A stretch of 57,551 nt of DNA from positions 1-57,551 of the forward strand of contig PNOJ01000003.1 in assembly GCA_013824755.1 (NCBI GenBank), read 5' to 3'. The position numbers were made by a program, and so were the translations under genes. Below, piece after piece: positions 1-57,551 of the stretch. This stretch comes from Gemmatimonas sp. (GTDB lineage: Bacteria; Krumholzibacteriota; Krumholzibacteriia; LZORAL124-64-63). Each line of letters begins with the position of its first letter. Position 1 is the stretch's first letter. The notes under the pieces were generated by a model. The model had not been told where the DNA came from and made no database searches. It was given only the letters and a program-made list of their open reading frames with translations.

Positions 1-1762
1 GCCGTCCGCCGCGATGGTCCAAGTCCAGCCCGACAGCTTCGTCCTGCGCGCCTACGCCGCCGATTCGGTGCACCTCGCCGGCGCCTTCAACGGCTGGGCC
101 ACCCAGAACGCGGCGTACGCCTTCGTCCCCGACGGCGACGGCGTCACCTGGCGCTTCGGCACCGACCTGCCGGCGGGCGTGCAGGCCTACAAGTTCGTCC
201 TGCGCAAGGGCGGCGTGGTCACCTGGCTGACCGATCCCATGGCCCCCGAGGTCCAGGCCGGCGGCGATCCCGCGCAGGCCAACGCCCTGTACGGGCGGAC
301 CCTGCCGTCGATCCGCGACCTGGCGACGCCGATCGACCGCACCAAGCTGGTCATCTACGAGATCGCCCCGAACGACTTCTCGGCCGCCGGCACCTTCGCC
401 GGCATCATCAGCGGCCTGGACACCGGGCCCAACCTGGTGGACCTGGGCGTCAACGCCATCGAGCTGATGCCCGTCAACGCCCCCTCGTACAACGGCTGGG
501 GCTACGACCCGGTGCTGTACGCCGCCCCCAACCCCGCCTACGGCACGCCCTACTTCTTCGCCCTGCTGGTGGACCGCTGCCACGAGCGCGGCATGGCGGT
601 CATCCTGGACGTCGTGCTGAACCACCAGGCCGGCGGCGGCATCCTGCGGCAGCTGGACACCTTCGCCGGGACCTACCACTTCACCACGACCGAGTCGAAC
701 CCCTGGGGCATGGTCGAGCTGAACTGGAGCGATCCCGCCCTGAAGGCCCACGTCCGCGACGCGATGCTGCACTGGGTCGACACGTACAAGGTGGACGGGT
801 TCCGCTTCGACTACGTGGCCGGCGAGGGCTGGGCCACCTGGGAGTACCTGCGCGACGAGCTGCGCGCCGCGCGCCCGGACCTGCTGCTGATCGGCGAGGA
901 CTTCCGCTACCCCAACGAGGGCAATGCCGTCACCCACGGCTACGACGCCCAGTGGGGCGGCAACCACACCGACAGCTGGGGCGGCGGCGGCAACAACTTC
1001 CTGCAGGTGATGACCACGAACCTGACGCAGAACGGCTTCGCCTGGCGCGGCTCGACCGCGACCAGCCTCGGCTGCTGGAGCTTCGGCTGCCGCAACATGT
1101 GGGCCTCGGCCAACGTGATCGGCGCCAACAGCCAGTACAACGGGACCAACGGCGACGGCTTCAGCGACGTGAAGTCCCTCGAGACGCACGACGAGAACCG
1201 CCTCGCCTGGGCCGTGGACACCTACGGCTCGGCCGACGCCCAATCTATCGGCGGGCGGCAGAAGTCGGAGCTCGGAGCCTTCGCCCTCTTGACCAGCGTC
1301 GGCATCCCGATGCTCTACAACGGCCAGGAGATCGGCTGCGACGAGTTCCGCCCGAGCGACCCGACCACCTTCAAGATCGACTGGGCCACCGGCGACCAGT
1401 CCCTGCGTTCCGTCTACCGCAACCTCATCCGGCTGCGGCGCGACGAGGCCGCCCTGGCTTCGTTGACCACCTGGTTCACCTGGCGCGCCGCCGACGCCGA
1501 CCACTACGACCGTACGCTCTGCTACTGGCGCGGCGGGGCCGTGTCGTCGCAGGCGGAGATCGTCGTGGCCTTGAACTTCGACCACAACGACCACACCTGG
1601 CCGGTGGCCTTCCCGGCGAACGGGATCTGGCAGCGATTCCATCCGGAGACCGGAGCGTGGGAGGCGGTCGAGATCACGGGGAACCAGCTCGTGGTCGCGC
1701 AGCCGGCTTCCTCGGGGGCGTTGTGGCGCAAGGCGGACGGTGTCACCGGAGTGCCCGAGTAG
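1..1762 (+). CDS. GH13 alpha-amylase-family glycoside hydrolase with N-terminal CBM48-like domain, probably 5'-truncated by the window edge
   Basis: GH13 motifs IELMP, WGYDP, DVVLNH, GFRFD (nucleophile), IGED (acid/base) and THDE. The frame is open upstream of ATG 14 (PSAA-MVQV). Confidence 0.88.
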   Translation, partial: PSAAMVQVQPDSFVLRAYAADSVHLAGAFNGWATQNAAYAFVPDGDGVTWRFGTDLPAGVQAYKFVLRKGGVVTWLTDPMAPEVQAGGDPAQANALYGRTLPSIRDLATPIDRTKLVIYEIAPNDFSAAGTFAGIISGLDTGPNLVDLGVNAIELMPVNAPSYNGWGYDPVLYAAPNPAYGTPYFFALLVDRCHERGMAVILDVVLNHQAGGGILRQLDTFAGTYHFTTTESNPWGMVELNWSDPALKAHVRDAMLHWVDTYKVDGFRFDYVAGEGWATWEYLRDELRAARPDLLLIGEDFRYPNEGNAVTHGYDAQWGGNHTDSWGGGGNNFLQVMTTNLTQNGFAWRGSTATSLGCWSFGCRNMWASANVIGANSQYNGTNGDGFSDVKSLETHDENRLAWAVDTYGSADAQSIGGRQKSELGAFALLTSVGIPMLYNGQEIGCDEFRPSDPTTFKIDWATGDQSLRSVYRNLIRLRRDEAALASLTTWFTWRAADADHYDRTLCYWRGGAVSSQAEIVVALNFDHNDHTWPVAFPANGIWQRFHPETGAWEAVEITGNQLVVAQPASSGALWRKADGVTGVPE

Positions 1763-1771
1763 GCGCGCGGC

Positions 1772-2668
1772 TCAGGCCAATGGCAGCGTTCGCGTCGGCA
1801 AGCCGCCGTTGCGCCGCAGCAATGCGGCGTGCTCCCCCATCGTGACGAAATTCCCGCCGCGCAGCACGCCCTCCAGCTTGGCGAAGGTCGAGTTTTGCCC
1901 GCCCTGGCTGAGCAGCCGCTTCACCGGCGACTGGCCGATGCGGCCGGGACGCCAGTCGTCCAGCTCCCACGGATGCAGGTAGGTGACGATGGGCTGTCCT
2001 TGGCGGCGGGCCAGCGCGCGCAGGCCGCGGGAGGCGGGGGCCGGCAGCAGGCGCAGGTAGGCGCCGCCGGCGAAGCCGACGTTCACGCCCAGGACGCGCG
2101 CGGTGGTCATGGGCATCACCAACAGGGGTTCCCGCCGGTCGCCGTCGGGGGGCGGCTGCAGCAGGAAGGGCCGGCGCGGCGACGCGGGCTGCCCGTAGTG
2201 CGGGTGGTGGACCGGGAACAGGGAACAGTCGTAGGTGAAACCCGCCTCGCGCAGCAGGTGCAGGTAGCCGTGCACCGGCGGCGTGATGGTGAAGCTCGGG
2301 GCCCGGTAGCCTGCGACGCGTTCGACGCCCGCGGCCGCCAGCGCCGCGCGCGCCCGGCTCAGGTCGGCGCGGAACTCGTCCGGCGACAGCCGGTGGACGA
2401 CCGGGTGCGCGTAGGAGTGGCAGGCGATCTCGTGGCCGGCTGCCGCGATGCGGCGGACCAGATCGGGGTGGCGCTCGGCGGTCCAGCCCAGGACGAAGAA
2501 GGTCCCGGTCACCCGGTGCTTGGCCAGCAGGTCGAGGCAGCGTCCGGTGTTGGCGACGACGCGGCTCTCGCGCCCCTCCCAGGTGTCGGGCGGCGCCTGG
2601 TCGAGGTAGTTGTGGCCGTGGAACCACTCCTCGACGTCGATGGTCAGGATGTCCGGTGTCGCGTTCAC
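1772..2668 (-). CDS. Polysaccharide deacetylase (NodB/CE4, DUF3473-type)
   Basis: Motifs TIDVEEWFH, TFFVLGW, HEIACHSYAH, GYRAPSF, GGAYLR and YLHPWE. Confidence 0.9.
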   Translation of the reverse strand: MNATPDILTIDVEEWFHGHNYLDQAPPDTWEGRESRVVANTGRCLDLLAKHRVTGTFFVLGWTAERHPDLVRRIAAAGHEIACHSYAHPVVHRLSPDEFRADLSRARAALAAAGVERVAGYRAPSFTITPPVHGYLHLLREAGFTYDCSLFPVHHPHYGQPASPRRPFLLQPPPDGDRREPLLVMPMTTARVLGVNVGFAGGAYLRLLPAPASRGLRALARRQGQPIVTYLHPWELDDWRPGRIGQSPVKRLLSQGGQNSTFAKLEGVLRGGNFVTMGEHAALLRRNGGLPTRTLPLA

Positions 2669-2808
2669 GTGCCCTCCCTTCGGCCCACCAGTCTAGGCGC
2701 AGGCTGTCACACCCGCCGCCGCCCGTCAATCAGGTGTCGCCATTCCTCTCCTTCACCTATAAGCTGACGCTTCCCGCCGCCTGAACCGACACCGATCCGG
2801 GAGATGAC

Positions 2809-5484
2809 ATGCCGCTGCGCTACCTGGCCTCGCGCGACCGTATGGGCGGGGCCGTCACCGCCCGCCTGACCAACGGCATGCGCCTGATCGTCATGGAGGA
2901 CCGCCGCAGCCCCGTCGCGGTCTGCAACCTCTGGGTGCGCGTCGGTTCGAACCTGGAGCCCGACGGGGTGCGCGGCTGGGCGCACGGCATCGAGCACCTG
3001 CTGTTCAAGGGCACCGCCCGGCGGGCCGAGGGCGACTTCGCGCGCGAGGTCGCCGACCTCGGCGGCACCACCAACGCCGGCACCGGCTACGAGACCACCA
3101 ACTACCACATCACCGTGCCGGCGGAGCACCTGCCCGCGGCGGTCGACATCCTGCACGACGCCCTGTTCCACTCCACGTTCGAGCCCGCGGCGCTGGACGC
3201 CGAGCGCCAGGTGCTGGTCCACGAGAACCACATGTACGACGACCAGCCCTCGGGCTTCGGCGTGACCTGGCGCTGGGGCCTGGAACTGGCGCGCGACGCC
3301 AGCCCCTACCGGCACCCCATCGGCGGGCGGGACGAGGACCTGCTGTCCACGCCCCGCGAACGGATCGTCGACTTCTGGCGGGCCGCCTACCAGCCCGACC
3401 GCGTGACGGCCGTGGTGGTGGGTGACGTCGAGGCCGGATCGGTCCTGGACCTGCTGGCCGCGACCTTCGGCCCCGAGGCGCCGCCGCGCCCCTATGATCT
3501 ACCGACCCCGGCCTGCGAACCGCCCCACGACCGCCTGCGCGCGCGGCTGGCGCGGGGCGACCTGCAGCGCGTCTACGGCAAGCTGCTGCTGCCGGGCGTG
3601 GCCGAGAGCGATCCCGACCAGCCGGCCCTGGCCGTCGTGCAGCAGATCCTGTCGGACGGGCGCAGCGCACGGCTCTACCGCCGCATCCAGGAGGGGCTGC
3701 AGCTGGTCGGCGGCATCGGCCTGCTGAGCGAGTCCGGCCCGCGCGAGGGGCTGCTGGTGGTGGACTTCGAGACCGACGCCGCGAATGTCGCGGCGGCCGT
3801 CGCGGAGATCGGCGGCCTGCTGCAGGAGATGAAGGACGCGCCACCGGATGAGAACGAGCTGGACCGCGCGCGCATCCGCACCGAGCGCGGGCACGCCTTC
3901 GGCCTCGAGACGGTGCAGGGGCGCGCCGCGAACCTGGGCTGGCACGACGCCATGGGCGACCCGCGGGCCGCCTTCGACTGGCCGCAGCGGGTGGCCGCGG
4001 TGACCGGCGCCGACGTCCAGCGCCTCTGCCGACGCCTGTTCGTGCGCGAGGAGGCCGCGGTGCTCGTCTACGCCCCCGCCAACGGCGGCGACGACGGGAT
4101 CCCCGCGGACGCCGCCGCCTGGGAGGCGCTGCTGGCGCCGCGGCTCGGCGGACGCGCGGACGGGACGGGACCGGCGCCGACGTCGGCGACGGTCGCTCCC
4201 ACCGGGATGGCAGCCGTGACCCCGGCCATCAAGACGACCGCGAAGAACGACCGCCCCTTCGAGGAGATCCTCCTGCGCGGCGGCCTGCGCCTCTACGTGC
4301 GCGAGGACCGCAGCCTGCCGGTGGCGACGCTCAGCCTCTACGCCGCCGGCGGCGTCTGCCACCAGGCGCCGGGGCGGGAAGGGCTGGCCCACCTGACGCA
4401 GCAGGTCCAGGCCAAGGCGACGGCGCGGGAGGACGCCGCCGCGCTGCACGCCGCCGTCGAGAGCTGCGGCGCCTCGCTCTCCCCCTTCTCGGCGCGCGAC
4501 CACACGGGCCTGTCGCTGACGGGCCTGACGGCCCGCCTGGATCCCTTGCTGGAACGGCTGGGGCGCCTGGCCTGCGCGCCCGCCTTCCCCGCCGACGAGC
4601 TGGAGCAGGAACGCCGGCTCGCGCTGGACGACCTGCAGGCCCAGCAGGACGACCCCTTCCAGGCCGCCGCCCGCGCCCTGCGCGCCGCGATGTACCCGGA
4701 CCATCCCTACGGCTCGCCCATGGCGGGCACCGAGGCCTCGCTGCCGGGCCTGACGCGCGACGACCTCGTCGCCCACCACGCCCGCCTGTGGACGTCGCGC
4801 AACGTGCACGTGGTGGTCTCGGGCGACGTCAAACGCGACCGCCTCGCGGCGCGGATCGAGACGATCCTCGGCGACCTCCCGGACGCCCCCTCGCCGCCGC
4901 TGCCGCCGCTGGACCGCGTGCCGGCGGCCGCCGGCGTCGAGCGCCAGCGCCTCGGACGCGACGTGCGCCAGAGCGTGGTGCTGTGCGGCTGGCGCGGCCC
5001 GCTGGACCCGAACACCGACCGCGCCGCGCTGGCGCTGCTGCAGAGCCTGCTGAACGGCCAGAGCGGGCGGCTCTTCGAGGCCCTGCGCAACCGCCGCTCG
5101 CTGTGCTACACGACCGGGATGCAGGCCGCCCGTGGCTTCGCGCCGGGCATGCTGGTCGGCTACGTGCTGACCGACCCCTCCACCGAGGCCGCGGCCGCGG
5201 CCGCCCTGGTCGAGGAACTGCGCCGCGTCGCCGCCGAACCGGCGGCGGCGGCCGAGTTCGCGCGGGCCCGCGCGCGGCTGCTGGGCAACCTGCTGATCTC
5301 GCGGCAGAGCAACGCCGCGCGGGCGAGCCGCTGCGGCGCCGACGTGCTCTACGGCCGCGCGCCCAACAACATCGCCCACCACCTGAAGGAGATCCGCGCG
5401 CTGACCCCGCGGCGCGTGCGCGACGCCGCCGCGCGCTACCTCGGCGCCGACGATCACTGGGAAACGGTGCTGGGGCCGGACTGA
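2809..5484 (+). CDS. M16 family zinc peptidase (pitrilysin-like, two-lobed)
   Basis: Inverted zinc motif HGIEH in the N-terminal half, plus NAGT and HPIGG. The C-terminal half lacks HxxEH, as is usual for fused M16B proteins. Confidence 0.92.
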   Translation: MPLRYLASRDRMGGAVTARLTNGMRLIVMEDRRSPVAVCNLWVRVGSNLEPDGVRGWAHGIEHLLFKGTARRAEGDFAREVADLGGTTNAGTGYETTNYHITVPAEHLPAAVDILHDALFHSTFEPAALDAERQVLVHENHMYDDQPSGFGVTWRWGLELARDASPYRHPIGGRDEDLLSTPRERIVDFWRAAYQPDRVTAVVVGDVEAGSVLDLLAATFGPEAPPRPYDLPTPACEPPHDRLRARLARGDLQRVYGKLLLPGVAESDPDQPALAVVQQILSDGRSARLYRRIQEGLQLVGGIGLLSESGPREGLLVVDFETDAANVAAAVAEIGGLLQEMKDAPPDENELDRARIRTERGHAFGLETVQGRAANLGWHDAMGDPRAAFDWPQRVAAVTGADVQRLCRRLFVREEAAVLVYAPANGGDDGIPADAAAWEALLAPRLGGRADGTGPAPTSATVAPTGMAAVTPAIKTTAKNDRPFEEILLRGGLRLYVREDRSLPVATLSLYAAGGVCHQAPGREGLAHLTQQVQAKATAREDAAALHAAVESCGASLSPFSARDHTGLSLTGLTARLDPLLERLGRLACAPAFPADELEQERRLALDDLQAQQDDPFQAAARALRAAMYPDHPYGSPMAGTEASLPGLTRDDLVAHHARLWTSRNVHVVVSGDVKRDRLAARIETILGDLPDAPSPPLPPLDRVPAAAGVERQRLGRDVRQSVVLCGWRGPLDPNTDRAALALLQSLLNGQSGRLFEALRNRRSLCYTTGMQAARGFAPGMLVGYVLTDPSTEAAAAAALVEELRRVAAEPAAAAEFARARARLLGNLLISRQSNAARASRCGADVLYGRAPNNIAHHLKEIRALTPRRVRDAAARYLGADDHWETVLGPD

Positions 5485-5502
5485 GACCGGTGCGGGAACG
5501 AC

Positions 5503-5538
5503 GCAGGGGCCGGAACGCGCTCGCGCTCCGGCCCCTGC
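5503..5538. terminator. Bidirectional hairpin between convergent genes
   Basis: 12-bp inverted repeat GCAGGGGCCGGA / TCCGGCCCCTGC. Confidence 0.6.
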
Positions 5539-5551
5539 CTGCGTCCGGCCG

Positions 5552-5905
5552 CTAGCCCCGCAGGGGGTAGCGGTGGGGATCGTCGCCCATGTCGATCACG
5601 TGCGACATCTGGCTGAACGAGGTGCGGTGCTTCTTGCCCGCGGGGATGTAGTAGACGTCACCGGCCTGGTACAGCTCGGTGCGGCCCTCGATCTCCAGGG
5701 TCATCTCGCCGGTGACGAGGTAGCCCCACTGGGCGCCGTGGCTGTGGTCGGGGACGGTCACGCCTTCGTCGAAGCGGAAAAACGTCACCTGTTTCTCGTG
5801 GTTCTTCAGGGAGTGGCCGGTCACGCCGGCGACGTGGAATTCGATCGCGGGGAGCTTCAGGACTTCCTCGGGCCAGACGCTGCCGGCCGCTTGCAGTCTT
5901 GCCAT
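5552..5905 (-). CDS. Cupin domain protein
   Basis: Cupin motifs PDHSHGAQWG and GDVYYIPAGKKH. GGAGG RBS precedes ATG 5905. Confidence 0.85.
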   Translation of the reverse strand: MARLQAAGSVWPEEVLKLPAIEFHVAGVTGHSLKNHEKQVTFFRFDEGVTVPDHSHGAQWGYLVTGEMTLEIEGRTELYQAGDVYYIPAGKKHRTSFSQMSHVIDMGDDPHRYPLRG

Positions 5906-5989
5906 GGAGACCTCCCGGGGTGGGTTGGTGTAGGCAGGTTCCACTGCGTTCAGGATACCGAAATCCGGGTCGTTTGCAACAGGCTCTCT

Positions 5990-6472
5990 TCAACCTCGCG
6001 GGGCGTAGTCGGTTCCGCGCATCGGCAGCGCGGGGCCGCCCGCCACGACCTCCGAGTCGAGCACTTCCCCGACCAGCAGTTCGTGGTCGCCGGCTTGATG
6101 TCGGCCCACCAGACGGCACAGCAGCCGAGCCGCGCAGTCCCGCAGCGCCGGCACGCCCGTTCCGAGCAGGACGGCGGGCGTGCGCTCCCACTTGTCGAGA
6201 TCGCGGCCGGACTGCAGCCCGAACAGGCGAGCGACCTCCACCTGCCCCTCGCTCAGCACCGAGATCGTGAATTCCCGCCCGTCGCACAGCAGGCCGTGGG
6301 TGTGCCGCAGCGGCGAGACGGCGACGGCGAGCAGGGGCGGCGCCGACGAAACCCGGGTCACCCAGGCGGCGGTCAGGCCGGCACGGCGCTCGCCGTCGGC
6401 GGCGCCGACGACCACCACGGGCGAGGGCAACAGCTGCAAGGCGGGGTCGTGGGGCGAGGGCGTCGGGGCCAT
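5990..6472 (-). CDS. Flavin reductase family protein
   Basis: Motifs SPVVVV, GLTAAW, VSSAPP and GDHELLVGEV. Confidence 0.9.
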   Translation of the reverse strand: MAPTPSPHDPALQLLPSPVVVVGAADGERRAGLTAAWVTRVSSAPPLLAVAVSPLRHTHGLLCDGREFTISVLSEGQVEVARLFGLQSGRDLDKWERTPAVLLGTGVPALRDCAARLLCRLVGRHQAGDHELLVGEVLDSEVVAGGPALPMRGTDYAPRG

Positions 6473-6518
6473 GGGATCCTCCCGGAGCGCGCGGGTCGGG
6501 ACGGCGACAGCCTGCAGC

Positions 6519-8168
6519 TTAGCCGTCGCTGGGGTCGCGGTCCAGTTCGCCGTTGGCGGCGCCGGCGCTCTCGGCCAGGACCTCGGGGAAGGTAAAGGCG
6601 AAGCGCGAACCCCGATCGACCTCGCTCGTCACGGTCAGCACGCCGCCCATGGCCGCCACGGTCCGGTGCGCGATGGCCAGCCCCAGCCCGCTGCCACCGT
6701 GCTTGCGGGCGATGTCCCGGCCGGCCTGCTGGAAGGGCTCGAAGATCCCGTCCAGGCGGTCGGCGGGGATGCCGGAGCCCGTGTCGGCGACCGAGACCTC
6801 GAGCCAGCCGGCGGCCTCCGCGCGGCGGCAGGCGACGGTGACCGCGCCGCGGCTGGTGAACTTCATCGCGTTGCCCACGAGGTTCATCGCCACCTGGCGC
6901 AGGCGCGTCGGGTCGCCCTCCTGCCCGGCCGGCACCGCGGGGTCCACGACGAGCGTCAGGGCGACGCGCTTCTCGCGCGAAGACGAGGCGAAGATCCCGC
7001 ACACCTCCTCGAGCACATCGCGCACGCTGAAGGGGATGCGCTCGAGGTCGAGGCGGCCGGCCTCGATGCGCGACAGGTCGAGCACGTTGTTGATCAGCGA
7101 CAGCAGGACCTGGCCGCTCTCCTGGATGGACACGGCGAAGTCGCGCACGTCCCGGTCCCCGAGGTTCGGCATGGTCAGCAGGTCGGCGAAGCCGACGACG
7201 CAGGTCAACGGCGTGCGGATCTCGTGCGACATCGCGGCCAGGAACATGCTCTTGCTGCGGTTGGCCAGCTCGGCGGCGCGGCGTGCGTCGCCGGCCTCGG
7301 TCAACGCGCCCTCCAGGTCGGCCTTGGCCCGGGCCAGGTCGGCGGCCACCTGCGCGTAACGCTGCATCGCCGCGCGGGCGGCTTCGGCGGCTTGCGCCTT
7401 CTCCTGCGTGTAGCGCAGGATCATCCCGGCGACCTGCAGCTGCTGCACGGCACCGGCCTGCCGGGCGTACTCCTCGCTGGCGCGGCGCCCCGCGAGGTTG
7501 GCCACCAGCTCGACCAGGCGGCGCTGCGCTTCGGATTCGGCAAGCGGGCCGTGGCCGACGAGCCGGCCGAGCACGGCGCGCTCCTTCTCGTGCGACAGCA
7601 GCACCGGGACGTGCCACAGCGCGGCGCCGCACGCCGGGCAGCTCGCTCCCGCCGGCCGCGCGCCGGGATCCGGGTCCGGGTCCGTTTCGAGCTGTTCGGC
7701 GACGGCCGCGACGCACGCCCCGCTGCAGGTGGCGCCGGCGGCGGCGCCCCCGGCGGCCAGGATGCGCCCGTCGTCGACCGGACGGTAGCCGCGCCCGTCG
7801 CGCAGCACCAGGCAGGTGCACAGGCCGACGCCCCGCGCCAGCGCGTGGCGCCAGTAGGCCAGCTCGGCCAGGTCCAGGACGGACTCCGGCGGCACGTCGC
7901 GCACCGGCAGCAGGCGCCCGTCGCACCAGAGGTCCGGTCGCTGCTGGGCTTCGTGAAGATAGCGGCGCAGGTCCTCGAGGTCGGCGGCGCCCAGACGCTC
8001 CATGAGATCCCCGCCGGAATACCCGGACTGCAGGCGCTCCCGCTGCAGCTGCGCGTTCTCGGCCTCGAGCCGGCGCACGCGCATCTCGAGGCGCTCCTCG
8101 CGCGCGAGCACGGGTTCGGCGCCGACGGCGTCGGACGGCACAGGGATGTCCAGGGTGCGGTCGCTCAT
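6519..8168 (-). CDS. Cytoplasmic sensor histidine kinase with Cys-rich (PocR-like) input domain
   Basis: H-box MSHEIRTPL, N-box NLVGNAMKFT, G1 DTGSGI and G2 GGSGLGLAI. No transmembrane segment and no receiver domain. Confidence 0.9.
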   Translation of the reverse strand: MSDRTLDIPVPSDAVGAEPVLAREERLEMRVRRLEAENAQLQRERLQSGYSGGDLMERLGAADLEDLRRYLHEAQQRPDLWCDGRLLPVRDVPPESVLDLAELAYWRHALARGVGLCTCLVLRDGRGYRPVDDGRILAAGGAAAGATCSGACVAAVAEQLETDPDPDPGARPAGASCPACGAALWHVPVLLSHEKERAVLGRLVGHGPLAESEAQRRLVELVANLAGRRASEEYARQAGAVQQLQVAGMILRYTQEKAQAAEAARAAMQRYAQVAADLARAKADLEGALTEAGDARRAAELANRSKSMFLAAMSHEIRTPLTCVVGFADLLTMPNLGDRDVRDFAVSIQESGQVLLSLINNVLDLSRIEAGRLDLERIPFSVRDVLEEVCGIFASSSREKRVALTLVVDPAVPAGQEGDPTRLRQVAMNLVGNAMKFTSRGAVTVACRRAEAAGWLEVSVADTGSGIPADRLDGIFEPFQQAGRDIARKHGGSGLGLAIAHRTVAAMGGVLTVTSEVDRGSRFAFTFPEVLAESAGAANGELDRDPSDG

Positions 8169-8292
8169 GCCACCACCGTTGCTGCCGGTCGGGTGCGGAA
8201 TCTCTCCCGGTAGGGATCGGCCGGCGGGACCCGTTCTTGAGTCTGGATATCGTCTTGAGCCGCAGGAAGTTGGGGACGGCGGCGGCGGCGCC

Positions 8293-8865
8293 TCAGCCGT
8301 GCCGGCCGAGGCCGTTGAAGAGGTCGAGCTGGGGAGAGTGCCGGGGCAGGCCGACCGCCTCCAGGACCTGCCCGATCCAGCCGTCGCGATCGTCAGGGTC
8401 CAGTTCGAGCCGAGGCTGGTCCAGTTCCGCGAGGAGTTCCTGGATCAGGGCGTCGATGCCCATCTGGAAGCCGGCCGACGTGTCGCGCGTGCCGTCGAAG
8501 GCGGGCGCGCCGAGCACGGGTACCCTCACCAGCAGCGTGTAGGTGCCCAGCCAGTGGCGCAGCAGGGGTTCGAGGTCGGGGCGGCGGCCGACGGCATGGA
8601 CCATGTAGGCGTAGTTGTCGAGCACCGAGCGGTCGCAGACCACGGCCTGGTAGGCGGCGGCCGTGGCGATCTCCCAGGCGATCTGCGTGTGGAGGATCCA
8701 CTCCTGGGCGCCGCTGGTGGTGTCGCGGTTGATGGGCAGCGGGCAGTGCCGGGCGACCTCCTTCACGACGTCGACGCCGATGTCGAGCCGTTTCAGGCAG
8801 GCCGCCAGCTCGAAGCAGAGGGTGGTCTTGCCCACGCCGTGGGTGCCGATGAACGCGATCTTCAT
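8293..8865 (-). CDS. AAA_28/NadR-like P-loop nucleotide kinase family protein
   Basis: N-terminal Walker A GTHGVGKTT, EVAR and CDRSVLDNYAY. Confidence 0.8.
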   Translation of the reverse strand: MKIAFIGTHGVGKTTLCFELAACLKRLDIGVDVVKEVARHCPLPINRDTTSGAQEWILHTQIAWEIATAAAYQAVVCDRSVLDNYAYMVHAVGRRPDLEPLLRHWLGTYTLLVRVPVLGAPAFDGTRDTSAGFQMGIDALIQELLAELDQPRLELDPDDRDGWIGQVLEAVGLPRHSPQLDLFNGLGRHG

Positions 8866-9063
8866 GATGAGCGACCATAGCGGCCCGACGGCCCGCCGTC
8901 CAGCCCGGAGTCGGCTGCCGGGAATCGGCGCTCCGGGAACAACGGCTCCTGGCGGCGGAGCCGCTCCGATGGTATCTCTATGGGCTCCGGACCGCCAGGC
9001 GGCGGCCCGGGACCGGCGACGAACGAGACGGCGCCCCCGGCGGGGGCGCGTTCAGGAGGTACG

Positions 9064-9441
9064 ATGAGGACACGGGATCTCGAACGCATCCGCGACGGCC
9101 TGCTGGCCGAGCGCGACCGCGTCCAGCGCATCATCGCCCGCCACGCGAAGGCGATCCAGCATGCCGACGACCAGACCGGGGACGGCGCCGGCAAGGCCCA
9201 CTCCAACCACATGGCCGACCAGGGATCCGACGAGATCCAGTACGAGACGATGATCCACCTGGCCGGCGCCGAGACCGATCACCTCTTCGACATCGAGGAG
9301 GCCCTCGCGAAGCTGGAGAACGGGACCTACGGCCGCTGCGAGGAGGGCGACCACGCCATCGCGGTCGAACGCCTGATGGCCGTGCCGACGGCCCGCCTCT
9401 GCATCGCCTGCCAGGAGAAGCGGGAGAAGATGTCGGCCTGA
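9064..9441 (+). CDS. TraR/DksA family protein
   Basis: Coiled coil with HMADQGSD tip, then GTYGRC...I..ERL.AVP.ARLCIAC. AGGAGG RBS precedes ATG 9064. Confidence 0.88.
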   Translation: MRTRDLERIRDGLLAERDRVQRIIARHAKAIQHADDQTGDGAGKAHSNHMADQGSDEIQYETMIHLAGAETDHLFDIEEALAKLENGTYGRCEEGDHAIAVERLMAVPTARLCIACQEKREKMSA

Positions 9442-9475
9442 ACGCGGGGCGGCTCGCGAACGCCCGCGAGACGAC

Positions 9476-9505
9476 GACGGCCGGCTCCCCCGGGAGCCGG
9501 CCGTC
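9476..9505. terminator. Bidirectional hairpin between convergent genes
   Basis: Inverted repeat GACGGCCGGCTCCC / GGGAGCCGGCCGTC. Confidence 0.65.
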
Positions 9506-9535
9506 CTTGTGTCGCGGCGCCGGTCGGGCGCGGGC

Positions 9536-9856
9536 TCAGTGCGTCAGGTTGGCGGCCTTGCGCAGGCGGCGCTTCAGGCGGTGGATCTCGCGGCGGTGCC
9601 GATTGCGCTGGACGTCCTCCCCCGCCGACGCCGCCTCGTCGCGGCGCGCCTTGAGTTCGCGGATCCGGCCCTTGACCGCGGTCTTGTCCAGCCCGACGAC
9701 GACCTTGTGGGGCTTCTCGATGCCGAGCTTGGCGGCGAGCAGTTCCACCAGTTCGTCCTTCTTCAGGCCGATGACGCCGGTGACGTCGGGCAGGTGGGTC
9801 TTCATCATCTCGCGCAGATCGGTGACCTTGTGCTTGTGCAATTCGTGCCAGTCCAT
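9536..9856 (-). CDS. Small basic protein with Rho N-terminal-like helical domain
   Basis: Pattern LHKHKVTDLREM...GLKKDELVELL resembles Rho_N. GAGGAGG RBS and a basic C-terminus. Confidence 0.7.
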   Translation of the reverse strand: MDWHELHKHKVTDLREMMKTHLPDVTGVIGLKKDELVELLAAKLGIEKPHKVVVGLDKTAVKGRIRELKARRDEAASAGEDVQRNRHRREIHRLKRRLRKAANLTH

Positions 9857-10134
9857 GCGGTGCCTCCTCGGCAGCCGGCCCGACCGGGTCCGGCGGTTCG
9901 GCGTGGGTGGTTGTCAGCCCGCATCCTAAGCGATCCCGGCGCAAAATGCACGGATGGGCCGTTTCAACGCCGCAGGATCCGGGGTGCCTGATTTTCAGCC
10001 ATGGGGTTTCCCGACTCGGGACCCTCCCGACACGGCGGGCACGCAAGATCCACCTCGCCACGCAGGTGCCGGATACCGAACCAGGTTACCGGCCGACCCG
10101 GGGCGACCCGCGCCTCCAGGTCGCCCACCTCGCC

Positions 10135-10147
10135 GATCAATCCCTTG
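10135..10147 (+). promoter_or_regulatory. Possible IHF site upstream of the sigma54 promoter
   Basis: GATCAAtcccTTG, one mismatch to WATCAAnnnnTTR, about 110 bp upstream of the -24 box. Confidence 0.3.
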
Positions 10148-10257
10148 GCACCGTGCAAGTTGCCTGTGTTCGCCCTCGCCTGAATGACGACTTACAACAT
10201 CCGGTTTTCCCGCGTTCCCGGGCACTCCGGGACTCCATGCGCCCCATCCGGACACGA

Positions 10258-10273
10258 TGGCACGCCCGTTGCA
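10258..10273 (+). promoter_or_regulatory. Sigma54 (-24/-12) promoter of the pilus operon
   Basis: TGGCACG-cccg-TTGCA is an exact match to TGGCACG-N4-TTGCW, about 75 bp upstream of pilB. Confidence 0.8.
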
Positions 10274-10347
10274 GCCCCGCTCCCCGACAGAACACGCCCG
10301 GCATCTTGCCGGTCGTGGAGTTCACCGGGCATGGGGGAAGTCGCTTG

Positions 10348-12066
10348 ATGCACACGAAGGCGCCGGGGCTCGGCGAATTCCTGATCACCAAGGGCGTCAT
10401 CGACCAGGACCAGCTGGCCGCAGCGCTCGTCGAGCAGAAGCGCTCCCACGAGCGCCTCGGCGAGATCCTCCAGAACCGGGGGCTGATCACCGAGTGGGAC
10501 CTGCTCGACGCCTTGGGCAACCAGCTCGGCCACCGCCTGTTCGACACCGCGCTCGACGAGGTGACGCGCCAGGCCCTGGAACTGGTGCCGTTCGAGTCGG
10601 CGCGCCGCTACGACCTGCTGCCGGTCTGCGTGGACGAGCACAACCTCGTGGTCGCCATGAAGGACCCCCTGGACGTCGAGGCCCTCGACCACCTGCAGCA
10701 CGTGGCCTCGCGCGTCGACCGCGAGCTGTCGATCCTGCTGGCGCCCTCCGGGGCCCTGGCCCAGGCGCGCGAGTACCACTACGGCCGCCTGCAGGGCGAC
10801 CGCGACGTCAACCAGCTGATCGAATCGGTGATCGACGAGATCGGCGGCGGCAGGGACATCGAGATCGAGCTCGAGGGCGACGGCTCCTCGGCGCAGGACG
10901 CCGGCGTCGTCAACCTCGTCGACCAGATCATCGGCAAGGCGATCCAGGAGCGGGCCACCGACATCCACGTCGAGCCGCAGGAGCACAGCCTGGTCATCCG
11001 CTACCGTGTCGACGGCATCCTCTACGACGCCCTGACCCCGCCGCGGGCGGTCTACGCGGGCGCCGTCAGCCGCCTGAAGATCATGGCCAACATGGACATC
11101 GCCGAGCGGCGCACCACCCAGGACGGGCGCTTCACCTTCAAGCGCGAGGGCCGCGAGGTGGACATGCGCGTTTCGGCCATCCCGACGGTCCACGGCGAGA
11201 AGATCGTCATGCGCCTGCTGGACAAGACGAACTTCAACTACTCGCTGACCGACCTGGGCCTCGCGGAGCAGGACATCGCCTCGGTGCGGCAGGCCATCCA
11301 CCGCCCGCACGGCATGATCCTGCTGTCGGGACCGACCGGCTCCGGCAAGACCACGACGCTCTACGCCGCGATGAAGGAACTGGACAGCCTCAGCCTGAAC
11401 ATCACGACCATCGAGGACCCCGTCGAGTACCAGATCGGGCGCATCAACCAGGTCCAGGTCAACAAGCGCAAGCAGGTGACCTTCGCCAACGCCCTGCGCG
11501 CCTTCCTGCGCCAGGACCCCGACGTGATCATGGTCGGCGAGATCCGCGACCAGGAGACGGCCGAGATCGCGATCCGGGCCGCCCTGACCGGCCACATGGT
11601 CTTCAGCACCATCCACGCCAACGACGCCCCCAGCACGGCCACCCGCCTGGTCTCGATGGGCGCCGAACCGTTCATGGCCGCCAGCGCCCTGAGCCTGGTG
11701 GCGGCGCAGCGCCTGGTCCGGCGCAACTGCCCCCGTTGCCTGGAGGAATACGAGCCCGCGAAAGAAACACTCATGGCCCTGGGGGAGGACGCCGATGACT
11801 TCGGTGTCCTGCCGGACAAGTTCGTGCGCGGCGCCGGCTGTGCGGCCTGCCGCGGCCGCGGCTACGTCGGCCGCGTGGCCGTGATCGAGAAGATGGAAAT
11901 GACGCCGGCGCTGCGGGATCTCGTGGCCCAGAAGCGGCCGGCGGGCGTCATGAAGCAGCAGGCCGTGTCCGAAGGCATGCTGACGCTGCAGCAGGCGGGC
12001 CTGAAGAAGGTCCGCGACGGCGTCACGACCCTGGAAGAAGTGCTGCGGGTCTGCATCAGCGACTGA
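10348..12066 (+). CDS. pilB: Type IV pilus assembly ATPase (PilB/GspE) with MshEN domain
   Basis: Walker A GPTGSGKTT, Asp box TIEDPVE, RQDPD, His box GHMVFSTIH, two CxxC motifs and N-terminal MshEN repeats. Confidence 0.93.
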   Translation: MHTKAPGLGEFLITKGVIDQDQLAAALVEQKRSHERLGEILQNRGLITEWDLLDALGNQLGHRLFDTALDEVTRQALELVPFESARRYDLLPVCVDEHNLVVAMKDPLDVEALDHLQHVASRVDRELSILLAPSGALAQAREYHYGRLQGDRDVNQLIESVIDEIGGGRDIEIELEGDGSSAQDAGVVNLVDQIIGKAIQERATDIHVEPQEHSLVIRYRVDGILYDALTPPRAVYAGAVSRLKIMANMDIAERRTTQDGRFTFKREGREVDMRVSAIPTVHGEKIVMRLLDKTNFNYSLTDLGLAEQDIASVRQAIHRPHGMILLSGPTGSGKTTTLYAAMKELDSLSLNITTIEDPVEYQIGRINQVQVNKRKQVTFANALRAFLRQDPDVIMVGEIRDQETAEIAIRAALTGHMVFSTIHANDAPSTATRLVSMGAEPFMAASALSLVAAQRLVRRNCPRCLEEYEPAKETLMALGEDADDFGVLPDKFVRGAGCAACRGRGYVGRVAVIEKMEMTPALRDLVAQKRPAGVMKQQAVSEGMLTLQQAGLKKVRDGVTTLEEVLRVCISD

Positions 12067-12090
12067 CCCGGGCCGGGAGGACGAGCGCAG

Positions 12091-13335
12091 ATGGCGAACT
12101 ACAGCTACGTGGCCAAGGACCGCAACGGCGCCGAGCTGACCGGTTTTCTGACCGGATCCAGCGACGACGAGATCATCCAGCGCCTGCACCAGCAGGGCCT
12201 GGCCGTCCTGCACGTCGCCGAGGACCGCCGCGGCCAGGCCGCCGCCGCCTGGAAGGCCCAGGCCGCCGCCTGGAACGTGCGCCGCGCCTCGACCCGCGAC
12301 CTGGCGCTGTTCAGCCGGCAGCTGGCCACGGTGCTGGAATCCGGCATCCCCCTGGTCAAGGGCCTGCGCGGCCTGGCGGCCGACTCGGGCCGCGGCCCGG
12401 TGGCCAAGGCCGTGGCCGACCTGGCCACGCGGGTGGAGCGCGGCGAGAGCATCTCGGACGCCATGGCGGCCCATCCGGCCGTCTTCAATTCGATGTACCT
12501 GAGCATGATCCGCGCGGGCGAGCGCGCCGGCACCCTGGACAAGATCGTCGTCGAGCTCTCCAACTACCTGGAGAAGGTCGACGACATCAAGGGCAAGGTG
12601 AAGTCGGCGATGACCTACCCGGTCTTCATCCTGACCTTCACGGTGCTGGCCACGCTGTTCCTGATCCTGAAGATCGTGCCGACCTTCTCGGACATCTACC
12701 GGGAACTCGGCCAGGACCTGCCCGCCCTGACCAAGGTCGTGCTGCGAATCTCGGATGTCGTGCGCGCGCACGTCGTCTTCGTGATCGCCGGCATGGCGGC
12801 GCTCGTCGTCGCCGTCGTCGCCGCCCTGCGCACCCGCCGCGGCCTGCGCGTCTGGCACGTCATGCAGCTGCGGATGCCGATCTTCGGGCCCATCGTCACC
12901 AAGAGCGTGATGAGCCGCTTCGCCCGCACCTTCGGCATCCTGATCGGCAGCGGCCTGCCCATCCTCGAGAGCCTCGACCTGGTCAAGGGGGCCGCCGACA
13001 ACCTCGTGATCGCCGACGCCATCGACGAGGTCAAGGCCAAGGTCGCCGCCGGCCAGGGGGTGACCGAGTCCTTCCGCGCCACCGGCGCCTTCCCGGAGAT
13101 GATCCTGCAGCTGATGGCCACCGGCGAGGAGGCCGGCGAGCTGGACACGATGCTGAACAAGTCCTCGGACTTCTACGACCGCCAGGTCGAGGCGACGGTG
13201 CACGGCCTGTCGTCGCTGATCGAGCCGATCATGATCGTGGTCGTCGGCGGCATCATCGGCTTCATCGTGCTGAGCATGTTCCTGCCCATCTTCGGGATGG
13301 GCGACGCGATGATCAAGGGTTCGGCTGCCATGTAG
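12091..13335 (+). CDS. pilC: Type IV pilus inner-membrane platform protein (PilC/GspF)
   Basis: Motifs FSRQLATVLESGIPL, AGERAGTLD, SAMTYP, GEEAGELD and LIEP. Confidence 0.93.
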   Translation: MANYSYVAKDRNGAELTGFLTGSSDDEIIQRLHQQGLAVLHVAEDRRGQAAAAWKAQAAAWNVRRASTRDLALFSRQLATVLESGIPLVKGLRGLAADSGRGPVAKAVADLATRVERGESISDAMAAHPAVFNSMYLSMIRAGERAGTLDKIVVELSNYLEKVDDIKGKVKSAMTYPVFILTFTVLATLFLILKIVPTFSDIYRELGQDLPALTKVVLRISDVVRAHVVFVIAGMAALVVAVVAALRTRRGLRVWHVMQLRMPIFGPIVTKSVMSRFARTFGILIGSGLPILESLDLVKGAADNLVIADAIDEVKAKVAAGQGVTESFRATGAFPEMILQLMATGEEAGELDTMLNKSSDFYDRQVEATVHGLSSLIEPIMIVVVGGIIGFIVLSMFLPIFGMGDAMIKGSAAM

Positions 13336-13438
13336 GCACCGGACCTCGGAGTGGGTGGCGCGCAATCTCCCGGACAAGCGGCCACCTGGGACAAGGACGT
13401 CCGGGAGAATCATCTGCGCGAGCAGAGGAGGGAACGCA

Positions 13439-13873
13439 ATGAATCGCTTCCGTCGCAAGTCCAACCAAAAGGGCTTCACCATGATCGAGCTGATGGTCGT
13501 GGTGGTGATCGTCGGCGTCCTGGCCGCCATCGCCATCCCGATGTACGGCAAGTACGTCAAGAACGCTCGGATCACCGAAGCCACCAGCCGCATCGGCGAG
13601 GTCGTCACGGCCGCCAAGTCCTGGGCGATGGAGAACGAGAGCGCGGCGGGCAACCCGATCTGGCCGTCCGGCGCCGGCGGCATCGTCGACCTGACCGCCT
13701 CGGCCAACTTCACCTACGCGATCACCAGCGGCGGCGGCAGCAACGCCAACACCACCGCCCTGGTGATGACGGCCACCGGCGTGGCCGGCACGCGCATGGC
13801 CGGCGTGACGGTGACCCAGACCGTGCCCAACATCAACAGCAACGGCAACGCGCCCGTGATCGCGGGCCTGTAG
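13439..13873 (+). CDS. pilA: Type IVa major pilin
   Basis: Class III signal QKG|FTMIELMVVVVIVGVLAAIAIP. GAGGAGG RBS. Confidence 0.92.
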   Translation: MNRFRRKSNQKGFTMIELMVVVVIVGVLAAIAIPMYGKYVKNARITEATSRIGEVVTAAKSWAMENESAAGNPIWPSGAGGIVDLTASANFTYAITSGGGSNANTTALVMTATGVAGTRMAGVTVTQTVPNINSNGNAPVIAGL

Positions 13874-13888
13874 CCCGCACCCATGGCT

Positions 13889-13921
13889 CGGGTCGGGAGG
13901 CGTTCGCGTCCTCCCGACCCG
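13889..13921 (+). terminator. Hairpin downstream of pilA (terminator or RNA stabiliser)
   Basis: 12-bp stem CGGGTCGGGAGG / CCTCCCGACCCG, no U-tract. Confidence 0.55.
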
Positions 13922-13960
13922 CCACGACTCCGGCAGGGGGCCGCAGGCGATGGAGTCCCG

Positions 13961-14173
13961 ATGGAGAAGCGTCGCGACAAAGGCCACCTGAACGCCGGCG
14001 ACGGCCTCAGCGTGATGGGCGGCGGCGCGGGCCTGGCCGACGTCGCCATCACCGACGGGCCCCTGAGGCCGGATCGCAGGTCCGACTACCTGGAAGTGGA
14101 GTGGCCGGACCGCGTCTCCGGCGGTTCCCGAATCGTCACGAGGCGCGAAGCCTCCGCACCGAGCGGCGGCTGA
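13961..14173 (+). CDS. Small hypothetical ORF (70 aa) within the pilus operon
   Basis: GGAG RBS before ATG 13961. The stop codon abuts the pilM RBS and the ORF fills the pilA-pilM gap. Confidence 0.4.
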   Translation: MEKRRDKGHLNAGDGLSVMGGGAGLADVAITDGPLRPDRRSDYLEVEWPDRVSGGSRIVTRREASAPSGG

Positions 14174-14187
14174 CAAGGAGGACGGCT

Positions 14188-15171
14188 TTGTTCCACACCC
14201 GCAACGCCCGCACGGGCATCGACATCGGGTCCACCGGCATCAAGCTGGTGCGCGGGGAAGGGCGCACGGCGCTCGCTTCCGTCACGCACGCCGGTACCGA
14301 AGCCTGGGACGGCGTGGACCGCGAGCACCGCACCGAGCGGGCCGGCGCCGCGCTGCGCGAGCTGCTGCGCAAGCAGGGCCTGGGACGCGCCCAGCTGGGC
14401 CGCGTGGCGGTGAGCGTGGGCTGGAAGGAGATCGCGCTGCGCGAGACCGAGCTGCCGCCGATCACCCCGGCCGAGCTCGCCCGCGCCCTGCCCTTCGAGG
14501 CCCGCAACCACCTCGAGCTGGACAACATGGAGTCGCCGGTGCTCGCCGGGCAGGTCCTGGGCGCCGCGACCGCCACCGCCGTCCTGGAGACCGCGCCCGC
14601 CGCGGCCGGGTCACGCGTCCTGATGGCCGCCGTGCCCCGCGTCCGCCGCGACTGGGTGGTGGAGGTGCTGGCCCAGGCCGGTCTCGAACCCGAGGTCGTG
14701 GACCTCGAGCCGCTGGCGGCCCTGAACGCCCTGTTCGCCGAGCTGCCGCCCCAGGCGGCCGTCGACGAGGCGGTCGGGCTGCTGGACGTGGGCGGCCGCC
14801 ACGCCGCCCTGCACCTCGCCTCGCGGTGCGGCGGCCTGCTGACGCGCACGGTCGGACCCGACGCGCCCGCCGATCCCGCCTCGCCACAGGAGAACGGGTT
14901 CCGCATGAAGCTCTCGGCCGGCATCGAGCAGACGATCACCTTCTACCGGGGGCGCTACCGCCAGGAGATCGCGGCCATCCACGCCGCCGGCGGCGGCGCG
15001 CTCGCGGCCGGGCGCCTCGAAGCCCTGGCGGCGTCGACCGGCAGACGTTTCGAACTGTTCCTGCCCCTGGCCGGCCTGGGGGCGCGCGGCGAGATCGACG
15101 GCCGGCCGGTCGGACCGGAGTACCTCATGGCCTGCGGCCTCTGCCGCTGGTGGGACGGTGCCCATGTATAG
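14188..15171 (+). CDS. pilM: PilM actin-like pilus assembly protein
   Basis: Motifs GIDIGSTGIKLV, LDVGG and GGGA. AAGGAGG RBS before TTG 14188. Confidence 0.85.
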   Translation: MFHTRNARTGIDIGSTGIKLVRGEGRTALASVTHAGTEAWDGVDREHRTERAGAALRELLRKQGLGRAQLGRVAVSVGWKEIALRETELPPITPAELARALPFEARNHLELDNMESPVLAGQVLGAATATAVLETAPAAAGSRVLMAAVPRVRRDWVVEVLAQAGLEPEVVDLEPLAALNALFAELPPQAAVDEAVGLLDVGGRHAALHLASRCGGLLTRTVGPDAPADPASPQENGFRMKLSAGIEQTITFYRGRYRQEIAAIHAAGGGALAAGRLEALAASTGRRFELFLPLAGLGARGEIDGRPVGPEYLMACGLCRWWDGAHV

Positions 15172-15721
15172 GATCAATCTCTACCCCGAATACCGGGAGC
15201 GTCGTCAGCATCAGCGTGCCCGGACCGTCTCGGGCGGCGTGCTGCTGGCCCTGCTCGGCCTCGAGGTGCTCATGGTGGGCGCCCTGGTGGTCAGCGACCA
15301 CCTGCTGAACGAGCGCGCCTCCGCGCTGCGCGCCGAACTGCCCCAGCTGAACACGCGCCTGCAGGCCAACACGCGCGAACGCCCCGAGCTGGACGTGGCC
15401 CTGGAGCTGATCGCGCTGCGGGAGAAGCGGGTGGATTGGACGCCCAAGCTCGCCGCCATCGCCGAGCAATGCGCCCACGGCATGAAGCTGGTGGAAATCC
15501 AGGGCCGGACCGCGTCGAAGCGGGAACGCCCGCGCTTCGAGATCAACGGCGAGGCCCTCGACGCCGACGGAGCCCTCACCGTGGTGACGTCCTACCTCGA
15601 ACGGCTGCGATCCGACCCGCGGATGATGGACGACTTCCCGCGGGTGGATCTGGGCAACATCCGCGGCGAAGGTTCCGGCGAGTTCGCCGTGCTCTGCGCG
15701 CCTCCGGAGGTGAAGGAATGA
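15164..15721 (+). CDS. pilN: PilN-like protein
   Basis: N-terminal RINLYP (INLLP-like motif), one TM helix and a coiled coil. Overlaps the pilM stop. Confidence 0.8.
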   Translation: MYRINLYPEYRERRQHQRARTVSGGVLLALLGLEVLMVGALVVSDHLLNERASALRAELPQLNTRLQANTRERPELDVALELIALREKRVDWTPKLAAIAEQCAHGMKLVEIQGRTASKRERPRFEINGEALDADGALTVVTSYLERLRSDPRMMDDFPRVDLGNIRGEGSGEFAVLCAPPEVKE

Positions 15722-16248
15722 ACATCCGCTGCACGGGCACGCGCCTGCCCTTCGTGCTGGCAGCCGCCGGCCTCCTGCTCGTCGCCGGCCTGGTCATCGA
15801 GATGGCCTTCGCCCGGCCGCGTCTGCAGGAGATCCAGCGCCTGAACGACGAGTGCGCGAGCCTCCAGTCGCGGATCCAGGACCAGCAGCGCCTCGAGAGC
15901 GAGGGCCGCCGGCTGGCCGTCCACTTCGACGTGGCCGGCCTGGCCGAGCTGACCGCCCGGTCGCAGCTCGACGCCGTGGCCTACCTGGGCCAGGCGCTCG
16001 ACCGCTCCGGGCTGCGGCGACTGGACATGACCACCAACGGCGGCGAGGACTTCGGCCGGCTGCGCCGCAGCGACTTCCTCATCCGCGCCAGCGGCAACTA
16101 CGCGGAGATCCAGACGTTCGTCCGCGACCTCGAAAGCGGTCGCCGTCTGGTGAGCATCGACGCCCTGGCGATCAAGACCATGCTCGAATCCGGCGACCTC
16201 GAGGGCCGTTTCAACATCTCGATCTACGACCCGACGGGGGTGCAGTGA
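15718..16248 (+). CDS. pilO: PilO-like protein
   Basis: TM helix, coiled coil and GNYAEIQTFVRDLE..RRLVSI. ATGA overlap with pilN. Confidence 0.78.
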   Translation: MNIRCTGTRLPFVLAAAGLLLVAGLVIEMAFARPRLQEIQRLNDECASLQSRIQDQQRLESEGRRLAVHFDVAGLAELTARSQLDAVAYLGQALDRSGLRRLDMTTNGGEDFGRLRRSDFLIRASGNYAEIQTFVRDLESGRRLVSIDALAIKTMLESGDLEGRFNISIYDPTGVQ

Positions 16249-16250
16249 CC

Positions 16251-16724
16251 ATGGCACAGGATCTACAGGACAAGCGCGCGTTCCGGCTCGGGCTGGCGGT
16301 CATGCTGGCCCTGGTCCTGGTGCTGGCCCTGCGCAGCCAGCGCACCGTCAGCGCCGTGCTGGCGAATCCGGCCGTGGCGGCCGCGGCGGCCGCCGAAGCC
16401 GCCGACGCCGGCGTCGACATGGCCGAGCTCGACCGGCGCGACGGTCTCATCGCGGCCGCGCAACCCGTCACGCGCGACCCGTTCAGCGCCCGGCGCACAC
16501 AGCCGACGGAGCGGGCTCCCCGGCAGATCGAGGCGGTCGCGACCGCCCCGACCCTGTCGGCCCTGCTGTTCGACCGCGTCAACCCTTCCACGCAGATCAA
16601 CGTCGAGGGCCAGCGCTCGGGCTGGCTGCATCAGGGTGAGACGTTCCAAGGATGGACGGTGGCCGCGATCACGAGCGACGCGGTCACCATCACCAAGGGT
16701 GGCGAAACCATCGTCCTGCCCTGA
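16251..16724 (+). CDS. PilP/GspC-like pilus alignment protein
   Basis: N-terminal TM helix, RDPF motif and C-terminal beta domain (GETFQGWTVAAITSDAVTI). Lies between pilO and pilQ. Confidence 0.65.
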   Translation: MAQDLQDKRAFRLGLAVMLALVLVLALRSQRTVSAVLANPAVAAAAAAEAADAGVDMAELDRRDGLIAAAQPVTRDPFSARRTQPTERAPRQIEAVATAPTLSALLFDRVNPSTQINVEGQRSGWLHQGETFQGWTVAAITSDAVTITKGGETIVLP

Positions 16725-16743
16725 CCCCAGGAGGGAACCCGAC

Positions 16744-18102
16744 ATGAACCCGTTCCGCACGACACCACACCGAGCCTTGCCGGTCCTGCTTTCCCTGGTC
16801 CTGCTGTCGCTGCCCGTCGCGGCCGCGGCCGCCGGCCAGGACCTGGTGACGCTGCAGGCTGCCGACACGCCGGTGGGCGATGTCCTGAAGATCCTCGCCG
16901 ACCGCGGCGGGCTGAACATCGTCACCAGCCCCGAGGTCTCCGAGCGGATGATCTCGATCCGGCTGAGCGAGACGCCGTTCGAGGAGGCCCTGAACCTCGT
17001 CGTGAGGGCGGCCGGCCTGGCCTACGAGCGCGTCGGCGGCACGATCCTGGTCGCCGACGTCGAGCGACTGGTCACGCGCACCGGCCTGGTGACGCGCGTC
17101 TTCGAACTGCAGCACGCCGACCCCGAGCGGGTGCGCGAGGCGCTGGAGGTCGTGACCGAGAGCGTCTCGGTCGAACCCGACCAGCACCGCATCGTGGTGC
17201 GCGCGACCCACTCCGAGCTGGAGCAGGTGTCCGCTGTCATCCGGGAGCTGGACCGCCGCCCGCAGCAGGTGCTGCTGGAAGCCCGGCTCATCGAGATCAA
17301 CACCTCCTCGCTCGCGGAGGTCGGGATCGACTGGGAGAAGCTGACCAAGTGGTCGACGAAGATCGTCGAGGGCTACAACGGCACTTCGCAGCCCGGCAGC
17401 TTCCCCGTCGACATCGACTACGTGCGCATGGCCGACGGCTCGGGCTTCTTCCGCCAGTACGCCACCTTCGACCTGGCCATCGACGCCCTGATCACCGACG
17501 AGCACGCCCGTCTGCTGTCGAACGTCAAGATCGCCACCCTGGACGGAGCCGCCGCCGAGATCTTCGCCGGCGAGACCGTGCCGGTGGTCATCACCTCGCT
17601 GCAGTCCCCCGGCGCCTCCGGCGGCACCATGCAGTCGATCCAGCTGGAGAAGATCGACGTCGGCGTGAAGCTGAACATCACGCCACGCGTCACCGACGAT
17701 GGATTCATCACGGCCCTGGTGGAGCCCGAGGTCTCGCGGATCCTGAAGTTCGTGGGTCCGGACGAGGATCTGCCGCAGACGTCGACGCGCCGGGCCTCGG
17801 CCACCGTGCGCGTTCGCGACGGCGAAACGATCTACCTCGGCGGCCTGCTCTCCGAGGAGAAGCGCGAGACCACCAAGAAGGTCCCGTTGCTGGGCGACAT
17901 ACCGCTGCTGGGCGCGCTGTTCCGCTACAGCAAGGACGAGGTCAACCGCTACGACCTGGTGATCGAGATCACGCCGCGGATCATCGGCGACGCCGGCGCG
18001 GGGCTGCCGCAGGCCGCCCTGGAGAGCCCCTATCTGGCGCCGACCCTGCAAGAGGTCGACGCGGCCGAGCAGGGCGTTTCCGCGACATCCGGCGCCGAGT
18101 AG
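16744..18102 (+). CDS. pilQ: Secretin (PilQ/GspD family)
   Basis: Signal peptide, STN/N domains, QVLLEARLIE, VRVRDGETIYLGGL and KVPLLGDIPLLGALF. Confidence 0.9.
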   Translation: MNPFRTTPHRALPVLLSLVLLSLPVAAAAAGQDLVTLQAADTPVGDVLKILADRGGLNIVTSPEVSERMISIRLSETPFEEALNLVVRAAGLAYERVGGTILVADVERLVTRTGLVTRVFELQHADPERVREALEVVTESVSVEPDQHRIVVRATHSELEQVSAVIRELDRRPQQVLLEARLIEINTSSLAEVGIDWEKLTKWSTKIVEGYNGTSQPGSFPVDIDYVRMADGSGFFRQYATFDLAIDALITDEHARLLSNVKIATLDGAAAEIFAGETVPVVITSLQSPGASGGTMQSIQLEKIDVGVKLNITPRVTDDGFITALVEPEVSRILKFVGPDEDLPQTSTRRASATVRVRDGETIYLGGLLSEEKRETTKKVPLLGDIPLLGALFRYSKDEVNRYDLVIEITPRIIGDAGAGLPQAALESPYLAPTLQEVDAAEQGVSATSGAE

Positions 18103-18167
18103 ACACCACCACACGCGGCGCGTCGCCTCCGCGGGCGACGCGCCGCGCCCAGACGAGGCGGCGGTTC

Positions 18168-19355
18168 GTGATTTTTCGCCGACACGACGATCAGCGTCAG
18201 GACGCCGGCGCGAAAGGCAAGGTCAAATTGGACACGACCCTGACCGTCCCCCCCCCGGCACCGGCCGCCGCCGCGACACGCGGGCACCCGTCGCTCGACG
18301 AGATCCTGCGCGAGGGCGTGCGCCGCCAAGCCTCCGACATCCTGATCTCGGCCGGTTCGCCGGTCACCTTCCACATCCACGGCCGCCTCGAGCCCATGGA
18401 GCCGCGGCACCGACTCACCCCGCAGGAGAGCCGGGAGCTGGCCTACGGCCTGCTCGGACCCGACCACCGGCAGCGCTTCGAGCGCGATCTCGACGGGGAC
18501 ATGTCGCTGGAACTGTTCGATGTGGCGCGCTTCCGGGCCAACGTCTTCCAGCAGCGCGGCTCGGTGTCGGCCGTGCTGCGCCACGTGCCGCTGGAGATCC
18601 CGCACTTCTCGGCGGTCGGCCTGCAGGAGAGCCTGGTCACGCGGATGCTCAACATCCCCAACGGGCTGATCCTGGTCACGGGCCCCACGGGCGCCGGCAA
18701 GTCCACGACCCTGGCTTGCCTGCTCGAATACATGAACACCGTCGAGGGCTACGCGAAGCACATCGTGACCATCGAGGACCCCATCGAGTTCCGCATGAAG
18801 AGCAAGAACTGCGTCATCGACCAGCGCGAGGTGGGCACCGACGTCCACGACTACGCCACCGGCCTGCGCTCGGCGCTGCGCCAGATGGCGCACGTGATCT
18901 TCGTCGGCGAGATGCGCGATCGCGCCACCATCGAGATCGCGCTGACCGCCGCCGAGACCGGCAACGTCGTGATCAGCACCCTGGCCACGCAGTCCGCGGC
19001 CAAGACCATCAACCGCATCATCGACGTCTTTCCGATCCAGGACCAGGAGGAGGTGCGCACGCGGCTGGCCCTGACGCTGCGTTGCGTCATCTCGCAGATC
19101 CTGCTGCGGCAGCGCGACGGACAGGGACGCGTCGCCGCCCGCGAGGTGCTCTTCGTCAACAGCCCGGTGTCCAACCAGATCCGCGAGGGCAAGGTCCACA
19201 TGATCAACAACGTCATCTCCAGCAGCTCGTCCGAGGGGATGTGCCTGCTGGACGACGCCCTGCTGCGCCTCTACCGCGAGGGCCTGGTCGACGCGTCCAC
19301 GGTGCTGCCGCGCTTCAACGACCCCGAGAAGGCGCGCCAGGTCGTGCAGGGCTGA
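18168..19355 (+). CDS. pilT: PilT/PilU-family retraction ATPase with divergent His box
   Basis: Motifs RFRANVFQQRG, GPTGAGKSTT, TIEDPIE, QREVG, VGEMRD and NQIREGK. Start (GTG 18168) is uncertain. Confidence 0.85.
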   Translation: MIFRRHDDQRQDAGAKGKVKLDTTLTVPPPAPAAAATRGHPSLDEILREGVRRQASDILISAGSPVTFHIHGRLEPMEPRHRLTPQESRELAYGLLGPDHRQRFERDLDGDMSLELFDVARFRANVFQQRGSVSAVLRHVPLEIPHFSAVGLQESLVTRMLNIPNGLILVTGPTGAGKSTTLACLLEYMNTVEGYAKHIVTIEDPIEFRMKSKNCVIDQREVGTDVHDYATGLRSALRQMAHVIFVGEMRDRATIEIALTAAETGNVVISTLATQSAAKTINRIIDVFPIQDQEEVRTRLALTLRCVISQILLRQRDGQGRVAAREVLFVNSPVSNQIREGKVHMINNVISSSSSEGMCLLDDALLRLYREGLVDASTVLPRFNDPEKARQVVQG

Positions 19356-19356
19356 G

Positions 19357-20157
19357 GTGGGCGCCCTGACACAGGCGACCGCAGCCACGGGACTGCCGGC
19401 GGGCCCGCTGCTCGCCGGCGTCCTGCTGCTGGGCCTGCTGCTCGGCAGCTTCCTGAACGTGGTGGCCTGGCGGCTGCCCCGGGGCGAATCGGTCGCCTGG
19501 CCGGGCTCCCGCTGCCCCGCCTGCGGCCACGCCGTTCGCCCCCGCGACAACCTGCCGCTGCTGGGCTGGCTGCTGCTGCGCGGCCGCTGCCGCGACTGCG
19601 CCGCGCCCATCGACCCGCGCTACCCGCTGACGGAGCTGGCCGGCGGCCTGGCCGCCGTCGCCGCGCTGCTGGCCTCCCCCACCGCGGCGGCCGCCGGCGC
19701 CGTCCTGCTGCTGCTGCTGGCCATGATCGTCGTCTTCCGGACCGACCTCGACCACCGCCTGATCCTGGACGTCGTCACCCTGCCGGGCGTGGTCGCCGGC
19801 CTGCTGCTGTGCCCCCTGCTCGGCACGACGCGCCTCGACGCCCTGCTGGGCGCCGCCGGCGGCTGGCTGGTCCTGGAGGGGGTGCGCCAGGGCTACCGGC
19901 GCTGGCGGGGCCTGGACGGCCTCGGGGGCGGCGACGTCAAGCTGGCCGCCATGCTCGGCGCCTGGCTGGGCTGGCAGGGCGTGCTGCTGACCTTCCTGCT
20001 GGGCTCCCTGGTCGGCGCCGCCGTCGGGATCGCGCTGACCGCGCGCGGGAGCGCCGGGCGGCTCACCGCCCTGCCCTACGGCGTCTTCCTGGCCCCGGCC
20101 GCCGCCGTCGTCGTCTTCTGGGGCCGCGCCGCCTGGACCTGGTACCTCGCCCTGTAG
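19357..20157 (+). CDS. pilD: Prepilin peptidase
   Basis: Motifs GSFLNVV, SRCPACG, GRCRDC, GGGDVKL and PYGVFLA. Confidence 0.92.
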   Translation: MGALTQATAATGLPAGPLLAGVLLLGLLLGSFLNVVAWRLPRGESVAWPGSRCPACGHAVRPRDNLPLLGWLLLRGRCRDCAAPIDPRYPLTELAGGLAAVAALLASPTAAAAGAVLLLLLAMIVVFRTDLDHRLILDVVTLPGVVAGLLLCPLLGTTRLDALLGAAGGWLVLEGVRQGYRRWRGLDGLGGGDVKLAAMLGAWLGWQGVLLTFLLGSLVGAAVGIALTARGSAGRLTALPYGVFLAPAAAVVVFWGRAAWTWYLAL

Positions 20158-20176
20158 GCCGCCTCCGGGGCGGCCT
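20156..20176. terminator. Short hairpin between convergent genes
   Basis: AGGCCGCC-tccgg-GGCGGCCT. Confidence 0.45.
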
Positions 20177-20177
20177 C

Positions 20178-21050
20178 CTACCAGTGGGTGCTGTACATGA
20201 GCATCGGGAACGCGACGAAGCTGCCGCCGTCGCCGACCAGCGGCCGGAACCCGCTCAGCGAGAACGAGTGGCTGTCGCCGAACAGGCGCACGCCGAGGTT
20301 GATGAAGCCTTCTAGGTCGTCGTGCTCGTCCGCGAGCAGCGATGCGGAACTCATGTACTCGACGAAGATCTTGCCGCGCCGCGAGCTCTGGACGTCGCCG
20401 CCGAGGATGAAGGCGAGCTCGGTGTCGCCGTCGTCATCGAAGGTCTGGTTGACGGCGAGGTTCAGGCTCCGGCGCCGGTCGCCCACGCCCGCCACCACCC
20501 CCACCGCCCCGAACTGGACCTCCTCCAGCCGCGTGTAGCTGCCCGTGAGCGCCAGGCCGACCGGCTGCGTCTCGCGGTCGAGGAGGCGCAGCTTGCCGCC
20601 CAGGGAGATCATCAGGACCTCGGACGAGACGGGGAACAGGGTGCCGACGCTCAGGTTGACGGCGTCGGAGAGCGAGGCGCCGTAGTTCAGGAAGAAGAGC
20701 TCGAAGTCGCGGAAGTAGCTGTCCCCCTTGGCCAGGGTGGCCGGCGTGGGGCAGAACATCAGGGAGTTGTAGTCCGGGTCGGTCAGCGCCCCCTGTCGTT
20801 CGACGCCGCGCGCCAGGCGGACGATGCTCGACCGCGCGATCTCCATCCGGCCGAGCGCGGCGGTCTCGAAGACGATCCGGTCCGCGAACTCCTCCAGGAT
20901 CCGGCCCTTCAGCAGGGTGCCGTCGGTGAGCAGCACTTCGTCCGGCGGCGCCGCCCCCGCCGCCGGAGCGCCGCCGAAATCGTTCGGGGCGGCGGCGGCG
21001 GCCGCGGCGAAGAGCAGGACTGCGAGGATCGTGACCCGGGGACGCATCAT
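20178..21050 (-). CDS. Secreted hypothetical protein, possible outer-membrane beta-barrel
   Basis: Signal peptide, alternating beta-strand pattern and C-terminal aromatic residue (YSTHW). Confidence 0.65.
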   Translation of the reverse strand: MMRPRVTILAVLLFAAAAAAAPNDFGGAPAAGAAPPDEVLLTDGTLLKGRILEEFADRIVFETAALGRMEIARSSIVRLARGVERQGALTDPDYNSLMFCPTPATLAKGDSYFRDFELFFLNYGASLSDAVNLSVGTLFPVSSEVLMISLGGKLRLLDRETQPVGLALTGSYTRLEEVQFGAVGVVAGVGDRRRSLNLAVNQTFDDDGDTELAFILGGDVQSSRRGKIFVEYMSSASLLADEHDDLEGFINLGVRLFGDSHSFSLSGFRPLVGDGGSFVAFPMLMYSTHW

Positions 21051-21144
21051 GGCTCACCGTCCGGTTGATGGTGGTGCGGATCCCGCGCCATGGTGACGCC
21101 TCAGGCCCCGGGCCGCCACCGGAAAATGCGGTCGCCGGCGCGAA

Positions 21145-21176
21145 GAAGCCCCCGTCTCGGCCGAGACGGGGGCTTC
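21145..21176 (-). terminator. Terminator of the por operon
   Basis: Perfect 32-bp palindrome GAAGCCCCCGTCTCGG|CCGAGACGGGGGCTTC just past the porB stop. Confidence 0.7.
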
Positions 21177-21196
21177 GCGCTGCGGAGGCCGGCGGC

Positions 21197-22138
21197 TCAG
21201 GCTTCGCCGCAGAGCTTCAGGAGCTTGCGCTGCTCGTCGTCGACCCAGCGCTGGATCTCGACGATGAGGTGCTCGTTGCCCGGCTTGAACAGGTGCTTGA
21301 AGCGCACCTGCTGCTTGAGCCACTCCTCGATGGGCGTGCGGTCGGCCTTCGGCTTGTACGTCAGCTTGTACTCGCCGTTCTCGACCTCGAACAGCGGCCA
21401 GAAGTTGCACTCGGTCGCCATCTTCGACAGCTCGATGCCCAGCGCCGGGTCGAAGCCCCAGCCCACGGTGCACGGCATCAGGATGTTGAGGAAGGCCGGC
21501 CCGTCGACGTCCAGGGCCTTGCGCACCTTCATCTGCAGGTCCTTCCAATGGAAGGGCGTCGTCTGCGCGACGTAGGGGATGTTGTGGGCCACCATGATCT
21601 TCGTGAGGTCCTTGCGGTGGCGGTCCTTCCCCTGCTTCACCTTGCCCGCGGGCGCGGTGGAGGTGTGCGCGCCGAACGGCGTGGCGCCCGAGCGCTGGAT
21701 GCCCGTGTTCATGTACGCCTCGTTGTCGTAGCAGACGTACAGCATGTTGTGGCCGCGCTCCATGGCCCCGGACAGCGACTGCAGGCCGATGTCGTAGGTG
21801 CCGCCGTCGCCGCCGAAGGCGATGAAGTTGATCTTCTCGCGCGGCACGGGCAGCTCGCCCCGCTTCTTCAGGGCGCGGAAGGCGGTCTCGGCGCCCGAGA
21901 TCGTGGCCGCGCAGTTCTCGAAGGCGGAGTGGATGAACGGCGTCTTCCAGGCGGTGTAGGGGAAGATCGTGGTGACGACCTCCATGCAGCCCGTGGCGCC
22001 GCCCACGACCGTGTCCTGTCCCGCGGTCAGCATGATCTGGCGCAGGATGTTCGAGCCCGTGCAGCCGGCGCAGGCGCGGTGCCCGCCGGTGAGGAGGTCC
22101 TCGTTCTTGGAAAGCGTCTGCAGGTTCACAACAGCCAT
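21197..22138 (-). CDS. porB: Pyruvate:ferredoxin oxidoreductase beta subunit
   Basis: Motifs GHRACAGC, ATGC, TPP motif GGDGGTYDIG..YDNEAYMNTG and PC. Confidence 0.93.
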   Translation of the reverse strand: MAVVNLQTLSKNEDLLTGGHRACAGCTGSNILRQIMLTAGQDTVVGGATGCMEVVTTIFPYTAWKTPFIHSAFENCAATISGAETAFRALKKRGELPVPREKINFIAFGGDGGTYDIGLQSLSGAMERGHNMLYVCYDNEAYMNTGIQRSGATPFGAHTSTAPAGKVKQGKDRHRKDLTKIMVAHNIPYVAQTTPFHWKDLQMKVRKALDVDGPAFLNILMPCTVGWGFDPALGIELSKMATECNFWPLFEVENGEYKLTYKPKADRTPIEEWLKQQVRFKHLFKPGNEHLIVEIQRWVDDEQRKLLKLCGEA

Positions 22139-22151
22139 GACGGTCCCTCCT

Positions 22152-23339
22152 TTACAGCCGGACGCCCAGCAGGTTGACGGTTTCGGCCTCGCGGCCCTTG
22201 GCGATCGCCTGCAGCTGCTCGATCAGCGAGACGATCTGCTTGGTGTCGGTGTCGCGGCCGCCGAGCCCGTAGATCCAGTTGTGGATCTTCGGCCGGGCCG
22301 GCAGGTCGTAGAGGGCCGAGCGGATCTCGTTGAAGAGCGGGCCGCCCCAGCCGCCGAAGCTGGCGGACTTGTCCATGACCCCGACCACCTTGGCCTTCGA
22401 CAGGGCCTTGGCGAGCTCCGCCGCCGGGAAGGGGCGGAACATGTGGATCTTCAGCAGGCCCACCTTGACGCCCTTCTCGCGCTGGGCGTCGATGACGTCC
22501 TTGGCCGTGCCGGCCGTCGAGCCGAGCGCCACGATGATCATGTCGGCGTCGTCGGTGCGGTACTCCTCGTAGAACGAGTAGTGGCGGCCGGTGAGTTCGC
22601 CGAACTCCTTGTAGACCTCGGCGATGTACTTCGGCGCCCGCTTGAGCGCCTCGATCTGCGAGAGCTTGTGCTCGAAGTAGTAGTCGGTGAGATCCAGCGG
22701 CCCGACCGTGATCGGGTGGTCCACGTCCAGCAGGGAGTACCCGGTCTTGAGGTCCTTGGGCCCGACGAACTTCCAGGCGTCCTCGTCCGGCAGGATGTGC
22801 AGCGACTCGGACGTGTGGCTGATGATGAAGCCGTCGTAGTTGATCATCACCGGCAGGCGCACGTCCTTGTGCTCGGCGATGCGCCAGCACATCAGGGCGT
22901 GGTCATAGGCCTCCTGGGTGTTCTCGCACCACAACTGGATCCAGCCGGCGTCGCGGCCGCCCATGGCGTCGGAGTGGTCGTTGTGGATGTTGATGTTGCC
23001 GGACAGCGCGCGGTTGACCACCGGCATGCAGATCGGCAGCCGCAGCGAGGCGGCGATGTAGACGACCTCCCACATCAGGGCGAAGCCGGCCGAACTGGTG
23101 GCGGTGAAGGTGCGGGCGCCCGTGGCGGCCGCGCCGATGGCCGCGCTCATGGCCGAGTGCTCGCTCTCGACCAGGATCATCTCGGTGTCGACGACCCCGT
23201 CGGCGACGAAGTCGGCGAACTTGTGCATCATCTCGGTCTGGGGCGTGATCGGGAACGCGGGGGCCACGTGGGGACGAGCCTGCTTGAAGGCGGTCGCCAC
23301 GGCCTCGTTCCCGGTCAGCCCGACGTAGATCTGCTTCAT
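22152..23339 (-). CDS. porA: Pyruvate:ferredoxin oxidoreductase alpha subunit
   Basis: Motifs GNEAVA, FPITPQT, ESEHSA, TATSS and NIHNDHSD. Confidence 0.93.
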   Translation of the reverse strand: MKQIYVGLTGNEAVATAFKQARPHVAPAFPITPQTEMMHKFADFVADGVVDTEMILVESEHSAMSAAIGAAATGARTFTATSSAGFALMWEVVYIAASLRLPICMPVVNRALSGNINIHNDHSDAMGGRDAGWIQLWCENTQEAYDHALMCWRIAEHKDVRLPVMINYDGFIISHTSESLHILPDEDAWKFVGPKDLKTGYSLLDVDHPITVGPLDLTDYYFEHKLSQIEALKRAPKYIAEVYKEFGELTGRHYSFYEEYRTDDADMIIVALGSTAGTAKDVIDAQREKGVKVGLLKIHMFRPFPAAELAKALSKAKVVGVMDKSASFGGWGGPLFNEIRSALYDLPARPKIHNWIYGLGGRDTDTKQIVSLIEQLQAIAKGREAETVNLLGVRL

Positions 23340-23358
23340 GGGACACTCCTTTCCGTGG

Positions 23359-23667
23359 CTACTTCTCGTCGCGGACCATGACGATGGCCGCTTTCCCCTT
23401 GGCGGCGGGCGGGCAGTGCTGCGCACAGATCCCGCAACCCTTGCAGTGCTCGAAGACGAAGCCCGTCATGACGGTCTTCTCGCCGGTGCTGTCGATGGCC
23501 ACGGCCGAATCCGGGCAGTAGATCCAGCAGAACATGCAGTGGATGCAGTTCTCGGGGACCCACTGCGGCACGTTCGAGCGCCAGTCGCCCGTCTTGAAGG
23601 CGGCGGCGTTGCCGGCCTCGGTGATGATGCCGCCCTCGTTCAGGCTGGAAGTCGGGATGAGGCTCAT
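23359..23667 (-). CDS. porD: Pyruvate:ferredoxin oxidoreductase delta subunit (2x[4Fe-4S])
   Basis: Motifs TGDWR, CIHCMFCWIYCP and CKGCGICAQHCP. Confidence 0.92.
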   Translation of the reverse strand: MSLIPTSSLNEGGIITEAGNAAAFKTGDWRSNVPQWVPENCIHCMFCWIYCPDSAVAIDSTGEKTVMTGFVFEHCKGCGICAQHCPPAAKGKAAIVMVRDEK

Positions 23668-24245
23668 TCGGACACCAACTCCTTGTAGGCCCTTTCCACG
23701 GCGGTGACGTTCCCGTCGATGACGGCCTGGCTGAACTTCTTTTTGAAGCGCACGACCAGCGAGGAGACCAGGTTCTCCAGGGTGATCACGTCGGCCACCG
23801 CGGCCAGCGCGCCGATCATCGGCATGTTGGGGATCGGCCGCCCGAAGCATTCCTGGGCGATGAGCGAGGCGTCCACGGTGTGGACCTTGCCGCCCTTGAT
23901 GCCGAGCCGCTTGCGGATGTTGGCGGGGGTCTCGACGGTGTTGATCAGGAAGACCGTGTTGTCGCTGGCGCCGTCGGGCACGCCCGCGGCCTTGGAGTCC
24001 AGCAGCGTGGGGTCGAGCACGATCACGTAGTCGGGCTCGGCGATGCTGCAGTGCAGGCGGATCGGGGCGTCGGAGATGCGGGTGAACCCGCGCACGGGGG
24101 CGCCTCGCCGTTCGGGGCCGTACTCGGGGAAGCCCTGGCTGTGCTTGCCTTGGTCGAGGACGGCCTCGGCCAGGAAGATCGCCGCCGTCTTGGCCCCCTG
24201 TCCGCCGCGGCCGTGCCAGCGGATCTCAGTGGTCGCTGCTGCCAT
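23664..24245 (-). CDS. porC: Pyruvate:ferredoxin oxidoreductase gamma subunit
   Basis: Motifs EIRWHGRGGQG and PEYGPERRGAP. Confidence 0.93.
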   Translation of the reverse strand: MAAATTEIRWHGRGGQGAKTAAIFLAEAVLDQGKHSQGFPEYGPERRGAPVRGFTRISDAPIRLHCSIAEPDYVIVLDPTLLDSKAAGVPDGASDNTVFLINTVETPANIRKRLGIKGGKVHTVDASLIAQECFGRPIPNMPMIGALAAVADVITLENLVSSLVVRFKKKFSQAVIDGNVTAVERAYKELVSE

Positions 24246-24355
24246 GATCCATCACGCTCCTTGCACCGGATCTGGGGGCGGGGGCCGGCCGGGTCCCCGC
24301 TGTATCGTTCCGTTAACAAAGGTAGTGCCTGCGGCATGAGGGTCAAATGAAATGC

Positions 24356-24590
24356 TTCTGGCTCGAAGATTGTCCCTCGCCAAGCGCTTGATGTGGTGCG
24401 ACTTGGACATGCAGAGGCCACGTTGACAGGGGACGCGCGCCGGGCACCTCGTGTGCCCGGCGCGCTTGACTTGCGGCCTCCTGCGCCCTCCTGGCGCAGG
24501 AGGCCTCCAGACACCCCTGTCAACGTGGCCTCTGCATGTCCAAGTCGAACAGCATCATGGCGTTGAGCAGGGACAATCTTCAGGCCAGAA
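24356..24590. repeat. Palindromic element copy 1 (34-bp perfect arms, 81-nt two-hairpin core, imperfect outer arms)
   Basis: Arms 24399-24432 and 24514-24547 are exact reverse complements. Inner 13-bp hairpins lie at 24435-24465 and 24475-24505. Homologous to 40146-40302. Confidence 0.92.
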
Positions 24591-24654
24591 CTGTGGCGAT
24601 CTGGTATCCTCGTGCGCGGATCGGACGCGGTACCCGCAATGCGGAGGTTTTTCG

Positions 24655-25764
24655 TTGCGCGACAGCGTGTTGCACAGGCGGTACCGCCTCGGTGGCGTGA
24701 CGACCGACTACCGGTGCGCGCCGACGGGGTTGGCTTCGCTGGCGGAACGGCTGGGGGGGCGGCCGGCCGTGGCGGTCGTGGACCGGGCGGTGGTGCGGCT
24801 GCACGCGGAACGGCTGGCGGCGGTGCTGCGGGATGGGGACGGGGCTCCCCTGCCTCGGCTGGTCGTGGCCGGCGGCGAAGCCGCCAAGACCGTGGCGAAC
24901 CTCGAGCGCGCCTGGGAGTGGCTGGCCGCACGACGGCTGACGCGCGACGGCGTGGTCGTCGGGGTGGGCGGCGGCGCGGTGCTGGACCTCGCCGGTTTCG
25001 CGGCGGCGACCTGGCAGCGCGGCGTGCGTTTCGTCGCCGCGCCCACGACGCTGCTGGCGGCGGTGGACGCCGGGCTGGGCGGCAAGACCGCCGTCGACCT
25101 GGGGGCGTTGAAGAACCCCGTCGGCGCCTTCCATCCCGCCACGGACGTGCTGGTCGAGACGGACCTGCTCGGCACGCTGACGCGACGCGACTGGCGCTGC
25201 GGGCTGGCCGAGACGGTCAAGGCCGCGGTGATCGCCGCCGCGCCCCTGTTCCGCGACCTGGAGGCGCGGGCGCCCGATCTCGCGGGCCTGCTGGCCCACG
25301 GCCGCGCCGACCGGGTCGTGCCCGGAATCGCGGACCTGCCCTGGACCTCGTGGATCGACGGCGCGGTGCGGGTGAAGGGCCGGCTGGTCGCGCTCGACTT
25401 CCGCGAGGCCGGACCGCGACGGGCGCTGAATCTCGGGCACACGCTCGGGCACGCGCTGGAACTGCAGCTGGGCCTGGCGCACGGCGAGGCCGTGGCGCTG
25501 GGCCTGGCGGCGGCCGCGCGCCTGGCCGCGGCGCGCGGGACCTGCCCGCGACGGGACGCCGACCGCATCGTCGCGTTGCTGGCGGCCTGCGGGCTGGCGG
25601 TGGCGGCGACCCCGCCGCCGCGGCGCGCGACCGCCGCCCTGGTCGCCGGCGACAAGAAGGCGCGCGGCGGCGAGGTGCGCTGGGTGCTGCCGCTGCGGAT
25701 CGGCGCGGTGGACATCGACGCGCGCGTCGGGTTGGACGACATGCTGGCGGCGCTCTCGGGCTAG
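24655..25764 (+). CDS. aroB: 3-dehydroquinate synthase family protein
   Basis: Motifs GGGAVLDLAGFAA, PTTLLAAVDA..GGKT, KNPVGAF, LNLGHTLGHALE and HGEAVA. GGAGG RBS before TTG 24655. Confidence 0.85.
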   Translation: MRDSVLHRRYRLGGVTTDYRCAPTGLASLAERLGGRPAVAVVDRAVVRLHAERLAAVLRDGDGAPLPRLVVAGGEAAKTVANLERAWEWLAARRLTRDGVVVGVGGGAVLDLAGFAAATWQRGVRFVAAPTTLLAAVDAGLGGKTAVDLGALKNPVGAFHPATDVLVETDLLGTLTRRDWRCGLAETVKAAVIAAAPLFRDLEARAPDLAGLLAHGRADRVVPGIADLPWTSWIDGAVRVKGRLVALDFREAGPRRALNLGHTLGHALELQLGLAHGEAVALGLAAAARLAAARGTCPRRDADRIVALLAACGLAVAATPPPRRATAALVAGDKKARGGEVRWVLPLRIGAVDIDARVGLDDMLAALSG

Positions 25765-25788
25765 GTTCGTCCGGCACCGGACGCACGG

Positions 25789-25813
25789 AGGGCCACCCCG
25801 CTGGGGTGGCCCT
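25789..25813. terminator. Bidirectional terminator
   Basis: AGGGCCACCCC-gct-GGGGTGGCCCT followed by TT, between convergent genes. Confidence 0.65.
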
Positions 25814-25837
25814 TTCGCGTACCCGCGGTGCGCCGCG

Positions 25838-28800
25838 CTACTTCGCCAGCACCAGCTTGGCCGAGCGTTGCTCCCCGCCCGTCGCGACGCGCAGCAGGTA
25901 GACGCCGGCGGCGGCGGCGCCGCCGTCCTCGTCGCGCCCGTCCCAGACCGCCTCGTGCCGGCCGGCGGCCAGGTCCGCGTCCGCGAGGGTGCGCACGCTG
26001 CGGCCGCGCATGTCGTAGATCCGCACCTCGACGCGCCCGGCGCGGGGCACGTCGAAGCGGATCGTGGTGCGGGGGTTGAACGGGTTGGGGACCACGTCCG
26101 CGATGGCCAGCGCGCGCGGCGCGTCGCCGGCGGCGGTGGCGCCCGTCGTCACCGTCGCCGAGTACCCGCCGACGTGGCCGTCCTGGTCCACCGCCACCAC
26201 CACGAAGTGGCCGTCGGACTGCGCCGACGCGAAGGCGTGGCCGGGGTGCGCGACGACGCCGGCCACGTGGGCGGCGTCCGGCTGCGTCGCCGCGTCCGGC
26301 AAGCGGTAGACGACGTAGTGGTCGACGTCCGGCTCGGCGTTGGGCGCCCAGTCGAGCGCGACGCCCGTGAGCGCCACCTGGGTCAGGCTGAGCTGGGCGA
26401 CCGCCGCCGGCGCGACCGGCGTGCAGCCGGGCCCGCCGTACGCGCCGATGTCGGCCCGCGAGCCGTCGGGATCGAGGCAGGCGGGATCGGGATCGCCGCG
26501 GTCCAGGCAGGGCGAGTGCAGGGCCAGCGCGTAGTCCCCGGCCGCAGCGGCGCAGAAGCCCGGCTCGGCCAGGATGTCGTGGGCGCCGCCCGTCAGGCCC
26601 ACATAGTCGCCGCCCGGGTTGTTCCACAGGACGTTGTGGTCGCCGACGAAGCTGGCGGTGCTGCCCGCCAGGCCGCCGTGCGCGTTGTCGGCGACGACGC
26701 AGTTGCGCAGGACCGTCGAACCGACGCCGGTCAGGAACACGCAGCCGAAGCCGGTGCCCGTGCTGTCGAGCAGCAGCGTGTTCTCGATCCGGACGACGGG
26801 CGACGAGTCCGCCGCCAGGGTCGCGCCGAGCACGGCGGCGGCGTTGCCCGTGAAGACGGCGTTGCGCACGTCGAGATCGGCTCCCGCGACGTTCACCGCG
26901 CCGCCGCGGTCGATCCGGGCCGAGTTGTCGTCGTAGAGGCCGCCCTCGACGACGAGGCTGCCGCCCACGACGTGGAAGGCGCCGCCCTTGGCGTCCGCGC
27001 GGTTGCCGACGGCGGCGACGTCCCGCGCGACCACCGTCGAGCCGCTCGCCGACAGGGCCGCTCCCGCCGCGCAGCGGCGGTTGCCCGTGAAGGTCTCGCC
27101 GATCAGGTCCAGCCGGCTGTCGAGGGCGTAGACGCCCGCGCCCTCGTGCCCGGCGACGCTGTCCATGCAGGCGTTCTGCAGGTACTGGTTGCCGGTCAGC
27201 ACCGCGCCGTCGGCGTTGATCAGGGCCACGGCGCCGCCCAGGTCGGCCCGGTTGCCCTGGAACACGCAACCCTCGATGCGGGGCGCGCCGTTGACGACGA
27301 TGATGGCGCCGCCGGCCCCGTCGCCGTTGAAGGGGTTGGCCGTGTTGTTCGTGAACACGCAGTCCCGGATGGTGGGCGAGGAACCGTTGATGTAGATGGC
27401 CCCGCCGTGGCGGCCGAAGAACGGGACGCTGCTGATCCCGCCGACGCAGTCGTGGAACTCGAAGCCGACGACGCCGGCGTAGCCGTCGAGGCCGCCGACG
27501 AAGCCCATCGCGCTGTCGATCGACTGCAGACGCGTCGCGCCCGGCGAGGGGTTGCGCGCGGTGAAGGCCGGGTTCCAGCCGCCGATGATGGTGGTCGGCG
27601 TGGTGACGGCCACGCGCTCGGCGTAGTCGCCGGCGGCGACGAGCACGGTGTCGCGGCCGGTGCAGGCGACCAGCGCGGCGGCCAGGCTGCGGGCGGCCGT
27701 GGCGACCGACTCGTAGGGCGCGACGTCGCCGCCGGTCGGCGAGACGTAGCGCGTGCGGTGGCCGAGCAGGCGCATCCGGTCCGGGGAGACGCCGAAACCC
27801 CGCCGCGTGTCGCCCAGCGGGACGACGCAGAACTTGAGCAGCGTCGTGGAATGGTTCGGCAGGGTCCACAGGTAGTGGCCGGTGTTGGGCACGTCGTCCG
27901 CGATCTTGGTGTCGAGGTAGCCGTCGAGGGACGCCCAGATGTCCACCGTGGCCGCGGCGGCGCCGCTCGTGGTCCAGGCGATGTCGACCGTCTCGCCCGC
28001 CAGGTAGTCGCGGTCGTCCAGGGGGCCGAGCACCGTGACGCTCGTCGGCGGCACCAGCAGGTCGATCTGGGTCGTCGAGGAACCGATCAGCGACACCCCG
28101 TACTTGATGGTGAAGTACCCGCCCTCACCGAAGCTGGGGCCCCAGGAGTTCTTGCAGATCCAGCCGCCGGTGCCGCCGCAGGCCCGGTCGTCCCAGCCGA
28201 CGATCAGGATCAGGTGGTTCGTGTAGGGACCGACGTTGTCGGTGTAGCAGCCGGTGCCGTAGCTCGGGAAGGGCTCGTCGGCGTTGAAGGCCGAGCAGAC
28301 GGGGCCGTCGAGCAGGGCGGTCTTGATCTGCGTCACGTTGTTCGAAACGTAGTGCCAACTCGTCACGAAGCCGAAGGGCAGGTGGGCGGACTGGGTGCAG
28401 GTGCTGACGGTGCCCTCGGTGTACGGGATGTCCTCCTCGTGGACGGCTCCGTAGGTCATCGCCACGTTGTAGACGGCCGAGGCCCAGCCGCCGTCGCAGT
28501 CGGCGCCGTACGAGTTGCAGAGGATCATCTGCTGTTCCGACAGGTTCAGGTCCTGGCCGTAGAAGATCTTGAGATGCGACTCGATCTGCCCGATCGCGGC
28601 GAAGGCCCAGCACGAGCCGCAGCCGCCCTGGTCCTTGACCGAGGTCAGGCCGTCCAGGCTCACCCAGCTGAAGTTCGACGGCAGGTCGACCTTGTCCGTC
28701 GGGTAGATCTTCAGGTGGTCGAGATACTCGCGCTGGTAGTCCGGCGGCAGTTCGAAGCCGTACAGGTTGGCGCGACGCTCCGGCGTCAGGCTGTCGGTGA

Positions 28801-28936
28801 ACGCCGTCGTCGACTCCCAGGTCACGCCGGACTGGGCGAAGGCCGCCCCGGCGGCGGCGGCGACCAGCAGGCAGGCGAGGGCGGCCGAGCGGGTCCTCGT
28901 GATCACGGAAGCACAAAAAAGTTTACGCGGACGCAT
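25838..28936 (-). CDS. Secreted papain-like (C1A) cysteine protease with beta-helix repeats and C-terminal FlgD-Ig-like domain
   Basis: Catalytic motifs QGGCGSCWAF, NH.ILIVGW and KNSWG. GGAI/F..N.A repeats, then PNPFNP...WDGRD...AGVY at the C-terminus. Confidence 0.9.
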   Translation of the reverse strand: MRPRKLFCASVITRTRSAALACLLVAAAAGAAFAQSGVTWESTTAFTDSLTPERRANLYGFELPPDYQREYLDHLKIYPTDKVDLPSNFSWVSLDGLTSVKDQGGCGSCWAFAAIGQIESHLKIFYGQDLNLSEQQMILCNSYGADCDGGWASAVYNVAMTYGAVHEEDIPYTEGTVSTCTQSAHLPFGFVTSWHYVSNNVTQIKTALLDGPVCSAFNADEPFPSYGTGCYTDNVGPYTNHLILIVGWDDRACGGTGGWICKNSWGPSFGEGGYFTIKYGVSLIGSSTTQIDLLVPPTSVTVLGPLDDRDYLAGETVDIAWTTSGAAAATVDIWASLDGYLDTKIADDVPNTGHYLWTLPNHSTTLLKFCVVPLGDTRRGFGVSPDRMRLLGHRTRYVSPTGGDVAPYESVATAARSLAAALVACTGRDTVLVAAGDYAERVAVTTPTTIIGGWNPAFTARNPSPGATRLQSIDSAMGFVGGLDGYAGVVGFEFHDCVGGISSVPFFGRHGGAIYINGSSPTIRDCVFTNNTANPFNGDGAGGAIIVVNGAPRIEGCVFQGNRADLGGAVALINADGAVLTGNQYLQNACMDSVAGHEGAGVYALDSRLDLIGETFTGNRRCAAGAALSASGSTVVARDVAAVGNRADAKGGAFHVVGGSLVVEGGLYDDNSARIDRGGAVNVAGADLDVRNAVFTGNAAAVLGATLAADSSPVVRIENTLLLDSTGTGFGCVFLTGVGSTVLRNCVVADNAHGGLAGSTASFVGDHNVLWNNPGGDYVGLTGGAHDILAEPGFCAAAAGDYALALHSPCLDRGDPDPACLDPDGSRADIGAYGGPGCTPVAPAAVAQLSLTQVALTGVALDWAPNAEPDVDHYVVYRLPDAATQPDAAHVAGVVAHPGHAFASAQSDGHFVVVAVDQDGHVGGYSATVTTGATAAGDAPRALAIADVVPNPFNPRTTIRFDVPRAGRVEVRIYDMRGRSVRTLADADLAAGRHEAVWDGRDEDGGAAAAGVYLLRVATGGEQRSAKLVLAK

Positions 28937-29090
28937 CGGCTGCCTTTCGTCCGAACCCGGTGGATGGTGCGGGATGTCGCGGCGGCGGCGATCGGACGCC
29001 ACGGCTCCATGATACCACGCCGACCGGCCGCGGGGCAAACCCGCCCTGCGCCCATCCCCGCTCGCGACATGCAACGTGTTTCGCGACAAC

Positions 29091-31094
29091 TCAATACAGG
29101 CCGACGGGATCGACGTCCAGGGTGACGTCGACGGCGGTGTCGGCGGCCAGGCGACGCCCGCGGTCGGCGAGCCAGGCCCGCTGGGCGTTGGTGGTGGGCC
29201 CCTTGACCAGCAGCTGCCAGCGGACGCGGTTCTGGAGCCTGGCGAACACCGCCGGCGCCGGCCCCAGCACTTCCAGCGCGGGCGGCGCCAGGTGGGCCCG
29301 CAGCAGCTCGCCGAAGCGGTGGGCCGCGTCCTCGACGTCGGCGGGGCGGCGGGCCGCGAGGCCCACGCGCAGCATGCGCCGGGCCGGCGGGTAGCCCGCG
29401 GCCTCGCGCTGCGGCAGCTCCGCCGCGGCGAAGGCCGCGAAGTCGTGGCGCGACGCGGCCAGGATCACCGGGTGGTCGGGCTGCCAGGTCTGGAAGAGCA
29501 CGACGCCGGGGCTCTCGCGGCCCGCGCGGCCGGCGACCTGGGTCAGCAGCTGGAAGACCCGCTCGTGCGCCCGGAAGTCGGGCAGCGTCAGCCCGTCGTC
29601 GGCCGCCAGGACGCCGACCAGGTCGACGCCGGCGAAGTGGTGCCCCTTGGCCACCATCTGGGTGCCGACCAGGATGTCGGCGCCGCGCGCGGCGAAGGTC
29701 GACAGGATCTCGCGGTGGCTGCCGCGGGCGCGGGTGGTGTCCTGGTCGAGTCGCAGGACGCGCGCCTCCGGGAAGTGCGCCGCCAGCGCCAGCTCGAGAC
29801 GCTCGGTCCCGGAACCCCCGGGCAGGAAGGCCGGGCCGCCGCAGTCCGGGCAGGTGTCCGGTTCGCGCCGCGCGAAGCCGCAGTAGTGGCACAGCAGCTG
29901 GCGCGGGCGCAGGTGCACCGTCAGCGCGATGTCGCAGTGCGGGCAGGCGACCGGCACGCCGCAGGACGTGCACTGCAGGACCCGGGCGAAGCCGCGGCGG
30001 TTGTAGTAGAGGATCGCCTGGCGGCCCCCGGCCAGGCACGACTCGAGCCGGGCCAGCAGCGCGTTCGAGAAGCCGTCGGACGCCGGCCCGCCGCGCATGT
30101 CGACGATCTCGACGACCGGCATCTCCCCGATCGGGCGGTCGCCGAGCAGGATCTCCCGGTAGCGGCCCTCGCGCGCGTTGCGCACCGATTCGAGGTCCGG
30201 CGTCGCGGACCCCAGCACCACGCAGGCCCCGGCCTCGCGGGCCCGCACCAGCGCCGCGTGGCGCGCGTGGTAGCGCGGCTTCTCCTCCTGCTTGTAGCTG
30301 GCGTCGTGCTCCTCGTCGACGATCACCGCGCCGAGGTCGCGCAGCGGCGTGAACAGGGCCGAGCGCGGCCCGAGCACGACCTTCAGCTCGCCCGCCGCCG
30401 CCGCCTCGTGCACGCGGCAGCGCTCGCCCGCGGACAGGCCGCTGTGCACCGTGGCCACGCGGTCGCCGAAGCGCGCCGCCACGCGCGCCTCGGTCTGCGG
30501 GGTCAAGGCGATCTCCGGCAGCAGGTACAGGGCGCTGCGGCCGCGGGCCAGGGCCTCGGCGATCACCCGCAGGTAGACCTCGGTCTTGCCGCTGCCGGTG
30601 ACGCCGCGCAGCAGCAGCGCCCCGTAGCTGCGCGCCTCCAGGCGATCGACCGCCCAGGCGACGGCGCGCTCCTGGTCGGGCGTCAGGCGCACGTCGGCGG
30701 CGTCGGCGATGGGGTAGGCCGCCGCGGCGCGGCGCGGCCGGGCCTTCGTGCCGGGGGCCGGCGGGTGGAACAGGGGCACGAGTTCCCCGGTCGGCAGCGC
30801 GTAGTAGCCGGCCATCCAGTCCAGCAGACGCCGTCGGTCGTCCTCGATCCGGTAGGCCGCGGGGAAGCGGTCGCGCAAGTGACGCAGGCGGTGACCGTCG
30901 ATCTCCGTGACGTCGGCGGCCGCCTCGCGCACGCCGACGACCAGGCCCGTCACGGTCCGCCGGCCCAGCGGCGCCGAGACCAGGTCGCCGGGCCGCACCG
31001 GCGGCGCGGGCCAATCGTCCGGGACGCGGTAGGTGAAGGTCATGTCCAGAGGCACCGGCAGGGCGACCTCGGCCAGCGTCGCGACGGCGGCCAT
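29091..31094 (-). CDS. priA: Primosomal protein N' (replication restart helicase)
   Basis: Motifs GVTGSGKTEVY, DEEHD and NRRG, four CxxC pairs, and GTQMVAKG. Confidence 0.95.
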   Translation of the reverse strand: MAAVATLAEVALPVPLDMTFTYRVPDDWPAPPVRPGDLVSAPLGRRTVTGLVVGVREAAADVTEIDGHRLRHLRDRFPAAYRIEDDRRRLLDWMAGYYALPTGELVPLFHPPAPGTKARPRRAAAAYPIADAADVRLTPDQERAVAWAVDRLEARSYGALLLRGVTGSGKTEVYLRVIAEALARGRSALYLLPEIALTPQTEARVAARFGDRVATVHSGLSAGERCRVHEAAAAGELKVVLGPRSALFTPLRDLGAVIVDEEHDASYKQEEKPRYHARHAALVRAREAGACVVLGSATPDLESVRNAREGRYREILLGDRPIGEMPVVEIVDMRGGPASDGFSNALLARLESCLAGGRQAILYYNRRGFARVLQCTSCGVPVACPHCDIALTVHLRPRQLLCHYCGFARREPDTCPDCGGPAFLPGGSGTERLELALAAHFPEARVLRLDQDTTRARGSHREILSTFAARGADILVGTQMVAKGHHFAGVDLVGVLAADDGLTLPDFRAHERVFQLLTQVAGRAGRESPGVVLFQTWQPDHPVILAASRHDFAAFAAAELPQREAAGYPPARRMLRVGLAARRPADVEDAAHRFGELLRAHLAPPALEVLGPAPAVFARLQNRVRWQLLVKGPTTNAQRAWLADRGRRLAADTAVDVTLDVDPVGLY

Positions 31095-31237
31095 GCCTGG
31101 TTCCTCCGGGGAAGCGGGACGTCGGCGGGCAGCGTGCGTCGGGAGTCTACACGGCGCGGCGGCGCGCGTCCACGGCGACGTCCGGCCCGGGACTCGGCCC
31201 GGGCCGGCGTGCGGCGGCGGCGGCGGGTCGCGGGCGG

Positions 31238-31612
31238 TCAGCCGTGGCGGACGCCGAGGAAGGTCTGCACCGTGTCGACCAGCCGCTGGGGGCTGAACGG
31301 CTTGGTGATGTAGCCGTCGGCGCCGCAGTCGCGGCCGCGGGTGCGGTCCTCGCGCGAGTTGCGCGCGGTCAGCAGGACGACCGGGATGTCCTTGGTGCGC
31401 AGGTCCGCCTTGAGGCGGCGGCAGGTCTCGAAGCCGTCGAGCCGGGGCATCATCACGTCGAGGATGACGAGGTCGGGCTGCTGCTCGGCGGCCAGGCCGA
31501 GCGCAGCGTCGCCGTCGGCGGCCTGCAGGACGGCGTAGCCCTCGGCATCGAGGCTGAAGTCCAGGATGCTCAGGATGTAGGGCTCGTCGTCGACGATCAG
31601 GATCTTGCGCAC
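31238..31612 (-). CDS. Single-domain response regulator
   Basis: Motifs ILIVDDE, LDVMMP, LTA and KPF. Confidence 0.9.
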   Translation of the reverse strand: MRKILIVDDEPYILSILDFSLDAEGYAVLQAADGDAALGLAAEQQPDLVILDVMMPRLDGFETCRRLKADLRTKDIPVVLLTARNSREDRTRGRDCGADGYITKPFSPQRLVDTVQTFLGVRHG

Positions 31613-31656
31613 GATGGTGCCTCCGTCCCTCGGGTGTCGTTCGCGGTGCGTGCCGT

Positions 31657-34294
31657 TCAGGTCGCGGAGCGGTCGCCGGCGGCGGCGCCGACGAGCTCCC
31701 CCTCCTCGCTCTCGAGGCCGACGTCAGCCGCGGCTGCCGGCGGCGGCGGCGGCAGGGCCAGGTTGCGCGCGTGCTGCACCTCGCCGATGCGCTCGGCGTG
31801 GCGCTGCGACTCGTCCAGGAAGGTCGCCAGGGAGCGCGGGCAGAACTGGCTGCCGGCGCGCTGCTGCATCTCGGCGAGCGCCTGCTCCAGGTTCACGGCC
31901 CGGCGGTAGGGACGGCCCTGGAGCATCGCGGTGAGGCTGTCCGCCAGCATCAGCAGGCGCGCGCCCAGGGGGATGTCCTCGCCGGTCAGCCCCCGCGGGT
32001 AACCCGAACCGTCGAAATGCTCGTGGTGGTGCAGGACGATGTCGTGCACCTCGCCGGGAGCGTCCAGCGACGAGATCAGCTGCAGGCTCAGGTGGACGTG
32101 CTGCTGCAGGATCTCCCACTCCTCGGGCTCGAGCGGCGGCCCCTTGTAGATGATGTCGTCGGGGATGCCGGTCAGGCCCAGGTCGTAGGTCTGCAGCGCG
32201 AAGGCCAGGCTCATCAGCTCGGGCTCGGAGAGTCCCAAGCGCCGGGCGGTCGATGCAGATGTCGTGGCAGAGCTCCGCGAGCTCGTCGTGGCGGGCGCGG
32301 CGGATGGCCACGCTCTTGCGCAGGGCCTGCGCGAGATCGCCGAACTCGCGGTTGCTGCGCTGGTGGACCACGACGCGCTCCAGGACGTGCCCCAGCCGCG
32401 CCGCGATCGCCTGCAGCAGGAGGCTGTCGCACACGCCGAACGGGCGGCCGTCGAGCCGGCTGGCGACGTTCACCACGCCCACCACGCGCCCGTCGCGCAT
32501 CACCGGGGCGCTCAGCAGGCTCCCGGTCTGAGGGAGGTCCCCGGTGCGATCCGGCGCGGCGCGCACCCCGGCGGCCGCGGCTTCGCCCAGCGCCGGCTCC
32601 CCGGTCGCCCAGACGCGTCCGGCGATGCCCTCGCCGCGCGCGAGGCGCATGTCCTGCACCACGCGGTCCTCGAGGCCCATGGCCGCCTCGACGACCAGGT
32701 GCTCCCCGCCCGCGTCGGGCAGCAACAGCGCGACCATCCGCGCCCGCAGCAGCTCGCCGACCCAGTGGATCAGCCGCTCCGCGAACTCGGGCACGTCGTT
32801 GAAGACCGTGAGGCGGCCGTTGTTCTGGCCCCGGCGGACGATCTCGTCCCGGCGCGGCAGCAGGGCGTTGAAGCGCACGCCCTGGGGCTGCACCCGTTCG
32901 CCCCAGATGCGGCCGCCGTGACGCGTGACGATGTCGCGGCAGATGGCCAGCCCGATGCCCTGGCCGCCGTGCTCGCGCGTGCTGGAGCCGTCGACCTGGT
33001 AGAAGCGGTCGAAGATGTAGGTCAGCTTGTTGTCGGGGACGCCGATGCCGTTGTCCTCGACCACGATGCGCACCGACGAGACGCCGTCGACCACCGACAG
33101 GTGCACCTTCCCCCCGCTCGGGGTGAACTTGAAGGCGTTGTCCAGCAGGTGGCGGATCAGCTGGCGCACGAGGTCGGCGTCGACGCCGAGCAGGATCTCC
33201 TCGCGGTCGACGTGCATGGTGAACGCGATGCGCTTGGTCTCGGCCTGTGTGCGCGCGGAGCCCTCGATGCCGCGCACCAGCGCCACGAGGTCCGTCAGGT
33301 GGCGGTTGAAGGTGACCTGCTCGCGTTCCATGCGCTCGAGATCCAGGAGGTTGTTGACGATGCCCGTGAGCTTCTCGCTCTCGGACTGGATGACGCGCAG
33401 GAACTCGCCCTGGGCCGCGTCGTCCATGCGCTCGCGCCCGTGCACCAGGGCCTCGCTGTAGGCCTTGATCGAGGTCAGCGGGGTGCGCAGCTCGTGGCTG
33501 ACGTTGGCGACGAAGTTGTTCTTCAGCTCGTTGTGGTAGCGCAGGCGGTCCGAGGAGCGCGTCAGCTCCTGGTTCTGCCGGTGCAGCCGCGAGTACAGCT
33601 CGGCCGAGGCGATGGCGGTGGCGGCCTGCTGGGCGAACAGCTCCAGCATCTGGATGGTCTGCAGACCGGGAAGCTTGTGATCGACCGGATCGTCGACGCT
33701 CAGGTAGCCCCGGATCTCCCCCTCGGGAGAATTCAGGGGGATGATCAGCGCATCGCGCTCGTCCCACTCGCCCTCGGCGCGCTTCTCCTGCGCCTGCGTG
33801 TACGCGTCGGCCAGGGCCTGTTCCGCACCCTCGATCGTGTGGCGGATGAGGTAGGAATTGGAGATCAGGAACTGCGGCAGCGCCATCTTGCGGAACCCGG
33901 TCAGCGTCATCGGGCTGTTGCGCAGGTACTCGATGCCCTCCTCGTCGATGCCGGCGAAGGATTTCGCCTCGAAGACCTTGTCCGAGACGTTGTAGATGCG
34001 CAACAGGACCATGCGGAAGCCCAGCGATTCCCGCACCGACTGCGTGATCTCGTTGAGCAGGTGCTCGGAATCGCGGAAGGCGTGGATGCGCGCCGAGATG
34101 GCCAGCAGGCTTTCCAGGCCGCGCGCGCGTTCCTGGCGATCCAGGAGATCGCGCGAGCGCTGGCGCACGCGCCAGATCTGCCAGACCAGTCCCGCGGCCA
34201 GCGCCAGGATCGCCAAGGCGTACGGCACCGGACCGCCGGGCGCCGCCGCCACGCCGGCCGGGATCGCACCGAGGTTCGCCAGGAACAGCGTCAT
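31657..34294 (-). pseudogene. TM-GAF-histidine kinase-GAF-HD-GYP fusion, frameshifted at about 32251
   Basis: ORF 31724-34294 carries SHELRTPL, a HATPase domain and GAF domains up to CHDICI. The reading TARRLGLSEPEL...HHEHFDGSGYP continues in another frame to stop 31657. Could be an assembly error. Confidence 0.75.
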
Positions 34295-34692
34295 GTCACG
34301 TCCTTCCCTGCATGGACCCGACGCGCGGCCAGGGCGTCGGCGGCCTGGCCGACCAGACGGCTCATCACGAAGGGTTTCTCGAGGTACAGGTCCGCCCCCG
34401 CCGCCAGCATCTCCGCCCGGGCGGCGCCGTCGTGGCGCGCCGAGAGCGCCACGATCGCCGTGCGGTCGTGGCCGGGATTGCGCCGGATCAGGCGCGTCGC
34501 GTCGATGCCGTCGAGCTTGGGCATCATCACGTCCATCACGATCACGTCGGGGCGGAAGGCGGCCACCTGGTTCAGTCCCTCGATGCCGTTGCGGGCCACG
34601 ACCGCCTGCCAGCCCTCCTGCACGAAGGCGCGCGACAACAGGCCCGCGAGGTGGGGCTCGTCCTCCACGATCAGCACGCGCACGTCGATCAT
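34291..34692 (-). CDS. Single-domain response regulator
   Basis: Motifs LIVEDE, MDVMMP and KPF. Four-base overlaps with both neighbours. Confidence 0.9.
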   Translation of the reverse strand: MIDVRVLIVEDEPHLAGLLSRAFVQEGWQAVVARNGIEGLNQVAAFRPDVIVMDVMMPKLDGIDATRLIRRNPGHDRTAIVALSARHDGAARAEMLAAGADLYLEKPFVMSRLVGQAADALAARRVHAGKDVT

Positions 34693-35705
34693 GGCTGCTC
34701 CGGACGCCGGGCCGAAGGGGCCTCGCCCTCCTCGCGGCCGTCCGACGGCGGCGAGGTCTGCGCCGCGGCCGCTTCGTCCGTGAAGCGCCGCTCGTGGATG
34801 ATCTGGCTGCCGGGCAGGGATTTCCCGTACTTCTTCAGCTCCGCCGCCACGGCGTTGAGCCGGCCCACGTGGCCGAAGTTCCCCTGCTGTTCGACGACGA
34901 CCGCGACGGTCAGCGACACCGGCGGGAACCGCCGCAGCCGTCCCGTGCGGTCGGGCAGCTCGATGTAGCCGCGGCGGCGGTCCTCGAGCTCGTACTGCCC
35001 GAGGATGTTCCGGTCGAACTCCGCGACGATGCGTTCGGCGAGGCCGTCGGCGTCCTGCGGGCGCGACACGGCGATGAAGTCATCGCCGCCGACGTGGCCC
35101 AGGAAGGCGTCGTCGCAGGCCAGGACCTCGCTCGCGAGCAGGTCGGCCAGCATCGTCAGGACCGCGTCGCCCTTCACGTAGCCGTAGTGGTCGTTGAAGA
35201 CCTTGAAATGATCGAGGTCGAAGTAGAGGAACCCGAAGGCCTGGCCCGCCTCGAGCCGCCGGTTCAGCTCCCGCGCGATGGCGCGGTTGCCGGGCAGGCC
35301 CGTCAGCGGGTTGGCGTCGCGCTGGCTGCGGCTCAGCTGCAGCAGGTTGCGCACGCGCAGCACCAGCTCCTCCGGCACGAACGGCTTGCACAGGTAGTCG
35401 TTGGCCCCCTGCTCGAGGCCACGCACCTTCTGCGGCGTCTCGCCCTTGGCGGTCAGCATGATCACGGGCAGGTGGTGGGTCCGGAACCGGCTGCGCAGCT
35501 CGCGCAGCACGTCGAACCCGTCCAGGCCCGGCATCATGACGTCCAGCAGGACCAGGTCGGGCAGCTCCTGCTGCAGGCAGGACAAGGCCTGCCGCCCGTC
35601 CTCGGCCAGTTCCACCCGGAAGCCGCCCTGTTCGAGCACGTGCTTCAGGATCGTCCGCAGGTGCTGGTCGTCGTCGACGACCAGGATCGTCTCGGTTTCA
35701 CGCAT
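34689..35705 (-). CDS. Response regulator-diguanylate cyclase (REC-GGDEF, GGDDF variant)
   Basis: REC domain, NPLTGLPGN, DLDHFKVFNDHYGYVKGD and GHVGGDDF. Confidence 0.9.
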   Translation of the reverse strand: MRETETILVVDDDQHLRTILKHVLEQGGFRVELAEDGRQALSCLQQELPDLVLLDVMMPGLDGFDVLRELRSRFRTHHLPVIMLTAKGETPQKVRGLEQGANDYLCKPFVPEELVLRVRNLLQLSRSQRDANPLTGLPGNRAIARELNRRLEAGQAFGFLYFDLDHFKVFNDHYGYVKGDAVLTMLADLLASEVLACDDAFLGHVGGDDFIAVSRPQDADGLAERIVAEFDRNILGQYELEDRRRGYIELPDRTGRLRRFPPVSLTVAVVVEQQGNFGHVGRLNAVAAELKKYGKSLPGSQIIHERRFTDEAAAAQTSPPSDGREEGEAPSARRPEQP

Positions 35706-35766
35706 CGGCACCATCCGTGCAAATCGCATCGGGAACACTGATTACAGGCAGAGCCGACGAGCCTGT

Positions 35767-35782
35767 CGCAAGGGTCGTGCCA
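35767..35782 (-). promoter_or_regulatory. Sigma54 promoter of the c-di-GMP signalling operon
   Basis: Minus strand reads TGGCACG-accc-TTGCG, about 60 bp upstream of the GGDEF gene, in an intergenic position. Confidence 0.72.
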
Positions 35783-35834
35783 TCATGGGGACGTCCGCGA
35801 CGCGGGCGGGAACAATGGGGCGGGAGGAGGCAGG

Positions 35835-36845
35835 TCAGCGCCAGGAGGCGAGGGGGGCGCGCGCAAACCCATCCAAATCAAGGGGATCCGAAAATCCCGC
35901 CGCCAGGCGGGCGTGGCCGGCGCAGGCGATCATGGCCGCGTTGTCGGTGCAGTAGACGCGCTCGGGGGGGCGGAATGCGAATCCGCCTGCCGCGGCCTCC
36001 CGGGCGACACGGTCGCGCAGCCACGAATTGGCCGCCACGCCGCCGGCCAGGTAGACGCCCCGCACACGGTGTTCGCGGGCGGCCTGGAACAGGCGCTGGA
36101 CGAGCACGTCGACGACCGCCTCGCGCAGGGCCCGGCAGATATCGGCCACGGTCTGGTCGTCAAGCGGCCGGGGCAGCGATTCGACCAGCACGCGGACGGC
36201 CGTCTTCAGGCCGCTGAAGCTGAACACCAGGCGCGGGTCGCGGGTCAGGGGCCGCGGCAGTTCGAAGCGGCCGCCCCGGCCGCGCTCGGCCAGGCGGTCG
36301 ATGACCGGGCCGCCCGGGTACGGCAGGCCCATCAGTTGGGCCGTCTTGTCGAAGCACTCCCCCGCGGCGTCGTCCAGCGTCCAGCCCAGACGCCGGTAGC
36401 GGCCCACCTCGCTCATCAGCACGACCTCGGTGTGGCCGCCCGAGACCACCAGCACGGTCGCGGGCAGGTCCATCGTGCCGGACAGCAGGTTGGCCAGGAT
36501 GTGACCCTCGATGTGGTGGACCCCGACCAGCGGCTTGCGCGCCGACCAGCAGAGGGCCTTGGCGGTGGACAGCCCCACCAGCAGGGCGCCGATCAGACCG
36601 GGACCGGCCGTGACCGCCACGCCGTCCAGGTCCGCCGGGGCGAGCCGCCGTCGCTCCAGCAGCACCTCGATCAGAGGCAGCAGGTTGACCAGGTGCGCGC
36701 GCGAGGCCAGCTCCGGGACCACGCCGCCGAAGTGGTCGTGCAGGTCGACCTGGCTCGAGACGAGGTTCTCCAGCACGCCCAGCTCGGAGTCGTAGAGCGC
36801 GACGCTGGTGTCGTCGCAGGAGGTTTCGATGCCCAGGACCTTCAT
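35835..36845 (-). CDS. tsaD: tRNA N6-adenosine threonylcarbamoyltransferase
   Basis: Motifs GIETSCDDT, GGVVPELASRAH, HHIEGH, DDAAGE.FDK and CTDNAAMI. Confidence 0.96.
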   Translation of the reverse strand: MKVLGIETSCDDTSVALYDSELGVLENLVSSQVDLHDHFGGVVPELASRAHLVNLLPLIEVLLERRRLAPADLDGVAVTAGPGLIGALLVGLSTAKALCWSARKPLVGVHHIEGHILANLLSGTMDLPATVLVVSGGHTEVVLMSEVGRYRRLGWTLDDAAGECFDKTAQLMGLPYPGGPVIDRLAERGRGGRFELPRPLTRDPRLVFSFSGLKTAVRVLVESLPRPLDDQTVADICRALREAVVDVLVQRLFQAAREHRVRGVYLAGGVAANSWLRDRVAREAAAGGFAFRPPERVYCTDNAAMIACAGHARLAAGFSDPLDLDGFARAPLASWR

Positions 36846-38413
36846 GCTCCCGCCCCTGCCTCCGTCAAGTCGTCCAGTTCGGCCAGGGCGGCGGGCAGAC
36901 GGTCGGCGACCTCGCGGGCCAGCACGGCGCGGCGGGAACCACCATCGGCCGCCAGCTCCCCGGCGCGGCCGTGCAGCCAGCAACCCAGCAACGCGGCGTC
37001 GAGCGGTTCGCAGCCCTGACCCAGCAGGCCGCCGATCAAGCCGGTCAACACGTCGCCGGTGCCGCCGTGGGCCAGTGCGTCGTGGCCGGTGGGGTTGAAC
37101 CAGAGCGTGCCGTCCGGGGCGGCCACCAGCGTCGGGGATCCCTTGGCGACCAGCACCACGCCCCAGCGCGCGGCGAGTTCGGGGACGAGGTCGAGCCGGC
37201 GCGCGGCCAGCTCGGCCGGGTCGAGGCCGGCCAGCCGGGCCAGCTCGCCGGCGTGCGGCGTGACGACCGCCGGACCGGCGCCGCCGCGCGGCGGCAGGCC
37301 GAGACGCGCGAAGGCGGACAAGGCGTCGGCGTCGATCACCGCCGGCAGCGATGATGCGGCCAGCAGTTCCACCACGAAGCGGTCGGTGTCGGGGTCGTCG
37401 CCGAGACCAGGGCCCACGGCCAGGGCCCGCTGGCGGCGCAGCAGCGCGGCCAGGTCGTCGCCGGTCACGGGCAGCAGCCCCCCGCGCGGGCCGGTGGGCA
37501 GGGCGACCACGGGCGCTTCGGGAACGAAGGACGTGGCCGCGGCCGCGTGCTCCCGAGGCAGGGCGAGGGTGACCAGGCCGGCGCCGGAGCGCAGCGCGCC
37601 CAGCGCCGCGAGCAGCGCCGCACCGCCGAAGCGGGCCGAACCGGCGAGCACCAGCACGGTCCCGGCCCCGTACTTGTGCGTGTCGGTGGGGCGCGGCGGC
37701 AGCAGTTCGGCGTAGTCCTGGGGCAGCAGCCAGTGGCGGGGGCCGGTGTGGCGGGCGCAGGCCTCGTCATCGAACCCGATGTCCACGACCGACAGCGCGC
37801 CGGTGTGGTCACGCCCCGGCGGCAGCAGCAGGCCCAGCTTGGGCAGGCCCACGGTGATGGTGGCGTCGGCCCGCACGGCGACCGGATCGACGGCGCCGTC
37901 GTCCCCGCCCACGCCCGAAGGCAGGTCCAGGCTCGCGATCGGCGCGCCGCCGTCGTTCAGCGCCGCGAACAGCGCGGCGTGGTCGGGCTTCAGCGGCAGC
38001 GTGACGCCCGTGCCGAAGACCGCGTCGATCACCAGGTCCGACTCCGCGCACAGGTCGCCGGCCCGGTCGGCCCAGGCGTCGGGCGGGATGGTCTCGACGG
38101 CCACGCCGGGGGGCAGGCGGTCGAGGTTCGCGCGGGCGTCGACGGCGAGGTCGTCCGCGGCGGCCAGCAGCAGCACCCGCACCTCAAAGCCCAGGTTCTC
38201 CAGCAGGCGCGCCACGACCAGCCCGTCGCCGCCGTTGTTCCCCTTGCCGCAGACCACGCCGACCTGGGCCGGCGGCGCCAGCGCGGGGAACTCCCGCAGC
38301 AGCTGCCAGGTCATCTCGCGGCCGGCGCGTTCCATGAGCTCGCGGCCGGGCACGCCGCCAGCGATCGTCTCGCGGTCGATGGCCGCCATGCCGGCGCTCG
38401 TGGCCACGCGCAT
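36842..38413 (-). CDS. nnr: Bifunctional NAD(P)H-hydrate epimerase/dehydratase
   Basis: Motifs LMERAG, GKGNNGGDG, DLPSG, IDADAL, TPHAGE and GGTGDVL. Confidence 0.94.
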   Translation of the reverse strand: MRVATSAGMAAIDRETIAGGVPGRELMERAGREMTWQLLREFPALAPPAQVGVVCGKGNNGGDGLVVARLLENLGFEVRVLLLAAADDLAVDARANLDRLPPGVAVETIPPDAWADRAGDLCAESDLVIDAVFGTGVTLPLKPDHAALFAALNDGGAPIASLDLPSGVGGDDGAVDPVAVRADATITVGLPKLGLLLPPGRDHTGALSVVDIGFDDEACARHTGPRHWLLPQDYAELLPPRPTDTHKYGAGTVLVLAGSARFGGAALLAALGALRSGAGLVTLALPREHAAAATSFVPEAPVVALPTGPRGGLLPVTGDDLAALLRRQRALAVGPGLGDDPDTDRFVVELLAASSLPAVIDADALSAFARLGLPPRGGAGPAVVTPHAGELARLAGLDPAELAARRLDLVPELAARWGVVLVAKGSPTLVAAPDGTLWFNPTGHDALAHGGTGDVLTGLIGGLLGQGCEPLDAALLGCWLHGRAGELAADGGSRRAVLAREVADRLPAALAELDDLTEAGAGA

Positions 38414-38414
38414 C

Positions 38415-39152
38415 TCAGGCCTCCCCGGCCGGCCGCTCGAGCCGCTCGAGCACGTCGAGCAGCTGCAGCAGGTCGTCGATCACGAAGTGGGCGCCCGAGT
38501 CCGTGGTCCGCGGGCGGTCCGGCGAACCGTAGGTGTCCCCGTAGCGCGCGTAGACCGTGTGCAGGCCGGCGACCAGGCCGCCGACGATGTCGCGCTCCGG
38601 CCAGTCCCCGACCATGACCGCCTGGCCCGGCGCGACGCCGAGCCGCTCGAGCGCCATGCGGAAGGGCACGGGGTCGGGTTTGCGCGCGCCGGTGTCGTCG
38701 TGGGTCAGCACGACGTCGAACACGTGCTGCAGGCCGAGGTAGCAGAGGCGCAGCCAGGCCTCGAAGCGAGGCGCGTCGCTGACCACGGCCAGCTTGTAGC
38801 CGTCCTTGACCAGCCGGTAGACCACGCGCTGGACGTGCGGGTACGGCACGAGCGAGGCCTCGCGGGCGCGGCGGTAGGCCACCACCGCCGGGGCCAGCAC
38901 GTGATCGTCCACGCGCCCCGTCGCCTCGGTCAGGAAGCGGTTGAAGACGCGCTGGTGCTCGATGCCGACCTCGTCGTAGATGGCGAAGATGCGGTCGTAG
39001 ACCAGTTGGGGGTCCATCACCAGGCCGGCGTCGATCATGGCGTCGGCCGCCGCCCGGATGGCGCCCCGCTTCGCCTTCATGAAGTCGGTCAGCGTGTTGT
39101 CCAGGTCGAAGACCACCGCCCGGATCGTCCGTCCCTCGCGCAGTTCCGTCAT
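38415..39152 (-). CDS. HAD-superfamily hydrolase
   Basis: Motifs FDLDNTL, KPDP and MVGD..RDI.G. Confidence 0.9.
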   Translation of the reverse strand: MTELREGRTIRAVVFDLDNTLTDFMKAKRGAIRAAADAMIDAGLVMDPQLVYDRIFAIYDEVGIEHQRVFNRFLTEATGRVDDHVLAPAVVAYRRAREASLVPYPHVQRVVYRLVKDGYKLAVVSDAPRFEAWLRLCYLGLQHVFDVVLTHDDTGARKPDPVPFRMALERLGVAPGQAVMVGDWPERDIVGGLVAGLHTVYARYGDTYGSPDRPRTTDSGAHFVIDDLLQLLDVLERLERPAGEA

Positions 39153-39254
39153 GTCGCCCCTTTCGCTCCGCAGCCGTCCGCTGCATATTAACCGTTCGGG
39201 GAACCCGCGCCAAGGCGGGCCTGACGGCACGCTCCCCAGGACGGAAGGACCGCC

Positions 39255-40097
39255 TTGCATCCCGACACCCCCACGCCCGAACCCGGCTCCGGCCCGCCGG
39301 AGCGGCCGCTTCCCGGCTACGGCGGCTGGCACGGCTGGTCCACGCGACGGCTGGTCGTGCTGGCGTTCTCCCTGATGGCGTCCAACCTCGCCGCGCAGGT
39401 CCTCGTCTTCCAGCTGACCGACAACCTCTTCGCCGCCGCCGGCGCCGGCGCTGCGCTGACGATCCTGTTCGCCGCTGCCGCCACCCAGTCGCGCGGCGCC
39501 CCGCCGCAGGCCGCCTTCGACCTGTCCCGCCTGCCGGCGGCCGAGCACGTCCTGTGCGTGGCCATGGCCCTGGGCTCGCTGCTGCCCACCTCGCTGTTGG
39601 CCGGCCTGTCCTCGCGCCTGCACCCGCCGGGCCCCGAGTGGATCGCGATGTACAACAGCCACCTGCCCGACAGCGTCGCCGGCATCGCCCTGGCGGCCGT
39701 GGCGGTGGTGGTGGCCGCGCCCCTGGCCGAGGAGATGGTCTTCCGCGGTCTCGTCTACCGCCTCGGCCGGCGCGCGTGGGGACCGTGGCCGGCGGCCGTC
39801 GTCTCGGCGCTCGTCTTCGGCCTGGTCCACGGCGAGCCCTGGTACCTGTTCGGGCTGCTGGCGCTCGGCCTGCTGCTGGCGGCGGTCTACGAGCTGACCG
39901 GTTCGCTCTGGTCCTCCGTGATCGTCCACGCGGTCCACAACGCGGTGGCGCTGGCTCTGCTGGTGGCGCAGGGCGGCCTGGTCGCGGAGGAACCGCCGCC
40001 CACGCTGCTGGACTGGACCGGGGCCGCCGCCTCGCTCGCCGCTGTCGTCGGTATCGTCGCCCTGCTGCGACGCCGTGCCGCCGCGCGCCGAGCCTGA
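39255..40097 (+). CDS. CPBP (Abi/CAAX) family intramembrane protease
   Basis: Motifs EEMVFRG, FGLVH and HAVHN, with multiple TM helices. Confidence 0.88.
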   Translation: MHPDTPTPEPGSGPPERPLPGYGGWHGWSTRRLVVLAFSLMASNLAAQVLVFQLTDNLFAAAGAGAALTILFAAAATQSRGAPPQAAFDLSRLPAAEHVLCVAMALGSLLPTSLLAGLSSRLHPPGPEWIAMYNSHLPDSVAGIALAAVAVVVAAPLAEEMVFRGLVYRLGRRAWGPWPAAVVSALVFGLVHGEPWYLFGLLALGLLLAAVYELTGSLWSSVIVHAVHNAVALALLVAQGGLVAEEPPPTLLDWTGAAASLAAVVGIVALLRRRAAARRA

Positions 40098-40145
40098 ACC
40101 CTCGGTTATAACCACGACGGTAACCCTGCCCATATCCACGCTGCT

Positions 40146-40302
40146 GTTGCGACTTGGATCCACACATCTTGTGGTGACAGGGGTGTCCTGCAGGCCTTGG
40201 AGCCAGGATGGCGGAAAGGCCGGAAGGCCAAGCGAGTCGGGCACAGGAAGTGCCCGACGAGCGCCCCCTGTCACCACAAGATGTGTGGATCCAAGTCGCA
40301 AC
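40146..40302. repeat. Palindromic element copy 2 (38-bp perfect arms, 81-nt core), inverted relative to copy 1
   Basis: Arms 40146-40183 and 40265-40302 are exact reverse complements. The reverse complement of the core aligns with the copy 1 core. Confidence 0.92.
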
Positions 40303-40321
40303 CCCGCATGCGCAACGACCA

Positions 40322-41596
40322 TCAGGTCTTCTGCGGCTTCTGGCGTGCCGCCGGGAACAGCACGTTGTTCAGGATCAGGCGGTAGCCGGGCGAGGTCCGG
40401 TACAGGTCCAGGTCCGTCGGCGGATCGCCCACGGCGTGCTGGTAGTCCTCGGGATCGTGCCCGCCCAGGAACGTGAAGGTCCCCAGCCCCAGCTTGCCGT
40501 GCAGGTAGCGCACCTCGTCGGTCCCCTCGACCTCCGCCAGCACCAGGACCGAGCGCTTCAGGAAGCGGCGATGGAACCCCGTGGTCTGGCCCATGAAGCC
40601 GTTGACGACGTTGACGTGGCACTGGGTGAGCATCGTCGGCACCGGATCCTGCTTCGCCGCGAAGGAGAACAGCGTGAAGTAGTCGGCCTCGGGGCCGCGC
40701 AGGCCGGCGTAGTCGCTCGTGTCGAGGTCGGAGAACTCGTAGACCAGCGGGTTGGTCACCAGCGTGAAGCCGGTGAAGGCGAAGGTGCGGCCGTCGTCGC
40801 GGCGGCGCTCGCGGTCGGGGTCCAGCGGCGTGCCGTCGATCTCCGGCGGCACGATGTCGGTGCCCAGGTAGGCCAGCGCCAGGTCGACGGTGTCGGTCGC
40901 CGAGCACATCGCGAACAGGAAGCCGCCGCCCTCGACGTAGTCCCGGATGCGCAGCGCCACCGCCTGCTTGAGCCGCCACACCGCGCCGAAGCCGAGCTTC
41001 GCGGCCAGCTCCTCGTTCAGCGTCTGCTGCTCCAGGTACCACGGTTCGAGCCGGTAGGCGGCGAAGAACTTGCCGAACTGGCCGGTGAAGTCCTCGTGGT
41101 GCAGGTGGAGCCAGTCGTACTCCGCGAGCCGCCCGGCGAGGACCTCCGCGTCGAACACGGTGTCGTAGGGGATCTCTGCGTAGTCCATGGCCAGCGTCAC
41201 GGCGTCGTCCCAGGGCTGGAAGTTCGGCGGCACGTAGACCGCGATGCGCGGCGGCTTCTCCAGCAGCACCTCCTCCCGGTTGCCCTGCTGCATCTGCTCG
41301 CGGATCGCGGCCGCCCCGGCGTCATCGACCTCCACGCAGTCCACGCCGCGCAGGCGCGCGGCCAGGCGGACGCCGCCCACGTCGCGCATCAGGAAGCTGC
41401 CGCCGCGGTAGTTGAGCAGCCAGGTCACGCGCGCGCCGTCCTGCAGCGCCGAGAAGGCCAGGCCGTAGGCCTTCAGGTGGTTGGTCTGCTCCAGGTCCAT
41501 GGGCACCAGCAGCCACTGGGCGCGGGCGGTCGCGGCCGCGGCGCAGAGCAGCAAGGTGAGCAGGGCGGCGCGCAGGGCGGTTGTCGGCAGGTTCAC
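40322..41596 (-). CDS. Conserved secreted protein, class I glutamine amidotransferase-like fold (family often mislabelled asparagine synthetase B)
   Basis: Signal peptide; motifs HLKAYG, WDDAVTL, LHLHHEDFTGQ, FAMCSATD and GGHDPEDYQH. Confidence 0.75.
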   Translation of the reverse strand: MNLPTTALRAALLTLLLCAAAATARAQWLLVPMDLEQTNHLKAYGLAFSALQDGARVTWLLNYRGGSFLMRDVGGVRLAARLRGVDCVEVDDAGAAAIREQMQQGNREEVLLEKPPRIAVYVPPNFQPWDDAVTLAMDYAEIPYDTVFDAEVLAGRLAEYDWLHLHHEDFTGQFGKFFAAYRLEPWYLEQQTLNEELAAKLGFGAVWRLKQAVALRIRDYVEGGGFLFAMCSATDTVDLALAYLGTDIVPPEIDGTPLDPDRERRRDDGRTFAFTGFTLVTNPLVYEFSDLDTSDYAGLRGPEADYFTLFSFAAKQDPVPTMLTQCHVNVVNGFMGQTTGFHRRFLKRSVLVLAEVEGTDEVRYLHGKLGLGTFTFLGGHDPEDYQHAVGDPPTDLDLYRTSPGYRLILNNVLFPAARQKPQKT

Positions 41597-43533
41597 GGCG
41601 AACTCCTGAGCTTGAGCCGGGCGTCCTCGGCCTCCAGGGCGTCGGGGTACTGCAGCAGCAGCCGCTCCCAGGCGGCGCGGCCGTCGGGCTCGCGGTGGGC
41701 CGCGACCAGCGCCTCTCCTTCCCGCAGCAGCGCCCGCGGCGCGAGCGGACCGGACGGGTGGTCCGTCGCGACGAGCCGGCACTGGTCCGCCGCGCCTTCC
41801 GCGTCGCCGGCGCGCAGCAGCACCTCCGCCAGCTCCAGCCGCGCGCGGTCCAGCAGGCGGTCCTGGTCGGCGCCGCTCGCCGCGCCGCGCACGAAGGACT
41901 CGAGCGCGGCGCGGCGGGCCGCGTCGTCGCGGACCAGGGCCGCCGCGACCGCCGGCGCGTAGGCGGCGAGGCGCGACGGGCCGCCCGTGGGCTGCATGAG
42001 CTCCTCGGCGATGAGCAGCCCGAGGTCGAGCGCGTCGTTGGCCACGTCACTGGCGGATCCGTCCAGGGCGACCGAGGCGAGCCGGTCGCGGGCCGTCTCC
42101 CAGCCGCCCTGCGCGAAGTCCAGCAGGGCCAGCAGGTAGTGGGCGCGGCCCGCGGCGTCGCGGAACTGCGGGCTGCGGCCCAGGCGCGTCAGGACCGTCC
42201 GGGCCCGCGCCGTGTCGCCCGCCGCGAAGCAGGCCTCGCCCAGCGCGAGGCGGGCGAGCGCCACGCCTTCCAGCGGCAGGTCCAGGTCGACCAGCAGGCG
42301 TTCCAGCGACGCGGCCGCCTCCGCCGGCCGTCCCAGCACGTCGCGCGTGTACGCCGCCAGCCGGATGCGTGCGGAGTAGAGCCGGCTCGAACCCGGGCTG
42401 CGCTCGCGCACCAGCACCAGGATGGAGTCCAGGCGGCGGGCCACGGCATCCAGGTCCGGACCGGCGGCTTCGAAGGCCAGCACGTCCTCGCAGACGCCGG
42501 CCAGCAGGTCGAGCACCCGCAGCTGCTGGCCTCGCGGCACCGACGACGAGCCGGCCAGGGTCTCGAGCGTCGCGATCAGCCAGGAGGCGGCGGCCCGGCG
42601 CACCTCGGGCTCCGGCTCCAGCGGCAGCTCCTTCGCCAGGATGCCGGCCGCGTGCAAGAGGACCTGCGCGCCGGCGGGTTCGGCGGCGAGATCGGCGGTC
42701 GCCGCCGCGGCCGCGTCGGCGCGCCCGAGCCGCAACAGCAGATCGGCGCGCAGCAGGCGGGCGGCCGGCACGTCCCGGTCCAGCTCCGCCAGGGCCGCGA
42801 CGGCCCGTTCGCGTTGCGCCCGACCGGCCAGCAGCCCGAGCATCTCGTCGCGGACCAGCGGCAGGTTCAGCGGGTTGACCTTGAGTTCGTCCGCCGCCTC
42901 GGCCATGCCCGCCTCGATCCGGTCCAGCTCGACGAGGCAGGCGGCGGCCTGACGCTGGAAGATGCGCGGGTCGCCGTGGGCGGCGCGCAGCGAGTCGCAG
43001 AGGGCGAACGCTTCGTCAGGGCGGCCGTGGGCGCGCCACAGGCCGATCGCGTCGGCGACGCTCGTGATGCGGTTGGGGCTGGCGTCGAACAGGGTCGCGA
43101 GCGTGGCGCGCGCCTCGGGCAGCCGGCCCAGGGCCATCTCGGCCTCGGCCAGCGCACGCAGCAGGCGCAGCTGTCCGGGCCGCTCACGCAACCCCTCGCG
43201 GCAGAGATCGGCCGCGCGGGCGTCGTCCCCCGAGCCCTGGGCCAGGGCGACCCAGCGCGTCAGCGTCTCGGCACGCGGGGCGCCGAGCTTCTCGGCCTCC
43301 TCCAGCATCGTCGCGGCGCGGCCGAAGCTCTCCAGCCGGATCAGGTGATCGACCTCCAGCAGGCGCGTGCGCCACGGCTGGAATTCGGACGCGGGCGCCC
43401 GGCCGCGCAGCAGGCGCTCGATGACCGGCGGCTCCTGGGCATCGGCCGCCGGCGAGCGGCCGGGACAGGCGACCACGGCCAGGGCCGCGAAGCAGACGGC
43501 GGCGCGAACGCCGGCGGTGCGGCGCGCGATCAT
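41593..43533 (-). CDS. Secreted tetratricopeptide-repeat protein
   Basis: Signal peptide and helical repeats ending LLQYP....AEDAR. GTGA/ATGA overlaps with both neighbours. Confidence 0.78.
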   Translation of the reverse strand: MIARRTAGVRAAVCFAALAVVACPGRSPAADAQEPPVIERLLRGRAPASEFQPWRTRLLEVDHLIRLESFGRAATMLEEAEKLGAPRAETLTRWVALAQGSGDDARAADLCREGLRERPGQLRLLRALAEAEMALGRLPEARATLATLFDASPNRITSVADAIGLWRAHGRPDEAFALCDSLRAAHGDPRIFQRQAAACLVELDRIEAGMAEAADELKVNPLNLPLVRDEMLGLLAGRAQRERAVAALAELDRDVPAARLLRADLLLRLGRADAAAAATADLAAEPAGAQVLLHAAGILAKELPLEPEPEVRRAAASWLIATLETLAGSSSVPRGQQLRVLDLLAGVCEDVLAFEAAGPDLDAVARRLDSILVLVRERSPGSSRLYSARIRLAAYTRDVLGRPAEAAASLERLLVDLDLPLEGVALARLALGEACFAAGDTARARTVLTRLGRSPQFRDAAGRAHYLLALLDFAQGGWETARDRLASVALDGSASDVANDALDLGLLIAEELMQPTGGPSRLAAYAPAVAAALVRDDAARRAALESFVRGAASGADQDRLLDRARLELAEVLLRAGDAEGAADQCRLVATDHPSGPLAPRALLREGEALVAAHREPDGRAAWERLLLQYPDALEAEDARLKLRSSP

Positions 43534-46500
43534 GGGCGGGCCTCCGCGGCGGCGCCGCCCGTTCCGCGCGGCGCGTCGAGCTCCTGCAGCGTCTCGAAGT
43601 AGCGGCGGACCAGGTCGCGGTACTCCGCCGGCACCCGGTCGAGCTGCTCGGCCCGCAGGCGCCAGGGCGCGAGCGGCGCCGACGCCGGCTCCCCGCCGTC
43701 GCTCCCCTGCTGGCGGCCCGACACCTCGGCGGCCGCGCGGCTCTCCCGCCGCCGGCCGAAGTCGCGCTTGCGCACGGAATTCCTGGCGTCGAGCATGCGG
43801 CCGAGGATCCGCTCCTGCCGCTCCAGCGTCTGCTCGTCGATCTCCCCGGCGGCGAGCGAGGCGGCGACCCCCTCGAGGTCCCGGGCCAGCTCGCGCAGGT
43901 CGCCCAGGATCCGTTCGCCTTCGGGCGAGCCGCGCTGCTGCTCGGCGGCCTCGCCCATGCCGCGGGCCACGCCCTGCTGGTCCGACTGCAGGCGCTGCAT
44001 CTGCGACCGCGCCTGCTGGCTCATCCCCCGCTCGCCCAGCTGGCGGCGCAGCTGCTCGGTCAGGCCGTTGAGGCCGGCCTGCTCGCGCGCCATCTGTTCC
44101 AGCTGGCGGCTGAGCGACGGCATCGGCATCGACATCGCGCCCCCGCCGCCGCCGCCCGCCATCTGGGCGCTGGTCAACAGGTTCATCACCAGCTGGTTGA
44201 TCTGGCCGAGGCTGCCGCGCGCGCCCGCGCGCGCCGGCTGCCCCCAGCCGGCGTCGAGCGCCGTGACGGTCGGCTGCATGCCCTCCACCAGCTTGTCCAG
44301 CTCTTGCAGCATGCGGAAGGGGATCGCGCCGGAGGAACCGAGCGCCGTCTCGAGCCGGCCGCGCAGGGCCGCCGTCGCGCGCAGCAGGCGCTTCTGGTCG
44401 CGGGCCAGCTGGGGGGCGCGCACGTCGCGCAGGTCGGCGGGGATCGCGGTCGCCAGCAGCTCCTGGCGGCGCGAGATCTCCAGCAGGTCGAAGGCGAGCC
44501 GCCGCATCGCCTCGCCGGCGAAGTTCTGCATGGCCATCTGCATGGCCTGTTGCCCCTGCAGCAGCACGTTGTAGAGCGACGCCAGCCGCCGCATCGCCTC
44601 CTGCTGCGACGCCGCGCTCTGCGGCGCCTGGTCGCCCGACTTCAGCGAACCCGCGGCCTGCTCCAGGGCCGCCTCGAGGTCGCCCTTCTCGAGCTCCGCC
44701 AGCGCTGCCTCGAGCGCCTCGCGCATGGCCTCGGCGGACGGCGGTTCGTCCGTTGACGGCTCGCCGGTCTGCGGCTCGCTCGACTGCGGCTCGCCCGCCG
44801 GCGGTGTCGCCGCCAGCTCCGCGAGCGCCTCGCGCAGCTGCTGTTCCAGCTCGCGGACCGCCTCGGACAGGGCCTCCTGGCGCGCCGCCGCCTCGGCGTC
44901 GCGCTCGCCCTCCATCAGCTGCGACTGCTCGCGCATCAGCTGTTCGAGCTGCGCGGTGAGCGCCGCCATCTCCTGCTCGCGCTTCATCTGCTCGAGCAGC
45001 GACGCGGCGCGTTCCAGGCGGTCCAGGAACTCCTGCTGGCGCCGGGCCACGTCCGCCACCGCCTCCTGGACGTCGCGCTCCTCCAGCCGCGCCATGGCGT
45101 CCTGCAGCTGGTCGCGCAGGCGGTCGAGGTTCTCGTCGCGGATCTCGTCCATCAGCGCGGCCACCTGGTCCAGCCGCTCGACCAGCTCGACCGAGGCGAG
45201 GTTGCTCGCGGCCAGCCGGTCCAGGTCCCGGTGCAGGCGGTCGGTCAGGTCCTCGAGCCCCGACTGCAGGTCCTGCTGGCGCGCCAGCGCCTCGTCGATC
45301 TCCTGACGGCGCGCGAAGTCGGGCAGGGGGTCCTTCTTCAGCTCGCGCTCCAGCCGCGCGAGCTCGTCGCGCAGGTCGCCGCCCCGGCGCCGCAGGTCGG
45401 CCAGGTCCTCGAGGCGCTGCTGCTCGCCCTGCTGGTGGTCGGCCAGCAGCTCGGCCGCCGAGGGCAGCGTGAAGCGCAGGACGCGCGAGCGGCCGCGGCC
45501 GGGCGCGCCCGGCCGCCGGTTGTCGGCGGCCTCGAGCTGGAGCGCCAGCGTCTGGCCGGGCACGAACTCCAGCTGCGACACGTCCAGGTGCAGGGAGGCG
45601 CCCAGCCGTCCGGGAGCCGGGTCGGCGGCGGGGTCCGCGGCCAGGCCGGCGACGCCGCCCTCCAGCTCGGCGCGGACCGGCGCGGCCAGCGCGGCCGGGA
45701 CCGGCAGGCGGATCCAGGCCGTGTCCTGCGGCGCCTCGGGATCCTCCCGCCTCAGCAGCAGGTCCAGCCCCGCGATCCCGTAGTCGTCCTCGGCGCGGGC
45801 CGCGAGCTCCAGCCGCCCGTCGCCCGGCAGGTCGGTCCCGCCGTCCGGCCGCGTCAGCTCGGCGACGGGCGCGCGGTCCGCGAGCGCCGCGATCTCGTAG
45901 GGCGCGTCGGACAGGCCGCCCAGGCCGGCGGCGTCCCGCAGGCGCAGGCGCCAGCTCAGCGGTCCGGTCACCGTCAACCCGCCGTGGAACTCGTCGCCGT
46001 CGACGCTCCACGCCGTCGAGTCCCCCGCGGCGGTCACCATCGCGGCCTGCGCGAGATCGTGGTTCGCGCGGCCGCGCCACTCCAGGCGGCTGCCGGTCGG
46101 GACCTCGAGGCGCGTCGGCGCCTGCGGGTGCCGCGACGCCGGCAGGCCGGTGTACGACGGCGGGGTCACCGACAGCGACAGCATCAACGGCAGCGGCGGG
46201 TGCAGGACGCGCAGGCGGCCCTCGGCGGTCGTGAACGGGCCGCGCCGGAAGCGGTACACCAGGTCGTCGCGCGCGTCCGCCAGCCGCGCCGCGAAGCGGC
46301 GGCCGGGCGCCGGCGTCGTCGCGGGCTCGAGCTCGGCGGCCAGCGTGCGCCAGGCGCCGTGCTCGCTGCGCACCTCGCAGGCGACCGGCAGGACCGAGCT
46401 GCCGAAGTCGACGGCGGCCAGGCGCGCGTCGGCGCCGCCGACGACCCGGACCTCGGCCGTCTCCAGGAAGAGTCCGGAAGCGGACGGCGTGCCGGGACCG

Positions 46501-47069
46501 GACAGCGGCCGCGCGAGCCGTTGCGCGCCGCGTTCCAGCACCGGTCCGGTCAGCACGCAGCCCAGCGACACCGCGGCGGCGACCAGCAGGCAGCGCCCTG
46601 CCGCGACGCGCAGCGGCGGCAGTCCCGGCGCGCGGGCCGGATCCAGAACGGCGAGGTCGCGTCCGGCGGCCGCGACGACCCGGCCCGCCAGCTCCGCCGC
46701 CAGCGGCGACGCCCGCCAGCGATCGGGCCGGCGCGTGGCCTCCTCGGCCGCCACCAGGCGGTTGCCGCAGCCGGCGGCGCGGTCGACGCGGCCGCAGAAG
46801 CGCGCGAGGCCGCCCAGGTCCGCCAGGGGCGCGACCACCAGGTCCGCGATCAACCACGCGCAGCCCAACCACCAGACGACGGCGGCCGCGACCCTCGCGA
46901 GCGCCGGCGCCTCCGCGGGCCAGCCCAGCAGCAGCGCGCACCACGCGGTCAGCAGCGCGATCCCGGCCGTCGCCTGCGCCGCCCCCCGCCCGAGCGCGTG
47001 ACGACGCGCGCGGCGCAGCAGGCGTCGCGCGTCGTCGCGGAAGCGCAGAGCGGGATCGCGCTCGGTCAC
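43530..47069 (-). CDS. DUF4175-like membrane protein with long coiled coil
   Basis: N-terminal TM helices, PPSYTG, DDYGI and A.DN, Q/E-rich coiled coil, RQERILGRMLDA and VPAEYRDLVRRYF. Confidence 0.8.
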   Translation of the reverse strand: MTERDPALRFRDDARRLLRRARRHALGRGAAQATAGIALLTAWCALLLGWPAEAPALARVAAAVVWWLGCAWLIADLVVAPLADLGGLARFCGRVDRAAGCGNRLVAAEEATRRPDRWRASPLAAELAGRVVAAAGRDLAVLDPARAPGLPPLRVAAGRCLLVAAAVSLGCVLTGPVLERGAQRLARPLSGPGTPSASGLFLETAEVRVVGGADARLAAVDFGSSVLPVACEVRSEHGAWRTLAAELEPATTPAPGRRFAARLADARDDLVYRFRRGPFTTAEGRLRVLHPPLPLMLSLSVTPPSYTGLPASRHPQAPTRLEVPTGSRLEWRGRANHDLAQAAMVTAAGDSTAWSVDGDEFHGGLTVTGPLSWRLRLRDAAGLGGLSDAPYEIAALADRAPVAELTRPDGGTDLPGDGRLELAARAEDDYGIAGLDLLLRREDPEAPQDTAWIRLPVPAALAAPVRAELEGGVAGLAADPAADPAPGRLGASLHLDVSQLEFVPGQTLALQLEAADNRRPGAPGRGRSRVLRFTLPSAAELLADHQQGEQQRLEDLADLRRRGGDLRDELARLERELKKDPLPDFARRQEIDEALARQQDLQSGLEDLTDRLHRDLDRLAASNLASVELVERLDQVAALMDEIRDENLDRLRDQLQDAMARLEERDVQEAVADVARRQQEFLDRLERAASLLEQMKREQEMAALTAQLEQLMREQSQLMEGERDAEAAARQEALSEAVRELEQQLREALAELAATPPAGEPQSSEPQTGEPSTDEPPSAEAMREALEAALAELEKGDLEAALEQAAGSLKSGDQAPQSAASQQEAMRRLASLYNVLLQGQQAMQMAMQNFAGEAMRRLAFDLLEISRRQELLATAIPADLRDVRAPQLARDQKRLLRATAALRGRLETALGSSGAIPFRMLQELDKLVEGMQPTVTALDAGWGQPARAGARGSLGQINQLVMNLLTSAQMAGGGGGGAMSMPMPSLSRQLEQMAREQAGLNGLTEQLRRQLGERGMSQQARSQMQRLQSDQQGVARGMGEAAEQQRGSPEGERILGDLRELARDLEGVAASLAAGEIDEQTLERQERILGRMLDARNSVRKRDFGRRRESRAAAEVSGRQQGSDGGEPASAPLAPWRLRAEQLDRVPAEYRDLVRRYFETLQELDAPRGTGGAAAEARP

Positions 47070-47079
47070 GGGTCGCCTT

Positions 47080-47745
47080 TCAGGGTCGGGTCAGGGCGTA
47101 GGTCAGGATGTTGACGGCCATGCGGACCGCCGCTTCGCGCGCCTCGGGCGGGTCGCCGTGGACCTGCGCGTCCTCCAGCCCGTCGCCGATGTCGCTCGAC
47201 CACGAGTAGAACACGACCAGCCGGCCCTCGCGCTCGATGCCGAAGCCCTGCGCCGGCGCGCCGTCGTGCTCGTGGATCTTGGGCAGTCCCGGCAGGTCGT
47301 AGAAGCTGTGGTAGATCGGGTGCTCCGAGCCCAGCGGGCGCAGGGGCGTCTCCGGGTAGACGCGGGCCATCAGCGCCCGGAACGCGGGGTCGAGGCCGTA
47401 GTTGTCGTTGGCGTAGAGGAAGCCGCCCGCGTCCAGATAGCGGCGCAATTCGCGCACCTCGCGGTCGCTCAGCTCGATGCCGCCGTGGCCGACGAGGTAG
47501 AGCAGCGGGTAGCGGTACAGGTCCTCGCTGTCCATCGTCACGGTCGCGGGCGCGTCGGCCGTCGCGACGCCGGTGCGCGCCGCGAACGCGCCCAACCAGT
47601 TCGGCAGGGAGCTGGGGTCGCAGTACCAGTCGCCGCCCGCGTACTGCAGGCGCGCCACGGTGACGGGCGCCGCGGCGCCCGGCGCCGACGCGGTCAGCGA
47701 CGAGACGACCGTGACCCACGCTGCGATCCTCGACAGGCGGCTCAC
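47080..47745 (-). CDS. DUF4159 domain protein
   Basis: Motifs GGDWY.DP, YP.LYL.GHG, GGFL..DNYG, LPKIHEHD and DIGDG.ED. Confidence 0.85.
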   Translation of the reverse strand: MSRLSRIAAWVTVVSSLTASAPGAAAPVTVARLQYAGGDWYCDPSSLPNWLGAFAARTGVATADAPATVTMDSEDLYRYPLLYLVGHGGIELSDREVRELRRYLDAGGFLYANDNYGLDPAFRALMARVYPETPLRPLGSEHPIYHSFYDLPGLPKIHEHDGAPAQGFGIEREGRLVVFYSWSSDIGDGLEDAQVHGDPPEAREAAVRMAVNILTYALTRP

Positions 47746-47773
47746 GTCGCCCTCCGTTCCGATGTTCCGTGCT

Positions 47774-50700
47774 TCAGGTGCGCGGCGCCGGCCGCACGTC
47801 CGCGCGCGGCAGGGTCACCTCGGCGAGGGCCCCGGCGCCGTCGGGCCGGTTGCCCAGGGTGATGGACCCCTGCATCAGCGACAGGAGGTTGCGGCAGATC
47901 GAGAGGCCCAGGCCGGTGCCGCGGCTCTTGGTGGAAAAATAAAGGTCGAACAGGCGATCGGCCACTTCTGGCGTCAGGCCCGGCCCGTTGTCGGCCCACA
48001 GCAGCGTGACGGCGTCCGGCGTCACGCGCCAGCCGACGGTCACCGCCAGGGGGGCGTGCCCGGCCGTGGCCTGCAGGCTGTTCTCCAGCAGGTTGCCGAC
48101 GACCTTCGCCAGCGAGTCGGCGTGGCCCAGCACCAGGGGCACGTCGTCGCGCTCGAGACCGGCCACGTCCGGCCCCCCGCCGCCGGGGGTGCGGTAGCGC
48201 GCGACGACGCCGCGCACGACCGCCGGGAAGGACACCGGCGCGCCGGGCGGCGTGTCGGGCCGGCCGAGCAGGCTGAACTCCGTGGCGATGGTGCGCAGCA
48301 GCTCGACCTGCTCCAGCACCTGGCGCACCGTCGCCTCCAGCAGCTCGTCCAGGTTCTCGGCCCGGTCGCGCCAGGCCTGCTGCAGGAACTGGACCGAGAG
48401 CTGGATCGGGGTCAGCGGGTTCTTGATCTCGTGGGCGACCTGGCGCGCCAGCTGCGCGTTCATGGCCAGCCGCTGGTTCTCCAGGAACTCCGTGACGTCC
48501 TCGAACACCAGCATGCGGTCGCGCCGGCCGCCGGGCAGGTCCAGCGGCGCGAGCCGGCCGCGCAGGGTCCGCGAGCGGCCGGGTGCGGTCAGCTCCGCCT
48601 CGCCGGGCTCCTCGGGGATGCGCCCGCGGAAGCCCGCCAGCAGGCGCGACGCTCGCGCGTCTTCCCCAGGCAGATCTTCGCCGGGCAAACCGTCGCCGCC
48701 ACCCTCGCCGGCGTAGAAGGCGTCGATGATGGCGCGCGCCGCGGGGTTCACCGTGACGACCCGGTCGTCGGCGTCGAACACCGCGACGCCGACCGGGACG
48801 CGCTCGAGCAGGCGGGCGAGGAAGCGCTCGCGCTCGGCCAGCGACCGTTGCGCGGTCTGCAGGTCGTCGCGCATGGCGCCGAAGCTGGCGCTCAGCCGCC
48901 CGATCTCGTCGCGGCCGGGCTCGGGCAGCGGCGCCGCGAAGTCGCCCGCGGCCAGCCGGCGCGTCGCGTCGACCAGCACGCGCACCGGGTCGAAGATCTT
49001 CCAGGTCAGCACCAGCGCGAGCAGGGCGGCGGTCACGAAGATCAGCGTGGCCAGGCCGGCCAGGAACAGCACCGTGCGCTCGCCCTGCCCGGCGAAGTCG
49101 CGCGCCCGCGCCGAGAAGGTCACCGCCAGGGCGGCGGGCAGGCGCCCCAGCCGCAGCGACCCGGTCGCGTCCTCGAAGGAGAGTGCGGGCAGGCTCAAGA
49201 GGCCGGTCCAGGCGTGCGGGCGGCCCGGCGTGGGCTGGACGTGGATGTTGCCGGGCTGGCGGCGCAGCCGGTCGAGGGTGGGCGCGGCGAGCACCAGCGG
49301 CGTGCGGCCGGCGAAGACCTGTTCGGGGTGGCTGGACAGCAGCGCCTCGCCGCCCGCGTAGAGCGTCGCCTCGCCCTGGATGACGTCGCCGAGCCCCGAC
49401 ATCAGGTCGGTGTCGACGCGCTGGCGGTAGAAGAACCAGCCGTCGCGGCGGCGGGCCACCGGCCCGTCGGTCGACGGCCCGCCGCCGGCGGCGGTGTCCG
49501 CGGGCGCCGCCGAGAGGTCCACCGGGATCAGCGTGCCCAGGTAGACGCCCAGGTCGTCGCGGATCAGCACGAGCGAGGACGAGCGGGCCTGCTCCAGCAG
49601 CAGCGCCGCCTCGTCGCGGTCGAGGTCGCTGAGCGTCTCGTCCAGCAGCAGGTCGCCGTCGGCGGTGAAGATCATGCCCTGGCGCGTGGAGAAGGGGCCC
49701 AGAGGCCGCTGGCCGGAGAGGCGGCTGGCCAGCAGATCGGCGATGTAGTCGCTCGCCGCCAGGGCGCGGGCCTGCTCCGCCAGCAGGCCCTGCAGCTGCT
49801 CCTCGGCCGCCTCCATGCCGCCGCGCGCCACGTCGCGCGCGCCCTCGGCCAGCCACTCGCGGCTCAGGCGGTCGATGAAGGTGCCGGCCAGCAACAGCGG
49901 CAGCAGCCCCAGCACCAGCGACACCGCGAGGAAGCGTTCCTGGAAGCCCAGCCTGCCCGGGGTGCGGCGGCGCAGCAGCAGGGCCGCGGCCAGCGCGACC
50001 GACCCCAGCCCGCCCGCCAGCAGCAGGTCCAGCAGGGCCAGGCGCGACAGGTCCAGCAGGCGGTCGCCGAAGCTCGGGATGCGCACGCCCAGCAGGAAGC
50101 CCTCCCCGCCGTCGCCGTCGCGCCAGAGGCAGCGGTAGGGCTGCCCCTCCAGGCGGACGCGCCCCCAGCCGCCGACGGCCCGCAGGCGGGCGATCGCCGC
50201 CTCGGAACCGGCGTCGGGCGCCGGCGCCCCCCCGGTGTCGCGCCAGCCGCGGGCGTCGCCGCGCATCAGCAGCAGCGGCTGGTCGACCTCGAGCCGGGGC
50301 GTGTAGCCGCCCGCGGCGGCGTCGACGTCGGCGCCGGACAGCCGGTCCAGGAGCGTCGCGCAGCGCAGGGACCGCGCCGGCAGTTCGAGGCTGATCCAGC
50401 CCGCGCCGCCCGGGCCGACCACCTCGCCGCGCAGCACGTGCTCGTCGCCGGCCGCGTAGCGCCGGCTCTCGGTCTGCAGGTACAGGGGGGCCGAGCGTCC
50501 CGGTCCCAGGTTCAGCGGCCGCCCGCTCTCCCACGCCGAACGGCTGCCGATCTCGTAACCCTGGTCGCGGAAGAACCCCGACGCGAAGCGGCTGACCGGG
50601 ACGCCGTCGTCGTCCAGGAGTTCGAGCAGGCAGGGCAGGCGCAGCTCGTCGATGCGCGCCTCGCGCCACAGCGTGTACGCCGACCAGTGGCGCCAGAGCG

Positions 50701-52387
50701 CGGCGGCGTCGGGGGCGTGGGCGTCGGGGACGTCGCGCAGCTCCGCGGCCGAAACCGAGAGCTCGGCCAGCAGGTCCTCCATGAGGAAGCGCACCCAGTC
50801 CTGCTGGGGCTGCACGATCTCGCCGGCCTTGGCCTGCAGCCACGCCGCCTCGCCCGCCGCGTAGCCGCGGGCCAGCGCGACGTAGTTCCAGGCGGCCGCC
50901 GCGAGCACGGGCAGCAGCCAGGCCAGCCGCCGCACCGGGTCGTCGGCCGCCGGACGCCAGCGCCCGCGCAGCCCGTCCACCGCGCCGACCAGCCAGGCGG
51001 CCAGGCCCAGCGCGGGCAGCAGCAGCGACAGGTGCAGGACCCAGAACGCGAGATGCCCGAGCGGCACCTTCGGGCCGATGAGTCGGGCGTTGGCGCCCTC
51101 GGCCAGGTGGGTCGCGAGCTCCGCGAGCAGCCAGAGCATCCCGACGGCCGCGGCGGCGGCTACCAGGGCCAGCGCCCGGTCCCGGCCGCGCGACCCCGCG
51201 ACCCGGCCCGACCGGTACCTCCGGAAGCCCGCCGCCGCCGCCGCGAGCACGACCGCCGCCAGCGCGCAGGTGAGCAGCGCGTCCAGGGCCGAGGCGAACA
51301 GCCCGCCGCCCCAGCGCGTCGCGAAGTACGTCGGGTCCAGCAGGCTGCCCACGGCGCCGGGCCCCCGGTCGGCCATCGCGCCGGGGAACGCCTGCCGCAA
51401 CCAGACGACCAGACCCGCGAGCAGCCACAGCGCGCGAGAGAGGACCAGACCGGCGACCGCGCCCGTCGCGCCGGCCAAGCTGCGGCCGAGCCCGGCGACC
51501 GCCGCGGCCCACAGCAGCAGGATCGCGGTCATCGTGCGGGCGGCGGCGGCGGAGCGGTCCGCGACCCGCGGCGGCACGGCGTAGTCGAGCCGCAGGAAGG
51601 TCAGCGCCATGTCGCCGGGCGAACTGTCCAGGGCGATGTCAGCCACGCGCACCAGGCCGCGGCGGGCGTCGCCCTGCCAGACGGCGCGCGCCGGCGCGGT
51701 GGCCTCCACCAGGCGGGCCGACGCCACGCCGGGCGGCAACCCCGTCCCGTCGACCGCGATCAGCCGGACCTGCCACTCCAGCAGGTCGTCCCCGACGGCG
51801 GTCGCGCCGCGCCAGTACCAGCCGGCGCGACCCTCGCGCACGGCCTGGCCGGCGCCGTCCAGGGGGAAGGGCTCCAGGTCGCCGCTCCAGTCCATCCGCT
51901 CCCCGTCGCGCCAGAGCGCCAGCGCCAGGGGGAAGCGGTCGCCGCCGGGCACGTCGTCGCGCCAACGCCTGCGCAGGGACGCGAGGTCGGGCGCGGCCCC
52001 GTCGCGCAGGTCGCGGACGCCCGCCGCGACCAGGCTGTCGGCCCTCGCGGCCAGGCGCGGCACGACGGCCTGGACGCGGCGCAGCTCGGCGTCCAGGTCG
52101 GCCTGCCGCGCCTGCACCCAGCGGTCGTCACGGCCCGCGTCGGGCGGCGTGGCCAGCCAGAGACCGCCCAGCAGCAGGGAGGCCGCCGCCGCGAGGCGCA
52201 GCGCCCGCCGCCGCGGCGCGCCGGCGCGCAGGGCGAGCACCGCCGCCCCGGCCGCCGCCGCCGCCAGCGCGCCCCAGAGGCGCGGGCCGGGCGCGCCGGC
52301 GCCGGCGCCGGACACGGCGAGCACGACGCCCTGCGCCAGCAGCAGCAGCGAGGCGACGGCGGTCCAGGTGCGGGCTCGATTCGGCAA
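47774..52387 (-). CDS. Very large membrane sensor histidine kinase (NtrY-like C-terminus: HAMP-PAS-HisKA-HATPase)
   Basis: Motifs DEIGRL (HAMP), AHEIKNPLTPIQL, DNGPG and FSTKSRGTGLGL, with multiple TM blocks. Start TTG 52387 inferred from a GGAG RBS. Confidence 0.85.
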   Translation of the reverse strand: MPNRARTWTAVASLLLLAQGVVLAVSGAGAGAPGPRLWGALAAAAAGAAVLALRAGAPRRRALRLAAAASLLLGGLWLATPPDAGRDDRWVQARQADLDAELRRVQAVVPRLAARADSLVAAGVRDLRDGAAPDLASLRRRWRDDVPGGDRFPLALALWRDGERMDWSGDLEPFPLDGAGQAVREGRAGWYWRGATAVGDDLLEWQVRLIAVDGTGLPPGVASARLVEATAPARAVWQGDARRGLVRVADIALDSSPGDMALTFLRLDYAVPPRVADRSAAAARTMTAILLLWAAAVAGLGRSLAGATGAVAGLVLSRALWLLAGLVVWLRQAFPGAMADRGPGAVGSLLDPTYFATRWGGGLFASALDALLTCALAAVVLAAAAAGFRRYRSGRVAGSRGRDRALALVAAAAAVGMLWLLAELATHLAEGANARLIGPKVPLGHLAFWVLHLSLLLPALGLAAWLVGAVDGLRGRWRPAADDPVRRLAWLLPVLAAAAWNYVALARGYAAGEAAWLQAKAGEIVQPQQDWVRFLMEDLLAELSVSAAELRDVPDAHAPDAAALWRHWSAYTLWREARIDELRLPCLLELLDDDGVPVSRFASGFFRDQGYEIGSRSAWESGRPLNLGPGRSAPLYLQTESRRYAAGDEHVLRGEVVGPGGAGWISLELPARSLRCATLLDRLSGADVDAAAGGYTPRLEVDQPLLLMRGDARGWRDTGGAPAPDAGSEAAIARLRAVGGWGRVRLEGQPYRCLWRDGDGGEGFLLGVRIPSFGDRLLDLSRLALLDLLLAGGLGSVALAAALLLRRRTPGRLGFQERFLAVSLVLGLLPLLLAGTFIDRLSREWLAEGARDVARGGMEAAEEQLQGLLAEQARALAASDYIADLLASRLSGQRPLGPFSTRQGMIFTADGDLLLDETLSDLDRDEAALLLEQARSSSLVLIRDDLGVYLGTLIPVDLSAAPADTAAGGGPSTDGPVARRRDGWFFYRQRVDTDLMSGLGDVIQGEATLYAGGEALLSSHPEQVFAGRTPLVLAAPTLDRLRRQPGNIHVQPTPGRPHAWTGLLSLPALSFEDATGSLRLGRLPAALAVTFSARARDFAGQGERTVLFLAGLATLIFVTAALLALVLTWKIFDPVRVLVDATRRLAAGDFAAPLPEPGRDEIGRLSASFGAMRDDLQTAQRSLAERERFLARLLERVPVGVAVFDADDRVVTVNPAARAIIDAFYAGEGGGDGLPGEDLPGEDARASRLLAGFRGRIPEEPGEAELTAPGRSRTLRGRLAPLDLPGGRRDRMLVFEDVTEFLENQRLAMNAQLARQVAHEIKNPLTPIQLSVQFLQQAWRDRAENLDELLEATVRQVLEQVELLRTIATEFSLLGRPDTPPGAPVSFPAVVRGVVARYRTPGGGGPDVAGLERDDVPLVLGHADSLAKVVGNLLENSLQATAGHAPLAVTVGWRVTPDAVTLLWADNGPGLTPEVADRLFDLYFSTKSRGTGLGLSICRNLLSLMQGSITLGNRPDGAGALAEVTLPRADVRPAPRT

Positions 52388-52511
52388 GGCTTCTCCCGGG
52401 GCGACGGCCGGCGTCGATCTTAACTCACGACGGGCTCGCCGGAAACGCCGGTTCCGCCCCCCGCGTTCCGGGCGGGGCGGGACCGGGGCGCCGGCGCGGC
52501 GGTGGACCACG

Positions 52512-52537
52512 AAAAAGGGCGCCCCGCGGGGCGCCCT
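52512..52537 (-). terminator. Rho-independent terminator of secDF
   Basis: AGGGCGCCCC-gc-GGGGCGCCCT followed by TTTT on the minus strand. Confidence 0.8.
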
Positions 52538-52559
52538 CGAACTGCCGGCGTCGGTACGC

Positions 52560-53486
52560 TCACATGGCTTCGCGGCGCCGCGGGTCCGCGACGCGCTTCT
52601 CGTGCCACCAGACCAGGATCGGCGCGGCGACGAAGATCGACGAGTAGGTGCCGATGACGATGCCGAAGGTCAGCGCGAAGGTGAAGTCGTGGATCACCGG
52701 ACCGCCGAAGTAGTAGAGCATGGCCGAGACCATGACCGTCGTCAGCGAGGTGATGACGGTGCGGCTCAGCGTCTCGTTGATCGAGCGGTCGACCACCGCC
52801 GCGTACGACTCGCCGCGCTTGCGCAGCTTCATGTTCTCGCGGATGCGGTCGAAGACCACGATCGTGTCGTTGATCGAGTAGCCGATGATCGTCAGGAACG
52901 CCGCGATGATGCTGAGCGAGACTTCCTTGTTCAGCAGCGAGAACAGGCCCAGGGTGATCGTCACGTCGTGGGCCAGGGCGATGACGGCGGCGACGCCGTA
53001 CTTGAAGATGAAGCGCACCGAGACGTAGATGATGATCAGGCCCAGGGCCGCGACCATCGAGTTGAAGGCGGCCGTCTTCAGCTCGCCGCCGATCTTCGGC
53101 CCCACCGACTCCTCGCGCCGCATCTCGACCGCGGTGCCGGGCAGCCCCTGCTCCAGGACGGCCTTCATCGCGCCGGCGGTGTCCAGCTCCGAACTCGACC
53201 TGGAGATCCCGGTGAAGGTGATCAGGAACTCGTCGGCGGACCCGAAGTCCTGGACCTGGACGCCGGGGTAGCCGCCGCTCTCGAGCAGCGAACGGACGCG
53301 CCCGATGTCCGGGGCCGGCGCCATCTTCACCTGCAGCACGGTGCCGCCGGTGAAGTCGATGCTCAGGCGCGGGCCGCCGTGGGCGACCAGCGAGACCACG
53401 CCCGCCAAGATCAGCAGTCCGGACAACACCAGCGCGTACCGGAATAACTCGCTGAACCGGACGTTCGTCTGCTTGAAGAACTGCAT
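52560..53486 (-). CDS. secF: Protein translocase subunit SecF
   Basis: Motifs IDFTGG, VGPKIG, HDV, GYSINDTIVVFDRIRE and GTYSSIF. Confidence 0.96.
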   Translation of the reverse strand: MQFFKQTNVRFSELFRYALVLSGLLILAGVVSLVAHGGPRLSIDFTGGTVLQVKMAPAPDIGRVRSLLESGGYPGVQVQDFGSADEFLITFTGISRSSSELDTAGAMKAVLEQGLPGTAVEMRREESVGPKIGGELKTAAFNSMVAALGLIIIYVSVRFIFKYGVAAVIALAHDVTITLGLFSLLNKEVSLSIIAAFLTIIGYSINDTIVVFDRIRENMKLRKRGESYAAVVDRSINETLSRTVITSLTTVMVSAMLYYFGGPVIHDFTFALTFGIVIGTYSSIFVAAPILVWWHEKRVADPRRREAM

Positions 53487-53541
53487 GCCGGAATCCTCTC
53501 CCGGGGCCCGCGGGCCCCCGCTCGCGCCGCGCGGCGTCCGT

Positions 53542-55233
53542 TCAGATTCGCAACGTCGCGTTCGCGCGGTTGCGCGTGTACGCTTCCAGGATGACCCGCG
53601 TCAGCACCAGCGCGGTGAACATGCTCGTCAGGATGCCGATGCTCAGGGTCACGGCGAAGCCCTTGATCGGGCCCGTGCCGAACCAGAGCAGCACGACGCC
53701 CACGATCAGCGTCGTCACGTTGGAGTCGATGATCGTGCGCGTCGCGTTCTGGTAGCCGGCATCGACCGCGGCGCGGGCCGTCTTGTTGCGCCGCAGCTCC
53801 TCGCGGATGCGCTCGTTGATCAGCACGTTCGCGTCCACCGCCATGCCGACGGTCAGGAAGATGCCCGCGATGCCGGGCAGGGTCAGCACCAGGCCGAACT
53901 GGGCCAGCGTCGCCATCATGATCAGCATGTTGACGACCAGGGCCAGCACCGCGACCAGGCCGACGGCCTGGTAATAGACGATCATGAAGACCACGACGAT
54001 GGCCGCGCCGATCCAGCCCGCCTTGAGGCCCTGGGCGATGGAGTCGCGCCCGAGGCTCGGGCCCACGGTCCGCTCCTCCTCGATGCGCACGTCCACGGGC
54101 AGGGCGCCGGCGCGCAGCATCAGCGCGAGGTCGCTGGCCTGGGCGCTGGTGAAGCTGCCGGTGATCGAGCCGGAGTCGGTGATCTTGGTGATGATCTGGG
54201 GCGCCGACTTGACCTTGCCGTCCAGGCTGATGGCCAGGAAGCGGCCCTCGTTGGCGCCGGTGGTCTCGCCGAAGATGCGCGAGCCGCGGCGGTCGAGCGA
54301 GAAGTTGACCTGGAACATGCCCGGCTTCTCGGTGTCGGGCTTGCTCGTGGCGGTGGTCAGGCGGTCGCCGGTCAGCGACGGCGTGCGGTCCATCAGGAAC
54401 AGGAACACGCCCGGCTGCCCGAAGGGCGAGCGCTCGTCCATGCCGAACTGCAGCTCCATGTCGCGCGGGATCACGCGCGCCGCGGGGCCGGACAGCAGCC
54501 GGCGCACCTCCTCGACGGACTCCGACGGCACGAACATGTAGCTGCCGCCGTACTGGGCCAGCTGCTCGTCCACGATGACGCGGCTCGTGAAGGGGCGCTC
54601 CCCGCCGGCGGCGGCGGCCGCGTCGGCCGCGTCCTGCACGTCCGGCAGGGCGGGCAGGTCGCCCAGCGCGTCGTCGGCGCCGGGGGCGGCCTGCGTCGCG
54701 TCGGCGGCCGCGGGTTCCGCCGTCGCGACCGGGCCGGCCGCGACCTTCAGGGCCTCGTCCAGCTTGGTGGCGACGAACGCGGCGTCCTCCCAGGGGCGCA
54801 CCAGACGGAACTCGAGGCGGGCGGTCGAACCGATCAGGCTCTTGGCGCGCGCGGCGTCCTGCAGGCCGGGCAGCTGCACGATGATGCGGTTGCTGCCCAT
54901 GGGCTTGATGTCCGGCTCGCTGACGCCGAACTGGTCCACGCGGTTGCGCAGGATCTCCACGACGCGGCTCAGGGCGTCGCTGGCCTGGGCGCCGGACATG
55001 CCCTCGGTGTTGACCTCCAGGACCAGGTACATCCCGCCTTGGAGATCGAGCCCCTTGCGGATGGCCTTCGCCTTCCAGCCGTCGATCTTGGCCTGGAGGG
55101 CCGGATCCGTGGCGGCGCGGGCCAGCATCTGGTCGTCCACCTGCGAGGCCCGCCACGTCGGGTAGAGCCCCCACAGGGAGAGCAGCACCAGCACGGCGAT
55201 CAGCAGCGACTGCAGGGTCTGGGATCGGTTCAT
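53542..55233 (-). CDS. secD: Protein translocase subunit SecD
   Basis: Motifs GLDLQGG, RNRVDQFGVSEP, LRAGALP, VGPSLG and GMAVDANVLINERIREE. Confidence 0.96.
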   Translation of the reverse strand: MNRSQTLQSLLIAVLVLLSLWGLYPTWRASQVDDQMLARAATDPALQAKIDGWKAKAIRKGLDLQGGMYLVLEVNTEGMSGAQASDALSRVVEILRNRVDQFGVSEPDIKPMGSNRIIVQLPGLQDAARAKSLIGSTARLEFRLVRPWEDAAFVATKLDEALKVAAGPVATAEPAAADATQAAPGADDALGDLPALPDVQDAADAAAAAGGERPFTSRVIVDEQLAQYGGSYMFVPSESVEEVRRLLSGPAARVIPRDMELQFGMDERSPFGQPGVFLFLMDRTPSLTGDRLTTATSKPDTEKPGMFQVNFSLDRRGSRIFGETTGANEGRFLAISLDGKVKSAPQIITKITDSGSITGSFTSAQASDLALMLRAGALPVDVRIEEERTVGPSLGRDSIAQGLKAGWIGAAIVVVFMIVYYQAVGLVAVLALVVNMLIMMATLAQFGLVLTLPGIAGIFLTVGMAVDANVLINERIREELRRNKTARAAVDAGYQNATRTIIDSNVTTLIVGVVLLWFGTGPIKGFAVTLSIGILTSMFTALVLTRVILEAYTRNRANATLRI

Positions 55234-55452
55234 GAGCGCCTCTTTGGTCTCGGGGCCGAACAGTTGCGGTACGGTGGCGCCGCGTGGCCGCCGCCGCATG
55301 CGCAAAAAAAACACGTCAAGACGTGCTCGGAAAGGGGGACGATCCGAGCGGCCGCACCCGCCGGAAGCCGCCGGAACAGCGCCGCTCATTATAGACAGCG
55401 GCCCCGGACGGGTCAACCGCTATCCCTGCCGGAGGATCCGGGCCGCCCGCCG

Positions 55453-56436
55453 TCAGCCCACCGTCACGATGGCGGGGGCCTCCCCGCTCCCGGCGCCCAG
55501 CCGGGCGGCCTCCCGGACCGCAAGCAGCGGGTCTGCGCCGGGTTCGCGGTCCGGGCAGCAGGCCGCGACCCAGCCCGGCCCGGCGGCGCCGTCCAGCAGC
55601 GCCGCGGCGGCGAAGTCCAGGGCCACGGGGTCGGCCGCGGCCAGCACGCCGAGGTCCGGCAGGGCGGCGGCCCGGGCCAGGTTGACGGCCCGGCGCTGGG
55701 GCTCGCCCAGCAGGAAGGCCAGCCAGACGCCCCGCCGCGGCTTGCCGCGCACGACCGCGGCCGCGTAGGCGCCCAGGCGCGCCTGCAGGGCGTCGCCCCC
55801 CCCCTCGGGGAATTTCAGGGCGCCGGTGTGGCACTCGGCCAGGCAGTCGCCGCAGGCGAGGCAGGTCTCGGGTCGGATCGCCGCGACGTGGCCGTTGTGG
55901 CGCACGCCGTCGTTGCCGCAGAGCGACACGCACATGCCGCAACCGCCGCAGACCGCGCGCTCGATCCGCGGCTGCACCCCCTGCTGCAGGGCGCGCTTCC
56001 CCTCGGCCGAGGCGCAGGCCAGCGCCGTGGCCCGCACCGCCCCGGCCAGCCCGGAACGTGGGTGGCACCCCAGCCGCAGCCCGATCAGCAGACCGGGGGC
56101 CGCGTGCGCGTCGCGGGACAGCGAGGCGAAGGGCACGGCGGCGTCCTGCAGCGGCACCCCGACGGCGTCGGGGCTCGGCCCCGCGAGGGGCGGCAGCGTG
56201 GCCAACGCGTGGCCGCGCTCGCGCAGGCGGTCCAGCACCGGCACCGTCCAGCCCAGGAACTGCTCCTCGGCGCGGCTCCGGTTGTGGTCCTGCAGGTGGT
56301 AGGCCAGGGGCAGGCCGGGCGGCGGGTCCAGGTCGCGCAGGACCGCCTCGACGAGCCGCACCGCCCGCCCGCCGACCGTCGCGGCGTCCGCGGCCGCGGT
56401 CAACGGCGCGTGGTAGACGACACCGGCGCGCGTCAC
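55453..56436 (-). CDS. DUF362-like protein with 2x[4Fe-4S] ferredoxin domain
   Basis: CGGCGMCVSLC and CLACGDCLAEC, and a C-terminal DLGVLAAADPVALD. Confidence 0.75.
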   Translation of the reverse strand: MTRAGVVYHAPLTAAADAATVGGRAVRLVEAVLRDLDPPPGLPLAYHLQDHNRSRAEEQFLGWTVPVLDRLRERGHALATLPPLAGPSPDAVGVPLQDAAVPFASLSRDAHAAPGLLIGLRLGCHPRSGLAGAVRATALACASAEGKRALQQGVQPRIERAVCGGCGMCVSLCGNDGVRHNGHVAAIRPETCLACGDCLAECHTGALKFPEGGGDALQARLGAYAAAVVRGKPRRGVWLAFLLGEPQRRAVNLARAAALPDLGVLAAADPVALDFAAAALLDGAAGPGWVAACCPDREPGADPLLAVREAARLGAGSGEAPAIVTVG

Positions 56437-57422
56437 GGCAGCATCCCGGTCGCGTCGCGGCGGGCCGCCTCGAGCGCCAGCAGCTCCGACACGGTCACCA
56501 GGCGCAGCCCCTGTTCCCGCAGCCGCGGCAGCTCCTCGCTCAGGATCGCCAGCGTCTCGGGGTAGGGATGGCAGAGGCCCACCGCGGCGCCGCGCGCCCG
56601 CGCCGACTTCACCAGCCGGGCGAGCAGCTCACGCACCTGCTCGCGGCTGGTCGTGCTCTGGTCCAGGAAGATGCGGTTGACGAGCGTCGGCACCCCGGCC
56701 TCGCGCATCCGCCGCGCCGCGACGGAGCGCGGCGTGGTCAGGCTGTCGACGAAGAACAGGCCGCGCGCGGCCAGTTCGTCGGCCAGCGCCGCCATCAGCT
56801 CGGGATCGGCCGTGGCGGCGCTGCCCATGTGGTTGTTCAGGCCGCGGGCGCCCGGCACGCCCGCGAGCGCGGCGTCGAGGATCGCGGCGACCTGCCCGCG
56901 GTCCATGCCCAGCCGCAGCGGGTCGGGGCCGGGATCCTGGTCGGGGTAGCCTTCGGGCTCCATCGGCAGGTGCAGCATGATCTCGCGCCGGCGCGACGGC
57001 GGCGGGGAGGCGGTCCGGTCAGGTTCGTCACGGTCCGGCAGCGCCAGCGGCGTCGCCTGCAGGGCGTCCTGGCGGGAGAAGCGCAGGCCCGGCAGGATGG
57101 AGAAGGTCAGCGGGAAGTCCAGCTCGGCGAAGCCGCGGGTCGTGGCGTCGCGACGGTGGCCCCAGTCGTCGACGACGATCGCGATCGTCGGGACGTCGAG
57201 GGGACCGAGCAGGTCGGTCAGCGACGGCGGCGCCGACGGGGCGGGCGCGGCCCGGGGCGGGACGGGACGGGTCCTCTGCGCCGACCGCTCCGCGTCGCGG
57301 TCTCGCTCGGAAGGGCCGCAGCCGGCCGGGCCGAGGGCGATCACCGGCAGCAGCGCCAGCAGGAGCGCGAGGGGAGCAACCGCCCGGCGGCGGCGGGGTC
57401 GTGTCGGGAGGGGCGGCAGCAT
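56433..57422 (-). CDS. Divergent polysaccharide deacetylase family protein
   Basis: Motifs IAIVVDD.G, LHLPMEP, GLNNHMGS, FFVDS.T, FLD and HPYPET. Confidence 0.92.
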   Translation of the reverse strand: MLPPLPTRPRRRRAVAPLALLLALLPVIALGPAGCGPSERDRDAERSAQRTRPVPPRAAPAPSAPPSLTDLLGPLDVPTIAIVVDDWGHRRDATTRGFAELDFPLTFSILPGLRFSRQDALQATPLALPDRDEPDRTASPPPSRRREIMLHLPMEPEGYPDQDPGPDPLRLGMDRGQVAAILDAALAGVPGARGLNNHMGSAATADPELMAALADELAARGLFFVDSLTTPRSVAARRMREAGVPTLVNRIFLDQSTTSREQVRELLARLVKSARARGAAVGLCHPYPETLAILSEELPRLREQGLRLVTVSELLALEAARRDATGMLP

Positions 57423-57460
57423 GCGGCCACGATACGCACGGGCCGGGAATTGTCCAACGG

Positions 57461-57485
57461 AAAGGGGGGCGCGGCGCGCCCCCCT
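57461..57485 (-). terminator. Terminator-like hairpin after a gene lying outside the window
   Basis: GGGGGGCGCG / CGCGCCCCCC stem followed by TTT on the minus strand. Confidence 0.55.
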
Positions 57486-57551
57486 GACGTCGATCTCAGC
57501 GCCGGTTGCGCCTAATTGCTATTGAGATCCGTCTGGCCGATCAAGTAGAAA

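What the first reader, a model, noticed from the sequence alone, without database searches (positions are those of the whole stretch)
24399..40302. Family of fixed-geometry palindromic elements with a fully co-varying 16-bp segment
Seen in sequence: two intergenic elements 15.7 kb apart share the layout CGACTTGGA-N16-TGACAGGGG-[81 nt]-CCCCTGTCA-N16'-TCCAAGTCG. N16 is CATGCAGAGGCCACGT in copy 1 and TCCACACATCTTGTGG in copy 2. The two N16 segments are essentially unrelated, yet each is perfectly complemented in its own opposite arm. Both cores are exactly 81 nt (24433-24513 and 40184-40264) and align in opposite orientation (GGGCAC-N5-GTGCCC...GCTTG...GGCCT...GCC-NTCCT-GGC...AGGCCT...ACACCCC). 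Inference: wholesale replacement of a fixed-length segment with perfect pairing retained implies strong structural selection or arm-to-arm copying. Candidates are a structured ncRNA with a programmable segment, a non-autonomous REPIN/MITE-like element, or a recombinase substrate. No cognate enzyme is present in the window.
Basis: partly seen in the sequence, partly recalled or inferred. Interest (0 to 1): 0.85.

Follow-up and report, generated by a model that had tools for sequence, protein, structure and literature searches.

The report
Mobile palindromic repeat with self-copying arms
The two elements are copies of a small non-coding mobile repeat found in an uncultured bacterial lineage, and their two arms stay perfectly complementary because one arm is repeatedly copied from the other at the DNA level, not because they carry a programmable RNA guide.

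Summary
Both elements have 34-bp perfect arms and 81-nt cores at the stated coordinates. They belong to a family of about 38 copies in this 2.46-Mb genome. The family occurs in 6 of 6 sister species and 24 of 36 genomes of the family searched, and Rfam has no match.

Each copy is a long hairpin capped by a conserved two-hairpin junction. The arms differ between copies along their whole length, not only in N16, yet pair by Watson-Crick rules: 96.3% of cells against 72.4% in shuffles.

The element is mobile. Element 2 is missing from three sister species, whose empty site reads CTAG. The arms travel with the element.

At orthologous sites, 69 arm differences are mirrored in both arms and 14 are one-sided. 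The core is flipped between species at several loci. Wobble pairs are not enriched. This fits replication template switching or intra-element conversion, which homogenises arms and inverts spacers.

No mobilising enzyme was found, and no targets for the arm sequences. The programmable-RNA reading is not supported. Interest is moderate.

The parts
24354..24591 (.). Element 1, whole palindromic repeat of about 238 bp. It lies in the divergent intergenic region between a POR-gamma gene (23664-24245, minus strand) and a 3-dehydroquinate synthase gene.
   Evidence: Outer arms are homologous to the subfamily consensus GGTTCTGGCC...GGCCAGAACC. It folds as one DNA hairpin of -119.7 kcal/mol, z = -17.5. 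Gene assignments are from Pfam.
24399..24432 (+). Element 1, left inner arm: 34 bp, perfectly complementary to 24514-24547.
24433..24513 (+). Element 1, conserved 81-nt core in model orientation. Hairpin P2 is 24435-24465 (13-bp stem, loop CTCGT). Hairpin P3 is 24475-24505 (13-bp stem, loop CTCCT).
24514..24547 (+). Element 1, right inner arm.
40104..40323 (.). Element 2, whole repeat of about 220 bp with a truncated right outer arm. It lies between the convergent stop codons of an Rce1-like gene (39255-40097, plus strand) and an ORF at 40322-41782 (minus strand). 40101-40104 (CTCG) is the decayed CTAG target.
   Evidence: The stretch is absent from G004, G006 and G001, where the site reads ...CGGCG CTAG GTCTTC.... 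It is present in G002 with CTAG intact. Gene assignments.
40150..40183 (+). Element 2, left inner arm: 34 bp, perfectly complementary to 40265-40298.
40184..40264 (-). Element 2, conserved 81-nt core, in reverse orientation relative to element 1.
40265..40298 (+). Element 2, right inner arm.

Best explanation
Both elements are copies of an undescribed family of small non-coding mobile palindromic repeats, MITE-like and about 125-260 bp long. The family is found in an uncultured high-GC lineage of the FCB group.

Anatomy. Each copy is a long hairpin. An apical three-way junction is formed by an 81-nt core with two 13-bp hairpins, whose loops read NTC(C/G)TG. Below it lies a stem that is typically perfect for exactly 34 bp. 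Then comes a conserved asymmetric internal loop. In the CGACTTGGA subfamily, imperfect outer arms follow and end in GGTTCTGGCC.

Mobility (shown for one site, inferred for the family). The whole unit, arms included, inserts at TA, often within CTAG. In this 72% GC genome such sites lie mostly at stop codons, which explains why copies sit between gene ends.

Arm complementarity (shown). The arms drift in sequence at about the rate of the core and of the mostly coding flanks. A DNA-level process copies one arm from the other in situ and so keeps them identical.

Mechanism of copying (inferred). The most likely process is replication template switching within the hairpin, or intra-element conversion. 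The same process flips the core between the arms. The co-varying N16 is therefore a by-product of arm homogenisation in diverging lineages, not a programmed segment.

Core (inferred). The conserved structure and loop sequences point to sequence-specific recognition by an unidentified protein. That protein could serve mobilisation or a host function.
For: Family and spread. nhmmer finds 38 hits in the own genome. The covariance model R1 finds 36-50 hits, capped, in each of 6 of 6 sister species. It finds hits in 24 of 36 genomes of the family and in 1 of 24 genomes of other families of the class.

Structure. 58 pairs are predicted and 43 have changes on both sides. 96.3% of cells pair against 72.4% in shuffles. 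414 cells have changes on both sides against 105 in shuffles. Partners slid by 1-3 columns pair in at most 43% of cells.

Geometry. In 131 distinct copies the perfect run outside the core model peaks sharply at 26 nt (39 of 131), which makes a 34-bp stem. In the 59 copies with at most one arm mismatch, left and right agree at 0.97 or more at positions 1-34. Agreement drops to 0.19-0.27 at four of the five positions just outside, namely -4, -3, -2 and 0.

Mobility. Element 2 (233 bp) is absent from G004, G006 and G001, leaving a clean CTAG. G002 is filled like G000. G003 carries a different 165-bp palindromic element at the same CTAG, flanked by CTAG on both sides. TA lies directly outside 8 of 45 subfamily termini against a genome TA frequency of 0.9%, p = 7e-9.

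In-situ copying. In 29 orthologous pairs, 69 arm differences are mirrored in both arms and 14 are one-sided. Independent double hits would give about 2 by my arithmetic. In the orthologous pair L134 and L180, the outer loop has been converted to the left form on both arms in one species and to the right form in the other. At the C47 locus, a 9-nt block differs among five species and is mirrored in each.

Core inversion. The core is flipped with the same arms and flanks in G006 against G001b, in G000 against four species at the C47 locus, and in 3 of 29 pairs.

DNA level rather than RNA level. In 72 intact copies there are 2401 Watson-Crick pairs, 8 G.T, 14 A.C and 25 transversion-type mismatches.

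Rates. Arm divergence is 7.7%, core 6.1% and flanks 6.8% per site.

Literature. Template switching between inverted-repeat arms is described as homogenising arms and inverting spacers (PMC8604942, search listing only). It is also described as creating and maintaining perfect hairpin stems by multi-base compensatory changes (PMC8794818, abstract and introduction) and as correcting imperfect inverted repeats in bacteria (PMC5941160, abstract).
Against: No autonomous partner or transposase with matching ends was found. DDE_3 is in 1 of 7 genus genomes and DDE_Tnp_1 in 1 of 7. Y1_Tnp and DDE_Tnp_4 are in 0 of 5. IS110-type genes are in 2 of 5 and are not next to a repeat. These are draft MAGs and only five families were tried.

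The terminal sequences differ between subfamilies while the core is conserved, which is the reverse of a classical MITE.

Only one clean empty site was found. The copy there has a damaged right end, so it does not show its own target duplication.

The two other loci tested, C96 and C47, are filled in all genus genomes that gave a full-length match. Much of the family is therefore old and vertically inherited.

The orthologous pairs are not phylogenetically independent, and rows were dropped before counting (see Tried and rejected).

Template switching cannot be told apart from RecA-dependent conversion or mismatch repair of extruded hairpins with these data.

The conserved internal loop at 34 bp and the conserved loop sequences show that selection also acts, so neutral copying is not the whole story.
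Confidence: 0.78

Rival explanations
1. The repeat is a host-used RNA or DNA module rather than purely selfish DNA. Its conserved core is a binding platform for a protein. The most concrete version concerns transcripts of the strand opposite to the model. On these, the two apical hairpins display AGGAU or AGGAG in 5-nt loops. GGA in a hairpin loop, present twice, is the kind of site a CsrA dimer binds. The dispersed copies near gene ends would then tie those transcripts to CsrA control or titrate CsrA. This rival is compatible with the mobile origin.
For: The core architecture and the loop motif NTC(C/G)TG are kept across genera while every stem co-varies. TCCTGG in the P3 loop is invariant in 31 of 31 own-genome copies. 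CsrA genes are present in 4 of 5 genus genomes. CsrA recognises GGA in hairpin loops and binds two such stem-loops in the hag leader (PMC13443453, passages). Thirteen of 25 classifiable copies lie between convergent gene ends, so they could be read into from both sides.
Against: About half of the own-genome copies carry CTCGT in the P2 loop, which reads ACGAG on the other strand and has no GGA. The core flips at orthologous sites, which would switch the module between genes. Transcription is not shown: only contigs from RNA libraries reach into element 1. The resemblance to the CsrA site is my reading of the loops and was not scored. CsrA was not found in G000 itself, which is 84% complete.
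Confidence: 0.12
2. It is a structured non-coding RNA whose stem carries a programmable, copy-specific guide segment.
For: Covariation is very strong and the geometry is fixed. Each lineage has its own arm sequence.
Against: Covariation is Watson-Crick only, with no wobble excess on either strand. The longest off-element matches of 30 arms (12-14 nt) do not exceed those of shuffled arms (12-16 nt). Phage and plasmid collections give no hit. Variation covers the whole arm and accumulates at about the rate of the core and flanks. A guide locked in a perfect 34-bp duplex would need processing, and no machinery for that was seen. Rfam has no match.
Confidence: 0.04
3. It is an inverton, that is, a switch flipped by a dedicated site-specific recombinase acting on the 34-bp inverted repeats. 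The core would act as an orientation-dependent signal such as a promoter.
For: The core is found in both orientations between identical arms at orthologous loci. The core contains TTGACT, which resembles a -35 box; this is my reading, and no promoter scan was run.
Against: The arm sequences differ between copies, so a single recombinase could not recognise them all. No recombinase gene was seen beside the copies examined, though recombinase families were not searched genome-wide. There are dozens of copies, and they behave as insertions. Inversion alone does not homogenise arms.
Confidence: 0.04
4. It is a REPIN-type doublet mobilised by a RAYT (Y1 HUH) transposase.
For: It is a palindromic, intergenic, high-copy repeat whose pairing is conserved while its sequence is not.
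Against: Y1_Tnp (PF01797) has no match in 0 of 5 genus genomes, while the same search rings in 6 of 14 control genomes. The unit is a single long hairpin with a three-way junction, not two short REPs. It inserts at TA/CTAG.
Confidence: 0.02

Closest known systems
Bacterial MITEs that fold into long stem-loops and sit at TA: Correia/NEMIS, ERIC/IRU and RUP (review PMC2229807, passages; review PMC10969869, passages)
   Same: Small and non-coding, with terminal inverted repeats. TA at the termini. Filled and empty sites between relatives. Mostly intergenic, and predicted to form a long hairpin.
   Different: Those families are listed with 4-24 contiguous Watson-Crick pairs and mispaired stems, and most are A+T-rich. 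This one is 72% GC. It has a 34-bp perfect stem and up to about 85-bp arms, with a conserved apical three-way junction. Its termini are not conserved across subfamilies while its centre is. No partner insertion sequence was found.
Template-switch (quasipalindrome) homogenisation of inverted repeats with spacer inversion (PMC8604942, listing only; PMC8794818, abstract and introduction; PMC5941160, abstract)
   Same: Multi-base changes are mirrored in the opposite arm. Imperfect arms become perfect. The spacer inverts. Pairing is Watson-Crick only.
   Different: The published cases concern short repeats or RNA-gene stems. Here the process would act on 34-bp arms separated by an 81-nt spacer that is itself folded, in dozens of copies per genome. 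The mechanism is inferred here, not demonstrated.
REPINs and REP sequences with RAYT/TnpA-REP (PMC8266576, search listing only; remainder recalled)
   Same: High-copy intergenic palindromes in which structure is conserved more than sequence.
   Different: No Y1 transposase in 0 of 5 genus genomes. The geometry and the target differ.
CIR repeats of Caulobacter and Brucella (PMC2229807, passage)
   Same: A repeat whose predicted structure has two hairpin arms joined by a linker and exposes a short conserved motif in a loop.
   Different: CIR has no terminal pairing and no target duplication is recorded for it. There is no sequence relation, and the lineage is different.

Membership tests
MITE (non-autonomous DNA transposon) | Small (under about 300 bp) and non-coding | tested here: met
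   125-260 bp. The two window copies lie between called genes.
MITE (non-autonomous DNA transposon) | Terminal inverted repeats | tested here: met
   34-bp perfect arms plus outer arms.
MITE (non-autonomous DNA transposon) | Filled and empty sites between relatives | tested here: met
   Site 2 is empty in G001, G004 and G006, and filled in G000 and G002. Only this one polymorphic site was found among 4 loci examined.
MITE (non-autonomous DNA transposon) | Target-site duplication | tested here: inconclusive
   The empty site reads CTAG. The filled copy keeps CTAG on the left only. TA lies outside 8 of 45 termini, p = 7e-9. TA is at both ends in copies L152 and L178. TA and CTAG duplication cannot be told apart.
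MITE (non-autonomous DNA transposon) | A related autonomous insertion sequence with the same ends | tested here: inconclusive
   None found. Five transposase families were searched in 5-7 draft genomes. No outer arm was found away from a core, except at contig ends.
REPIN / REP-RAYT | A RAYT (Y1_Tnp) gene in the genome | tested here: not met
   0 of 5 genus genomes; controls ring in 6 of 14.
Any Rfam RNA family | A match to a curated covariance model | tested here: not met
   No match at gathering score in the window. Only two chance-level matches, at E about 0.7, on four copies.
Inverton | A segment between inverted repeats found in both orientations | tested here: met
   Seen between species. 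Orientation within a population was not tested.
Inverton | A dedicated site-specific recombinase and shared recognition sequence in the repeats | tested here: not met
   Arm sequences are unrelated between copies. Recombinase families were not searched genome-wide.
CsrA-binding RNA (CsrB/RsmZ-like or leader site) | GGA in hairpin loops, two or more sites | tested here: inconclusive
   On the strand opposite to the model, P3 reads CCAGGA in 31 of 31 copies. P2 has GGA only in the TCCT variants. Binding and expression were not tested.

The most novel reading that the evidence does not exclude
The conserved apical junction is not junk. It is a portable two-hairpin protein-binding module carried on a self-repairing palindromic stem. 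Read on one strand, the loops are twin GGA loops of the kind CsrA binds. Read on the other strand, they are CCUCC-type loops resembling the anti-Shine-Dalgarno sequence (that resemblance is recalled, not tested). The host lineage would have spread the module to dozens of gene ends as a post-transcriptional control or titration network, while DNA-level arm copying keeps each copy foldable without selection on each base pair.
Probability: 0.1. Interest if true: 0.75.

Novelty: new variant of a known kind. Interest (0 to 1): 0.42.

Why it matters
Strong covariation is usually read as proof of a functional RNA. Here is a family with 43 of 58 co-varying pairs whose pairing is best explained by DNA-level arm copying. 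Screens for structured RNA should keep that in mind.

The family also offers dozens of natural replicates per genome, across at least seven species. In these, arm homogenisation and spacer inversion can be dated on orthologous loci, which is rare material for studying template switching in nature.

Two points stay open and are worth a specialist's look. The centre, not the ends, is the conserved part. And no mobilising enzyme is visible.

Tried and rejected
1. Rfam. The window at gathering score and four copies at E up to 1 gave nothing usable.

2. Targets for the arms. The longest off-element matches of 30 own-genome arms are 12-14 nt, or none at 12 nt or longer. Shuffled arms give 12-16 nt. 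Phage and plasmid collections gave no match for element 1.

3. Arms derived from the target by inverted duplication. Rejected, because the empty site lacks both arms.

4. The 149-bp unit as an insert into a separate outer palindrome. Outer arms without a core turned up only at contig ends, so there is no support.

5. Hypermutation of N16. Per-site divergence in 19 orthologous pairs is 12-13% in arm positions 1-26, 9.6% in the core and 7.2% in the mostly coding flanks. It is spread over the arm, so no hot block is needed.

6. Transposase partner. The DDE_3 fragment in G002 has no matching end. IS110 genes in G001 and G004 have no repeat beside them.

7. Expression. No run held more than 0.35 of the sampled words. 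Contigs from three RNA libraries and one DNA run were laid. Pieces from RNA libraries reach into element 1 (X15: 24156-24441 and 24532-24789) and break inside it. Contigs cannot show transcription, and DNA may be present in such libraries, so I take no conclusion.

8. Orientation bias of the core relative to transcription in tandem gene contexts. My count is 5 of 8 in one sense, which is too few to say anything.

9. Rows dropped before counts.
- One search used 131 copies with 130-nt flanks and a model match of at least 89 of 96 positions.
- One search kept 29 pairs with both flanks matched, different sources, 149-nt length, arms paired at 32 or more of 34 positions, and core difference of 14 or less.
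- The unfiltered table had 102 scored pairs, with 379 mirrored and 492 one-sided differences. That table includes mispaired neighbouring copies and short-arm copies, whose flanks are counted as arm.
- One search kept 19 pairs from groups with one copy per source.
- One search kept the 72 of 131 copies with 4 or fewer arm mismatches.

10. Supplementary files of papers were not consulted.


Full report
OBSERVATION. CGACTTGGA-N16-TGACAGGGG occurs four times in the window, as two inverted pairs, and none of 100 shuffles gave a match. The arms are 34 bp and perfect, and the cores are 81 nt. The two cores align in reverse orientation at 80% identity. Rfam has no match in the window or on four copies at a permissive threshold.

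A FAMILY, AND LARGER UNITS. The window is contig C3 of a 2.46-Mb draft genome in 103 contigs. It is 84% complete and 72% GC. Two rounds of nhmmer with the core found 38 hits, several of them at contig ends. In nearly every copy the conserved core is flanked by a perfectly complementary inverted repeat whose sequence differs from copy to copy. CGACTTGGA marks just one subfamily. In that subfamily similarity runs on outwards to about 260 bp, ending GGTTCTGGCC on the left and GGCCAGAACC on the right. Element 1 therefore spans about 24354-24591 and folds as one DNA hairpin of -119.7 kcal/mol, z = -17.5.

STRUCTURE. An alignment of 31 own-genome copies (A1) gives a consensus of 58 pairs. These form a 34-bp stem, two 13-bp hairpins (P2 and P3) and short junction helices, and 43 pairs have changes on both sides. 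Counted against controls, 96.3% of cells pair against 72.4% in shuffles. There are 414 double-change cells against 105 in shuffles. Partners slid by 1-3 columns pair in at most 43% of cells. One-sided (wobble) changes are rare.

In 131 distinct copies from this genome and from named relatives, the perfect run outside the core model peaks at exactly 26 nt (39 of 131), which makes a 34-bp stem. A second, broad class has runs of 13-18 nt. In the 59 copies with at most one arm mismatch, left and right agree at 0.97 or more at positions 1-34. Agreement is only 0.19-0.27 at four of the five positions just outside. So a conserved asymmetric internal loop marks the boundary.

DISTRIBUTION. The covariance model R1 finds the family in 6 of 6 other species of the genus, with 36-50 capped hits each. 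It finds it in 24 of 36 genomes of the family and in 1 of 24 genomes of other families of the class. Named relatives are uncultured MAGs labelled 'bacterium', 'Candidatus Latescibacterota' or 'Fibrobacter sp.'. Other genera keep the same architecture with unrelated arms and co-varying P2 and P3 stems. Both hairpin loops keep the motif NTC(C/G)TG.

IT IS MOBILE, AND THE ARMS TRAVEL WITH IT. At site 2, G004, G006 and G001 lack 233 bp and read ...CGGCG CTAG GTCTTC.... That CTAG holds the overlapping stop codons of two convergent genes. G002 is filled like G000 and still has CTAG on the left. G003 carries a different 165-bp palindromic element at the same CTAG, flanked by CTAG on both sides. The empty sites contain neither arm, so the arms are not copied from the target.

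TA makes up 0.9% of dinucleotides in this genome. Yet it lies directly outside 8 of 45 recognisable subfamily termini, p = 7e-9. Short-arm copies often abut a TAG stop codon. A crude gene call places 13 of 25 classifiable copies between convergent genes, 8 between tandem genes and 4 between divergent genes.

Two other loci tested, C96 and C47, are filled in every genus genome that gave a full-length match. At site 1 every species of the genus has an element, with differing arms. Much of the family is therefore old.

WHY THE ARMS CO-VARY. Flanking sequence defined 35 orthologous groups. A filtered set of 29 orthologous pairs has 69 arm positions that differ between species and are mirrored in both arms, and 14 that are one-sided. 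At the observed divergence of 7.7% per site, independent double hits would give about 2 by my arithmetic. Selection on two separate mutations cannot explain 69, so one arm must be copied from the other in place.

Three observations support this directly. The pair C34 and L096 has four mirrored changes. At the C47 locus a 9-nt block reads GTGCGTTGT, ACGGATCGT or ATGCGCGGC in different species, mirrored each time. In the orthologous pair L134 and L180 the usual outer asymmetry has become the left form on both arms in one species and the right form on both arms in the other.

The core is also flipped between identical arms and flanks. This is seen in G006 against G001b, in G000 against four species at the C47 locus, and in 3 of the 29 pairs.

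Mismatches in 72 intact copies number 8 G.T, 14 A.C and 25 transversion-type, against 2401 Watson-Crick pairs. Wobble pairs are favoured on neither strand, which speaks against RNA-level selection as the maintaining force.

Arms, core and flanks diverge at similar rates: 7.7%, 6.1% and 6.8%, and 12-13%, 9.6% and 7.2% in a second set. N16 is therefore not hypermutating. It only looks like a cassette because these two copies share the bordering 9-mers by descent.

The pairs are not independent, and the filters are listed under Tried and rejected.

MECHANISM. Homogenised arms together with an inverted spacer are the stated signature of DNA-polymerase template switching between inverted-repeat arms (PMC8604942, search listing only). 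The same process is proposed to create and maintain perfect stems through multi-base compensatory changes (PMC8794818, abstract and introduction). It is also proposed to correct imperfect inverted repeats in bacteria (PMC5941160, abstract). I take this as the most likely mechanism. RecA-dependent conversion between the arms, or mismatch repair of an extruded hairpin, would leave similar traces and cannot be excluded here. What is shown is that copying and flipping happen in situ. Which enzyme system does it is inferred.

WHAT REMAINS ODD. The conserved part is the centre, not the ends. Termini differ between subfamilies, whereas a trans-acting transposase would be expected to need conserved ends.

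No partner enzyme appeared. DDE_3 is in 1 of 7 genus genomes and DDE_Tnp_1 in 1 of 7. Y1_Tnp and DDE_Tnp_4 are in 0 of 5. IS110-type genes are in 2 of 5 and are not beside a repeat.

The loop sequences of both hairpins and the internal loop at 34 bp are conserved although copying could erase or invert them. So some sequence-specific recognition is under selection. On the strand opposite to the model the loops read AGGAU or AGGAG. That is GGA in hairpin loops, the kind of site CsrA binds (PMC13443453, passages), and CsrA genes are present in 4 of 5 genus genomes. This is only a lead. About half the own-genome copies lack GGA in P2, and transcription is not shown.

COMPARISON AND VERDICT. The element works like the bacterial MITEs that fold into long hairpins and sit at TA (PMC2229807; PMC10969869). 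It meets the tests for size, inverted repeats and filled/empty sites. The target duplication and the autonomous partner remain open. It is not a REPIN, since no RAYT was found, and it is not in Rfam.

The arm-to-arm copying and MITE options are supported. The programmable-RNA option is not.

Noticed in passing
G000:C60:16288-18224 (L046 2289-4225): One copy of the repeat is interrupted by a group II intron a few nucleotides 3' of hairpin P2. The intron starts with GTGCG. It carries an RT/maturase ORF at L046:2737-4092 (RVT_1 1e-38, GIIM 6e-17) and Rfam group II domains. Insertion just after a GC-rich hairpin recalls the class C introns that home after terminator-like stem-loops (recalled, not tested).
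   Followed up: partly
L196 (G003:C3, about 12123-12291): A different 165-bp palindromic element occupies the same CTAG that element 2 uses. It has arms of about 55 bp, a single apical hairpin with loop CCCTCCT, and CTAG on both sides. This lineage therefore holds at least two repeat families that target CTAG.
   Followed up: no
G001:C16:4424-6332 and G001:C8:35228-37078: G001 holds two versions of the site 1 region. One resembles G004 and the other resembles G006, which suggests two strains or species in that bin.
   Followed up: no
G000:C66:632-959; also L093, L126, L142, L145, L160 and G004:C4:264252-264652: Pairs of repeats lie about 100-250 bp apart in opposite core orientation at several loci.
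   Followed up: no
window 24433-24513 and all copies: Hairpin P2 reads CACCTCCTG in many copies, and P3 reads CCTCCTGG. The first resembles the anti-Shine-Dalgarno end of 16S rRNA, and its complement is AGGAGGTG. This resemblance is recalled and was not tested.
   Followed up: no
window 25838-29089 (-): A large ORF carries a papain-type peptidase C1 domain, a beta-helix, an FlgD-Ig domain and a weak type IX secretion sorting tail.
   Followed up: no
window 40092-40100: GCCTGAACC, just left of the former CTAG of element 2, resembles the right terminus of the repeat (GGCCAGAACC). This hints at an older, mostly deleted copy at the same site.
   Followed up: no
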